Notes under the pieces: model-generated | What the model was told of the DNA's origin: nothing | The model's database searches: none | Seen by the model: only the letters and a program-made list of their open reading frames with translations | Program-made: the position numbers and the translations under genes | NCBI GenBank assembly: GCA_030390025.1 | Contig: CM059431.1 | Span: forward strand, 113,834,001-113,898,000 | Length of the DNA stretch: 64,000 nucleotides | DNA from: Squalus acanthias | Taxonomy: Eukaryota | Reading direction: 5' to 3' | Part shown: positions 1 through 64,000 of the stretch, piece by piece | Position numbering within the stretch: the first letter of the stretch is position 1 | How the letters are laid out: each line of letters begins with the position of its first letter

Positions 1-330
1 AAACTTCGGCATGAGGTGAAGAAAACTCCCAATGGTAGAAAGCTTTGGAAACCTTGGCCTAGAAATTCAGGCGCGTAAGCATCCAATATGGCGGGCAGAA
101 AGCACACGTCATATTGGATCGGGCATCTCCATAGGCATCCAAAACGCACACCAGAACTGTGCAAAATGCAACAATATCCTCAAATTAGCGTGCAGTGCTT
201 GTTGAAAGATCCTTTTCTGATTTTGGGCAGCTCCAACACTTGACTCACCTCGTGCTAAACTCACCCATCAATGCAGGAAGGACCCCCCACCAGTGCTATT
301 TAACATGATCATCCAGTACTTGCAGGTTAG

Positions 331-950
331 TTGGTGGTTTGTCATTTCAGGCTGCTGGTTAACTTGTGGGAGCACTTCTCCGACATTAACTTTACTCAGG
401 AGCAATGTATGAGGCATCTTCACTTCACCCAAGAGCCTTTCACTGAGCTATGTCACCCGCTGCAGCCACAACTCCAGCCTTGCACCAGTTCATCGACAGC
501 ACTGCCTGTGGCTGTCAAAGTCACCGTGGCCCTTAACTTTTATGCCACAGGCTCCTTTCAGGCTGCAGCAGTTGTTATCAGCTACATATCATAGTTTGCA
601 GTCCAGCACTGTATCAGGAATGTCACTGAGGCTCTCAACAGCTATATTACTTTCCCTATGGATAGAGTGAAGCATGACAAGAGAGCAGGCTTCCCCAGGG
701 TGCAAGGTGCCATAGACTGCACCCACATTTCCTTGCCATCACCAGCCTGGCATCTTTATCAATCACAAGGGATTCCATTACCTCAAGCTACAACTGGTTT
801 GCAAACACAGGCAGCACATCATGTGGGTCTGTGCCCATTTTCCTGGCAGTATTCATGACTCATTCATCATGTGCCAGTCCTCTGTGCCACCTTGATTCCA
901 GCCAGGCTGTCACATTACAGGCTAGCTACTGGGAGACAAGGGCTATCCCA
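331..950 (+). pseudogene. HARBI1-like DDE transposase fragment of H1 (frameshifted, 3' part deleted)
   Basis: Peptides LPVAVKVTVALNFYATGSFQ, GFPRVQGAIDCTH and LLGDKGYP (925-950) lie in different frames. Confidence 0.9.
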
Positions 951-1959
951 TCCAGACATGGGCATTCTGACTCAGCTGGCTGTGTGGCACAAACAAGGGC
1001 ACTGTCGGAGTCTCTGGCGAGGGAGCAAGCATGCTGTCATCCTGACAGAGGACAGGACATGCCTCACCCATGGCGCCAAGGCCACTCACCTGGGGCTGTG
1101 CCTCAGCACTCCTGTGGCTCTGTGTGAGAACAGAGTGCAGGAGTAATGCAACGTTCTGGAAGCCCCTGTTAAAAGTGGCCCCCAGAGCCAAGATGGCAGC
1201 TGTGAGAGCTGTCAGGAGAGGTTCCATGAAGGTGGGCGCTACTGTCATATTGATAGAGCTGACCGGTCCATATTAGGCAGAATGGCCTCCATGCTTTGCA
1301 CACAGCTTTGACACAAGTTGGAGCTGGACTCGGCTATGCTCTGTGACATTGCGCACAAGCTCCCTGGCAGGCTGCCCAGTGCACCTGGGATATGTCCGTC
1401 AGCCTTCTTCAGTTGAATGGAACTTCGAAGTCAGCATTTTTGTCCTCTGCAACAGAGCTAATATGTGATCTCGCCCTACGGCGAGTTGGCATCTGTGGTG
1501 TCCAATCCCTCTGCCCTAGCTCCTGCACACTTGTGCCTGGTGAAGAACCATCCTCTAGCCTAGCCTCTAAAATCCGCATGATACCAGTATCTGAGCTGGT
1601 GCTTGCAAGGGTAAAATCGAGTAACGCTGACTCATTAGGAAGGCTGGCCTCCTCTTCCTGAAGTGGCAGATGTGTCTCCGCATCTTCAGCACCTGAAATG
1701 AAAGAGAGGGACAAGGGTTAGCTTTCAGTGTGAAGGGAGAGCAGAGAGAGAAGTGAAAGCATCTGTAGTTTGTCATGCAGTGTGTGTAGATTGTGATAGA
1801 AGTAATAAGGGAAAAGGAGGATAATGTGTGAAGAAACCCTGCCTGATGTCTCCAACAGCATTGCCAGTTGCCACGATATTGACTGTACCCCTGCCGAGAT
1901 GCCCAATACACTTTATTCGAGGGGAAGAGAGTTGTGGCCGACCTTCTTCTACAAGAAAG

Positions 1960-2898
1960 AATGATGCGGAGATGCCGGCGTTGGACTGGGGTGGACAAAA
2001 ATGAGAAGTCGCACAACACCAGGTTATAGTCCAACAGCTTTATTTAAAATTACAAGCTTTCGGAGCTATCGATCGCCCCTTCTTCAGGTAAAGTCACTAT
2101 GAGTGAATCTACAAAAGTTCACAGAATATAAACACAGAAAATGCAGAGATACAATCTTTCCTTACATCAAAGACACACCAAGAGCACAGCCAAGACAATG
2201 AGATGTGTCCCAGGGGGTCCAACGTGTCAAATCCTGCTGTCTGCATATCCTCTCCATATCCCTTCCTCTCTCTCCGTCCTTTTTGGGTTTGTTTTTTGGG
2301 GTTTTTTTTGTGTTTGTTTTTTAAAAACTGGAAAGACAGACAATTATGTCAAGTCACGTTCTGTAGCGTGACATGAACCCGATATCCCTATTGAAGCCGT
2401 CCTCATGAGTGCGGAACTTGGCTATCAGTTTCTGCTCGATGATTTTGCGTTGTCGTGTGTCTCGAAGGCCGCCTTGGAGAACGCTAACCCGCAGATCCGA
2501 GGCTGAATGCCCTTGACTGCTGAAGTGTTCCCCGACTGGGAGGCAACCATCCTGCCTGGTGATTGTTGTGCGGTGTTCGTTCATACGTTGTCTCAGTGTC
2601 TGCATGGTCTTGCCGATGTACCATGCTCTGGGGCATCCTTTCCTGCAACGTATCAGGTAGACAACGTTGGCTGAGTCACATGAATATGTACCATGTACCT
2701 GGTGGGTAGTGTCCTCACGTGTGATGACGGTATCTGTGTTCATGATCTGGCATGTCTTGCAGAGGTTGCCGTGGCAGGGTTGTGTGGTGTCGTGGTCGCT
2801 GTTCTCCTGACAGCTGGGTAATTTGCTGCGAACGATGGTACTTTTGAGGTTAGGTGGCTGCTTGAAGGTGAGTAGTGGAGGCGTGGGGATGGCCTTAG
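1960..2898 (-). mobile_element. 5'-truncated Penelope-like retroelement (Neptune-type: Cys linker plus GIY-YIG endonuclease)
   Basis: Open frame 2898->2354 reads ...FKQPPNLKSTIVRSKL...QPCHGNLCKTCQ...NVVYLIRCRKGCPRAWYIGKTMQTLRQRMNEHR...GFN; 8-bp TSD CAAGAAAG at 1952-1959 and 2899-2906. Confidence 0.9.
2050..2091 (-). ncRNA. Minimal type-I hammerhead ribozyme motif in PLE 3' end
   Basis: Minus-strand RNA UUAC-CUGAAGA-A-GGGGC(GAUCGAUA)GCUCC-GAAA-GCUU-GUAA: intact core, 5-bp stem II, palindromic AGCU stem III, 4-bp stem I. Confidence 0.8.
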
Positions 2899-3250
2899 CA
2901 AGAAAGGAGGGAGTGCATTGGTGACAGTCTTGTCAGGTTTTTAGAGAATGTGCCTGTCATGTTAGAATAACTGGTATGTAGTGTGTCAGATCTGAGGTGT
3001 GGAGAAGAGAGAGTTGCAAAAGTGGTCAATGTGTGAGTATGAGGAGAAAGAGGTGTAGTAAAGTATGGTGCAGTGACTGTAGGAGAGTGAAGGGTAGCAG
3101 GGTGAGGCTGAAGGTGGTGGAGATCTCCACAGAGTAAGAGAGTATTGTTACCGTGACAATTCTGGTGAGGTCATTGAACTTCTTTCGGCATTGCATCCAT
3201 GTCCTCAGGTAAGCTTTTAACATTTACCTGCTCTATGATATCTTCCCATT

Positions 3251-3712
3251 GAACATAAGAACATAAGAAATAGGAGCAGGAGTAGGCCATTTGGCCCATC
3301 GAGCCTGCTCCGCCATTCAATAAGATCATGGCTGACCTACCTCATCTCCACCTTCCTGTACTATCCCCATATCCCTTGATTCCCTTAATATCCAAAAATC
3401 TATTGATCTCTGTCTTGAATATACTGAACGACTGAGCCTCCACAGCCCTCTGAGGTAGAGAATTCCAAAGATTCACCACCCTCTGAGTGAAGAAATTTCT
3501 CCTCATCTCAGTCCTAAATGGCCGACCCCTTATTCTGAGACTGTGACCCCTGGTTCTAGACTCCCCAGCCAGGGGAAGCATCCTCCCTGCATCTACCCTG
3601 TCAAGCCCTGTAAGAGTTTTGCATGTTTCAATGAGATCACCTCTCATTCTTCTAAACTCTAGGGAATATAGGCCGAGTCTACTCAATCTGTCCTCATAGG
3701 ACAATCCCTCCA
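3251..3712 (-). mobile_element. CR1 LINE 3' fragment inserted in H1 ORF2 exon 1
   Basis: ORF2 C-terminus GLSYEDRLSRLGLYSLEFRRMRGDLIE...RNFFTQRVVNLWNSLP; (TTCTTATG)n tail. Confidence 0.92.
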
Positions 3713-4704
3713 CTGAAAATGCAATTATTGCCTGGAGGGCTTTCTGCCCGCTGGGAGCGGGGCGGGGGGTTGGTGGGAACAGAATCTCCCTCCTCCTGTC
3801 CACTGCCTGCACCACGGCCTCCAAGGCAGCCTCGGAAAGCCTTGGTGCCCTCTCAGTATACGCTGCTGCCATTTCTGTGTAGAGACCTGTGTCCCAATTG
3901 TCTGCAGCCAGAGTGCACCTCCCCTTTAAGAGGTGCTTGGTGCCATTAACTGGCATCAGATACATCCAATATCCGGCCCCACAAACAGGCGTGTGGCCAA
4001 TGACTCAAGATAATGAGCACGCAGCACGAATATTATGGGCTGCCTGGGACAACTCTTTTTATGACGTTGGGCCTGCCAGAAATCCCACCCCTCCGTATTG
4101 GCGATCTTCCCCTTAACTGTAAAACTCGTGGGCAGCTCGACTGTGACAGGATATTGTGGCCTGCCCATCAAAATGGTTCGAACCTCTCAAGGGCGAAGAG
4201 CACGGTCGCCACACTCATGCGGCGCCGCTTTGGTGCCCGAAGTGAAAATTGACCCTGATAATAATAGTCCCATCTGATTTGTTATTATTGGCATAATATT
4301 CTAGGCTGGTCGTATTGAGGAGAAAATACATTCAGACCGAGGGTAAAAATCCTGTGGATTTCAGTAAATCCCACTGCAGACTTTCAAACTTTCAACAAAA
4401 AAAAAATCTTCTTTGAATTTATCTAAATGATGTGGTTCTCAGCTGATTTCCACTGAGCCAGTTTATACATCAGTGGCGGAACAGGATGAGTGAAGTTACT
4501 GAGCTTGACAGCGTGTAGGAGCTGATGTAACATCAGCAGAGATGCAGTTATTAGCCAAGAGTGCTTCGATAATTATGTCATTTTAACTGCATAGAATAAT
4601 TCAGCTGCTTCATGCTGTTAGTTCCATCAATAGTATCAACACTCACCATTTAAACAAAATATTCATGGAAATAACAGAAGTGCTGTAGAATGAGACATGT
4701 GTTT

Positions 4705-4853
4705 GAACATGTACTTGAAGAGGACTAATTTGCAGGGTTATGAGGAAAAAGCTGGGGTCTGGAACTAAATTGGACGGCTCTTTCAAAGAGCCGGCACAGG
4801 CACGATGGGCCGAATGGCCTCCTTCTGTGCTGTAAGATTGTACGATTCTATGA
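4705..4853 (+). mobile_element. CR1 3' UTR/tail fragment
   Basis: GGGCCGAATGGCCTCCTTCTGTGCTG followed by ATTCTATG-type tail. Confidence 0.75.
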
Positions 4854-4925
4854 AAAGCAAAAGGACATTAATGTCGATCATAGCTTAAATAATTGACTCT
4901 GATTTTAAAAAGGGCTACTGATAGT

Positions 4926-5676
4926 GGCCCTGAATTTGTGGTCGGAGGCTTCCTGCGGGCGGATGCCTCTGACCAGCAAAAAATCTACAAACTTACCTGA
5001 TGATCCCGGAGGTTCGGACACTCGCGCTCCTGGGCCTCTATGCGTTGGCCTGTGTAGATGCCCATGCATCCCAGGGGCGCAGGCGGTTCGCAAGCGCCCC
5101 TGGGATCACGTGGGCTGGCCCAACCAATGAAAGAAAGGGATCCCCATTCATACTTATGAGGATTCCGTATGTACAGAAACCCCATAAGCATGAATGGGAA
5201 TACCCCCAAAAAATACACGTACACTTCAAATAAATTTTTTAAAAATCACATATTTAAAATTAATCAAAATGGCATTTAGTTAAACATTTAAAACAAAAAT
5301 GTAATTTTTTGGAAAATAAATGTACATGTTTTAAAGGGGCTAACAATAAACTTGCCTTATTTCACAGGTTTTTAAATGTATAAATTATTGAAAAAAATTT
5401 ATTTTTCTGTTCTTGAAAAGTCTTACCCCGGTAAAAGCAGGTCTTATGCCTGCTTTTACCAGGCATAAGAATTTCACGGGCATTCGCTGGGTAGAACTCT
5501 CCGCCCGCGGAGGCCCTTTTCCCGGGGATGCGGAGGAACTGTAAAGAAAATTCTTGACAGATCGCAAGTTCCAGGTTTTAGCGCATGCACCTTGCATACC
5601 TAAACCTGGAACTTGCGTGGCTCCTACGGGCGCGTGCGCACCTCGTACACACCCATTGGGTCGCAAATTACGGCCC
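4926..5676. mobile_element. Harbinger-type MITE A
   Basis: TIRs GGCCCTGAATTTGTGG / TCGCAAATTACGGCCC; flanks AGT/AAT; GC-rich arms around an AT-rich core. Confidence 0.75.
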
Positions 5677-5892
5677 AATAATTCATTCTTTAAAGTGAAA
5701 TAGGGAGACTTCTGACAAATAAGCTTCACATGATGCAGGGCTTTGATGAGGCCTACTTATAGGATTTAGCAAAAAAAATTGATGTAAAGTTTCTACGTAA
5801 ATTCTGGATACTATTTTTTCAGAGACACTTAAAAAGTAACAGTACATTTGTACATTATTAATCTTACCACCTCACGCTAAAAAAAATAATAA

Positions 5893-6263
5893 TTTAAAGT
5901 TATGAAGAGGTTTGATAGGGAGACACAGGGAAGATTTTTCCACTTGTGGAGAGACCAAAACCAAGCATCATAAATATAAGATAATCACGAATAAATCCAA
6001 TAAGGCATTCAGGAGAAACTTCTTTACACAGAGAGTGGTTAGAATGTGGAACTTGCTACCACAGGGAGTAGTTGAGATGAATAGCATAGATGCATATAAG
6101 GGGAAGCTAGATAAGTACATAAGGGAGAAAGGAATAGAAGGATATGCTGATAGGGTTAGATGCAGTTGGGTGGGAGGAGGCTTGTGTGGAGCATAAACAC
6201 CAGCATAGACCAGTTGGAACGAATGGCCTGTTTCTGTGCTGTAAATTCTATGTAATTCTATGT
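5893..6263 (+). mobile_element. CR1 3' fragment
   Basis: FRRNFFTQRVVRMWNLLPQGVVE; (AATTCTATGT)n tail. Confidence 0.9.
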
Positions 6264-9200
6264 CATATGAGGAAGACTATTTAGTCCATGCTAGTTCATC
6301 CATCCAGAAGCACCCTGGCTGGAAAGAAACGTTTGAAAGGTAATATTAGCCATCGTATGCAGTTTCAAACCAGGAGGAAGAGTACTGTCTTCAACAATCA
6401 TTTGACATCTTTGGTCATGTCATAAAATGTATGGTCCATTTGCTTGGTCTGTTAACGTGATAGCAACTATTAGAAAAGTTACTTTGCCTTTACCTGTGGT
6501 CCATAATCAAACAGAGTGTGTAATTGGTTACAAGCAGCTCACACACATCCCATACTGACAGGAACAACAGCTTTGTGCTTTTGGAGAAGGCAGTTCAATG
6601 TTTATAAAGAAGTGGAGATTATTGTTCAAAGGGCTGAAACAGTGTGAAAAAGGCTTTATGTTGTGCGCAGGGAATTCGGACCTTCCATTTGTTAAATAAT
6701 CAACTGGTGGAAAGAAATTGTTTGCAATTCTCATGGTGTACGTAAGTGCTATGGGAAAACAATCAGTGGAAATAAAGTAGTTAAAGATTAATGATAGTGA
6801 ATTGGAAGAAAGCTCTGAAAGTGTTTAACTCTTGAAGGACAAAGGAGCAACTGGGTTCATTGGCAAAGAAAATGTAGACACTTTAAAATGGAGAAAATTC
6901 AGGCCCTTTGACTGTGCCTGAACATATATGTGTGTGTATAAAAGTTCCAGGTGTATTTATTGCAGGTAATTATTATAAGCCATCTTAGAAGTAAAGACGC
7001 AGTGATTCTTTATATTGATTGTTGTCAGTACATTTAATGGATTTTCACACAAGTTCAGTTTCATGGGAGTTTTTATGCAATGTATATTGATATCTATATA
7101 ATCATTCAACATTACAGGCTTTGTAAAGTCAATCACCTCTAATATTTGAAAGCTATTCATCCAAATTGCTGTCAGAACATTTTTTGAACTATGAAAAAAG
7201 TTTCGGGATTCATAGCTGTATTCAATGTACGATCTGCTACTCTGACAATGACTCAGCCTTCAAATACGATGGAATCCTCCAGCCGATGATGAGTTAAAAT
7301 TTATACATCCCAAAGTACTAATCTGACACCATGCTAATCAGCAGCCAATTTAACAAATAGGGTTCTGACATTTAAAAAAGCTATGTAAATTTAATACAAA
7401 ACTAATTTTCTCTCTTTGAAAGTGCAGCCTCGCTCCCTGAAGCCTCATATTCACAAGCCAAACAGAGCATCATTTTTTAATGACTCAGATTATTTTTTGC
7501 AGTAGCTTGCCTAGACGTGGTTGTCATAATATTCGCTTCAAACACTGTTTAAAGCCTGTGATGTTCAAGGCTGTTGCCTTCCTCCTCTTCTGCTTGTTTT
7601 TTTATCTGTCACAGTTGTCAACTAAAATAGAGCACCTCGCATTTGTTTCAAGATGGTACCTGATCAATATCATCAATCCGTCTCCCTCCCTCTCCCTCTC
7701 CCTCTCTCTCTCCAGCTGTATCCATTTCCTCCTGGCAAAAAGGGACTTTATGAATAAATGATACTGAAATGCTGAGGGTTCAGATACTAAATAATGAATT
7801 TCACCACCAAAAACACAACAACTTCTCCAATCATAAAATACCGCTCCCTCCATATTGATTGTGCTTTTGCAACCAGATGCATCTGCTTGGCTTCATTCTG
7901 CAATGTGTTTAAGGAAAAAAATGTTTTTTTTTCTCTCTGAACGGAGATATCCCATTTGAAAATGAGATATTTAAGAGCTCTTGCTACAAATATCTGTGAC
8001 CCGTTGCTCCAGCGTAATGTTAAAGTATCTCAGTGCTTGGAATAAGGGAAACAGTGGCTCCTGCTACATGAGGAACTTTGCTCCATGGGACACGCAGTAA
8101 GTCTGGCCATTTGTATGCTTCTGTGCTAATAATCTTCAAGGTTGTTTTCTTCAGGTTAACATGTGTGGGATTACTTTCTTGTCACATATGCAATATTGTT
8201 TTCACTCTCCCTTTTTCTACAAAAAAAAAATACCAGCTGCGGTTTTTATCCGGCTCGTTGGGCTGTGGAATCCGATCCCAGGTCAGAACCCAGACTGACT
8301 GTGCTGTTGTTAATCACTGTGGTGCTGCTAGGCGTTAGGAAGCACCGTCTCACTACATCTTACAAGGGGTCAAGGATTTTTTTTTTGTTGAGTGCTTGTT
8401 CTGTGCACAAATGTGACTTGTTTTCCTATTTCCCTCATGAATGGTCTCTACCACTGTGTTTTCTGATGTGCACATAATACCACTGTGCTGTCTGGTGCAA
8501 TGTCTGGGGTCGAGGGGAGGGGGGGGGCGGTTGGTGGCGGGGAGGGGGGGGGGGGAGAGAGAAGCTGGTGGCATGTGATTGGCATAAACTTGCTCCGCTG
8601 AAATTATTACCCAACTTTTATTTTGCTGAAATGAATCCCGGGCTAGCATCTGTGCGATCGCTTGGTTTAAATCTTTGTTTCGCTGGGAATTAAGAGGTCT
8701 CCTATTGTGAACATAGATGCCCTGTTTACATGTTGCTTTAGAAACAAAACGAGAAAATGGAGCTCCTCATATTTAACCCACCTACCAGCTGCTTTGAACT
8801 ATTATCAATGGCAACCAAATAATGTCACTGAGGAAGAACTAAATACATCCCGTGCATCTCAGGAAATAGCAGATTTTTTTTTTTAATCCTTGAATCAATT
8901 TGTAAATTTGCTAAGTAAAAATAAAACATAAAAGTAGCTTTCCTTGGCTGGAAACAGTAAAGGCGAGTGGGGCAATGTCATGGCTTTGCATAAAATAAAT
9001 TGCAGTCATTCGTTTAGGGCGGCTAATGCAATAATGTGAAGGAATAGAATTTAGCCATTAGCATCTTCAATCTTCTAGCTACAAATAATTGATGAGATCT
9101 ATTAAAGTTTGACAAGGGATTGACTGCAAAGCACGGATATGGTTTATTTTATTTGCAAATACGTCACTTTAAGCTGGTATGTCTGTAAAACCTGAAACCT

Positions 9201-10540
9201 ATTGTACCATAAGTATGTTTTGTGCTGAAAATATTACTTTTAAAGTATCTACACCACCTTTAGTCTTGCTACATTGACATTTTCCCTGTATGGTGACATG
9301 ATTAAAAATTCCTCTTTGGTTAGCATTACTGAATTAGTAACAACCTATTGACCAGATATTGAATAATCGGCAGTTGTTACTGTTATGAAGGGCATCTGAT
9401 GAAAATCTATGTATATATACCTCCACACCAAAACAATTCAACGTAATATATTGTATTCCTGTTAGACGTACAAGTGGTTTTCCACAGCTGTTCAATACTT
9501 AACCAAGAAGACTAGATTACTAATATACTATTAATTTATTTTGAAATGTACTGTTTTGTATTTAGGACAGGTTTGAACTGATTAACGGGCTTAGGATATA
9601 ATATTTACACTGACTAGGCTAGTACATAGAAATGAACAATCAGCAGATTAGTGCCTTTCTTCAGAATGGGGGTACAAAATTATCTAATGGAGAAATTAGT
9701 CTAATTACTATTATGCATAATTGAAACAAGCACCTAGATAAATAGCAAGGGAAAAGTTTAGCTTTCACAAAAAAACTCATATTTGCCAATGTATAATTAA
9801 GTGGAATTAATTGTATTGTTACATAGGAATTTAGACTTTATTCCCCCTAGTCCATTTGAACATTACTGCTTCATTCTCCTCTGATTAACTACCAATCATC
9901 TTGTTCATGTTATATCAGTAACAGAGTGTAATTGTAGATTGCTTCCTTCTGTAAAATGTTTCCTTCTTCTCATATTTTCCTTAATTTCTCTTCCAAAATG
10001 AACTTCCTGCTTTACTTCCTTCCTCCGCCACCCTCGTAGGATTTTTGCCTGGTAGACCAATGGAAGCCTCTGTGGGTGCCAGCTTTGACATTCGCTCACT
10101 AAGAAGCATGTTTGTCCAGTCCAGAAAGGGATCCATTCCCTCCTGACCCCTCGAAGCAGATTTTCCTTCCCTTCGATAAACAATCTTTGTTAAAACTGCC
10201 AAAACTCAGCAACTAACTGGAAAGCTCAAGTGTGAATGCCAGTCAATAATAGGGGTTAAGTTGCCATATTGGAACCTTGATCCAGCCTCTACGCTCAAAT
10301 ATATGTGAGCAGATTGGTGGACATGCTTAATTTATTCCTCCTTCATTGTTCCTCTAAATATACTATTCTGTTCACTCGTTCCTCTGCCTGTGTTGAAACC
10401 ATCTTCTACTCAAACAAATTTTTTCCTAGGACCTTAAAACCACGGAACTTCTTACTTCATTCAGCCTTCCCTTCCCCAGGCTTTCAAAATCCAAGCTTGA
10501 CATTACCTAGACACAGCTTCTTGATACATATTTATAATAA

Positions 10541-10730
10541 AGAGAGGAATTGCTGGAAATACACAGCATCTGTAAAGAGAAAAGGCAGGTTGAAACGTTT
10601 TGGGTGTGTAGCCCTTCATCAGAACTGAAGACGAGGTCTGATGAAGTTTACACCTTTTCCATATCATAGCCTGTGTTTTTTCTTTACAATTGCTATCTGC
10701 TTTTATTTCAGATTTCCAGCATTTGTAATT
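10541..10730. mobile_element. Old inverted pair of PLE 3' ends with degenerate hammerhead motifs
   Basis: CTTCATCAGA (10614-10623) and TCTGATGAAG (10637-10646) are inverted; left arm resembles the minus-strand PLE end and right arm ends TTTCAGATTTCCAGCAT. Confidence 0.6.
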
Positions 10731-10811
10731 TTTTCTTCAAATTTTTATGTTGTCTTCTCTCTTCACCTTTTGGTAGTATCCTAGAGTATGGTCTTTGGCT
10801 TCTCAACAAGC

Positions 10812-11282
10812 AAAGAAAGACTTGCATTTATATAGCGCCTTTCACAATCTCAGGGTGTCCCAAAGTGCTTTACCGCCAATGAAGTACTTTTGAACCGTAG
10901 TTACTATTGTAATGTAGGGAAACACGGTAACCAATTTGCACACAGCAAGCTCCCACAAACAGCAATGTGATAATGACCCGATAATCGGTTTTGGTAATGT
11001 TGATTGAGAGATAAATATTAGCCAGAACACCAGGGAGAACTGCCCTGCTCTTCTTTGAAATAGTGCCGTGGGATTTTTTTTTTAACGTCCATTTCCAGAT
11101 GGCAGATGGGGGCTCAATTTAACGCCTTATCTGAAAGACAGCACCTCTGACAATGCAGCGCTCCCTCAGTACTGCACTGGAGTGTCAGCCTAGATTATGT
11201 TTTCAAGTCTCTGGAGTGGGACTTGAACCCACAACCTTCTGACTCAGAGATGAGAGTGCTACCCACTGAGCCATGGTTGACA
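10812..11282 (-). mobile_element. tRNA-derived DeuSINE (SacSINE1-like), full length
   Basis: A box TGGCTCAGTGG, B box GGTTCAAGTCC, Deu-domain core and L2-like tail AAAGGCGCTATATAAATGCAAGTCTTTC; highly similar copies at 39318 and 61171. Confidence 0.85.
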
Positions 11283-11309
11283 CCAACACAAAACATACAG
11301 CAGAGGGGG

Positions 11310-11645
11310 AAAGGGGAGCTCAACGATATTCTCTAAATTAATGCAAGCGACAGCTGGAAAAGTTTCTGCTTGGGGCGGAGATTACCTAGTACAAAAGGTT
11401 GATCGTGTTTAACATTAATCAGGACCAGAGTGGTGTCCTAGACTAGCTTTGATCACCTAAAGGGGTTGGAGAGGAATTTTCCAGATTTTTGTCCCTTAAT
11501 TGGCCTGGGTTTTTATCTTGTTACATGGCTTTCAATTGGGGTGGGGAGTGTATCTATTATGATGTACAAGGCATCACAGTTGTGTGGGACAGACTAGGTG
11601 GACTAGTGAGTCTTTTCCTGTCCCTATTTGTTGTATGTTCATATA
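11310..11645 (+). mobile_element. Decayed CR1-type 3' UTR fragment
   Basis: Ends GTCTTTTCCTGTCCCTATTTGTTGTATGTTCATAT, like the tail at 29520-29586. Confidence 0.45.
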
Positions 11646-13099
11646 TCCTGTACTAAAAACATGCTTTTTTAATATAAATTGCACCCACATGCAATGCACT
11701 TGTTATACGTACATATGTCAGAGGCTATGTGTATTCATAAAATGCATTTGGATATCTAGTTTTAATATTTATTTGTTGTGTTTCTATAATAGAGTCAACA
11801 TGCAGTGTGGAAGAGGGAAATAACAAACAAGAAAAGGAAAGCATTGGCTATTCTGAAAGAGATTTAGTCTTAGGCAACTACTTTTAACACTTCTATACCC
11901 CTCTGACCTCACATGCGACCTATCCTGATGTGGGTTTAATCTATGCCTGTGTCAGTTCTGTAACTCCCTAGTTCAGACAGTTAAAATTGGCAAGTCGAAG
12001 TTGCGTTGCTTCCTACCGGTGGGTTACCCGTTGGGAAGTATATCTCTATCAAGTGAAATTTTTAAGAGAATTTTTGCTCCTTTGCTTAGAATCGCCTAAA
12101 TATTCACATACGTCAAACTTTGATGTCTTCAACCTATGTAAAGACCAACAATGTCAGGGTTTGGTGGCATTCTTTGGGTAACAACTCCACTGTTAGACAT
12201 TAGCCATGTTATTCATGCCTGTTAATTAGAATTCAGGTTTGGCAGTGCAAGCTGATCTCTTACGCTACAGCAAAACAAGCATTCCAAACCGTTAGTTCCT
12301 CAGCTGTCTACCTAACTCGCTTCTCCCATCAAATTCAGCATGATACCAAGTACTATTAACCATTAACAGCTGGAAGAGAAGCCATTCTTCGAACATCCCC
12401 TGTGCCTGGTCGACAAACTCTTTCTTTGGCAAAAAGCCTCTCATTAATAATGCGAGATTGCCAATTAGTGTCAATTAGTGTTGAATTATGGGCCATTTTG
12501 TACTGTGGACTTCTGTCCACAATAACTGGGTTGAGCCTGCCCAACAGGGCCCTTGCACCCACCATAGAGTGAAAAGGCCTTTGTTCTAACATTCTGCACT
12601 GCACTGTGCTAAAACCTATATCCCAAAGATGAAAAGACAGTGTTTAAACTGTTTCAACTTGTTTCTTCTAGTTTTACCCGATAATTATGATCTCGTTTGA
12701 CTATATAGATGTTTTCAAATTCCAATATACACCTTATGGTGATTACTTAAGATGGTTATCATTCTGGTTTCTCTGCCCTATAAACAGAATATTTAATACA
12801 TACATATCTAATTTATATCAGGGTATTGATAGGTCCTGAGATCTCCTGACTCCTGTCAATGAATCACTGTACTATCACAACACTGTCATTTAAGTGTTTG
12901 ATTGGACGATCAGTGCTGGGTTCAAACTTGCTTGATGGGTTCATTGCCACTCTATAAATTATCTGAGTGCATGCTATTGGTGAACTGCCTTGCCCATTGC
13001 CAGCACATATCGGTAAATTACGGGAGCATTGTCTGCAATGTTCTGATGTGTGCTGGTGCTGGGTGGAGTTACTCAATAACGTATATACTCATTCACCAC

Positions 13100-14388
13100 C
13101 TCCTACACCACTGTCCAGGGCCTCAAACATTCCTCCAACCTAGTGTACTGTATTTGCTGCTCACGGTGTGATATTTTCTACATTGCGGAGACTAAACACA
13201 GATTAGCCGACCACTTGACGGATCACCTCAGTTCTGTCCGTAAGGTCAACCCCGAGCTCCCTATTGCAAACTTGTTTTCATACTTGCTTTTTTTTCCCAC
13301 TATCACCTCAGCTATTCTCACATTCCCTGTGTCTCACAAATGTCTTTAATTTCTCTCAATATGTCTTCTATGATCTCATGTTATTATCACTTCAGCCATT
13401 TAACCATGATCTGTTTTCCACTTCAGCATTTTACGGGTCATTACTATTTGTGTGCGTGTGTGTTTTCCTCCCCCCCCCCTTCCCTTTTTTTGAATGTTGT
13501 TCCTCTATAATGGGCCGAAAATAGATCCCGGGACGCGAGAGTACGCACTGCGTACTCTCGCGTATTCCCACTCCAATTGCCGGTTTTCTGCATGCCCTGC
13601 GCATGCGCTGAAAACCGGCAATTGCTCTTCTGAAAAGGGGGCGGGTCCTCGGTGCATCGCGTGCGCGCTACAGGCTGCACGCACGCTGTGCACTTCATGC
13701 TTTGGACGCGCAGGTAAGTACGGAAGATTTTGGAAATGTAAAAAGGAGGAGTAAGACCCACTTTTAAGAAGGTAAGTAGTGAATTAAGTATTTTTTTTAA
13801 CAGGTATATCTTTTTTAGAGACTTTAAAGACAGGTAAGTTTATTTTTATAACTTTTTAAAAGATTTTTCATTTTTTCAAAAATTTAATTTTTTATTTAAA
13901 ATGGTTAATTTAATTAACTATACTTATTTTGTTAATGTGATGGGTTTTTTTTAAATTTAATTGAGGTTTAGCTGTTATTTTGGGGGGGTGTAAGATTCAT
14001 AGATTTCACAGCCGTGCTGTGAAACTTATGAATGGAAGATGGTGTGCTGCCATTGGCTCTAACTGAGTCACGTGATCCCACAGCTCGCACGAATTCACTA
14101 CGCCGCTGGGATACGCAAGCACTGCCCAGCTGATGTCTGGAACATCAAGTTCGTGCGAGCTGGATCTGAAAAAGCACAAGCGAGGTGAGAGATCGCGGGG
14201 AAGCCTTACCCCCGCGGGAACAGAGCGAGATCAATTTCTGGGCCAATACCTTCTAGTTCTGATGAAGAGTCCACACCTGCAACATTAACTCATCTGTTCT
14301 CTCTACAGATACTGCCTGACCTGCTGAGTGTTCCCAGCAATTTCTGTTTTAGTTTCAGATTTCCAGCATCTGCAGTTTTTTGCTTTTA
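13100..14388 (+). mobile_element. Decayed PLE (GIY-YIG remnant plus 3' end), split by MITE B
   Basis: YCICCSRCDIFYIAETKHRLADHL...ELPIA (13143-13270); 3' end with degenerate hammerhead AGTT-CTGATGA...GCAA-CATT-AACT (14255-14290) and CAGATTTCCAGCATCTGCAG. Confidence 0.75.
13512..14244. mobile_element. Harbinger-type MITE B
   Basis: TIRs GGGCCGAAAATAGATC / GATCAATTTCTGGGCC (12/16 match); TSD AAT on both sides. Confidence 0.85.
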
Positions 14389-16558
14389 GATCTAAAACAC
14401 ACCTTAATTCACATATAAATGGCATGTAGTAACTGATATAACTGCTTAAATGAACTTGATTTAGATTTTGTTTAGGCAAATGCAGTATTTCATTAATAAG
14501 GTTTTAGCACAATTATTTGTAACTCCAGTAACAGGAATGCACATTACACTTCAGCAATATTCAGTAACTTGGATATAACACAATTGCTTACGCTTATTGC
14601 TTTCTCTCCAATGTAGTAATAAATCACTCTCTGTGCAACACGCGCCTCATTATAACGTGCTTGTATCAAAGACCTACTTCTAAAGTGCCACCAAAAAATT
14701 TAGAATAACACATAACCAGTTAATTATTACAGTGAATAACTAAACTTAAGTTTTCCTGCTACAAATATATTGTGAACTCCTTCCATTCAATTGTTTTAAG
14801 TTAAAAAGATAAATTCTGGTAATCTCTGAATAATAAATAAAATGTTCCTGTAAACATTGCATTGAAACTTTATGCTATGTATGTATTTGAAAAAATACCA
14901 TTTTAATGCCACTTTATATAGCACCATGAGGATATTTTATTTCTAACTACTTCAATATCACAATAATATATAACACAATGTATTGTACGGTCAGAAGTAA
15001 GTGAAGTAAACACATGAACCAAGAGAAGAGGCACACATATGTGTAAGTGTCTGGGAGTGGCGAGATTCTGTGGGTCACCAGTTTAACATGATAACGAGAT
15101 TTTGGTGGAACTGATGTACAGTACTGCTTACAAGTTTATGAAATGCCTTCAGGAGTGGCCAGTACTTCATTTTTATGTTGATATGAGTGCTTAATAATTA
15201 ATACGGCACTTAGGATATGCAAGTCCATCATTATCGGAGTCACATATAGAAAGGGTTTTGTCTGTTACAAAACAGAAAGTTGCGTTGCTGGTGCTCAATA
15301 CCATATGTATGCTTCAATGCTAGGTAGGAAGGACTGACCTAAAAATGAGTAATAACAGTGAAAGTCCTCTATTACAGCTGCAGGTCTTAGAGTAGGGGAC
15401 TATTGCTGGTGATATGGATTCTGGCCAAGATTTGTCTTCATAGCTTTGGAACAACCGTACATGGTTAAAGATCAGCCATGATCTAATTGAATGGCAGAAC
15501 AGGCTCAAGGGCCTAAATAGCTTGCTCCTGTTCCTATGTTCCTAGAGGTTGCAACATAGTGCTGTGCAATGCATTTTAATAAATGAAAAAATTCCATCCT
15601 GTATCCCAAGCATCATTTTAGCAGTGATTGTGCCACTGTAGATCCCGATTCATAATGTTAAATTTGTTGTGGAACTTTGTGGCTGAGTCAGGATTTTCTC
15701 AATTTTCACTAAGACATTATGGAAAATTATTGCACTCTCCACAGCTCGGTAACCCAACTTGATGTCATGTATATCAGTTAAGTGGCTCTTAGTTGCTTGA
15801 GAAATGTTAAGGGATCATTCTTACAGATGTATCCTGACTGGCCATTTTCTTTTTGTGATTTTTTTGCTCAAAATTGCATTGTACAAAATCACCTGTTCGA
15901 CAAAAATTCATAAGCCCACCATTTTGGTTAGTATGTCATAAGTAACAATTAAAAAAATAATTATTAGCTCCTAGTAATTATGTTATATATAGATAACAGA
16001 ATTTCATGTCATTTAGCATGAATTTATGTCAAGAAGAAATGACTTAATACAGTATATAATACCAATAATCTGTTTTTTTTTACCTTTATGTGGTATTCAT
16101 TTCATTTTAATGCATATTTTCCATTTCTCTACTGTTATTCCTGATTTTCTCACAGTCGTTCATCTTCTTGCTGCCGTCTTCAGTAAGAGTGAGCAGTGAG
16201 CTGCAGGTGTGTCTTTTGCTTATTTTACTAAAGATTCTCTGTGTATCAGTGGGAAGAAGGCTTCAAGTGAATTGGACTGTGTGTCTTACTAGCGAGTCGG
16301 GTACCAGGTGAACAAATCAGCATAGGTTTAGTGAATTGTTTCTTATTTCAGTTGAACTGATTCAGGAGTATGTGAAGGCAGCTAACCACATAAACCAAGT
16401 CCCTCTTCCAATTAGCATTATGTCTGTACTCGCTGCCTCCCTGTAATCCTGGATCAGCGTCATTCACAGCCATGGTTTGGCTAGCAATCTCTTTCCATTA
16501 ATGCTACTAATCAGAGCTTAACTGCTTACTTCTCCATCAAACTCTTCTCTTGATAGAG

Positions 16559-16815
16559 AAGCAAAATACTGCGGATGCTGGAAATCTGAAATAAAAACAG
16601 AAAATGCTGAAAAGTCTCAGCAGGTCAGACAGCATCTGTGGAGAGAGAAACAAAGTTAACGTTTCAGGTCGATGAACTGGAAAAAGTTAGAGATGTAACA
16701 GGTTTTAAGCAAGTACAGAGGCAGGGAAAGGGGAGAGGGGAGGGGAGGAATGAACAAAAGGGAAGGTCTGCAAAAGGATGGAAGGCAGGAGAGATTAAAT
16801 GACAAAAGGGATGAT
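16559..16815 (-). mobile_element. PLE 3'-end fragment with the hammerhead core deleted
   Basis: Near-identical to 21456-21720 but lacks the ~12 bp that contain CTGATGA. Confidence 0.85.
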
Positions 16816-17359
16816 AGGACTTCTTATGGTTCTATTGGATCCAACACTTCCCACTCAATCCATCCAATGTGAAGATTTACAAAATTTGACAACAAGCCAC
16901 ATACAGATATTGGGACCAGTGACCAATAGCTTGGTCAAAGAGGTAGGTAGGATCTACAAAGGATTTCCTCAGAAACTATTTTTCACACTAACCAGATGCC
17001 AGGAGTTTGCAGTTTCGTGGCTTGTGGATTCAGTCATTTGTTTTCTAGGTAATGTAAATGCTCCTGTCCAGGAGCAGACCGGAGGAGAAGTGAGTACTGT
17101 GGGCTTCACAGCTGCCGATTTGGCTAGAGGTAGGCCACATTCAGACTTCTGTAGCACGCGTCAATAACATTAAGGAAGTGAGCTCCCAGCATATGTTGTG
17201 CCCATAATGCTAATTCATGGGCAAGTTTTGTTTAATCTTACATCAAGACATTTATGAGTATGGAAACAGCAGAGTGAGCAAGATGAAGTTCTCACATCTT
17301 AATGTGGAGGTGCTGCTTATGCAATTATACCTCAGGTGGGTGGTAGTATTTCTAGAATT

Positions 17360-17572
17360 CCCTCCCTAAACCTCGCCACCTCTCTACCTCCCTCTCTTTC
17401 TTTAATTCACTCCTCAAAACCTACTTCTTTGACCAAGCTATTGGTCACCAGTCCTAATATCTCATTACGTGCCTTGTCATCAAATTTTGTCAGATAGCAC
17501 CCCTGTAAAGCACCTTGGGACGTTTTTACTACGTTAAAGGTGCTGTATAAATGCAAGTTATTGTTGTTGTTC
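17360..17572 (+). mobile_element. L2-type LINE 3' tail
   Basis: TTTGACCAAGCT...GTAAAGCACCTTGGGACG...ATAAATGCAAGTT(ATT/GTT)n; tail shared with the DeuSINEs. Confidence 0.7.
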
Positions 17573-18297
17573 TTGTAGTAGGTACACAAGGCCACAAGGT
17601 TCGGAAAAGTATGATGCAAAATGCTTGGCAGAAGGTAGCTTCATATGTCAACTTTAAGAACAACCCTGACAGAACTTGATTGAAAGTCATAAACAAGCCT
17701 AAGGACTTTACAGGACTGCAAAACTGGGTCCAAGAACTATTGCAATGTATCCCAGGCACACTGCACTCTTTCAGGCTGCCCACATTATCGGTCACTCATG
17801 TTGATACTTACCATGCAAGTCCATGTAGCCACAGGACACCTTTGAAAACCTGAGTAGCTACCAACAATTCTGCCTTCACTCACAACTTTCCTGGGAAGCT
17901 GCACTCTACATTCCTCCCTTCCTAATGTAGCTGTATGTATGTGTTGTCTACATAATTTCCCTGACTTGTTTCTGTGTCTACGCCAGCAATGTGAACTATT
18001 ACCTTTCCTTCTCTCCTTGCAGTACAAGGAGGCATATGACAGGTGAGAGCACACTCAGACAGGAGGAAGGCCATGCAACTAATGGCCCCTCAATTGGTTG
18101 AAGAGGCGACACTTGGTCTACTTGACATGGAGGCTTCAGAAGTGATTTTTTTATCATTCACTTTATTCTCACTCTATCTACTCACACACCCACTCACTAA
18201 CATCAATGCATGCACTCAAACACAAGAAGGTATGCCAAATTCTAACAGAGCTGATTTTGCATGTAGCTCCAAACATGGTTATGAACATAGAGTCATA

Positions 18298-19190
18298 GGG
18301 GTAAAAATTCAGTTGGTTGCGCCTCCCGTTAGCGCCTTAAGAGGGCGCTAATGGGGCGCAAAGCCGCTAACGCCCGGGTGCAGCAATGTTTGCGCCGCTC
18401 GAGAACTTAACTTGAGATTGTGCGGCGGCACTAAAACTTACCGCTGCGACCACCTGCGCGCGCAGATTGTGACGTCATTCCATGGTGCAACGCCCTTGGG
18501 GCGCCCCGGAGCGGAAATTGAGTGGCACCCCCTGCCTTACCGCCTGGCGCTTCCAACGACCAGAAGACTGGAACGCTATCAATCGCTGTGGGGCTGGGGG
18601 GGGCGCTATTTAAAGGGGGCCTCTTCCTGTCTTTTATTGTTGGTGGCATTTTTGAACTACGCATTCTGAGAGAGAGAGGGAGAGACTTCTGGAGAGATTC
18701 AACGTTGTGTGAAGGAGTTTTGGGTACTGAGCAGCACTTTGCAGGTTCATTTTGATTTGCCATTCCTTGTATCGATTTAGCAGAGACTGTGGGAGCTGCA
18801 CTCTGAGCTCTTTGCCTGGTACTCTCCATTGTTCTTTCCAGCACATTTGATGTGCAAGTCTCTCCAGGCCGAGATTCAAGGCTGCAATGAACAGGATGTG
18901 GATGGAAAGCAAGATTAACCATCCCCTTTAAGAACTGGCCCGTGCCATTGTGTGTGTGTTCCATTGCTGACTGACATTACATGAGCTTCGCCAGCGCTCT
19001 GAGTTAGCGCCTCACTCCTTGGCCTTTGCGCCTTAAGACAGGTGTGCAGCACCTGCTTTAGCGCTCCACTCACCTCCCGGGGCGATAAAAGTGAAGTTTC
19101 CAGTCAGTGCCGATAATTAGCGCCAGGCGCTAATATTTGCGTCCAGACGATATTTGCGCCCCAAATGGGGCGCGACCTAATTTCTACCCC
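18298..19190. mobile_element. Harbinger MITE C (H2 family), inserted in a CR1 tail
   Basis: TIRs GGGGTAAAAATT / AATTTCTACCCC (11/12); TSD ATA; TAGCGCC arrays at both ends. Confidence 0.9.
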
Positions 19191-19375
19191 ATAGAGTCAC
19201 ATGGCACAGAAGGAGGCCATTCGGCCCATCGGGTCCGTGCCAGCTCTCTGTACAGCAATCCAGTCAGTCCCATTCCCCCGCTCTATCCCCGTAGCACTGC
19301 AAGTTTATTTCCCTCAAGTACCTATCCAGTCTCCCCTTGAAAACATTGAGTGTCTCCGCTTCCACCACTTCTGTC
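19191..19375 (-). mobile_element. CR1 3' end (tail repeat CATAGAGT split by MITE C)
   Basis: GGCACAGAAGGAGGCCATTCGGCCCATC motif. Confidence 0.8.
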
Positions 19376-19446
19376 AACATAGAACAGAATATATATTTAA
19401 TAATGACTAGTAACAATAATACAAGTCAGTAACTGCAACAACACTT

Positions 19447-21161
19447 TGGGGGAATTTTTTGGGGGGTCAGCGGGGCCGTTTGGAGGTGGGTCGGCTGGGA
19501 ATTTTTTTTTGACAGCGGGTAGGTAACCTGCTGTCAACCCGCCTCCACGTTAGTCTCCCAGATGTCGGGTCTGTCGTCGCTGAACAGACCCGACACCAAG
19601 CGGCGGGGGAGGCAATTTACATCATTAGAGAGATTGTTAAGAGGCAATTAACTAGTATTTTATGCTTACCTTTAGATTTTTAGAGTTCGCCAACAGCTTC
19701 CCCACTGCTCGGGGATCACGTCAGGTAAGGAGGTCGGGTATTGTGTCAGCATGTGATTATTTCTAAACTTGACAGCTGCAAATGGTCTATAAAAGCTCCC
19801 ATTTCATAGGTCTTCACTTTCCAGGGTTAGAAGCTGTTGCTTACTGCACTTGGAAGACAGATTGAGCTTTATGTAGCTTCAAGTATTTGGAGCAAACTCT
19901 CTATCCAGTGTCACCTCATTGGAACAACCTCTCTCACCACTGACAGATCGCTTCTGTCATTTCAACTTCCCCTGCCATCTATTCCATCAGCATCGGTGCC
20001 CTAGAAAAAATCTCACCTTGGTCCTCAGAATCCCATCATGATCAGCCCGAACACCAGCAGCACCAGGCACACCAGCAACAACACCAACCTTCTCCGCAAT
20101 CAGTCATGCTGCACATGACACAGGGCATCAGCACCCGACAACATTGGTGCCCGGGAGGCCAGGGATGGCCTCACCATGGCCAGATTTACTTCACTTGACG
20201 CTGTACACCCTGGCTGCCACATGATGCACCAGGTTGGCACCACCCCACACCAACACCATAAAGCATCCCTACAATGCCCAAGACATTCCTTTCACACCCA
20301 TCACCATTGTGGGAGGTACCGTTATGTCTCACCATTCACTGAAACTCACTAAGACACTTCCAAAGGTGCACACAAATATGTCCAAGAACGCAAAGTGTTG
20401 AAAATAAAGTTTTCAATCTTCACATGAACATTGGCTAAAACACCCAAGTGGCTACCCTTGTGTGTTGTTAGTTGGTATGATTGGACTAGGATGAGGGTGA
20501 GTGTGAGGGGTGGCTAGTGAGATGGGGAAGTGATAATGTAGATAGAGAAGGATGGCTGGAGGTGCAAGGTAAGTTGTTGTGAGTAAAGATGTGCAGGAGT
20601 AGGGTAGGGAAGGCAGAGTGATGGTGATGTGATGAGTGGCACAGCAGGATGAGGTTGAGTGTGGCTTTGCAGTAACGTTTCGTGATCTACTGAGATCATT
20701 GAAATGTTTGCGTCACTGCAGTCTGGTCCTCCTGACAACATCCTGCTTGTGCCCTCCTGTGCAATGTGCAACCAGGCTGCATTGGTCTCCTGCGGAGGTC
20801 TCTTCCGCCCATGGGAAGGAAAGAGAACCTCCCTGCGTGCTGTGACTCCCTCCATAAGCATATGGAGGGAGTAATGGGAGAGCCTGGGTGCAGCCGTGCA
20901 CCTCTGTGCAGTGCTTGTCAGTGTTTGCAGCACCTCAATGCTGTAGAACACTGACAGCACAACTGTCAAAAACAATTTGCGCATGATCCCATCAAGTGAC
21001 GTCATCAGACCCGCTTCCTTCAATTGGCTGGGAAACGCGCTGGGCGGGCTTAACAAGCCGAATCAGCATAAAGTTCTTTTCACAGAGCGGGCTGGAGCCA
21101 GCAACAGAGTCGCACCCTGCCACCGGCACCCGGAGCCACCTCGGTAGACAAAATCGCGGCC
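19447..21161. mobile_element. Harbinger H4, internally deleted (H3-like family)
   Basis: Right end AAAATCGCGGCC resembles the H3 end; ACCCGCC motifs; CAG-rich transposase 5' remnant at ~19990-20170; MADF exon 1 on - (AAPRLSHYSLHMLMEGVTARREVLFPSHGRKRPPQETNAAWLHIAQE, ~20670-20910). Confidence 0.75.
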
Positions 21162-21455
21162 TTCATCTTCTGTCTGTTGTTCTCTTTCCATAGAACCTTT
21201 TGGGATTTTCCTATATACCCAATTTCCCCCTCCCCTTCCTCAAGGGCGAGAGCAGCTACAACCCTACCTTCCCAATCCCTTAGGATCATTACATTACCCT
21301 CGCATTCAGTTTCCGATGTCCCGTCATTATATAATGCATGAGATACCCACATAACAATCCTATCTAACTAGTGAACAGATTTAGCATCAAAATATTGAAG
21401 AAACCAACAGACATAGAACATTACAATTGTAACCAATTCCCTGCTGATGGCTACA

Positions 21456-21925
21456 AAAGCAAAATACTGCAGATGCTGGAAATCTGAAATAAAAACAGAA
21501 AATGCTGGAAATACTCAGCAGGTCAGGCAGCATCTGTGGAGAGAGAAACAGCGTTAACGTTTCAGGTCGATGACCTTTCATCAGAACTGGAAAAAGTTAG
21601 AGATGTAACAGATTTTAAGCAAGTGCAGGGGCAGGGAAAGGGGGGAGGGGAGGAAAGCACGAAGGGGAAGGTCTGTGATAGGATGGAAGGTAGGAGTGAT
21701 GAAATGACAAAAGGTATGATAGTACAAAGCAAAAGGAGATGGTAATGGACAAGTAAAGAAACAAAAGATGAGTTTAGAAGAAGTGTAAATGGGAATGGCA
21801 GAATCATCAACAGCTGCCATGTGAAAAAATAAGGGCAGAGGTTATGGTCTGAAATTGTTGAACTCGATGTTGAGTCCAGAAGGTTGTAAAGTGCCTAATC
21901 GAAAGATGAGGTGCTGTTCCTCGAG
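21456..21925 (-). mobile_element. PLE 3' fragment (GIY-YIG C-terminus plus 3' end)
   Basis: LEEQHLIFRLGTLQPSGLNIEFNNFRP* at 21842-21925; same terminus as the element at 41030. Confidence 0.9.
21553..21588 (-). ncRNA. Minimal type-I hammerhead ribozyme motif
   Basis: GUU-CUGAUGA-A-AGGUC(AUC)GACCU-GAAA-CGUU-AAC: intact core, perfect 5-bp stem II, ACGU palindrome. Confidence 0.8.
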
Positions 21926-22744
21926 CAGCTGTTGATGGCTTGTTAGTTTCAACCTTCATTGAATGTATTGTATTTTTCCACCTCCTAGTTCCCTCCACCC
22001 ACCCCAAATAACATTAGAGATTAACTGAGGTCACAACAAGTATAGTAACTGAACTAATGAGGTAAACAGTACATTCTCTTCTTTCTCATGGACTGAGAAA
22101 TGTGAGGACATAGTATCTCAATCATCAGAGTTCCCCTCAGACTAAAAAGCTTTATCAAACTCATCCAATCTGAAACCAGTGAAGATCTTAGCAGATGACG
22201 ACATTGCACCACGGACACAGTGTAGACATTCTGCTTCTCCAGATTTACCTACCGCTCACCCTCACCCACTGTTAGTATCTCTTATCAATGAGCATCAGAA
22301 GGTCATATAGAAGACGATGATAATGATGTCGATGGGGATGAAGATGAGAACTATTTTAACGTTAGGATTTTCTGGTACCTTCTTGTCTAGGGCTCCATGA
22401 ACTTTTCCCATGTCCAGTATGGAAGGATGTCATACACATTGAAGACACTGACCATCATGCCCTCTTGTAACCTCACAAACCTATAATTAGTGTCCAACAG
22501 CATGGGTATTTACTGTTGCCAAGTCACCAATATCAAAGCAAATTGTCTGTCTCTTATTGTCATTGTTTCTTTTGAGTGGCTTATGGCATACTCAAATGAT
22601 CTTTTACTACCTGATATGTATTTACCAACATTGTCTTTAGGCAGAACTTATAGACCTTATAGTACCCTTGTTAGATAATTTCAGGGTTCACAACCAGATT
22701 GAGAAGGGGTTTCAAAGCACTTCCAAATGGTTTAAAGGCTGTTG

Positions 22745-23945
22745 TATCACCTGACAGTGATGATGGGTGAATGGGACTTGGTGTGAGTTAGGATACGGGC
22801 AGCAGAGTTTTGGACAATCTCATGTTTATGGGTGGAAAATGGAGGCTGGCAAAGAGAGAATTGGAATAGTCGAGTCTGGAGGTACAAAAGCATTTCAGCA
22901 GCAGATGGGTTGAAGCATGGGCAGAGATGGGTGATATTTTGTAGGTGGAAGTCTGGCGGTCTTGGTAATGATGGGGATATGAGGTTAGAAGCTCAACTCA
23001 GGGGCAAATAAGACGCCGAGGCTGCGAACAGTCTGGTTCAGCCTGAGACAGTGGACAGGGTGGGGATGGAATCAGTGTCTAGGGAACAGAGTTTGTGGCA
23101 GGGACCAAAGTCAATGGCTTTGGTCTTCCCATTGTTTAATCGGAGGAAACTTTGGCTCATCCAGGACTGGATGTTGGACAAGCAGCCTGACAAAACAGAG
23201 CCAGTGGAAGGGTCGAGAGAGTTGATGGTGAGGTAGAGCTGGGTGTCGTCAGCGTACATGTGGAACCTGACATTGAGCTTTCGTATGATTTTGCCGAGGG
23301 GCAGCATGTAGATAAGAATTAGGCGGGGGCCGAGGATAGATCCTTAGGGGACTCTAGAGGTAACGGTGCTGAGGTGGGAAGAGAAGCCATTGCAGGAGAT
23401 TCTCTGGCTACAACTGGATAGATAAGAATGGAACCAGGCGAGGGCAGTCCCACTTGTCTAGACAACGGAGGAGAGGCATTGGAGGAGTATGGTGTGGTCA
23501 ACCGTGTCAAAGACAGCAGACAGGTTGAAAAGGATGAGGAGGGAGATTGCACCATGGTCACAGTCACATAGGATATCAAATGTGATTTTGATTAGGGCTG
23601 TTTTAGTGCAGTGGCTGGGGCAGAAACCTGACATTCAAACTTGGAGTTGTGGGAAAGATGAAGACAGATTTGGGAAGCAACAACACTATCAAGGACTTTG
23701 AGGAAAGGGAGGTTGGAGGCATGGCATTAGTTTGCAAGGATAAAGGGGTCAAGGGTGTTTTTTTTGAGGAGGAGGGTGATGACAGTAGATTTGAAAGGGA
23801 GTGGATCAGTACCGAAGGAGAGGGAATCATTTACAATATCAGCTAGCATGGGGGCCAGGAAGGGAAGCTGGGTGGTCAACAGTTTAGTGGAAATACTGCT
23901 GAGAGAGCAGGAGGTGGGTCTCATGGACAAGATGAGCTTGGAGAG
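22745..23945 (-). mobile_element. L2-clade LINE reverse-transcriptase fragment (decayed)
   Basis: MLPLGKIIRKLNVRFHMYADDTQLYL (YADD motif); PMLADIVNDSLSFGTDPLPFKSTVITLLLKKNTLDP. Confidence 0.9.
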
Positions 23946-24877
23946 TGCATACATTTCTAAAATAGTTTCTAAAAAATCCATACCTGTACTAAAGATGCAA
24001 AACCATCACTCTAAATAGATTCCACAATTTGGCTATGCATAGGTAAGTCTAAGAAATGACCACAGAGCTTCTTCCGCTCCACCACCGTAAGTTCAGTAGA
24101 AGCCCTGCGTGTAAACAAGGTTTCGGCCGGAGTTATGGTGGCGAAGCAGGAGGGGAAGCGAGGACATTCCCAGCGTCAGTCATTACGAGAGGAAAAAAGA
24201 TTACATATAAAAATTACACAAATACACACAAGTTGATCTGCTGTGACATTGCACCTGAAGAGTTAACACCAAGTGGAGTCTTCAGGTGAACTGGGGTTGG
24301 GAGGGGCAGGAGGGGTGGGGGGTAAAATATTGGCCCAGGACATGCAGAGATAAACATTTTTTAAATGATATAGATATATAATAAATATATTTTCAAAGGG
24401 GGAGAAATTCAGTTGGTTAGCACCTGGCGGGAGCACTAATGGGGCGCTAATGAAGTAGCGCCGGGGCGAGGCGAATCCAGCGCCACACGTCAAATCCAAT
24501 CGCCCCTTAGCACCGCCACTAACAGTTAGCGCACGGGGCTTTAGCGCCAGGCAGATCATGATGTCACTAAGCATGCAACACTTACTGAGCGCCCGATCTG
24601 CCAAATTGATCAGTGCCCCCTGCCTTAGCGCCTCGCCCCGACAATGACAGGAAGAGGAGGCGTGAAGCAGGTGGATGGCGGCTCCAGGGATGATATTTAA
24701 AGGGATGAGTCGCAGCGTCAGGTTAGTGCCGTTTCACTGCTTCCTTGTCAGTTTGCGATTGTGCAAGAGTTTAATTCAGTCATTTAAAGGTTCTTTAGTA
24801 TCAGGAGTGTTGTGGCTACTAAAAATTAGTTACATTTATTCTGACAAAATTTCAAATTGCTACACATTGCTACATTA

Positions 24878-26083
24878 ATGGGGGGCTGTACTGGCAGTCG
24901 ACCTCGCCCTCCAGGATCGACAGCGGAGGGAGCGGAGGCAGCGAGAAAGATTGCAAGATGTGGCCAGAGGGAGGAGGAGGGCCATCAGGGCTCTCAACAG
25001 GAGGCCTTACCCTCCGAGGGTATTCCAAGAGCACTTCTCCTACCTCCAATTAAGTGAGGAGCAGTGCATCAGAAGGCTTCGCTTCAGCAAGGATGTGGTC
25101 ACCGAACTCTGCCACCTCCTGCAGCCAGACCTCGAGCCTAAGATCAGGTCGACCATGGCTCTCTTAGTGGCAGTTAAGATCACCATCGCCCTCAATTTCT
25201 TCGTCAGTGGTTCCTTCCATTCTGCAACAGGAGATATAGCGAACATCTCGCAGTTTGCCGTCCATCGCTGCATCTGGGAGGTCACAGAGACTCTCTACAG
25301 TAGGAGAAGGGACTACATTTCCTTCCCCATCACCAGAGAGAAGCAGGACAAACGTGCATGTGGCTTTGCCAGGATAGCTGGTTTCCCCATGGTGCAGGGC
25401 GCCATTGACTGCACCCACGTGACTTTGTGGGCGTCCCATAACAATTGTGAGATCTTCTGTAACCACAAAGGCTACCACTCACTTAATGTGCAGTTGGTGT
25501 GCGACCACAGACAGCAAATCCTCAATGTCAATGCCTGCTATCCTGGCAGCAGCCACGATGCCTTCATCCTGTGCCAGACCGGTGTGTCAGCACTCTTCCA
25601 ACCACCACATCAAGCTCGCGGCTGGCTGGTCGGAGACAAGGGCTATCCGCTCTCCACCTGGCTCATGACTCCCCTTTGCAACCCCAACACTCCAGCTTAG
25701 CACTCGTATAATGAGAGCCATGCCACCGCCAGGAACAACATCGAGCAGACCATCGGGGTGCTCAAGCAACGGTTCCGCTGCATTGACTGCTCGGGAGGAG
25801 CCCTCCAGTACTCGGCTGAGCGGGTGTCCCATTTCGTGGTGGTCTGCTGCATGCTCCACAACTTGACCATCATGAGGGCCCAGCCCTTGAACCAGGGATT
25901 GCAGGACCACCTCAGGAAGAGGAAGAGGGAGAGGACAAGGAGGACGAGGACGAGGAGGAAGAGGAAGATGAGGAGGAGGAGGAAGAGGAGGAGGAGAAAC
26001 AGGAGCGAGGGAGGAGGCAGCCTCTCAATCGGCCTTCTGGAAGGGCGGTCCGTGACCGCCTCATCAGACTGCAGTTCCAATAA
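24878..26083 (+). pseudogene. HARBI1-like DDE transposase of H2 (intronless; two frameshifts, one stop)
   Basis: ATG 24878 with +1 G in a G run; GAIDCTH, GDKGY and IEQTIG catalytic motifs; TAG at 25698; frameshift near 25890 into a poly-E tail ending RDRLIRLQFQ* (TAA 26081-26083, overlapping AATAAA). Confidence 0.92.
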
Positions 26084-26248
26084 ATTAAACCCCAGATCTC
26101 CATTGCTCACCACATCCCCATCATTCCATCCCTGTCACAGGCCATATCACAGCGCACAGCTGAAATGAGAGACACCACAAAATCATCCAAAGCCAAATAA
26201 TACATTTATCAATAATCAGTGAACACATATGTACAACACCAATATTAG

Positions 26249-28144
26249 CTATTCACCCTTGTGCAATACCTTCGTGCCCCTCGTTACAGTGCCTTTGCCT
26301 ATTCTAGTGCTCCTACGAAGTGTTGGCCCAGTGGCTGCAGCCCGGCGGGTGGAAGGCTGCTGAATGTCCGTGCGGGAGACTTCAGATGGCCTTGCAGGAT
26401 GCCCTCGACCAGCTCTGGGCCTGGAGGGCCCGGCTGGAGACTGCACCACCTCAGCATGGGCGGCAGCAGTCTTGACTGGCTGGATGACAGGCAGCGACAA
26501 GGGCAATGGCGGAGTGGCAATGGTGGGAGCAGGAATGCTGTCATCCTGAGAGAGGACAGCAGCTTCCTGCTCCACTGACCCACTGCCACTCCCCCGGGAC
26601 AGCACCTCAGCATCACTACCAATCTGTTGGAGCACAGATTGCTGGCCTGCTGCGGCACCGTGAAAGCTGGTGGTAGAGCCAGCCATGATGGCAGCGGTCA
26701 GAGCTTGCATGGCATCAAGCTGAAACTGCATGAGAGCAGTCTGAGAATCGATGGCACCAAGCATAGACTGAATTACAGCACTAAGACGTTGCGTGGCTTC
26801 TGCCTGTGCTGCAATGGAAGCTGCGACATCGCCCATCACACGCGGCATGAGGTCTGGGTTGCCACGGTCTCTCTGGGAGTCCACCATCCTTTGCAGACTG
26901 CAAATGATGGGCTCCATGGTGTGCGCAAAGCTCTGTGCAATGTTGGAGGCGGACTCCTCCACGCTCCTTACCATTGCCGAGAGGCTCTCAGGCACCCTTG
27001 CCATTGCACCTATCATCTCTGTGTGCAGGCCCATCACCCTTCTTCTAAAGGCCTCCCCATCGAGGTCCTCATCTGAGTCCTGTGCAGCAGAAGTCGCACA
27101 TGAACTCGCCCTCCGTGGAGCTGACTCCCGAGCTACCCTTTCCCGCTGGCTTTGCTGCAGCCCGCTCGTCCCCTGTTCATCACCCTATGCAGATCCCTAT
27201 ACTATACTAGCCTCTAAAGAATGCGTAGTGCCAGTATCTGAGCTGGTGCCTGTGGGTGAGACATGCACTGACGCAGTGAGTTCTTCCTCCTCCTCCTCTC
27301 CCGCCTCGCTCTCTATGGTGCCCTCAGGGTCAGGCTACTCAGGTGCTTGCTCATTATCTGAAAACATAAAGGCACAAGAGTCGGGTTAAGGTGAGGGGAG
27401 GGGGCAGGAAGGGTAAAAGGCATGCATACAGCATGATTATCTGGAAAGTGGGAAAGGCTTGTGGGGTGAGGGGGAAGTGGGATGTGAGAAGAAGGAGTAG
27501 GGATGAACATACCGTTGTTGTCCCCAAGGGGGTCAACGTCGCCGGTGACCACGGCCCCCACCACCTGGCACCCAATAATTTGCAGCACTCTTTCCTCCAG
27601 TGCAGACAGTGGTTGGGTGTCAGGTTGTCCCCTGCCTGTGTGCTCCTGTTCTCTCCTGTTGTGTGCCACCTTGGCCTGCAAGAGAGAGGAAAGTGTGTGA
27701 GTGAGTGTGGAGCAATGTGTTTGGGAGATGTGCCTTCCATAGTTGAATAGCTGTCATTGTGTGCAAGGTGTGAGATGTGGGTGTGAGTGTTGGTAGGTGG
27801 AGATTGTTGGTGGGTGAGTGCTGGGGTGTGGTGCTTTGGCCAGTGTGTGCAGACTGTGGTTGAGATGGTGGTATGTAGCATTTGTTGAGGCATTGACTCA
27901 CCCTGACCACCCCAGTGAGGTCGTTAAATTTCTTCCTGCACTGTGTGTGGGTCCTGGGGACCACAGTGCTGCCTGAGACCTGCTGGTCTACCTCCCTCCA
28001 CATGGCGCAGAAGACTTGCGGCGAGGACCTCCTGCCACTTGCCGGGTACAGCACCGCCCTCCGTCTCTCCACAGCGAAGACCAACGCCTCCAATGCTTGG
28101 TCGCAGAATCTGCGAGCTCTCTCCCTGGGCCGTTGATCTGCCAT
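26249..28144 (-). pseudogene. Three-exon Myb/SANT(MADF)-coiled-coil ORF2 of H2 (504 codons; three in-frame TAG stops)
   Basis: Exons 28144-27902 (243 nt, ends QCRKKFNDLTGVVR|GTGAGT), 27675-27513 (TTGCAG|...|GTATGT) and 27357-26249 (TTTCAG|); total 1515 nt in a single frame. Confidence 0.88.
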
Positions 28145-29593
28145 AATGACACCTCCTTCAGTGGTCCGGTTCCTTCTCCTGGGCCTTCTGATGCTTGCTG
28201 AGACAGCTGCAGAACCAGCAATGCTGAGAATGAGGTTCTGCAGCATGATTGAACCTCCCCTTTAAGAACTGGAAAGAGCCTGTGGCAATGATGACTAGCG
28301 ATTTCACTGCACCTGAAATTGCTTAGCGCCACTGAGCTAGGTCATGAGCGCTTGATTTAGCGCTCACATACCTTTCTTTGAGCGCTAACACTTACTTTAG
28401 CGTGCAGCGAGATTCATTAGCGCCTGGCGCTAAATCTCAAACTTTTCAGAAGTTAGCGCCCACTCCTGGGCGATAATGAATTTCTCCCCCAAAGTCTTTC
28501 TCTGTATACATTTTGTTGCCGTTTCCATTATAAATGCCTATGTCCATATTTGTAATGGATTTCTGTCCCCCCGCCATGCCAGTTTTCTGGTATCAGGTGA
28601 ATTTTGATATTTTCAGTGGTCTCCCAGGGCAATTCTTGCTTGTTTTGGGGACTCCAAACTTTGGGAGGGAGGGAAATCACTGTGACAGGCCTTGAGTACA
28701 CACACCATAATGAGGCTAGCTACCTCTAGAACAGCTGTCAAAGATTCTTTTCTTTTCAAAGGACTTGATCACGGGGCTGGGGAGTGGAATTATCTGGCCA
28801 GTGATCAATTTAATTCCTTTTACGGCATTTAAAATTTAAATTGCTCCTTCTCTGCACGGCCTAGCAATGCTGTATGTCAGGAATGCCATTCCGAGAGTGC
28901 AGCATTGCTATATTGCAAATAATGGGAAGTACATCATATGTATTCATGTCATTTCCATGCTATTAAAATATGCCAACACGTATTTGGCAGTGATATTGAA
29001 CACTAATGTCACTTCAGTAGGAAATCCCTGAAGTTTTCAGTAGGTGATGAGGGCCCAGCGGAACAGCTCCCTGACTGTTCTTCTCTTCCCAGGCAGCCTG
29101 CATAACTCCAGAGGAAAATTAACCTCGCTATATCCCTCGACTAACTAAAGGCATCTTTGTTTGGGCACCAGTGGTGACGACCCAGTTAGACACCTAGCAA
29201 TAGGGTCTTCAATTTCTTAGATTTCAAAACTCGCAGCAGAGTTTTGTGTCTAGAACAGAGTGCATCAATAATTAGCAGCAACAATAATGCAAGGCAGCAA
29301 TTGTAAGTGGACTTTGCCTTCCATCTCAGTCGACAGAACGCTCTGCCATATATACCCAATTTCCCACCTCTCTTCCCCAAGGGTGGGAGGAGTCATAAGT
29401 CCACCTTCCCACAACCTGGTCTATCAGAATCATGATAGATGATTTTGTGTGTGTGTGGTGGGGGGGGCGCGGGGGGGGGGCGGCGGTCAAGAGGAAGTGT
29501 TAGTCATGATGCTAATATTATGGTGTGAGGCAGGCTTGATGGATCAGCTGGTCTTTTCCTCCCCGTCAATTTTCTATGTTCATATGACACAGA

Positions 29594-30388
29594 GGGCTGG
29601 ATTTTGCTGGGTCCCATCCGCATGGTGCAGGGTCACCCGGGAGAAGCCAGGAAGCCCGGAAGGTCGGGTTTCCCGGCCCGCTGTGGGGTTTTAACTCCAC
29701 AGCATGCGTGCGACGTGAAGGACAGGTTCCCCGACTGGAAGTCAGCCTGATTGTCAGTCTGGCTTCCAGTCGTGCGGGGAACTCGGAGAAGGAGGCCACA
29801 GTAACAGCTAAGTGCTGGGCCCAGGGTGGTGGGGGGCAGGGGGGCCGAGCCCGGGGGGTCTGATTCCCCCCGGGGGGAGGTCCAATCCCCGAACCCGGGG
29901 CCAAATCACGATCCCGGGGGCGGGGGTGTTGGGTGTTCCAGGCCCAGAGGGGGATCTGATCCCGGAGGGGTCTGAACCCAGACCCTGGTATGGGGGGTGC
30001 AGGCTGATGCTGGGGGAGCTTGGGGGGCTGGGTGGAAGCACTCCCACTCCTCCCGGCTCACAACATTGTTCCCCAAGGCTGAGGCCGCCTCGTTGCAGCC
30101 ACTGGGAATCCCGAGCCCCGGGATCCCCGGCCGCCTGCAGTAAAACCTACAAAGCCGGTTAAAGTAGAGGCTTCAGGCCACAATATAATATGCAAATTGC
30201 CAACCCGCCTCTTGGCAGCGGTTTGGCAACCCCCCACCTCGCCGCCCCCCCCCCCCGCCCCGTCCCGCCTGAGTAAAAAGTGAAAGTGAGTGGTTTGGAG
30301 GAGGGTTGGGGTCAGGGTTCACATTTGCACAACTTTCACTTCCCACCCGCCTCTAACCCACCCGTTCTTGCCTCAGAAAATTCCGGCC
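29594..30388. mobile_element. Harbinger-type MITE E (H3-like ends)
   Basis: GGGCTGGATTTT / AAAATTCCGGCC; flanks AGA/ATA; internal homology to MITE I at 43829. Confidence 0.82.
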
Positions 30389-31381
30389 ATAGTTTAGACA
30401 AGAAATTCTCTCGGTTTAAACTGCACATTTTTGTGGCTCACAATTATTGGAGGAGGCAATCAAAACTCTTTGCATATATATGCGTACAAATGTGCAATGG
30501 AGCCAAAAAGCAAACATCGATGGTGTCCATGCATTTAGGTAAATCATGGGTATTTGACAGCTAAACTTCAAGGAGTGTACAGTCATATTTGTGGATACAC
30601 GTGCGCACATGCTCAAGGGAAAGTACTGCCCAAAATGTTTGGCAACTGTGAGTACTAAGTGGAATTATTACTCTGGGGCTCCTGAATATATTGAGATAAC
30701 AGGCAAAAACATTAATCTGAGGCACTGCCTTTATCTCCGTTTGACAGGCAACGGAGAAACCTCCGTGTCTCTGGTTTCTGTATCACAGTGAGATAAAATT
30801 GTAATTGTCTCAGAAAAATTCACTGTGGAGGGATGTCCATGGCATAAAATTACCCCACATTCAGCAGTCCAGCTTTGCAGCTGCGTCTGTGTGAGGCACC
30901 AAATTTCATAAAGTAGAGAACTGGCACATTGTACTGGCCCTGGTGGCAGTACTCCTTTGATATTAGTGTCGAAGAGTATCATTATACCACAGTTTGAGAC
31001 CAGCTCCTGCTATGAACAGTGTGGGGGCCCTGCAGACCCTAGTTAGACCGGCAGCCCGGCAATGCTCCCTGGTCATGGAAAATAGGACCTCGGCACCTGT
31101 GTGCTCCGCTCGCCAGTATATCAATATCAGTTAAATTTTACCGTCCCATCTATACCCGGCTAACACCGAAAAGAGTAGAAATGAAGTTTAAAAGAATTTG
31201 TACGCTGTCCAATAAATCACCGGGGAAAGTTTTTAATATTTTCTTTGAATTGGCTGCAATTACACTGCTGCTGCAGCAGGTATGAAGCCAAAGATATGGA
31301 AGACAACCTCCTGTAGGTAATATCATGCAGCCTGCCTAGTAAATCCAGAGGGCTTCACACTCAAGTTACACTGCAGACTTC

Positions 31382-32202
31382 GGGCTGGATTTTGCCAGCC
31401 GAGACGAGTTGGGGGCGGGACTGCTGCCTTCCAGGTTCTAGTCCCGCCCCCAGCGACATCTGATGAACCCACGCTATTTTCCCTTGATTGGCCTTACCGG
31501 CCAATTAAGGCAAAGCCGGTAACAGAGGACATCAGCGTATGACGCTTCATCTGTCGAGAATTTTTTGACAGATGAATTGTCATCGTTTGACAGCTTTGAG
31601 AAGCTATCAAACACTGACAATCTCTGTTCTAAGGTGAGCCCTTGCACAAAGGCTCACCAAAACCTCTCTCCTCAGCAGAAAGCAGATGGCTGCTGAATCT
31701 GAGAATACAGCAGACATTGTCATCTCTGCCGTTGAGATGAGGCACCTCCGGATCCTCAACGATTGAAGCCTGCAGAAAGAAGCAAAGGTAAGGAACCCTT
31801 TTTAAAAACTTTACACTCACCTCTCATACTTACCTCACCACACTTGCACCCATCGCTCACCTCTGCAACAGACATTTTGACCCCTCTCACCCCCGCAGAC
31901 CCACTGCTCACCTCGCTGACCCTGGCGAGGTTCGCAGCTGTCGGGAAGCCTGCAATTGCAGGCATAAAATGAGGAAAAGCCTCAAAACTGCCTGTTAACT
32001 ACCTGTTAACAGGCAGTTAATTGGCTCTAATCACCTTCCCGCCTCGAGGAGACTGGTCCCTGCGCAACTCGAGGACCCGCCTCCCGGAAAGATGGCACTG
32101 AGGCGGGTTGGGAGCGAGGTTGGTACCTGCTTCCATTTTCTGCAGTTTTCCTGGCTGTCCCACCTCCAAACCCACCTCCTCAGGGCTGAGAAAATTCCCC
32201 CC
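31382..32202. mobile_element. Harbinger-type MITE F
   Basis: GGGCTGGATTTT / AAAATTCCCCCC; TSD TTC; colinear with MITE G. Confidence 0.88.
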
Positions 32203-32404
32203 TTCGTGTCGATACTGCTTTTCACCAATGCAAACTTATACAGCAGAACTAGCCAGTCGAAACCCAAGAGTGTCATTATGTGTGTGTGTCCTAAGTGACA
32301 GAGGGCTTGGCACAGGCTATGGAGTGATGAAAACAAATCTATTTTCTTGCACTATTATCCTTCACCTTCACATTGTACATGTCACAATGTGGAGTATACA
32401 TCAG

Positions 32405-33873
32405 GGCCCAGAATTTGCGGCCCCGAAGTACGCTCTGCACAAGGATCGCGCGATCCCTGTGTAGAGAACTTCGGGTTTTCTGACCTTGAATTCAATTCAA
32501 CGGAACTTAATGGGGATCCCCTAGTGCGAACTGCTGTGACGTCAACCAGCTATCTAAGCAGCCAATCAAAAGGCAGAATTCTCACAGACAGCGAACAAGG
32601 AAGTGAGTACACTCTTAAAATTCTAACTTTTTAATAATTAGAGAGAGCAAAAGATTGGGGTTCTCACATGGAGAAAAGACAAACCTAAAATAAAGATACA
32701 CAAACTTTAAAAAAAATTAATAATTTTTTTTGAAAAGTTGCTTAAAAATTAAAAATTTTATTAAAATGGACGAATTTCACACTGCACAAAATGAAAATTA
32801 GTTTTCCAGACCCTTAACGTTTGTTTGGCAGTCAATACGCTGTTAAAACACCAGTTACACCTAATCCCTTTGGGGGTGAAATTCCCCTCGTTTGCGCCTC
32901 CGATTCGGCGGGAGGTTAGTGGCAGCGCTACTGCTTTTCACCCCGATCTTCTGCGCCCGGAGATCATGACATAATTTCCGGGCGCATCGCCCCGTTAGTG
33001 CTTCCGATGCAAAATTCCCCTTTTTTGCCTGCCTGTGGGTCTCTGTTTTTTAGCGACAGGTTCGGCAGGCGTTTTCCAGTCGGGAGACCTGTGGAGGAGC
33101 GCTGTTTAAAGGCCTCCACTTCCGGTTGTCGTTTGTGTCGGCCAGGACACCGAACTTTTAGCTGCTCAGAAGCAAAGAGCCCTTTTGATTATCGGAAGCG
33201 TTTTTGAGATTTCAGAGTTTGCTGCTGAATAAGGAATCTTCATTTGCATTAGGGTGTGATTTGTTGGTTATTAGGCAGTTCTTCTCAGAACAATGAACAG
33301 GGTCCGCAGTCTGTGTCTGTTCTCCTCGAAGCAAGCAAAGCTGCAAATGAGCATCTGGTGAATGATCGAACCTCCCCTTTAAGAGCTGCAAAGAAGCAGC
33401 GCGAGTGATCAAATCTGTTTGAAACTCACCTGAAATTCAGCAGCTCTCTGGTGTTAACGCCCCTGTAGCATCCCACTGAGGACATTAGCGCTTGATTTAG
33501 CGCCCCTCTCCCTTCCTGGGGTGATGTCAGGGAATTTAGGTGAGGTTCAGAATCATTAGCGCCGGGTGCTAACTTTTCAAACTTTTTGCAGTTAGCGCCC
33601 CAGATGGCCCTCAAGGGTACTTTCGCCCCCTTTGGGTCTAACTTTTAGTGGGGAATTTAACAGCGTACTTACTGCAGAAGAGCCGAAGTTGTCATCAGTT
33701 TCAATGATTTACGAGATTTCACTGATTTCCGGCTCTGTTGGGGGGTGGGGGGGCAGGGGGCACAGCGCAGCCAGTTTCGGAGCTGTCATTGCGTTGCGCG
33801 TGCGCCAAATCCCGAAGTTGTGGTCAATTTCAAAGGCAGTATGGCGCCGTACTCCCACCGCAAATTCAGGGCC
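32405..33873. mobile_element. Harbinger-type MITE H (MITE A-like TIR) hosting a nested MITE
   Basis: TIRs GGCCCAGAATTTGCGG / CCGCAAATTCAGGGCC (15/16); TSD CAG. Confidence 0.88.
32872..33630. mobile_element. Nested H2-family MITE
   Basis: TIRs GGGGGTGAAATTCCCCT / AGGGTACTTTCGCCCCC (14/17); TSD TTT; 33370-33600 is homologous to the H2 right end. Confidence 0.88.
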
Positions 33874-34780
33874 CAGAACCTTAACAGAATCAAAAGCCAG
33901 CTGAAGCCAAAAGACAAACCATCGCAGTGAGACGTGCGCTGTCTCTGATTTCGCCATCTCTACCCCAGAGGCATTGCCCAAAATATTAGTGATGCAGTGA
34001 TACCCTGACAGAAAAAAACACAAGAAGCATCCAAAACACCTTGGCATAAATTGGAAAGCTGATGAAATGTACCCGTTAAATCATTTACATTTAGAGTTCT
34101 CTTATTACCAGTGTGTTGGTTTTAACATTTGCAGTCAAAATATAAAAAAAATCATGAAATATGTATAGATCTGTGAGCGTTATGTAAAGAATATGACATA
34201 AAATAAGTTGTCACTGTATAAAATATGTTACAGCTTAGATGGAGACATCATTCTGTCTTCGATTTTAAATTATCTTTCTTCTGGCACTATACAAAGACAG
34301 CCTCGTCTTTGCTAAGACCCCATTTCAGGCTGAAATTTTTTGAAAGGGCTATTAATGTTTCATGTTAATCACCGAGAGTGGGAAACAGACCTGACAGGTG
34401 CTTTCTAGTCTAGTTATTCCTGTCTCTCTGCATTAAGCATTACTATCAGAATGGAACAAAGTTTCCTACCCACTGCTTGCAGTAACAAGATGTACAATAA
34501 GATGATTTCCTTAATAATTACTATTGGTTATTTCGCATACACAGCTATGGCACTACAGTGCTTGTTGCAAAAATCTCAAAATATATCAGCACGATTATTT
34601 TAAGAATGCTGTGTGTGGGATGAAATAGCTCGATTCAACCCTGGCAGTGAGGTGTTTTGTACCAAATTCCTGAACAAGATCCAGGACTTACTTTTTCAGG
34701 AGCTCATCAGTTGTAGAAACCTATGAATTTCTGGAATTCTGTTAACTCTTCACATTCTGGGGTACTGTTTTAAAGCATAG

Positions 34781-35553
34781 GGGGGAAAAATTCAGCTGCT
34801 TGCGCCTCCCGTTAGCGCCTTAAATGGGCGCTAATGGGGCGTAAAGCAGCTAACGCCCGGGCGCAGCGCCGCCCACGCCTCCCGAAAAATTTAGTGGGAG
34901 GTTAGCGGCGGCGGCAGCCGGTAGCGCCCTGTGGCGCTGCGCCGCCGGCGATGACGTCATCGCCGTGCGCAGCGCCCCGCTCGCGCCCCGGCCGTGATCT
35001 TCAGTCGCGCCCCCTGATTTACCGCCAGACGCTATGTCCGACGGGTTCAGGGGGGCGTACGTGCGGCTGGGGCGGCGATATTTAAAGGGGAGGTGGCAGG
35101 CGGCCATTTTTGTTGCTGGCCGCCTGCCAGCACCTGCCCCCGTTGCTGTCCCCGGCCCCCGTGAAGCCCCCCCACCGTGAAGTGCCGGCTGCGCTCCAAG
35201 AGCCCGGCACTTCTCTTGAGTGCCGGGCTCTTTTGCCGGCACTCCCGATCCCTGGGAGCCCAGCTGGGCCCCGGTTCGCGCTGCGCAAGGCCCCTCCCCT
35301 TTAAGAAGGGGAGGAAGGCCTGCAATACCGCGGCGCGACGTGCCGCAGCGCGTGGCGCTGCGGCACGTAGCGCCAGGATATTCACTCGCAGCGCCCCAAG
35401 AGGGATGCGGGGTGCTTCCAGTTGCGCCCCGCTTCCCTCTTGGGGCGCAACCACTGAAGTTCCGGCGCGGGGCCGCTAATTTTTTCGGGGCGCTAAAAGT
35501 CGCGCCCCGGCGAGGTTAGCGCCCCAAATGGGGCGCGACTCAATTTTTACCCC
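34781..35553. mobile_element. Harbinger MITE D (H2/C family), CpG-rich
   Basis: TIRs GGGGGAAAAATT / AATTTTTACCCC; TSD TAG; ends nearly identical to MITE C. Confidence 0.92.
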
Positions 35554-37883
35554 TAGGTGTCCAAACACAGCTTTGTTTTCTTACAGTCATTCAAAACAAA
35601 TGACTTACAAAAAGAAATAAGTCAAATGTTAGATACAATGTCACCTTGAATGTACTTTACAATGCAAAACCATATCCGTGCACATGCTGCATGTTCCAAA
35701 CACCATAGCAGACTGGAAGAGCTTGTAAAAAATGTTGTGTCTATTGGGTTCTTTATTTTATTGATGAGAGTGTGCTTTAACCCTCTCTCATTTCTTATTG
35801 TTTGAGTATGATAGGCAGCCCAGAGGTGTGGTATGCATTATGTTGATGCACAGCCTGATAGCACCAGGTGTTGAATTCATAATTCCCCATATGGTGAATT
35901 CCTGATCACAGGCAAGGTTGCTGGAATGGGAGGTTATGAAGCAGTCGGGAAGGGGGCAGAACACGGCACTGGCAGAAACCTGTGAAGAGATTCCCCACCC
36001 ATCCTTCAGAAGAGAGAATGGGAGTTGGCACAGGAGGTGGCAGCCAAAGTGACAAGAGAATGTAATAGCTTACAAAGAGACATCACACTCAGATGGGTGC
36101 CTTGGATGTCAAGAATATCCAGCAAGTTCAGCATAGCCCTCCCTCAGTGATCTCATCAAACAAATAAAAACTCTCAAAATTTCTACCTTCAACATCCAAA
36201 AACTACAATCCGCAGTACCATCTGACAGAAATGGTGACATAACTGGTCCACAAATTGGAAAATAAAAACTATGTGACTACCGAAAGCTATCTAATCACGT
36301 TGGGGAATTTGTGAAGGCCATTTCAGGCTTTATGAGTGAGAGGTGCAAAAACTGTTCATAAAATGCAGGCTGCAGAGGGGATTTAGTGGTTAAAGTATTA
36401 ATAAAACTACTTTCACAAAGGCTCCAGTTCACATGGTGCAGTATATTTTTAATAGCTATTTTAATAGACTTGCTTTCAATTATTAAAGTATATTTTTAGT
36501 GTAAACTTCTTATGTTGCAATAATGATACGTAGTTGTCTGCAGTTAAATTTTGGTTCCCCTCCATTCTACGACACATATCAAAACATTAGTTCCCTGGCT
36601 TATTGCTAGCTGGCTCTGCTTCAGACAGCATCTTGCCTCATTATTAGCATCAGTTAGATTATAACTCACACCCAACTGTTTTTTTTTTGCACTATGTAGC
36701 ATAATCAATCGATGCGCGGCGTTGACAAGACACTCTTTTGCATTCTGTCATCGTGGTAATGTACATGGCTTGGAGGCATTGGCATCCGTAATGTGGGACA
36801 GTTACTGGGAGGCACTGAACGGGTTGAAACAGCAAGGGTTATTTCATAAAATATTAATGAAATGGAACAAAAAAAAAATACACTCGGATGTAGAATTGTC
36901 TGCTAAAATACAAAGAGTGTGTTTGTTTCTACTTTCTGATAGCTGTAATTAGCAAAGGCTAATTAAAAATTCAAATCCTCTCTGTATGTTTGAAAGCATA
37001 GATCCTGCCATTGTACTGTTTATTGCCCAGACCAGTGCAATATCCAAGGTATTTTATGTTGCAGCACTAATTGATCCAGCATCTGATGGCAGGGAAGAAA
37101 TGGAGCCAGATGCAGGTCCAGTCAGGCCAATTTACTCCGACTCCGCAGCATACAGTTATTTAAAACAACAGAACGTCTGCTTAAGGCTAGAACAGAATGC
37201 ATTGGGTTTTTTTTTCAGCAGATCTCAGCTAAGAGTGGCTTGGTAGGCTGGGTTTTGAGGTCATTCTCGCTTTGTTGCTTCGATTCTTGGCTCCACCACG
37301 TGGGCCAGGGGAGTGGGCGACTGAATGAGTGGCTGTGTAGATGCTCTCATAGGACCTGTGTTGCTCATTAACGCTGCTGCTTGCATTGGGCTGCAGGAGG
37401 TGCACAGCTACCGGCTACTAATGTATGAGGGAGAAATAGTCATCACTCCAGCTGTAAAAATCCAAAACAAGGAGGTAAATGGAAACCAATTGTGGCTGAT
37501 AATTAAAGTCAAGTTAAAGTTATTTTCTTAGAGGGTGAGCTGACATCCCAATTTTACCTGAAAGTCCTAATTCTGATATTCTTGCCCTCGTGCACTGAAC
37601 AGTGTTCAAAACCTCATATAGCAGAAAATAGAAATAAAATCTGCCAAAAATATACATAATCCAAATGAGCAACTTTGGAATCGTCTATGTGACAAAACAA
37701 ATTGTGTCTCCCTCTTCCTCTAACTCTCTTCTCATCTCCCACTCTAACTCTATTTCTCTCCCATGATTTTATCTTATTTTCTCTCTCTTATCTCCTCTAT
37801 ATTCTTCATGTCTCTTACTCTCTGTGTGCGTATCTCTTCCCTATCACCTTTTCTTTTTCCGTCTTCTTCCTTTCTTTCCCTAT

Positions 37884-38000
37884 GGGGGTGAACTTCCTCA
37901 CAGCTTCTCCCATTGCAGCCTTGTAACTTCGGCTTGTAAACGGGGTTTCCATCGAAGTTAAGGTGGAGGAACGGGAGGCACTCCAAGGATATTCACCCCC
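37884..38000. mobile_element. 117-bp hairpin mini-MITE
   Basis: TIRs GGGGGTGAACTTCCT / AGGATATTCACCCCC; TSD TAT; inner arms TAACTTCG / CGAAGTTA. Confidence 0.8.
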
Positions 38001-39174
38001 TATGTCTTCTTCCTTTCTTTCCCATGGAGAGCAGGAGCCAGACTCAGTGCTCTGACTGCCATTGAAGTGATTTCATCTTTCCTTGCATATGAAGTAGGGA
38101 ACAGAAGAAGTGAGGAATCCATGAAGAGTGCAGTGATAGCTAACTGCCTAATCTTGCTGAATGCTGTACTCCAATCTGATAATGTCGTTGTGCAGATGAT
38201 ATAATGCATTCTGCATAGTAAATACTCAATGGACTAAGGCTTGGGAACATTAATTAACTCTGGTTGTCTCTGTGTTTGGGGTGGGTGAGATGATTTTCCA
38301 GCTCCTAGCCACTTGAGCTAATGTACAATAACATCTCATACTGGTTACTTACCTGATGCCCAGCATCTTTTGAGAGATGTTCATGTTTAGTTCTGCCCCT
38401 CACTTCACATGGCTCACTTCCTCATTTGTCAGATGGAGATTTGTCCTGTTGCCTGGCTCCAAAGTAGTCACATATTCTGTGCCCTCATCTCCCTGGAGTC
38501 TTATTTCTGTTCCTTCTTGGAAAGAGCTATTGGTAACTAGTCATATCTTTTTGCATGTGAATGATTCATCTGTAGAAATATGAAGGAAGAAATTATGAAA
38601 AGTATCAAATGAAGATGTGTACGTTCACCAAAAAATAGTGCTTCAGGCTTTAATTTTAAAGTTATACGAACATACAAAAATGCCCCACGCCACAATGGCT
38701 GGACCATCATGGCTAAACACTTCTTCCCTTCCCCGACACCCCCAGCCAAACCACCCCTGGCGTATTAAGAGAAAAGATTATTCTTTATATACTCTCTATG
38801 AATATCTGCTTATCAATATCTAGTTATCTAATATTACATGTAGTTGAAAACTTTATGTAATGGTGACAGAATAATAGCTATGTATCTGTAGTAAATAAAC
38901 TTATCAGCATCTGAGGACCTTGTTCCTTGGATCTTCTCCTTCTCAAGTTTTTGACAATGATGGCCAGCCCTCTTTTCAACTGGAGCAAGGTGTTTTTTGG
39001 GTGATCCAAGATATTTTTATGGCCTTCCTTGTAAATTGTGGCAAAGGCATTTAACATCCACCTGATGCTGTGTCTTTATCTGGAATGCCCTTGATGCCTT
39101 CTTCTGTTTAAGTATTGGTTCATTCGATGAGTTGACAAAGATGCAGGAAGCCATTTACAGTTGTTAAGGGAGTA

Positions 39175-39822
39175 TTACATAGAACTACATAGCATGTACA
39201 GCACAGAAACAGGCCATTCGCCCCAACTGGTTCATGCTGGTGTTTATGATCCACACGAGCCTCCTCCCACCCCTCTTCATCTAACACTATCAGCATAACC
39301 TTCTATTCCTTCTCCCATGTCAGCCGTGGCTCACTTGGTAGTGCTGTTGCCTCTGAGTCAGAAGGTTGTGAGTTCAAGTCCCACTTCAGAGACTTGAGCA
39401 CAAAATCTAGGCTGACACTCCAGTGCAGTGCTGAGGGAGTGCTGCACTGTTGGAGGTGCCGTCTTTCAGATGAGACGTTAAATCGAGACCTTGTCTGCTC
39501 TCTCAGGTGGACGTAAAAGATCCATGACACTATTTCGAAGAAGAGCAGGGGAGTTATCCCCAGTCTCCTGGCCAATATTTATCCCTCAATCAACATCACT
39601 AAAACAGATTATCTGGTCATTATCACATTGCTGTTTGTGGGAGCTTGCTGAGTGCAAATTGGCTGCTGCGTTTCCTACAGTGACTACACTTCAAACAGTA
39701 CTTCATTGGCTGCAAAGCGCTTTGGGACGTCCTGAGGTTGTGAAAGGCGCTATATAAATGCAAGTCTTTCTTTCTTTCCCTCGTGTTTATCTAGCTTCCC
39801 CTTAAATGCATCTATGCTATGA
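39175..39822 (-). mobile_element. CR1 3' end split by a SINE
   Basis: CAGAAACAGGCCATTCG...CAGCATAACCTTCTATTCC, resuming after the SINE as TATCTAGCTTCCCCTTAAATGCATCTATGCTAT. Confidence 0.8.
39318..39776 (+). mobile_element. tRNA-derived DeuSINE (SacSINE1-like), full length
   Basis: A box TGGCTCACTTGG, B box GAGTTCAAGTCC, Deu core, tail ATAAATGCAAG(TCTT)n. Confidence 0.88.
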
Positions 39823-41029
39823 GTATATCAGCATAATTTAATTCACCACTGCCTTAAATCACCACCAGTCATAGCTTATCAAGAAGGGAATTGGGATAAT
39901 GTTGTACTAACAGCATACTGTTAAATATCCACTATTTGCATTTAGCTACCACCAAAAGTGCCATGAGTTAGCTTCAGAGAACATTCCCACCAACAATGGC
40001 TATCAGTAGCCCAAGTGGTTCAATAACTGCGCCATTCCAACAGTATACAGTAATTGAACTTCCGCACACTTTGCGGCTCAGTGACTCCATCAAACCAATG
40101 CCACTGCAGATGTACACAAAAAAAGAACAGAACAAAACAAAATTAGGTTAAATCTAATCAATATGATTCGTAATAATTTGATTGTAAAAGCTCTGTTGAT
40201 TGTGAAACTCTTACTTTAAAGAAACAAATGACAAATATGGCTCAATTTTTTTTCCATGTATTTTTTGAGGGGTAAACAATATTAAGTGGCAAATGTAAGT
40301 TTGTAAGCTTATCACATGGGCTAATTAAAAGACTTCAGCACAATAAACTCCCACATCTATTTTCAGCTGAGCCTGCTATGAAGTCAAAGACAGAAGATTG
40401 TAAAAACTGGATCAGCTGGATAGTTTAGTGCTACACTGGATAGTATTTTTACCCACTAGGCCATCAGGGGAGCTCTCGAACAATTTACACTGTGTTTGGA
40501 ACACCGATACAATGTGCAGTGAATGGCGAGAGGTGGGTTTGTCCCCATGATCCTCTATAGAGTCATGTTGCTGAGGGGAAACTGCTGATTGGAGCAACAG
40601 CAAGAAACAGTTGTCTTCAGCCACCCTCATGTACTTCTATTTCATTAAAAGAGCAAACCAAGCACTAGGGTTTATTTCTAGAGGGATAGAATTGAAAAGT
40701 AGGGAAGTTATGCTAAACTTGTATTGAACCCTGGTTAGACCACACTTGGAGTACTGCGTACAGTCCTGGTCACCATATTATAAAAAGGATATAGAGGCAC
40801 TGGAGAGGGTGCAGAGAAGATTTACAAGGATGATACCAGAAATGCAAGGGTATACCTATCAGGAAAGGATGAACAGGCTGGGTCTCTTTTCTCTTGAAAA
40901 AAGAAGGCTGAGGGATGACCTAATAGAGGTCTTTAAAATTATGAAAGGTTTTGATAGAGTAGATACAGAGAGAGAGTGTTTCCACTTGTGGGGAAGAGCA
41001 TAACTAGAGGCCATCAATATAAGATAGTC

Positions 41030-41838
41030 GATAGCAAAATACTGCGGATGCTGGAAAATTGAAACAACAACAGAAAACGCTGGAAAAACTCAGCAGGCCA
41101 GGCAACATCCGTGGAGAGAGAAACAGAGTTAACGTTTCAGGTCGAAACCCTTCGTCAGAACTGAGAAAAAAGCAGGAAATGAAACAGATAAAAAAGCAAG
41201 GGGGAGGTTGGGGGGAGGAATAACTATGGTAAGTAGAGACATTAAGAGATGCTCAAGGCAAGACGAGATGGTAATGGGACAGGTTAAGAAACAAAAGGTG
41301 GCTAGAAGTGTGAAGTGTGAAATGCTGGCAAAATGAGAGACAGCTGCCGTAGGGGGAGAGAGAGAAAAAAAAGGAAAAAGGCACGAACCAAAAGGGTGGA
41401 TAAAATGTATATATATGTGGTAGGGGCCGAGGTTATGATCTGAAATTGTTGAACTCGATATTGAGTCCGGAAGGCTGTACAGTGCCTAAACGAAAGATGA
41501 GGTGCTGTTCCTTGAGCTTACGCTGAGCTTCCGTGGAACAATGCACGAGGCCGAGGACGGTGAGGTCTGAGTGGGCATGGAGCGGTGAATTAAAATGACA
41601 AGCGACCGGAAGCTCGGGGTCACCCTTACGGACTGAACGGAAGTGTTCCGCAAAGCGGTCACCCAATCTGCGTTTGGTCTCCCCAATGTAGAGGAGACCG
41701 CATCGTGAGCAGCGAATACAGTATACTAGATTGCAAGAAGTACAAGTAAATCGCTGTTTCACCTGGAAGGGGTGTTTGGGGCCCTGGAGAGTGTGAAGGG
41801 AGATGTATAAGGGCAGGTGTTGCATCTCCTGCGCTTGC
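41030..41838 (-). mobile_element. 5'-truncated PLE with intact GIY-YIG frame
   Basis: RFTCTSCNLVYCIRCSRCGLLYIGETKRRLGDRFAEH...SGLNIEFNNFRS* (stop at 41433); 6-bp TSD ATAGTC at 41024-41029 and 41839-41844. Confidence 0.92.
41127..41162 (-). ncRNA. Minimal type-I hammerhead ribozyme motif
   Basis: AGUU-CUGACGA-A-GGGU(UUCG)ACCU-GAAA-CGUU-AACU: intact core, stem II capped by UUCG, 4-bp stem I. Confidence 0.85.
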
Positions 41839-43028
41839 ATAGTCACCAAGAAATCAAATAGGGAATTCGGAAGAAACTTCTTTACCCAGAGAGTGGTGAG
41901 AATGTGGAACTCACTACCACAGGGAGTGGTTGAAGTGAATAGTATAGATGCATTTATTGGGAAACTAGACAAGCATATGAGGGAGAAGGGAATAGAGGGT
42001 TATGCTGATAGAGTTAGATGAGGAAAGACGAGAGGAGGCTCATGTGGAGCATAAACGTCGGCATGGACTGATTGGGCCGAATGGCCTGTTTCTGTGCCAT
42101 ATATCCTATGTAATTCTTAGTGGCCAATTTCATGGCAACAATGGGAAATACTTGCAGCCAGCTCCCTTGTCCACTTTCTCGGCCTGAAAAGGTATTTCAT
42201 AATGGAAGACTGAGAAGAAGGGAGGGAGAAAAATACTTTCAAATGAATGATTCCCATGCTCAGCAGTAAAAGAGTTATTTATACTAGCAACAGGTAGCTA
42301 GCAGGTGCTTTTATTATTTATATTGTAGATCTGCACTGTTCTTGTGCAGTGAAACATTGTGTGATACGTTTTCTATAAGTAGAATACATAGAATCCATTA
42401 TCCACTGGCCAAGTTATGTCTGACTATGGGGGATCAAGTATTTCTTCTTACAGCTCCTAGTAGTGGGGGAATTATGTCTAAACTTGGTCAGTCAGTGATG
42501 TTGAGAATGTTTACTCTCACTTATACATCGGTCATAGATTTTTTGGTAAAGCAAGAGTGGAGTTTGCCTTTTATACAGTATACACAGCAGAAAAAAGAGT
42601 GAAACACATTGAACTTTGAACTTATGAATATTGGGGCACATGGCCAACAGGTTCAGTTCAAAAGTCAACACTTCCCCAACCCTTCTAGGTATCAACATAT
42701 CCCTGGATTTTTGTAATGTAGTGTGCACACTGAAAGTCATAGAGGAAAGGGTAATTATCTCATAATAGCTCTGCTAATCTTTACCCCCCTAAAAAGCAAC
42801 ACATCCCAATATATAGGAAAAGGTTTCACTTTCATAATCACACAAACCCTTTCTTCAGCTGTCAAAAGGAAAAAAAGATATACTGCTAATGGACAACTAG
42901 ATAAATAAACAGCCAGGACTGAATTGGTTCCAAACACTACCGAGATGGTACATTCTGGTATTCTTTTCTGTACTGGTCTGGTATTGGTGGTATTCACAAA
43001 AAGCTTAAAACAGGGAAATAATAAGGGA

Positions 43029-43125
43029 TAACAACAGAAAATGCTGGAAACACTCAGCAGGCCAGGCAGCAACCGTGGAGAGAGAAACAGAGTTAACGTT
43101 TCAGGTCTGGGACCCTTTTGCTATT
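43029..43125. mobile_element. 97-bp PLE terminal fragment with internal inversion
   Basis: 14-bp TSD GAAATAATAAGGGA (43015-43028, 43126-43139); body on - while the terminus TTTTGCTATT is on +. Confidence 0.82.
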
Positions 43126-43828
43126 GAAATAATAAGGGAGTTAAACCCAGCCAGATCAACTCTTGACTGGTCCAACAATTGTCTGCACTTGAGACTCTAG
43201 TGCTGGTACCTGTGGTAGAATGTATAGCTTTTGTTAGTAGTTTCTCTTTGCTGGTCATATCCATTAGATATTATTATGGCTGCAGATTTTGTAAGAACAT
43301 AAGAATTTTCAGGAAAGGAAATGACTGTTTGGCCCAACAAGCCTGACCCTTTTGATAGATCTCAAAACAACCAACCCACCTTTTCACCATAGCCTACAGT
43401 CCCTTCTTTCTTCAGAAACACATCTTCAGTGGCCTTGCCTTGCAACATATTCACACGTCTAGTGTCCTTTGTGTAAAAAAAAGTCCCATTTGACTTCCCT
43501 TCTCAGTCTGAACTTCCCAATTTTCAACGTGTCCCGACTCCCCATCACTAGCACGAACCCTTCATCATAGTGAGCAATTTATCAGTTTGTTTTGTCAAAT
43601 TTCTTCAGAATTTTGAAAACTCCAGAATCTAAACTTCAAAGTAAAACTTCAAAAAGAAAATGCATCACATATTTTTAAACCTTGCTTTTAATTTATTGAA
43701 AGTCAATTGTATGTTAATGCCTAGGAATAAAAGTTTGCTGAGTTATACTTTTTAGGTGGAACAATTAAATAAAAGATGAATTAATTAATTATTCTGAACA
43801 CAATGCATTCCCTGCAAACAAACACATA

Positions 43829-44491
43829 GGCCGGAATTTTTACTTTCGGACCCGTCGGGCTTTCCCCACATGCTGTGGAGTTTTAACATGCATGGGACGT
43901 CACAGACAGGCTCCCTGCCCGGCAGTCAGCCTCATTGTCAGGCTGGCTTTCAGTTGGGCAGGGAACGCTGGAAAATAGGCCGCAACCCCAGGTAGGTGTG
44001 AACCCTGACCCTGGGAGGATGGGATCCGATCCCGGGGCGTCCAATCCCCAACCCCGGGGGATGGTTCAATCCCTGATCCCGGGGGGTGGGGTGGGGGTGG
44101 TTTGTATAGGGGTGCTGATGGTGGGGGAGCTTGGGGGGCCAGGAGGAAACATTCCTGCTCCATTTGGCCCACAAGTATTGCTCATCGAGGCTGTCCTCGC
44201 CTCACTGCAGCTGCTGGGAGTCCCGAGGCCCAGGAACCCCAACCGGCCACAGTTAAACCTGCAAAGCTGGTTAAATCCGAGGCTTCCAGTCTCATTACCA
44301 TATTTAAAGTGCCAACCCGTCTCCTGGGAGCGGGTTGGCTGCCCGCTCACCGTCCTGCCTCTGAAAAAAACGGAAGTGGGCGGGTTGGAAGCGGTTTGGG
44401 GTTGGGATTCAGATTTTTAACACTTTAACCTCCCACCCAATCTCAACGCCATCCCCCCCCCCCCCCGGTTTTTGGGGTTAAAATTCCCCCC
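43829..44491. mobile_element. Harbinger-type MITE I
   Basis: GGCCGGAATTTTA / TAAAATTCCCCCC; TSD ATA. Confidence 0.88.
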
Positions 44492-46260
44492 ATAGTATCA
44501 CTATGGGACTACATCTGGGAACAGCTGTTAAAACTAATATCGAAGTGCATGAAGCAGGACAGAGCTAAAAATATCCTGACCGAGCTGCAACTGCCTCAGC
44601 AGAAAGTAAACATTCTGAAGCGAGATAAAAGAGAGTCTGTAAGATGCAGTGAGACCTTCACAGAAACTGTACGAACAACAACGTGAACCCAACTCTCTCC
44701 AGAGGGTGCACATTTCTCTAGGTGGGATAGAGTTGGGCATATAGTCAAGACAACTGGGTAATCAAAAGATCAGTAAATGAATATATACATGATGAACAGC
44801 GCTGTCTGAGCTTTACATATTTTGCATTTTGAAAAAGTCACAGTAAGTTCACAAAACATTACTCTGGATTGAACCTGAGATATTCCTGGTTTGGTCAGTT
44901 CCATACGTTTATCAATTTGAGCATGTTGGGCAGCTGTGTATAGGTTTAAATCTGAAATAAGATACCAAGTGCATTATAAAGCTGTCATACGAAACAAAAT
45001 AAAAGTCACGGTAGGGTAGCCCACAGTTTACAGCATCAACTGAAGAGCGAGATTATATTGCCTGGAACTCCCCTGCCAAAATATAACATATTTCTTCATG
45101 AAAACTGCTCACTTCTAGCCATTTAGCAAACCCTTGTTATATCAACAAACTGTAACTATTGATCCCATGACATTGTTTAAAGTTAGCAAGTGCAGATGAA
45201 GAGTCACACAGTAAAATGGAACCATCAGAAGACTGTTGTTTCAGTTCTGTCACCGGTTTGCTCACCATTGTGTCTATCGTATTGAACTGAAACAACTAGC
45301 AGTAGGCTTTTCTCTACTTGAAAGAATGTTTAATTGTCACTTTTAATCACATTATGAAAATAGATTTTTTTTTATTTATGGTAATATGTAAAGGAGACAA
45401 GCAAGGGCCATCATGAAAATTTAATGATTCAGCTGTTCTGTCTGAAATATATTATCCCAGTACAATCTCATAAGCAATCTGGTACAAAATGGGAGCCTAT
45501 AGGAGTTGCAATATATCCAGCATAAAAGTGAACCGTTGACAATCTAGATCTTGCTGTTCTTTGCTAAAGATTTAGTTAATTGCCATCTAAATTACTGAGG
45601 GTAAACACTTTTAATTTGAAAAAACGTTTTATATCGCTGATTAACATTATGGTCAATGATGTGCAATCCCGAATTTACATCTTGTTAAATTTGTCTCTTG
45701 CTAATCTACATAGAATGCTTCATCAATGATAGACTTTCACTTTCATTTTTCCAGTCAACTCACGGGAGCATCAAGTGGCAACGTTCACACAGAGCATAGA
45801 TGAAACATTATTCTGGCGTCAATTTTTAAGGTGTACTTTTTAAGATTTTGAATCTCTCTAACACCGAGTTTTAATACGAGATTCGTAAAAGTGCCAGAGT
45901 GTTATTCGTGTGCTGCTAGGTTGGGGATTGGATTTGATATCATTTATATAAGTTTGACATTAGTTCATCTAGTATAAAATGCTACTTATCTATTTAAAAA
46001 TGTATTTAAAAAATCACTACACATTTGCTACAAATTATTACAAAGTAGTTTTAAAGCCAAAAACTGAAATGTGGCCTCATTTTATTTAGTCGATTTTTAA
46101 AATTTAAATAGCGTAAGCATCTTTGGGACAGTTTCTGGGAAAAATTACGTTCAAAATTCAAACAGAAGTCCAAGAAAGCCATTCCAACCACTCCATGATG
46201 CCACATGTTCACATCTAATTAGTCTAGACAGTATCGTTAATCAAAAGCTAATAACACTCA

Positions 46261-47105
46261 GGGCTGGATTTTGCCAATGGGGAGCTTTTGGAGGCGGGAC
46301 TCCCACTTGTCGGGTTTCAGTCCCGCCGCCATCAACTTCTGGCTAACCCACGCTATTTTCCCTTGATTGACCTTGTTAAGCCCGTCCAGCGGGCTTAGCA
46401 GGCCTATTAAGGGAAAGCCGATTACAGAGAACGCCAACGTATGACGTTTCATCTGTCAAAAATTTTTGACAGATGAATTGTCATCGTTTGACAGCTCTGT
46501 GAAGCTGTCAAACACTGACATTCTCTGTAGTTTGATGAGTTCTTAAATTCAAGACCTCAACAAACCTCTTTCTTTTGCAGAAATTAGATGGTTGCTGCAT
46601 TGGAGAATGCAACGGCCATCTATCATCTCTACCGCGGAGGTGCGAGACTCTCCGCATCCCCAACGATTAAAGCCAGCAGGAAGAAACAAAGGTAAGTACA
46701 CTTTTTCTAACACTTTGCACTTACCTCAGATACTCACCTCTCCACACATGCACCCATCACTTACCTTCACAGCGCACTTTGGCACCCCTCCGACCCCCTC
46801 CGACCCACTACTCGCCTCGGTGACCCTGGCGGGTTTCGGAGCCTTCGGGAAGCCCGCACTAGTGTGGGCAAAATGGGGATAATCCTATTTTCTGCCTGTT
46901 AACTGCCTGTTAACAGGCAGTTAAGTGGCTGTACTCCCTTCCCGCCTCCAAGGAGACAGGACCCAATGCGGGACGGCTACCCGCCTCCTGGCAAGATGGC
47001 ATAGAGGCGGGTTGGGGCGGGTTGGGCACCCGCCCCCAAATTCTGCCATTTTCCCAGCAGTGCTGCCTCCAAAACCGCCTCCCCAGGGCTGGCAAAATCC
47101 AGCCC
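46261..47105. mobile_element. Harbinger-type MITE G
   Basis: Perfect 16-bp TIRs GGGCTGGATTTTGCCA / TGGCAAAATCCAGCCC; flanks TCA/TAA. Confidence 0.92.
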
Positions 47106-47247
47106 TAAAATTCTTGACATAATTATTCTCGTAATAATTATTATTATTAATATCAAAATAATTGATACGTAAACAAAGATGTTTCGGTTAAACATTCAAA
47201 ATCCTCTCCTGAATTATCTAATCTCAGTCTAGGTGATGGTGAGAATA

Positions 47248-47545
47248 TTTTTTATTCTCAGGATATGGGCAATACCAGCAAGGCAGCCTTTATTGCCCAT
47301 CCCAAGCTGCCCTGAGGGCATTAAGAGTCAGCTATGTAGCATGGGACTAGAGTCACATGGAGGTCAGACTAGGTAGTGGTGGTAGGTTTCCTTCCCTGAA
47401 GTATATCAGGCAACAAGCCGACAACTTCCATGGTCATTTCTCTATTGGTAGTCCACAAAATACCAGATCTATTGAGCTCAGTTTCATATATTGCCATGGT
47501 GGTATTTGAATGCAAAATCTCTGGATTGCTAGTCTAGCATCACAA
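47248..47545 (-). mobile_element. Decayed SINE-like element, same family as 55040-55402
   Basis: Reverse-complement similarity (GGGAAGGAAACCT, GGGATGGGCAATAAA, poly-A end). Confidence 0.6.
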
Positions 47546-49862
47546 CTGTTAGTCGATCATAATCTGACTGGTCTCACTGTCCTCAAACTAGGGAGGAGAA
47601 AAATCAAGAGTTCCAACTTCTGCTGGCTATCCAGCAACTCCTAATGCAAATGAGTACGTGCGTGTAGATTCCAGGCAAGGAGAAAACTAAGCTCAGCTGT
47701 AATCCCCACCGACAGTTGAATAGTTCTGCACTTGCTGTTCAGACTCAAGCATAAAAGATGCTTTTATATTTTCTACTTCTGGACCCACTAAGACTGGAGA
47801 TCAAAAGAACCTACCCCTCTTAGTCCTTGCGTTTTTGCATTTGTCTTGTGCAAGACCCACATTTTGGGAGCCCAGCAGCATGAGCACAGGCCTCATCCAA
47901 TATAAAAGCATCTAAAGACTACCACTGTCATCAATGGAACCATAGCTCAACATGGATAGGTTACCTTCGTCAAGAGAGATTGGATGACGAGAAAAGATTA
48001 GAGAAAAAAAAATAACACTTAATATTAGAAACAATTTGACCTGAATTCTTTAGATACTTACAAGAAGGGGAATTATTAATATATCAATTTTGTTTTCCTA
48101 TTAGTCATTAGATTTAAATTAAAACAAATTTTCTGGCAATAATTATGAGCCATCAGCAGGCGAATATAAATGTTAGATAGCCCTTTTTAAATTTTGCCTT
48201 TTAATCAAGCTACTAATCTTCTCACTAAGTAAGTGGTTAACCTTTAGAAAAGATTGCAGCTTCTTTTTCCCAATTCCAACAAGCAAATACACTTGAGACT
48301 GGTACCATTTCCTTCTCTGCACAGTTCCGGAAATAGCTTAAAGGTACATACTTGTAAACTTTGGCAAAGTGCTTTGAATCTATCTCTTGTGAGTAATCAC
48401 TTAGCCAACGGTTACAGCAAGGACTAACCAGTTCCTAATTTTTAATAACCCAAAAAGCCCTCAGAACTGGGAGAGTGGTAGATGTCTCCCCACCCCACCG
48501 CCCCCCCCACCTCCAACCCCCCCCAGCTCTGCATCTGCTTTTGCAATATGGTTGTAAAGAGGAAACTGTGGGGTCCACAGAGAGAGAAAATCAAAGATCT
48601 GATAATTAAATAAGCTTTCCAGAAGAGCGTGCTTATTATTATACGTAATTTGGCAACAGAAGTTCTGATATTAAGCAAAATATTGAAAGTGTTGATGGTG
48701 GTGGAGTGTTCTGGTGCTCACAACACATTGTGCTACAAAGTGCTATGATCCGGGAATGCACTCGTCATTACCCACATATTGCACTGCTGATCACTACCAT
48801 GCCGTTCTAAGATAGCTCAAGACAGAGGCCAAATGTCTTTTCAGAGGGATAGGACAGTCAAAGGTGCCTCAGCCCAACACATCACCAGGTGATCAGTTAC
48901 AGAATACTGCAAGAGTACGGCACAGCCCTCCTGAACCCAGTAAGGCCTAAAAGAAATTGGAAAAAAGTATTAAAATAATTAGCTAAAATTAATTAAATAA
49001 ATAGAGCATGACTGTAACAATTAAGACAAGTGAATCCCACCATTTGGATAATAGTGAGTCCCACCATTTGGAAAGAAAGGGAATTGAACTGAGCCAGAGG
49101 TATCCTCTCAACACTAATAATTTTTGAGTTAGTAAAATTGTAATTCTTTGTTTGTTTTAAAGTATTTATTTTTATTTAAACAGCGAGCAGGCAACACAGC
49201 ATCAGAGCAACTGGCTCCAAAGAGGTAAGTTGACGTCAATGGAGATCCAGTAATGAACTTGGGAACAGATTTCCTCTGGTTGCAATGTGTTACCAACATT
49301 GTAAGTGTAGCAGGAAGACTTTCTGGGCTGGATTTTGCCGGCACTCAGAGGGCGGGTTTGGAGACGGGTCAGAGGTTAAAATCTTTTTCATTGACAGCGG
49401 GTTGTGATCCCGCCGTCAACCCGCCTCCACGCTACTTTGCCAAGTGCCGGCTCTGGGAGTTCCGATCGGTCCCGCCACCAAGTGGCGGGAGAGGCACTTA
49501 AGGCAGTTAACAGCTTGTTAACTGCCTGGATAAGCCGATTTTAACAGGGTCTTGCAATTTTATAACATTTTCAGTGTGTTCCACGCCGTTCGCAAACCAC
49601 GCCAGCTGATTGTGTCGGATTCAGCATGTACCTGACTTCTTGAAAGCTGCATCTCCAGCATAAAGCGGAGCTCTAACATGGCTCACTTACAGATGACAGA
49701 ACTTTGTTTTTTCAGGTGTTGGAACACTTTTTGCAGGTCTACTGATCTTGTAAGTGGTGAAGCTGAGATCCATATGCACTGTGACCTCCTGGGAAAACCC
49801 TCTGGCCACATTGACTGAGCGCTTATAACTTCTAGTCCTCAACTGACATATATACCAGCAGC

Positions 49863-51265
49863 ATGGGAACCATTTATACCCTCTCATCCTGGTCCTCAGA
49901 ATCAGAGGAAGAGCAGCCTAGGCAGCAGCAGAATCAGGCAAAACAGCAGCAGCAACAGCAGGAGCGCCAACCTCCTCCTCACCCACCTGATGCTGCACAG
50001 GGCAGAGGTGGTCAGCGCAGGGCTACAGCTTGCTGCAGGAGATACTCCCAACACAGGGTTTACAGGCTGAGGATGAGATTCCGCAACTTGATTGAGCAGC
50101 AGTGCCAAAGGAGGCTGAGACTTTCGCGAGAGGTAGTCGCTGACATCTACGCAGTGCTGCAACAGCACCTGGAGCCCAGAGGAACAGGTGGACACCCCTT
50201 ACCAGTGGCTGTCAAAGCCACCACCACCCTCAATTTTTTTGCTTCAGGGTCCTTCCAAGGATCATCAGCAGACATCAGCGGCATCTCCCAGTCGGCCGCA
50301 CACACTTGCATCATGCAGGTTACCGATGCCCTCTTTGCAAAGGTGCACAACTACATCCACTTCTCCATGGATGAAGCAAGTGTAACCGCTCGTGCGGTTG
50401 GCTTTGCAAATATGGTAGGCTTGCCAAGGGTGCAGGGTGTCGTAGACTGCTCACATGTGGCTATTAGGGCACCCCATCACAACCCAGCTGTATTTGTCAA
50501 CCGCAAGGGCTTCCACTCCCTTAATGTCCAGCTGGTGTGTAACCACAGGAAGAACATTATGCAATAGCAAAATACTGCGGATGCTGGAAATCCGAAATAA
50601 CAACAGAAAACGTTGGAAAAACTCAGCAGGCCAGGCAGCATCCATGGAGAGAGAAACAGAGTTAACGTTTCAGGTCGAAGACTTTTCGTCAGAATTGGGA
50701 CGAAAGGTCTTCGACCTGAAACGTTAACTCTGTTTCTCTCTCCAAGAACATTATGTATGTTTGCGCCAAGTTCCCTGGCAGTTGCCATGACTCGTTCATC
50801 CTGCGGCAGTCTACTGTGCCTCAGCTGTTCAATCTGCAAACCCAACTTTCCAGATGGCTATTTGGAGACAAGGGCTATCGCCTGAAGACGTGGCTAATGA
50901 CGTCGTTGAGAAGGCCATCAAACGAAGCTGAGGAGCGGTACAATGCGAGCCACATTTCCACCAGAGCCATCATCGAGCAAACCATCGGCTTGCTCAAAAT
51001 GCGATTCAGATGCCTCGACAGATCAAGTGGAGCCCTACTCACCAGCCAGGGTCTCAGCATTATCGTTGTCTGCTGTGTACTGTACAACTTCGCTTAGCAG
51101 CGTGGCGTCCCGCTGCCTGAGAAACAAGTGGCTCAGCGCAGAGCCTCCTCCTCAGAGGAGGAGGAGGAAGACCTTGCGGAGGCAGATGCGCCAGTTCCAC
51201 CAGCACGTGAGCACATTGCTGCCCGTTATGCAAGGGATGCACTAATCGATGCCAGATTCGATTAA
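49863..51265 (+). pseudogene. HARBI1-like DDE transposase of H3, disrupted by a mini-PLE
   Basis: GVVDCSH, GDKGY and IEQTIG motifs; removing the 194-bp insert-plus-TSD joins ORFs 49863 and 50753 in frame; one remaining TAG (51095); ends RDALIDARFD*. Confidence 0.92.
50562..50743. mobile_element. 182-bp fold-back mini-PLE with two opposed hammerhead motifs
   Basis: 12-bp TSD AAGAACATTATG (50550-50561, 50744-50755); 45-bp inverted repeat 50646-50690 / 50699-50743 with one mismatch and an 8-nt spacer. Confidence 0.92.
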
Positions 51266-51519
51266 GTTTATGAAGCAAACACATGTGGCTTCTTAATACA
51301 CCATACACAATGTACAATAAACTGTGGGTTCCTATCACTCTCACCACCATCATTACAGATGAAAGGTGCCCTGACACCTCACTGTGCCACTTCCATTTCT
51401 GGGCACACATAGGTCAGCTCTTTGAATGTTTGCCATCGCATTTCTTTATTGAAATTGAAATGGCGATGATTATATTAAAGATGTATTGCATCAAAACACC
51501 CAAGTGACTACCCTTGTGC

Positions 51520-53458
51520 CTATAGGTGCTTAATCATTCTCTTACACGTGCTTCTATGCGGTGCTTCCCCTGTGGCTTCAGCAGATGTGGAGGCACCTTG
51601 CTCACTTTCATGCTGCTCCTGCTTCGACACCTTTGGCGGGCGTCCTCTGGGTTTGCGAGCCTGGGAGGGCTCGGCAACAGTCTGCTCCTCCTGCGACTGT
51701 GCAGGGGCTGAGACGGCCATCTCAGTTGGGTGAGGACTCTAGTGGGGCTCTGACCGAGGGCTCCGTAGTGGCATGGTCGTGTGAGCACTTGGAGAGGAGC
51801 CCACACTTCCTTGTTGCCTGCCACCAACATCCCTCTCATGGGTCAGCCACACTTCAGTGCTAGCAAGTGGCTGGACAGCACCTTGCTGCACATCAGGGGT
51901 GGCCATGAGAACCCGTATCTGCACTGGCAGTCCTCCTCAAAAAGGACGTCCATGAAGCTCTGGTCTCTCTGCTCAATAGCTGCTCATCACTCCTCCAGCG
52001 ATGTCAATCTATTCTGAACAGTCACCATGTTTTCCTGACTCTGGCGACTTATTTCCTCCATGACCGTAGCCATCATTTCCATGGAGGTTGCCATCCTATC
52101 CATGGTGGTGCGTTCATGCGCCATTGCCTCCACAAAGGCAGTGCTCATGTTAGAGATGGACTCCTCCATTCTCTCCACACTCGCAGTTACCCTGGTTGCA
52201 AAACCTGCCAGAGACTCCTGCACTTGTTCATGGAATTCCAGCACCGCTCTCTTTCTGGATGGCCCCAGAGGCACAGGGTCCACATGCAGCTGAGCAGAGC
52301 TGGGAGCACCCTACGGCCTCCAACGAGGACTCTCCACTGCTGTCCCTGTCTCCACCATCTGCTGAGGTTCACTTGTGAGCTGTGATACACCAGGTGACAA
52401 CACTACTCTATCTCGCGAAGGACCCACCGAGGTGTGCATCTCTGCGCTGGTGCTGGGTGCGCTTAATTCTGCTGACGCTGCGCCCTCAGAGGTTGCAGCT
52501 TCCTCTGAGGAGTCTTCCGGCTCTTCCTCCTAGACAGTGGGGAGGGGGGCTCTCGATGGTCCTGTGGGGGAGTAAAGGCATGAGTTAGACATGTGATATT
52601 AACGTAGCATGCACATCGAATTGTGCAGATGATCATAACTCAATCTGTATGTGCATCAGATGCCATATCAGTCACTCATGCAATGTAACTGAGAGGGCTG
52701 CAAATCTATTCTGTCACCAGCTTGCTCTACTGCGCCCGTCTGACCGTCCCCCACTTCCAGATCCTCAGCTCCTCCTACGATCTCCAGAGCAGCCTCCTCA
52801 GCGGTGGTCAGCTGGGCAATGGAAGGTGGACCTCCTCCTGTCCTGGCCCTCTCCCTCTTATTGTGGGATCTCTTTTCCTGCAATGAGGGACACAAGCGGA
52901 GTTGGAGTGAGAATGTTCGAGTGAGTATAGAGAATCCATAGCATAGATGCTTAGAGAGAGACAAAGATGGAGTGAGGTGCCAATACCAAGGGCCCTCCTT
53001 GTGCGTTGTTAGTTGTTGGCATTGCATAACAGTGATAGCGAGTGTGAGGGTGCATTGTAGAATAGTGAAGTGACTCTGTACATAGAGAGAGAGGGATAGT
53101 TATGGGTGCAAGGGATGTAAGGGTAAAGTGGGATGTGCAGGAGTAGATTGACAATGCAGAGTGCTGGTGATGAGAGGAGATGGGGAGCAGATTGAAGGTA
53201 AGTGTGATGTTATACTCACTTTTGCTGAGTGTACCAGGTCATTACACCTTTTTCTGCACTGGACCCAGGAGCGAGCACACAATGATCTGGAGCTCACCTC
53301 CTCAGCAATTTGCAGCCAGGCTCCTTTGCTTTGCTGAGAGGCTTCCTCCGTCTGGATGAGGGGAAGAGTACCTCCTGGCGCCCTCTCACTCCCTCCACAA
53401 GAACATGGAGGGAGTCATCATCAAAGCGGGGAGAGGCCTTAGCTCTTGCAGCAGTCAT
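51520..53458 (-). pseudogene. Three-exon Myb/SANT(MADF)-coiled-coil ORF2 of H3 (decayed)
   Basis: Exon 1 53458-53220 (MTAARAKASPRFDDDSL...WVQCRKRCNDLVHSAK|GTGAGT, one frameshift), exon 2 52877-52718, exon 3 from 52561; same intron phases (0, 1) as H2. Confidence 0.82.
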
Positions 53459-53744
53459 GGCAACAATTTCAACAAGGAGAAGCAGCAGGAAAGAATAGAT
53501 TTGAAACAATGCTGCATGGGCCCCTTAAATACAGCTGGCTGACAGACGTCAGCAGAGGCGAGCAGCAGACCTGAAACCACTAATTGGCCTGGGTAGCGCG
53601 CACGGACACATTAAGTAGGCCACTTGAGGCAAAATGCAGTTTCTGGCCGGCTGAAAGTGGAGGCGGGACCGGAACCCGCCGAACATCAAACCCGCACCCA
53701 ACCCGCCTCCATTAATAAAATCACGGCCTCTATCTTTGCCATTT

Positions 53745-53891
53745 CTAGCAAAGGGATCAAGGGATATGGGGAGAAGGCAGGTACAGGGTACTGAATTTGG
53801 ATGATCAGCCATGATCTCATCGAATGGCGGAGCAGGCTCGAGGGGCCGAATGGCCTACTCCTGCTCCTATCTTCCATGTTTCTATGTTTCT
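53745..53891 (+). mobile_element. CR1 3' end
   Basis: GGGGCCGAATGGCCTACTCCTGCTCC followed by (TTTCTATG)n. Confidence 0.85.
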
Positions 53892-53991
53892 AAATTGTAA
53901 GAACATTTTTAAAAGAACATATTTATGATTTCACTCAAACTAATGATCAGAGGAAATCTTCCTGCTCCTTTTATATTGTCATAAAGACAAA

Positions 53992-54940
53992 GGCCGGAAT
54001 TTTAATCGGGAGGCGGGTTGGGAGCTGGGGGTGGGGGGGACTAGAAAGTGGTGGGGAAACTGGGGAGAACGGGTATCCTGCGGGCCCAGCCGAACTTAAC
54101 AGCAGGGCCCAATTTGCATTTCAAACCTCTGTTTTGCGCCTGCAGTCAGCTAGATCGAGAGGCTGGCTGGCTGCGGGCAGGGTAGGCCTGCAGCACTAGG
54201 TCGCACAGAGGAGGGAGGGAGGGTTCACATGGGTCCTGGGGGGTGGTTGGGGACTGGACTTGAGCATTGGGGGGAGGGAGGGAAGCTTGTACACCGGAAC
54301 GTCGGTGGTGAGGGGGAGGGAGAGCAGATCGGGGCCGGACTCCGGAGCATCGGAACTGGAGCATCCGGGCATCCGGAGGGGGTGGCGGGGGGTGGGGGGG
54401 GGAGAGAAGATTGGGGCTTCATGGGGAGGATCGGAGCCCTTGGGGGGTGCGGGGGGGGGGGGGGAATCGGAAGCCTTGGTGATGGAGGATCGGAGGCCTG
54501 GTGGGGGGGGATTGGAGGCCTCGGGGGGAGGGGTGTGTTTGGAGGCCTCAGGGGGGTCTCTGATTGCGGGGTTGGGTGAGGCAGGGACGCTGGATCCAGG
54601 AGGTAAGTGTAAAGGCACATACCTCCTGGATCCAGCAGTCCTCGCCTTCCATTAGCTGTCGGGTTTCCCGAGGCCTGCAAAACCCGACCTGCCACCAGTT
54701 AAGTTTAAAATGGTGGTTAAATCTGAGGCACGCCAGCCTCTTTATAACATTTAAATAGACAACCCACCTCCCACCTCCTGAGAGCAGGTTGGCTGCCCAC
54801 CACCCCCCCACCCCGTCCCACCTCTGTTAAAACCGAAGTGGGCGGGTTGGAGGCAGGTTCTGGTTGGGATTCAGTTTTTTTAACTCTTTAACCTCCCACG
54901 CCATCCCAACCCATCCATTTTTGGGGGTTAAAATTCCCCC
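53992..54940. mobile_element. Harbinger-type MITE J
   Basis: GGCCGGAATTTTAA / TTAAAATTCCCCC; TSD AAA; right end near-identical to MITE I. Confidence 0.88.
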
Positions 54941-55039
54941 AAAATCTTTCCCCGGTGCAGCGGCAATGATGACATTTCAGCCTTGTGGTGGTTGATGCTG
55001 CTTCCTCATTCTGCTGACTTCAATGAGGACTCTGAATTG

Positions 55040-55402
55040 TTAGTCCAGTAACATAACGCATGTTCAAATCCCACCATGGTAGTTTGAGAATTTGAATTCA
55101 GTTTAAGAAATATTCTGGAAATAAAAGTATAAAACTGGTCTCAGTAAAAGTGACCTTGAAGCTGTTGGATTGTCGGAAAAACCCATCTGGTTCACCAATG
55201 TCCTTTAGGGAAGGAAACCTGCCGTCCTTACCCATTCTGGCCTATATCTGACCCCAGTCCCCACACCAACATGGTTGACTCTCAACTGCCCTCTGAAGTG
55301 ACCCAGCAAAGCACTCAGTTGCATCAAACTCGGGCAACTAGGGATGGGGACTAAATGCCAGGCTTGCCAGCAAAGGTTACATCCCGAATGAATAAAAAAA
55401 AA
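55040..55402 (+). mobile_element. SINE-like element with poly-A end
   Basis: B-box-like GTTCAAATCC at 55062; ends GAATGAATAAAAAAAAA; second copy at 47248. Confidence 0.7.
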
Positions 55403-58086
55403 ATCAGCACCCAACAAAAAAAACTTTCCTAAAAATCATTCGAATGGACCGTTGGACTGAAGCAAACAGAAAAATATTAAACAGAAACAGAAAATACTGG
55501 AAACTCAGCAGGTCGGTCAGCATCTGTAGCGAGGACAGATGAGTTAATATCAGATCTGAAAGATATTACAGCATTTGAAAAATAACAGAAAGCATCCACA
55601 TTTTGCAAATTAATGCTTTCAGATGGCATGGTGATAAAGAGCCAGGCTGCTCCATAGATAGGGTTATAGATTTGTATTTGTCATTCTACACACGGAGAAT
55701 TCTCAATCCCAGCTATGCCACCAGAGATGCTAGACAAAGGCGAAATTGTTCACTACAAGAGTGAGAACATTGGAAAGCAAGTCTTCCTGGAGCACTTAGT
55801 AATAGGTTCAAGGACGACAACATCATTTATATAATGGTAAACGGCTATCACTTGGCCATCTGACTGTTTGCCCAGCATTAAGTCCTGGATACACTTAACA
55901 CTGACAAGACTGACACCATCCTGTTTGGTTCCTACCAAAAATTCTGCATCCCAGACCCTGATTCTATCACCCTGTCTGGCTGCTAGGTCATAAGCAACGT
56001 AATTGGTGAGTTTGATCAGGGTGTTCTCAGTCCTGTGGGCATGCTGGAAACTGGCCTGAAAGGTTCAGACATGGAATGGTGGGAGAGGTGAATACTGAAC
56101 TGGTGTTAAAATGTTTAAGGACCTTTGAGAGGAAAGGGAAGAACAATGGTTGGGGAAATAATAAATCTTGACTATGTTGGGGGCACTGGTGTAAGAAGAA
56201 GTAATTATATAGTCAGGAGTTGGGTCAGATGCCGGCCAAGGATGCAGGAGCTAAGTGTCATGGAGGAGCTGAACCAGATGTAGGCTGGGGAAAAGATGGA
56301 GGAGAGGCTACAGAACGAAATGAGGTTGGAGCTTAGGTAAGAGGAAGTTAGAGGAGGATTGGGCAGTGGAAGAGGATGATAAAGTGGTCAAGTTTATAGT
56401 CTCAATCTTCAAAGCAAAGGAAATCCATGAACTCCTCACATTTGCCACTGGATGTAAAGGTGGAGTACACAAAGGAAGGGGGTCAGAGGAGGTGGCTTGT
56501 CATCGAAAGTGAAGATTGTCCTCGTGTCCTCACAATCCAGGATAATACTTGAGTAGTGGGAACATTTGACTATGGGGTGTTGACATGGTAAGGTTACTGT
56601 TGGAAGTCTGAGAGCAGATGACCTCTACTCTAGAGAACGATGCATGATTATTTTATTTTAAAAAACAAAATACTGACCACAAAATGATAATGAATAGTTT
56701 AAATTATTAGTCTAATTGTTGTCGTTAGGATGGGAGCTCAGAGACCCACTAACACGGTAATAACATAATTAATATCTATTAATTGATCTAGACTTTGTGT
56801 GAAAACGTCAGTGGAAACTAAAAATATCTTCATGCCACCCCAGATCATTAATAGATTTGAAATCCCTTCCTTGATCACAACAATTGGTGTAATAGAATAG
56901 GTGCACATGACTAGATTTGCAGCTTGAATCCAAGTACAGTGATTCCAGCTAAGGAGTTTAAACTGGAGCAAAAAAAGAGTTAACCTGGGCAGTAGAGTCA
57001 GTTGCTGTTATATATCTTTGAAAGGCATTTCTGAAGATTCAGACATCCTCCTGCGGGCTGAAACCATTCTGTTTCTGCTGTTGGCTGGTTCTCATGGTGG
57101 GCAGGAAAAGATGGCAGCACTGGCAGACAATGCAGCTGAGTACTCGCCGCCCAACTACTTCAAGGTCTCCCACCCCTGCCAGGCCACAGGAAAAAATGGC
57201 TTTGACTTCCTGCTTACAATTGTGTAAAAAGTGGGGTGATTGAGGTCAGCGCGTAAGCGGAAGGAAGGCGACCGCGCTGATGCTGGCCACTCGTTCCCAC
57301 TGTTTCTCCACCACAAACCAAAGTCACTGACAACTTTTCAAAATCTATCAAAAAATAGCTTTTCATCCGACCTGGTATTCTTCAAATCTCTACATTAATA
57401 GTGAAAGTAAAACCATCAGAGTAAGTTCATTCATTCACCATAGCTGAGGTATTGTTAATACGTGTGCTTTTTTTTTTAACCTCAATTTTACTGAGAGCAG
57501 TTGCCCTCCTCAGTTTCAGTGTATGGGGGCATTAAGGACAGACTAGTGGAACTAGTCTAGTTATATTGGTACTGAATGAAGCAAATCAAGTTAAATTGGT
57601 TTACACTGGCAAAACATTTATCCGCAAATATTAGATGGGTTATACTGTACATTGAAGTTATATTGCTGCAGCCCAAGACTGCATTGTGTAATTACATATG
57701 TATCCAGCAGATGGAGCCTAATCATGGAGGTAATTTGTTTGTTAAACTACTTAAGAAGTAGAGGATCAGCAAAAAAGACCATGACTGTTGAAACTGTATT
57801 CTTCACAGGAATAAACACAAAGAGAGAGATTTTGTAAATGGAATGGTTTATGTTCTGTTGAAATCCAATTAATTTTAAATCTGAAACCTGTTAACTGTTG
57901 AGGGATATGGGCCAAAGGTGGGTATATGGAGTTAGGTCACAGATCAGCCATGGCGGAACAGGCTCAAGGGGCTGAATGGTCGACTCCTGTTCCTAAGCTC
58001 CTATAACCCAGTTCCACACTCAAACAATAATAGCATATTCAAAGCCAATTGGTGCAGTTAGAGATCAGAACCTGTGCCCCTCGTCA

Positions 58087-58680
58087 GGGGCTATTTTCAC
58101 TTTGCACCCAATGTGGCCGTTCCTTTCTCCCATTCATGCCTGAAAGAGGCCCGAACCTCATTCGCATGCCAAGCGGGCGTCCCGCTGCAGTTCGCCAGTT
58201 CTGGGAGTGCCAGTTCCAGGAATCAGCCAGCTCCCATGTTGAGCCGGACAGCAGGTTGGGCCTTGAGGGGGTGGTGGGGTAGGGGGGGGGGACCTGAAAT
58301 AGGCCAGCAGTGGGCGGAGTTTTTTTTTGTGGGCCCAGAAAGAGCAGGAGTATTCTTCCTGGGCCTACGAAAAAAAAACGGAAAACTTTTTGAGTGGCAT
58401 CCAGAAGTCCTTTTAAGAACCACTGGTTAGGCCGCTCGTTGTCTGGTACAAATGGGTGGAGCGTGCATGGCGCACGCTGTGCCCATTTGTACCTGAAAAT
58501 TGCAATCGGAGTCCTATAACCAGCGTTGGACCCCGACTTGCAAATTTAAGCAGCTTCCCATGTGTGTCAGGCAAGAAAATTGCATTAGGCGGGCCTCGGG
58601 CATCATTGGGGAGGCTGAGGAGCACCCCACCCCCGATTTAAGGCGAGAAACGGGTGGACAGCAGCTGAAAAATCACCTCC
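58087..58680. mobile_element. Older Harbinger-type MITE K with central hairpin
   Basis: Left end GGGGCTATTTTCAC resembles the H1 right TIR (GGGTCAATTTTCAC); right end GAAAAATCACCTCC; TSD unclear. Confidence 0.55.
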
Positions 58681-59714
58681 ATTGTCTCTGTGTCTCTCAT
58701 GGTCTCTGTGAGTCTCTAGTTCTGTCACGGTGTTGCTTTCTGTCTGTACTTCCATTCAAAAAAAGCGTCCCACTTTTAAAAGGGCCTCATGACCATATTA
58801 CTTGTGTTTAAAAATTCACCAACCAAACCTGATTTCCCTCACTAAAGCACTAAATCAAGTTGCCAATATGTAACGCTCAAATGAGTGTGAATATTCCCAG
58901 CTAATGGATGAATGCAGACCTGCATTTTGCTTAATTTATTTTGCAAGACTCATTTTTCAGTATGACAAATCACTGCAAACATCTTAATTAAAAAAAACTT
59001 CAAAATTCATAGACACTTACCTGAGTTTGATTACATTTTAATTGCATTATTTACATGCTGATACTTACCTCTCTGTGAAATGTTTTATTCATCTTACTAT
59101 TATGTTGCCAAGAATTGCTTTCATTGACCTGCATGCATACCGGAGACGCTTTTTCAGAAGTATCACCAAAAATGTCTTCCAGCAAGAATGCGTTAATCCT
59201 TTTAAGTTGTATTTTAAGGAGGGCCATGATAATGCAGGGAGTGGGACATTGACTGTTCCACAATATGAAATGATTTTGAGCAGTCTTAGTCCAGTTCTTA
59301 GTAGGCATGTGCCCACAACACTAAACTGTTGATAATACAACATTAACTGGCACTAAGTTGGCACTAAATTAGAAATTGAAAGACATCGTGCTGAGGCTGA
59401 GGCACATTGTTGGGGTAAAGCAGTGGGAGCTTTAGTCCACATCTAACTGCGTTGTATCTGCTTTAGGAATACCTGATGCTGACACCAAGTCAGCACTGCT
59501 GCCGACCCAGAGTCTCCTTCAGCAGGGGTACAAATCGGGCGCAGAGGTGAACGCACCCAGTTTTCTGACTTGCCATCTGTTGGGTAATACTCCACACTGA
59601 GAGCCGAGTCCCCAAAATATTAACCCTCAAGTCTCCAAAATGCAAATTACCTATCCAGAATGTCAGGAGTTAGAGTATTTTCATAGTGTAAGGGTTAATG
59701 CATGTAAGTCAGGC

Positions 59715-59802
59715 TGCAAGATAATAGGATCTAGTACAGGATGATATGGTTTAGTGCAAGATAATAGGATCTAGTACAGGATGATATGGTTTAGTGCAAG
59801 AT
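59715..59802. repeat. Perfect 40-bp tandem duplication (2.2 copies)
   Basis: Unit TGCAAGATAATAGGATCTAGTACAGGATGATATGGTTTAG. Confidence 0.95.
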
Positions 59803-60559
59803 GAACCATAGGTTTTGGATGGCAAATTCAGCAAACAAGTTAACTAGATTAGCACCAAGGATGAGTGTATGGCGCCAGGGTTACACCATATCTGATGACC
59901 ATAGTTAGTGCGTTTTAGTGAATGTATTAATTCTGAACAAATCTGTGCGTATTTGTTACTCAATTTGAAGAGCTCAATAAGTCGGAAGACTCTTGGCGTC
60001 GCGATAGGTATCTTGTATGTGAGTATATAGATGTGTTACTTACGATATATATTGAATTTTGTCCCTATTACAACACTAGTTCATCCTACTATTGGTATCT
60101 GAGCCTGATTGGGACTAAAGTCCAACAGGCAGCACCAACATCCCTCACTTTGACCCACATAAAAAATGCATTTTAATGGTAGTAAGGGGCATGTGCTTAT
60201 ACGTTTAAAATGCAAACTTTCTCATGCTTCCATTATAACTGGCTTTTAGTACTGCACTCATATCCACGTCTCCATTAATGTGCCACTAAAAGTCTATTAT
60301 GGAACTCCCTGGAATTATCCCACATTTACTTGTATCAATTGGAGTGGGATCTCATAAAGTGGTGGCTTTATAGTTGTGTAACCTTGTAGTGGCTCCAACA
60401 TACCAGAAGCATGAAGTATGGATACATTCAGAGAGGCCCCATATCCAGTGTTTGGAGAGGACGTTTATTGCATATTAGGAAATCTTCTCAACCAGTTTCA
60501 AAGTACAACTTGTGTAGTAACATTTATAATAATCAAGAGACACTCTTAGTAGATGTATC

Positions 60560-60840
60560 AGTGAAAATTAAATGTCAGAGATTTAGAACAGAGAGCAAGA
60601 GAAACTTCTTTACATGGAGTGTTACGAGGCTGTGGAACTCACTTCCATGGTTAGTGGTTGAGACAGACACTATGTCAACATTCAAGGTTAGACTGGATAG
60701 AGAGATGAAGGAAAAGGGGATGAAGGGATATGGAAAGCGGGTGGATAAATGTGATTTGCTTTTGTTGAGGGTAAACACCGACACAGACTGGTCAGGCTCA
60801 ATCTCCTGTTTCCATGTTTTAACTTCTATATATTTCTACG
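60560..60840 (+). mobile_element. CR1 3' fragment
   Basis: FRTESKRNFFTWSVTRLWNSLP...MKGYG. Confidence 0.85.
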
Positions 60841-61170
60841 AAGTGTTGCACAGATTATGAATTTCAATGCCATGTATTTTACAACATGCTTCCTTGTGTG
60901 CGGCACCTGTATGGACTGCTGGTGTTGGTGGTGCTCCCAAGTTCAGAGCGACCCAGAGATTTCAGGTATGTACAATCAATATAACCTGCTCAGCAATGGT
61001 AAATTCGCTTCATGTGAATCAACATGAAACTAGTACTTAAATCTAATGACAAAGGTGAGAATAGTGTGGGAATGTACAGTTTCTATGGAATAAGGGACCT
61101 CAAACTGTAAGGTGCTTAGCTGCAGTCTTTCATTTTAGCTTGTTCTCTGTCCCTGTTCCATGCTGCTTAG

Positions 61171-61585
61171 TGTCAGCCTTGGCTCAGTGGTAGCACCTCT
61201 GAGTCAAAGGGTCGTGAGCACATAATCTAGGCTGACATTTCAGTGCAGTACTGAGGGAGTCCTGCACTGTCGGTGGTGCCGTCTTTCAGATGAGATATTA
61301 AATCAAGGCCCAATCTGCTCTCTCAGGTAGATGTAAAAGATCCCATGATACTTTTTGAAGAAGAACGGAGGTGTCCTCCCGGTGTCCTAGCTGACATTCA
61401 ACCAACTTCACTAAAAAATAGATTATCTGGTCATTAATCTCATTGTTCTTTGTGGGAGCTTGCTGTGCGCAAATTGGCAACATGTCAACAGTGATTACTC
61501 TTCATTTGTACTTCACGGGCTGTGAAGCACTTTGGAACGCCATGAGGTCATGAAAGGCACTATCTAAATGCAATTCTATCTTTCT
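61171..61585 (+). mobile_element. DeuSINE (SacSINE1-like) copy
   Basis: Colinear with the copy at 39318. Confidence 0.85.
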
Positions 61586-62437
61586 TAGTTCATGTACTCT
61601 TATTAGCTGTCTAGCAGTCGTTAATATATTTTTTAAAAACAGAATAATCAGGCAGTTAAGAAGAGGTGTGAAGTGGAGACCACTTATGTGCAAAAAGGAA
61701 AAAAACATCAGGTGAGACCTTGAGCCACTCTTATGGATTTCATATTGCCTGACTTAAAAGCTGAATTGGCAATCGCCTAGGAACAAAAATATAGATTCAT
61801 TTATTACCTTATTAAAATCAATAAAGGGCAAAGACATTTCAAATTCAGCATTTTAGTGGCATAGTCACCCTATAGGAATTATAACCTGGGAATGACCGGA
61901 AACAGAGCCACAAGCCAAGCCTTCCTGAATTCAGAGGCTGTAATGATGTAGATGGGCAAATGAATCAAACCAACTGGAGCTCTCCCAAAAAGACAATCTG
62001 ATTTCAACTAAACTTGGAAAAGGCAGGCTGATTGATCTGAACCAATTTGAATGTATCTGAATTGGATGGGACATGGAATTCCATTGACTATGCATTGCTA
62101 CTTTAGTATGTATGGATTTTTAGGGATCATTGCTGTGTCTGTGCAAAGTATTGCAAATATTTTAGAACATTGCAGCACCTGGTTTGAGCTCTTATCCCTA
62201 TCATTAAAGAATGCAGAGGCCCAGTACTTCTGGTTCATATTGCATGAACTCTCAACCCAGAGGGCCATGATTTCACATCACAGTTCTGACTGGCAGACAA
62301 AGTCACCTGTTGTCGCTGGAGGAAATTTCATAATTTCTTATCTATGCTGCAATTGAGTTCTCAGTAGTATGGGAACAACAAACTGGTAGGATCAGCCCTG
62401 CCCCAAGCAGATCATAAAGCAATATTGAAAGTGGTGA

Positions 62438-63390
62438 AAGAAAGAACAAGCTTGTATTTATATAGCACCTTTCATGTCCTCAGGATGTCCTAATATGCTT
62501 CACATGAATTACACTTGAACTGTAGTCAGTGTTGTGCTGTAGGCAAACACAACAGACAATTACACAACAAGGTCACACAAACAGCAAATGAATAGTCAAG
62601 TTTGGTCATGGTGGTTGGGAAAGAAATATTATTCAGGACAACTCTCTGTTCTATTTCAAATGTTGATATGGGATATTGTCCACCTGACAATCCAGGACTC
62701 TGTTGAACATAAGAAGATAAGAAATAGGAGCAGGAGTAGGCCAATCGGCCCCTCGAGCCTGCTCCGCCATTCAATAAGATCATGGCTGATCTGATCCTAA
62801 CCTCAAATCTAAAGAACACAAGAAGTAGGAGCCGGACCCGGCCACTCAGCCCCTGGGCCCACTCCGCCACCCACAGGGTCCTGACCGATCCGAACTCAGC
62901 CTCATGTCCAATTTCCTGCCCGCTCACCGTAACCCCTAATTCCCTTTACCTCTAGGAAACTATCTATTTCTGTTTTAAATTTATTTAATGATGTAGCTTC
63001 CACAGCTTCCTGGGGCAGCAAATTCCACAGACCTACTACCCTCTGAGTGAAGAAGTTTCTCCTCATCTCAGTTTTGAAAGAGCAGCCCCTTATTCTAAGA
63101 TTATGCCCCCTAGTTCTAGTTTCACCCATCCTTGGGAACATCCTTACCGCATCCACCCGATCAAGCCCCTTCACAATCTTATATGTTTCAATAAGATCGC
63201 CTCTCATTCTTCTGAACTCCAATGAGTAGAGTCCCAATCTACTCAACCTCTGTTATCCAAAAGATGGCACTCCCTTTCATATTGATCTGAAGTATCAGTT
63301 TAAATTATGTAAAGTCCTGGAGTGAGGCTTAGCACCTATAACCTTCTGACTCAGAAATGAGAGCACTGTCAATTGAGCCTAGTTAACACT
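62438..63390 (-). mobile_element. Decayed DeuSINE split by a CR1 insertion
   Basis: Tail and Deu core at 62438-62700; tRNA-like head at 63255-63390. Confidence 0.7.
62705..63250 (-). mobile_element. CR1 3' fragment with tandemly duplicated 3' UTR
   Basis: RLGLYSLEFRRMRGDLIETYK...GIRGYGERAGNWT*; two 3' UTR-like units (62705-62806, 62812-62904). Confidence 0.9.
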
Positions 63391-64000
63391 TGGGTGGTAC
63401 TGGAGAAGGTACATTTTAGACCACACCCTAACTCCCCCCTGTCCTCCAAACCTAGCAGCACATTGACACAAGCAGAAATGCAATGTTAGGAGGAAAAGTA
63501 TTCACCTAGAAAGAGGGGAAAAATAGGAGAAACATTTCTAGAAGCATGCGACTCCTGAAACAGTGAGCTACACAAGGATGAATGGCCAAACAACTCTGAA
63601 ATATCACAATATGACTGAGGTATGACTAGTGGTTCAAGTTAAAGACCAGCCAGATCTGCCTAGTGAGATTGTTTGGTATATTCAGCATCTTGTAGAACCA
63701 CAAAAAGCTATTGAAATTAATTTGGGAACAGTGCACCCTGTGCTAGGTTCTGTATTATTTGACTCCTGAAATATCTCTCTTATTTCTTTTAACACATTCA
63801 AATTATTGATCCTGAGGGCAGTGGAATTACAACTCATGCCTGTAAAATAATAAATGTACGCTATATATCAAAATGAAATTTCACCGTGCCGTCCTCCAAT
63901 TCTGCCTTAATGTGCAGCATGTAAATCTTTGTCGACAAAATCTGCACAAGTTCAGTACTACACTGCTTGGGAAGGGGAAATCATTTGAGAAATGATGCCT

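Follow-up and report, generated by a model that had tools for sequence, protein, structure and literature searches.

Loop-less type I hammerhead motifs in the terminal repeats of two Penelope-like element families of Squalus acanthias

Hammerhead motifs in the window

The 64,000-nucleotide stretch of the Squalus acanthias genome analysed here (the window; contig CM059431.1) carries remains of 5′-truncated Penelope-like elements (PLEs) of two families, referred to as TYAC and AGTT, whose terminal repeats hold the motifs under study, downstream of GIY-YIG endonuclease remnants (Table 1). A strict descriptor search (CUGANGA, stem II of at least 4 bp, GAAA, paired positions 15.2/16.2, U16.1, H17 and stem I of at least 3 bp), of a kind proposed in a preliminary description of this DNA, matched at three places, 2050-2091, 21552-21588 and 41127-41162, all on the minus strand, whereas 300 dinucleotide shuffles gave 2 matches (mean 0.007). 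Each of the three copies contains the CUGANGA...GAAA...UH core together with stems I and II, and an unpaired base stands between positions 9 and 10.1 in all three, as in 21 of 21 matches from gene bodies. The hammerhead motifs of the window are real and not chance matches. For the three intact cores the hammerhead fold lies 0.9-3.2 kcal/mol above the minimum free-energy fold. The Rfam search also proposed in that description returned no hammerhead among 16 matches in the window at E ≤ 10; because Rfam models miss loop-less forms, this blank is no evidence against the motifs.

Table 1 PLE copies, fragments and motifs in the window (positions count from its first letter)
Position	Strand	Feature	State or basis
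1961..2902	-	5′-truncated PLE copy, family TYAC (stem I UUAC/GUAA)	Holds the ORF end, 3′ UTR and terminal repeat
2357..2902	-	C-terminal ORF remnant with CX4CxxC linker and GIY-YIG endonuclease	Pfam, linker motif
2050..2091	-	Intact minimal hammerhead, family TYAC	Descriptor match
10530..10629	-	Old stub, family AGTT	Stem I disrupted; G12 of the core is A
13130..13261	+	Isolated internal endonuclease-region fragment, family AGTT	77% to longer copy L091
14254..14386	+	Stub, family AGTT	Begins with the opening bases of stem I
16560..16820	-	Truncated copy, family AGTT	CUGANGA core removed by 12-nt deletion
21456..21926	-	Truncated copy, family AGTT	Intact core 21552-21588
41030..41839	-	Truncated copy with GIY-YIG remnant, family AGTT	Pfam GIY-YIG E 5e-5, above cut-off
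43029..43117	-	Stub starting inside hammerhead core	Target duplication of 14 bp at 43015 and 43126
50562..50744	.	Fold-back insertion	Stub 50562-50698 on the minus strand, inverted 46-nt copy 50699-50744
55474..55555	-	Old stub without hammerhead, family AGTT	Missing from the preliminary description

All eight places listed in the preliminary description hold the motif or its remains. Three of the four cores reported there as intact and fully paired match the descriptor; the fourth, at 50660-50696, has an intact core but fails it, because stem I has an A.C mismatch and stem II a further A.C mismatch at its second pair. At the three intact sites the stems pair as quoted, except that the motif at 21552-21588 has only 3 bp in stem I (the fourth pair is A.G), with 5 bp in stem II, an ACGU palindrome and the triplet GUU. 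The motif at 2050..2091, which recurs 38 times in sampled genome loci, combines a 4-bp stem I, a 5-bp stem II with G10.1-C11.1, an AGCU palindrome and a predicted cut after CUU (N17 = 2054). The palindromes and triplets are as described, and so is the extra A after CUGANGA, which is nothing special, being a feature of the published class consensus (PMC4209133). Nor is a triplet ending in U a less common choice: in our count of the 56 rows of Fig. S3 in PMC4209133, position 17 is U in 24 and C in 25. The intact motif at 41127-41162 belongs to a GGGU-UUCG-ACCU subfamily; a private deletion was rejected as the origin of this stem, which recurs in 14 occurrences, mostly in loci picked for likeness to it. 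The degenerate site near 10590, the core deletion near 16670 and the truncation near 43090 were described correctly, and the site at 14255-14290 is degenerate as stated (GAAA to GCAA, palindrome broken) but lies on the plus strand, not the minus.

The copy at 1961..2902 is 97% identical over 944 nt to a near-full-length copy elsewhere (L095), with an 8-bp candidate target duplication at 1952 and 2899; its GIY-YIG match (E 3e-4, 21.3 bits) falls below the 22.6 cut-off. The GIY-YIG remnant of 41030..41839 has a stop at 41433. A 12-bp target duplication flanks the fold-back insertion, which interrupts the frame of a DDE_Tnp_4 (Harbinger-type) transposase; pairing with the 46-nt inverted partner takes up the whole motif in a hairpin of -84 kcal/mol. 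Near the stub at 10530..10629 lies a plus-strand piece of the tail of the element, at 10696-10734. With the fold-back unit left out, the copies lean to the minus strand (7 minus, 1 plus; p = 0.07), a lean that is absent from the two 10-kb flanks.

Penelope-like elements carrying the motif

About 260-270 nt separate the GIY-YIG stop from the motif behind it, and copies end at fixed 3′ positions about 95-130 nt behind the motif, with variable 5′ truncation, inverted partners and target duplications. Pfam matched GIY-YIG in both window remnants, with weak scores. Longer copies elsewhere (L095, L094, L096, L091 and L093) hold a single ORF with reverse transcriptase (RT) and, at the C terminus, a GIY-YIG domain; RVT_1 was matched in one of these five pieces (L091; E 3e-5, below cut-off). 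L095 shows a partial tandem and inverted repeat; its ORF of about 890 codons starts at an ATG at 3936, contains two stops and encodes a YIDD motif, a CX4CxxC linker and GIY-YIG. A CX2-5CxxC linker precedes the endonuclease in both families, whose RTs are 36% identical. This context and the terminal-repeat position support the earlier view that two PLE families are the source of these minimal hammerheads, which are of type I. In family TYAC the repeat stops where the next unit begins its ATG, and therefore motif and tail together form the 5′ UTR; for family AGTT this reading rests on analogy, because no full-length copy was found among the loci examined. Contigs from public runs, for which an RNA origin is no more than a guess, include the TYAC repeat in all 4 runs and are silent on ends, strand and level.

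Alternatively, the short copies might make up a non-autonomous family of their own, either non-LTR retrozymes or a SINE, replicating through small circular RNAs. Non-LTR retrozymes related to PLE repeats have been reported in vertebrates, including one cartilaginous fish, and the stubs have target duplications of their own. However, the copies form a continuous truncation series with common 3′ ends, from 90-nt stubs to RT-bearing elements; junctions at the cut site are not in excess; and same-strand neighbours are few. The window contains no tandem family of the motif and no tandem array of motif-bearing monomers, its closest same-strand intact motifs in the descriptor scan being 19.5 kb apart. 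We consider this origin very unlikely.

Genome-wide number and covariation

The earlier expectation of very many dispersed copies was correct: exact pattern counts gave at least 79,563 intact motifs in the genome (25,764 + 53,799; control pattern, 0), and the window is therefore average for this genome. In an alignment of 25 motif variants, which were pre-selected for the core and all keep it unchanged, the stems covary between and within families, as had been proposed. Two-sided compensatory changes occur in 9 of 11 stem pairs (score 0.77, against 0.30 for shuffled and at most 0.09 for slid alignments), although most of them represent one split between two lineages. The loop-less palindromic stem III (15.2-16.2) is GC in 13 of 25 rows and CG in 12. 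The 10.1-11.1 pair is G-C in TYAC (13 rows) and G.U (7) or A-U (5) in AGTT.

Where copies begin

Family AGTT copies without the two bases before the cut site numbered 349 of 43,770, against 335 at a control position, and we rejected a cleavage footprint in copy starts for this family. Among the first 100 cut-site matches listed, 38 begin with GA, which an internal 6-nt deletion would equally give. When loci were chosen by the 25-mer downstream of the motif, 0 of 30 began at the cut site and 12 between -13 and the cut site (read by eye). Of 30 intact copies taken in genome order, 7 started no more than 3 nt from the base that opens stem I, and in four of these a readable target duplication marks that start. 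Both samples are small and come from one end of one contig, with 5 loci in common.

These starts, the ending of the TYAC repeat at an ATG and the unaffected in vitro insertion of catalytic mutants (PMC11167929) are what one would expect if the main job of the motif were structural and not catalytic. It would then mark the 5′ end of the RNA, with the start at stem I, or serve as a site where RT stops or jumps, and the stubs would be 5′ UTR copies of uncut RNA, like strong-stop DNA. Against this, starts occur all along the motif, a pattern that RT stalling or switching templates at stable hairpins would also produce, and the catalytic core, invariant across families with such divergent RTs, argues that catalysis has been maintained. 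We entertain the structural role as possible rather than probable; it is compatible with the explanation proposed below and refines it.

Orientation and density in gene bodies

The preliminary description inferred that the motifs are self-cleaving cassettes that could cut any host pre-mRNA crossing them. Such cutting, by monomers, by dimers formed in trans or with cellular chaperones, would make the dispersed sense copies a genome-wide burden or regulator. The number of intact motifs gives it scope, and amniote genes have conserved hammerheads of the canonical kind in their introns (PMC6155905). In a first orientation test on 17 gene bodies (1.4 Mb), however, intact motifs showed no strand bias: 10 sense copies persist beside 11 antisense, whereas a LINE control stood at 9 sense to 32 antisense (p = 0.0004). 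Counting all copies gave 35 sense to 43 antisense (p = 0.43), with an equal intact fraction on both strands (p = 0.80). Solo insertions lean antisense, with 14 sense and 22 antisense (p = 0.24; 95% range of the sense share 23-57%), so that a moderate bias may exist; this ratio did not differ from that of LINE ends, which carry no ribozyme (p = 0.85; the two LINE queries may overlap). LINE ends within the window lie on both strands.

Density gives a different hint. Exact intact motifs in the sampled gene bodies numbered 14 (6 sense, 8 antisense) against 29.9 expected (P = 0.001), about half of what the whole genome shows, for either strand, so that weak selection on motifs in genes may act; selection against cutting copies could look symmetric, since many insertions hold the motif in both orientations. 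The shortage nevertheless extends to the downstream 25-mer whatever the integrity of the motif (10 against 16.5 expected, P = 0.06).

Biochemical precedent also speaks against cutting by lone copies. Published minimal hammerhead monomers did not cleave, and dimers did so weakly or not at all (PMC4209133; bioRxiv 10.64898/2026.07.22.740005), 1 of 9 dimers cleaving in the latter study; the sole reconstituted PLE hammerhead needed the protein of its element (PMC11167929). That protein-assisted cleavage was obtained with a Poseidon-clade lizard element, other than families TYAC and AGTT. Same-strand partners within 5 kb are few (8/100 and 11/100 in two sets of the first 100 copies listed, with divergent partners at 44/100 and 16/100), and the AGCU and ACGU palindromes are unable to pair with one another. 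Of 316 unmasked frames in the window, the 150 longest were screened for host exons, with no convincing Pfam match; one match, at E 0.0055, lay far below cut-off, and such a screen may miss short exons and non-coding genes. Together, cutting of host transcripts by dispersed copies is not supported, and we judge it very improbable.

Proposed explanation and significance

We propose that the motifs are minimal type I hammerheads in the terminal repeats of 5′-truncated copies of two PLE families, that their structure was likely selected in the RNA of active elements and that dispersed copies are likely inert passengers decaying after insertion; this account is very probably correct. In tandem element transcripts, two motifs would pair through the 4-nt palindrome and process the RNA, probably helped by the protein of the element. 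From an internal start behind the motif, reverse transcription would mostly copy uncut RNA, and inserted copies would run through the cut site for that reason. A lone intronic copy would have no partner, would prefer other structures or a fold-back hairpin and would rarely cut.

A further scenario, to which we give very little weight, treats the roughly 80,000 intact motifs as latent cut sites: PLE protein, for example in the germ line, would trigger cleavage of host pre-mRNAs carrying sense copies, and weak selection would explain the halved density in gene bodies. If this were true, a transposon protein would set off ribozyme cleavage of host transcripts across the genome; were host transcripts cut at all, the intronic sites, which run to tens of thousands, would be of consequence for gene expression in this lineage. 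Intron orientation and cut-site starts provide two first tests, both negative. With its many young copies, the genome is suited to settling where PLE RNA starts, whether their hammerhead is cut in vivo and whether host genes suffer from inserted copies.

Comparison with known systems

Endonuclease-bearing (EN+) PLEs of the Neptune/Nematis type (Craig et al. 2021, PMC8557442) likewise have RT followed by a CX2-5CxxC linker and C-terminal GIY-YIG, and form partial tandems with an inverted 5′-truncated partner and an optional 30-40-nt tail; the likeness is one of ORF and copy anatomy. PAc, the Anolis Poseidon element (Frangieh et al. 2024, PMC11167929), also carries a hammerhead close to its start codon, followed by a pair of 3′ ends spaced about 30 nt, and has genomic copies derived from uncut RNA. 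It belongs to another clade, and its motif overlaps the ATG, whereas the predicted TYAC motif lies about 125 nt before it. Non-LTR retrozymes (bioRxiv 10.64898/2026.07.22.740005) share derivation from PLE repeats, a type I hammerhead and under-representation in introns; they are defined by hammerhead-bearing units in tandem arrays, whereas the window copies are solo or inverted truncation products.

A further close match is the minimal hammerhead of metazoan PLE terminal repeats, with the consensus CUGANGAH G..C GAAAN palindrome NUH (Cervera and De la Pena 2014, PMC4209133). It is likewise of type I, without loop 3, with palindromic 15.2/16.2, an extra base and a short stem I; there, too, several covarying families occur per genome, mostly as single motifs at the 3′ ends of truncated PLEs, with some opposite-strand pairs. 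Its G10.1-C11.1 pair is highly conserved but not universal, and the replacement by G.U or A-U in family AGTT has parallels in a few of the published rows (fish, coelacanth and frog), G.U among them. The 56 published rows include no cartilaginous fish, and the exact matches counted here are about nine times the largest count in that study (about 9,000, Xenopus). The kind of motif is already known from PLEs; two very abundant vertebrate families are added to the described class.

Hammerhead motifs in the window

All eight sites listed in the preliminary description proved to be a hammerhead motif or the remnants of one. The strict descriptor recovered three intact minimal hammerheads in the window, all on the minus strand, with a background of 2 matches per 300 block-wise dinucleotide shuffles. 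Four copies had been called intact: those at 2050, 21552 and 41127 held up, but 50660-50696 retains the core only, with A.C mismatches in stems I and II; it belongs to one arm of an inverted repeat of 46 bp and is buried, when folded in context, in a -84 kcal/mol hairpin. The copy at 14255 lies on the plus strand. A search of Rfam, one of the proposed checks, returned no hammerhead rows among 16 weak matches. Weak microRNA-model matches, far below gathering scores, fell at hairpins 54576-54659, 46581-46626 and 30253-30363, which are probably repeat-derived.

Intact hammerheads, target duplications and the additional stub in the window
Feature	Position	Strand	Remark
Intact minimal hammerhead	2050-2091	-	strict descriptor
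Intact minimal hammerhead	21552-21588	-	strict descriptor
Intact minimal hammerhead	41127-41162	-	strict descriptor
12-bp target duplication	50562-50744		coordinates of the insertion, which splits a DDE_Tnp_4 frame
14-bp target duplication			flanks copy at 43090
8-bp target duplication			flanks copy at 2050
Ninth stub	55474-55555		without motif

Structural constraint on the motif

The motif is under structural constraint within element lineages. In an alignment of 25 variants, taken from 83 that had already passed a core filter and comprising 17 of the 22 recurring variants and 8 singletons of family TYAC, 98.9% of cells were paired, a share inflated by the omission of five recurring variants (four in which likely CpG decay disrupts a pair, and one truncated at the junction). 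Two-sided changes occurred at 9 of 11 stem pairs, and the covariation score was 0.77 versus 0.30 for shuffled and at most 0.09 for slid alignments, bearing out the view that the stems stay paired across differing sequences. Most two-sided changes represent a single split, between the two Penelope-like element (PLE) families TYAC and AGTT; inside the families only stem I has one (U-A / C-G, U.G being the intermediate), and the stem II changes were one-sided (G.U / A-U). A third, diverged variant, related to AGTT-family tails, was observed in the region of L159:3319 (gene-sense numbering), a locus outside the window, with stem II AGAGUC/GACUC and GAGU replacing GAAA.

Element anatomy and insertion

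Upstream of two of the intact window motifs, a GIY-YIG frame stops at about 260-270 nt. Across the 60 best-matching loci the 3′ end of homology is fixed and the 5′ starts are scattered. Upstream extension was carried out for six loci. Locus L095 is a near-full-length TYAC element with RT motif YIDD, a CX4CxxC linker and GIY-YIG, and in addition it carries a partial tandem of 1.28 kb and an inverted repeat; AGTT-family RT and endonuclease are present at L091 and L093, and the RTs of the two families share 36% identity over 359 residues. The TYAC repeat terminates at the ATG of the following unit, so that motif and tail constitute the 5′ UTR; one TYAC copy (L096:6897-7367) continues at its 3′ end for about 390 nt into the next unit's ORF, past the ATG. 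In family AGTT, on the minus strand at 21553-21600 and 41127-41190, a pyrimidine tract ending in CAG lies directly upstream of stem I and, by its sequence, resembles a 3′ splice site or an initiator.

Target duplications accompany three of the nine window copies; the other six showed just 5-8-nt matches, distant from the ends. Harbinger-type (DDE_Tnp_4) transposase remnants lie on the plus strand at 49836-51097, 24879-26168 and 678-1127, the first interrupted by a fold-back PLE stub with the 12-bp duplication, and minus-strand frames at 26249-28261 and 51909-53099 may represent the Harbinger companion gene. Head-to-head fold-back insertions, joined at or a few bases from stem I and carrying intact motifs on both strands, were also seen elsewhere (L102:960-998, L008, L011, L287/L288, L290/L291).

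Copies that began at the predicted cut would mark templates cleaved there. Among 43,770 AGTT copies with the 25-mer immediately behind the cut, two non-U bases preceded it in 349, and at a position shifted two bases along this pattern occurred in 335, giving no start peak at the cut site. In the first 100 cut-site matches listed, 38 begin GA, as internal deletion would give, and at most about 1-2% of AGTT copies could derive from cut RNA. By eye, none of 30 loci picked by the 25-mer started exactly at the cut (18 started well upstream, 3 at -12/-13, 3 at stem I and 6 inside the motif). Of 30 intact copies sampled by genome order, 7 started no more than 3 nt from the base that opens stem I; the two samples share five loci, and both come from a single end of one contig. 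For the most part, then, the templates of inserted copies were RNA uncut at this position.

Copy number and the host-transcript question

Exact matches in the 3.71-Gb genome numbered 25,764 for the AGTT 35-nt pattern and 53,799 for the TYAC pattern, with none for reversed-pattern controls, that is, at least 79,563 intact motifs or one per 47 kb. The window holds 2 versus 1.4 expected and is therefore ordinary. Among the first 100 copies of each family listed, a same-strand partner within 5 kb was found for 8 TYAC and 11 AGTT copies, and a divergent inverted partner for 44 and 16, respectively. Runs of three to four same-strand intact AGTT motifs spaced by about 1.6-3.3 kb (G000:C1:6988689-6992106 and 7052562-7059145) could, judged by arrangement, be tandem arrays permitting dimer formation.

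The preliminary description proposed that dispersed motifs could cut host pre-mRNAs. We sampled 17 gene bodies (140 tiles, 1,396,800 bases), each delimited by spectrin and fn3 exon matches clustering on one strand and not by gene annotation; titin and two broad clusters of just two hits were set aside. Intact motifs there were 10 sense and 11 antisense, without the orientation bias that a suggested check was to look for; all repeat copies from a profile search were 35:43 (p 0.43), the intact share was the same on both strands (p 0.80), and insertion events were 14 sense, 22 antisense and 19 on both strands (solo p 0.24). Control repeats in the same DNA, presumably CR1 and a SINE, gave sense:antisense ratios of 9:32 (p 0.0004), 51:73 (p 0.06) and 2:1 for LINE 3′ ends and 38:46 for the SINE, which makes the gene strands credible and a strong motif bias detectable, but not a moderate one. 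Exact motifs in gene bodies were depleted (14 versus 29.9 expected, P 0.001; 6 sense, 8 antisense), as selection against cutting copies would have it, and both-strand insertions could make such selection appear symmetric; the downstream 25-mer was also scarcer than expected (10 versus 16.5, P 0.06). Host cutting, conceivable though unlikely, nevertheless remains unsupported: most dispersed copies lack a partner, TYAC and AGTT palindromes are unable to pair with each other, the three intact cores prefer other folds (the hammerhead lies 0.9-3.2 kcal/mol above the minimum) and, of the nine copies in the window, six have already lost an intact motif. A Pfam search of the 150 longest of the window's 316 unmasked frames gave no convincing host exon.

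Comparison with published hammerheads

No study of Penelope hammerheads in sharks, or of intron orientation, emerged from titles and abstract openings, most subscription papers lying outside this scope. PMC4209133 describes the same motif in PLE repeats, with the extra base and palindrome as class features; the extra A noted earlier is thus present but not special. A U-ending cut triplet (CUU or GUU) is likewise not rare here, although it was first called less common, since the last base in the 56 rows of Fig. S3 there, counted here, is U in 24, C in 25, A in 6 and G in 1. The same paper reports no cleavage by a monomer, low cleavage by dimers and, in Drosophila Penelope, an intron end at helix I. 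Dimer cleavage in 1/9 and under-representation of retrozymes in Xenopus introns are given in bioRxiv 10.64898/2026.07.22.740005.

According to PMC8557442, CX4CxxC-type linkers mark Neptune/Nematis-type PLEs, which our elements resemble in the linker before GIY-YIG, a likeness by motif. For a lizard PLE, the account in PMC11167929 has the hammerhead cleaving only with the element's protein, insertion unaffected by catalytic mutants, zero RNA reads ending at the cut site, and reverse transcription beginning internally at two sites, accounting for the tail. By analogy with this published work on other families, the motif in the elements studied here is likely to act as a protein-assisted dimer in the processing of tandem element RNA. 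The motifs in the window were correctly spotted and are of an already known kind.

Follow-up and report, generated by a model that had tools for sequence, protein, structure and literature searches.

A 182-bp insert at positions 50562–50743 of the window (the whole 64,000-nucleotide stretch analysed here) reads, on sequence comparison, as two 5′-truncated ends of one Penelope-like element (PLE) family that are joined head to head and carry a tail on one side only. We consider it highly probable that this fold-back is a recurrent by-product of integration, dead on arrival and not copied as a unit. The layout is already published, and the locus is one of thousands of inert by-products. Across the family, the pattern forms a natural record of PLE integration, which supports priming at two sites in vivo and carries no sign of ribozyme-cleaved RNA as template.

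Anatomy of the insert and its Harbinger host

The insert interrupts a plus-strand copy of a Harbinger-type DDE transposase that has decayed (Pfam DDE_Tnp_4; approximately 49851–51265, delimited by Pfam and frame reading), with DDE_Tnp_4 positions 1–41 before the insert and positions 45–136 after it. According to the initial annotation, removing the insert restores the transposase frame. The frame does open across the site once the insert and one TSD are taken out, but a second stop at 51095 means that no intact gene results. The 12-bp TSD described in the same annotation, AAGAACATTATG, is present in two identical copies, one on the left at 50550–50561 in Harbinger coding sequence and one on the right at 50744–50755. 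Both were recovered by repeat search, and the left copy is additionally delimited by empty-site joints: in 4/4 sequencing runs, all from other organisms, contigs pass directly from 50562 to 50757 and so show related Harbinger copies with the site unoccupied. The second gene of the host Harbinger, probably Myb/SANT-like, is broken and lies on the opposite (minus) strand at 51400–53500. Further Harbinger-like copies with 64–70% identity occupy 25029–26645, 370–1141, and 19902–20875 of the window.

The first arm (arm A, 50562–50698, minus strand) comprises the 3′-terminal 137 nt of the PLE terminal repeat, identified by comparison with other copies in the window; it shares 89–90% identity with those at 41031 and 21454 and includes a tail of ∼35 nt (about 50562–50596). 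It contains a minimal type I hammerhead motif (50660–50696, minus strand) with the full core CUGACGA / GAAA-CGUU, following the motif definition in PMC4209133. Sequence comparison identifies the second arm (arm B, 50699–50743, plus strand) as a 45-nt copy that starts within the hammerhead core, lacks the tail, and shares 1 nt of microhomology with the target where it ends. The near-perfect 45-bp inverted repeat reported earlier was recovered as 46 nt with one mismatch (50645–50690 / 50699–50744); 45 bp lie within the insert, and the last of the 46 pairs uses the first TSD base. Between the repeats is an 8-nt apex (50691–50698), which repeat search and junction parsing assign to an unpaired continuation of arm A. 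The apex contains no clearly non-templated bases. The junction lies between 50698 and 50699.

The parent family and the recurrence of fold-backs

The PLE repeat has at least four more clear copies in the window (80–94% identity), and a 20-nt PLE core is matched exactly at 47,275 places of the 3.71-Gb genome, its reversed control at 0. The longer window copy at 41031 reaches a GIY-YIG domain (Pfam E 1.9e-5), which is preceded by a C-x4-C-x2-C motif that we read in the translations of both the window and one further locus (L035). Such a cysteine linker motif before the endonuclease is described in PMC8557442 as a feature of the Neptune/Nematis clade. Together, the domain and the motif point to an endonuclease-bearing parent, probably an autonomous PLE of Neptune or Nematis type. 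Among the matches listed on contig 1, same-strand hammerhead motifs are spaced ∼3.17–3.31 kb apart, likely the full-length unit; a spacing of 1.67–1.70 kb, seen in four cases among the first 100 listed places, perhaps reflects a deleted non-autonomous derivative. Two RNA-like runs of other organisms hold much PLE-end sequence in their contigs, with a depth that is summed over copies and thus uninformative on the locus. Among the contig matches listed from these two runs, none spans the insert junction. A search with window 50000–51300 listed no RNA run that contains it (best share 0.46) and none of this organism, and so gives no evidence on expression.

The initial annotation had proposed, as one of two options, a retrozyme-like mini-family, for which independent copies of the same junction would be the sign. 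A search of 3.7 Gb with a 21-nt junction pattern, allowing at most one mismatch, returned the exact junction once and a single one-mismatch place (locus L051, G000:C22:7013560-7013920). The latter is a member of a different subfamily; a 17-bp TSD of its own flanks it, and its second arm is longer and reaches the tail boundary. It also carries a 25-nt stutter duplication of the 5′ half of the ribozyme ahead of the inversion, with both repeats ending at the same base. From its sequence, we read this locus as a separate event that happened to share the register of the insert.

A broader DNA search scored 40 of 2756 candidates, and the best 30 represent 29 distinct loci; as these were picked by likeness to the insert, they yield no frequencies. 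All 29 are fold-backs with unrelated flanks, each a separate insertion, and an automatic search found a flanking repeat of at least 10 bp in 23 of them. In a TSD search of 12 unselected PLE copies, about four had convincing partners. Junctions could be parsed in 26/30 cases (the one-mismatch locus included) and gave 25 distinct strings, or 22 junctions after point variants were merged by eye and opposite polarities kept separate. Among the 28 other loci, 23 have a second arm that stops at about −25 to −39, counted from the 3′ end, as judged from alignment ends that are blurred by TSD overlap. In the insert it ends at −85, and six of the 29 loci, the insert included, are atypical in this way. 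One junction class is a caveat: it has 176 exact matches and is centred on the natural mini-palindrome CAG-TT-CTG. Subfamily variants, second-arm end, and junction polarity all differ among the six loci of this class that were inspected, a scatter that, as far as six of 176 loci can indicate, fits repeated formation favoured by the mini-palindrome.

Inverted insertion is a normal mode of this PLE family. Frequencies were taken from the first 100 places listed (contig 1), 200 kb evenly spaced samples, and the window. Eleven head-to-head pairs within 2 kb occur among the first 100 core places listed, where 0.6 would be expected by chance. Their inner gaps fall into two sets, 10–37 nt in five pairs and 352–1648 nt in six (P about 1e-3 even under one exponential). 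Extrapolation from five pairs per 100 places gives 2,364 short fold-backs genome-wide (95% range 777–5,334). By hand reading of the first 100 places listed for another 20-mer, which starts at the cleavage site, the distance between cleavage sites is 34–83 nt in eight pairs and never below 34, and the next four pairs lie at 460–1122 nt; the two cleavage sites of the insert are 62 nt apart. In one minor PLE subfamily, 26/100 arms lie in 13 head-to-head pairs within 2.3 kb (first 100 listed places, hand reading). An older fold-back of a diverged PLE subfamily occupies window 10536–10734, and its apex is likewise at the 5′ edge of the hammerhead.

The breaks concentrate within the ribozyme, and most lie at its 5′ edge rather than at the cleavage site. 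Genome-wide, of 7,943 core matches, 6,742 (84.9%) keep eight more bases on the 3′ side, as against 4,949 (62.3%, with three positions relaxed) on the 5′ side; a further-upstream step in one subfamily retained 1,861/2,288 (81.3%). Up to 23–27% of arms end at the 5′ edge, a figure that upstream variants outside the pattern would reduce. Many breaks sit within helix II. There is no large loss at the cleavage site, where a 20-mer starting at that position has 50,333 matches and one reaching 13 nt upstream has 47,275. An earlier measure of truncation from two 20-mers (11,093 vs 6,857 matches) was discarded because only four of the first 100 places overlap, so that different subfamilies were sampled. 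The suggestion that the insert is a by-product formed right at the ribozyme is supported as regards the ribozyme as the place of the break; within it, the break is at the 5′ edge, and the predicted cleavage site lies about 30 nt downstream. In searches of mostly open-access main texts, we found no published report of a hot spot at the hammerhead 5′ edge.

Formation of the head-to-head joint

The anatomy of the insert suggests the following sequence of events. The PLE protein would nick both strands of the Harbinger copy 12 nt apart, a stagger that the observed TSD points to. Reverse transcription from the tail end would then copy 137 nt and halt just beyond the hammerhead. A second copy, observed to lack the tail, would be laid from the opposite side and joined to the first head to head within the ribozyme. 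For the class as a whole, the likeliest route is that a PLE dimer primes at both nicks from two start sites on the RNA, that the reverse transcriptase stalls or jumps in the structured, palindrome-rich ribozyme, and that end joining unites the two cDNAs. Fold-backs arise independently at thousands of loci, and the product is not copied onward as a unit.

Biochemical work on a related enzyme offers a close parallel. In the in vitro study of Anolis Poseidon by Frangieh et al. 2024 (PMC11167929), both strands are nicked and extended, and two start sites delimit the tail; insertion as described there proceeds without need for ribozyme cleavage, and RNA ends were not seen at the site of cleavage. 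The one-sided tail layout at 23/28 other loci matches the two start sites and both-strand extension of this purified PLE. Within the ribozyme, two sequence features suggest that the enzyme jumps: the stutter at the one-mismatch locus and a 12-nt deletion inside the hammerhead of a PLE end at window 16560–16820, beyond which the sequence continues upstream. The 5′-edge hot spot is a modest lead on PLE integration that can be tested in the existing in vitro PLE system.

Two-site priming alone does not explain the insert itself, since its second arm ends at −85 and not at the tail boundary. It is possible, though we hold it the less likely course, that a single tail-primed cDNA ended at the edge of the ribozyme and snapped back to serve as template for 45 nt of its own sequence, before the second end of the target captured it; the by-product would be of the same class, with different chemistry. 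The insert and 5/28 other loci have second arms off the tail boundary as this would allow, one locus (L038) has just ∼5 nt of inverted sequence past the same edge, and self-priming has been proposed for palindromic PLE junctions in PMC3846280. Variants are also shared between arms: 11 are shared and 49 arm-specific in 1939 columns, and a C/T site is concordant in 81/100 listed junctions by hand count, as against about 51 expected. This concordance is as compatible with self-primed copying as with two RNAs of a single master, and does not separate dual priming from snap-back. But the insert junction offers no pairing capable of priming, and self-copying does not predict the tail-boundary ends seen at 23/28 other loci. 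Moreover, an insertion at window 43015–43140 (the copy at 43028) has a 13-bp TSD and a tail-less arm (to about −122) that faces 11 nt of tail; as its arms do not overlap, two priming events are needed.

A more doubtful alternative moves the cause of the hot spot from the polymerase to the template: the template RNA would truly begin at the breaks, for instance through a 3′ splice-site-like signal just ahead of the hammerhead, instead of the polymerase stalling in structure. The window copy at 21454 does have a branch-like CTAAC, a pyrimidine tract, and an AG directly before the hammerhead (21584–21620, minus strand), which may be an intron end. Survival falls across exactly this 8-nt step, and the intron end of D. 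virilis Penelope is mapped in PMC4209133 to the 5′ end of helix I. The insert, however, has AA in place of AG, and no common spliced-leader sequence appears in the 26 junctions or among the loose ends listed for the RNA-like runs, where a further 1073 lay outside the listing. Numerous breaks inside helix II also count against an RNA end, as do the 16560 deletion and the 25-nt stutter, which would be enzyme jumps inside the ribozyme. We retain stalling or jumping on a two-site-primed template as the preferred account of the class.

The hammerhead motifs, possible functions, and known systems

The minus arm has the complete core reported for it (CUGACGA at 50692–50686 and GAAA-CGUU at 50671–50664), with predicted cleavage between 50664 and 50663. 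The A–C mismatch noted in helix II is present; a second A–C mismatch, in helix I, had been overlooked. On the plus arm, stem II is perfect (AGGUC/GACCU) and the core is reduced to GGGACGA, just as annotated. This string is the junction itself, with GG from the end of the minus arm and GACGA from the start of the plus arm, and C3 and U4 are absent. A C3G change abolishes activity of the Anolis ribozyme, as reported in PMC11167929.

Folding, proposed with the initial annotation as a check, gave −100.7 kcal/mol for the plus strand and −100.2 kcal/mol for the minus strand (z about −16.5), and 0/200 shuffles were as stable. Enforcing the hammerhead helices costs 55.9 kcal/mol over the hairpin, and the isolated minus-arm motif folds at only −2.9 kcal/mol. 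Helices I and II are not predicted to form in the transcript, and in the minus transcript the pair probability of helix II was <1e-6 at 14/14 nascent lengths tested. A Rfam scan of 48000–53000 returned 15 matches up to E 10, of which none reached the gathering score (best 36.8 bits vs gathering 100) and none was to a hammerhead family. With the head-to-head geometry, transcription from either side produces the antisense copy before the motif, so that the ribozyme is predicted not to fold. The models make ribozyme cleavage at the insert unlikely: one core is cut off, and the other carries a mismatch in each of two helices and always follows its own antisense in the transcript. A single minimal hammerhead motif is reported not to cleave (PMC4209133). 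Minimal motifs need a same-strand partner, and opposed motifs cannot provide one.

Might the motif or the hairpin nonetheless serve a function? One reading, which we think rather unlikely, makes the PLE hammerhead a brake on the element's own reverse transcriptase: ∼1/4 of the cDNAs reaching the 5′ edge would stop there, and paired stops would seed thousands of ∼45–100-bp perfect hairpins of PLE sequence that yield dsRNA against the family under host read-through. If true, this would provide the motif, for which the literature names no clear role, with a function and account for the higher copy numbers possible in ribozyme-free PLE clades. For the insert alone, it had been suggested that the hairpin might feed small RNAs against both the PLE and the host transposase. 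For the transposase as a target there is no support, as the stem is PLE sequence throughout. Against the PLE itself, a role as dsRNA source is possible by analogy with transgenic D. melanogaster, in which Penelope inverted repeats gave siRNAs according to PMC3681739. That the locus is a functional hairpin RNA gene, whose small RNAs silence the PLE family, seems improbable to us: the stem is very stable and has the Drosophila precedent (PMC3681739), but at 45 bp it is short and its arms have already diverged at one site, the locus lies within a decayed transposon, no Rfam family is matched at gathering score, and the transposase cannot be the stem's target. Similarly improbable is the retrozyme-like non-autonomous mini-family, in which hairpin units are transcribed and re-inserted and the insert is a truncated daughter: the class with 176 exact matches and the extrapolated thousands of short fold-backs would suit it, but the insert junction has neither parent nor sibling, the six inspected loci of that class differ and their CAG-TT-CTG favours repeated formation, and retrozymes require tandem same-strand ribozymes.

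The closest known counterparts of the insert are the inverted insertions of endonuclease-bearing PLEs. Craig et al. 2021 (PMC8557442) describe an inverted 5′-truncated copy beside the insertion, with a 30–40-bp tail at one end only, and Arkhipova et al. 2013 (PMC3846280) report repeats in head-to-head arrangement whose junctions are palindromic and whose TSDs measure 8–10 bp. The features that these accounts share with the insert are head-to-head truncated copies, a tail at one end, a TSD of about 8–17 bp, and palindromic junctions. The insert differs in that both arms stop in the ribozyme, so that no ORF lies between them, and in that its second arm ends ∼50 nt before it would reach the tail boundary, the usual end point. 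Poseidon (PMC11167929) belongs to another clade, and the sections of that paper covered here do not describe joined short cDNAs or a 5′-edge stop.

The motifs themselves resemble the minimal type I PLE hammerheads of Cervera and de la Pena 2014 (PMC4209133), which have a CUGANGA/GAAA core, complete here on the minus arm but lacking C3 and U4 on the plus arm, and likewise an extra base before helix II and a palindromic CG that replaces helix III. That paper reports motif pairs 100–700 bp apart on opposite strands; by comparison, the insert pair is closer (62 nt between cleavage sites), has A-U instead of G-C at 10.1–11.1, and is damaged in both copies. Non-LTR retrozymes, as presented by Cervera and de la Pena 2020 (PMC7229834) and Li et al. 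2026 (bioRxiv 10.64898/2026.07.22.740005), are similarly short, non-coding, hammerhead-bearing, and derived from PLE terminal repeats. They are dispersed in many copies of a unit and, by the criterion of Li et al., arranged as head-to-tail tandems with at least two intact same-strand ribozymes, whereas the insert has opposed motifs on opposite strands, no tandem, and a single-copy unit whose exact junction occurs once genome-wide.
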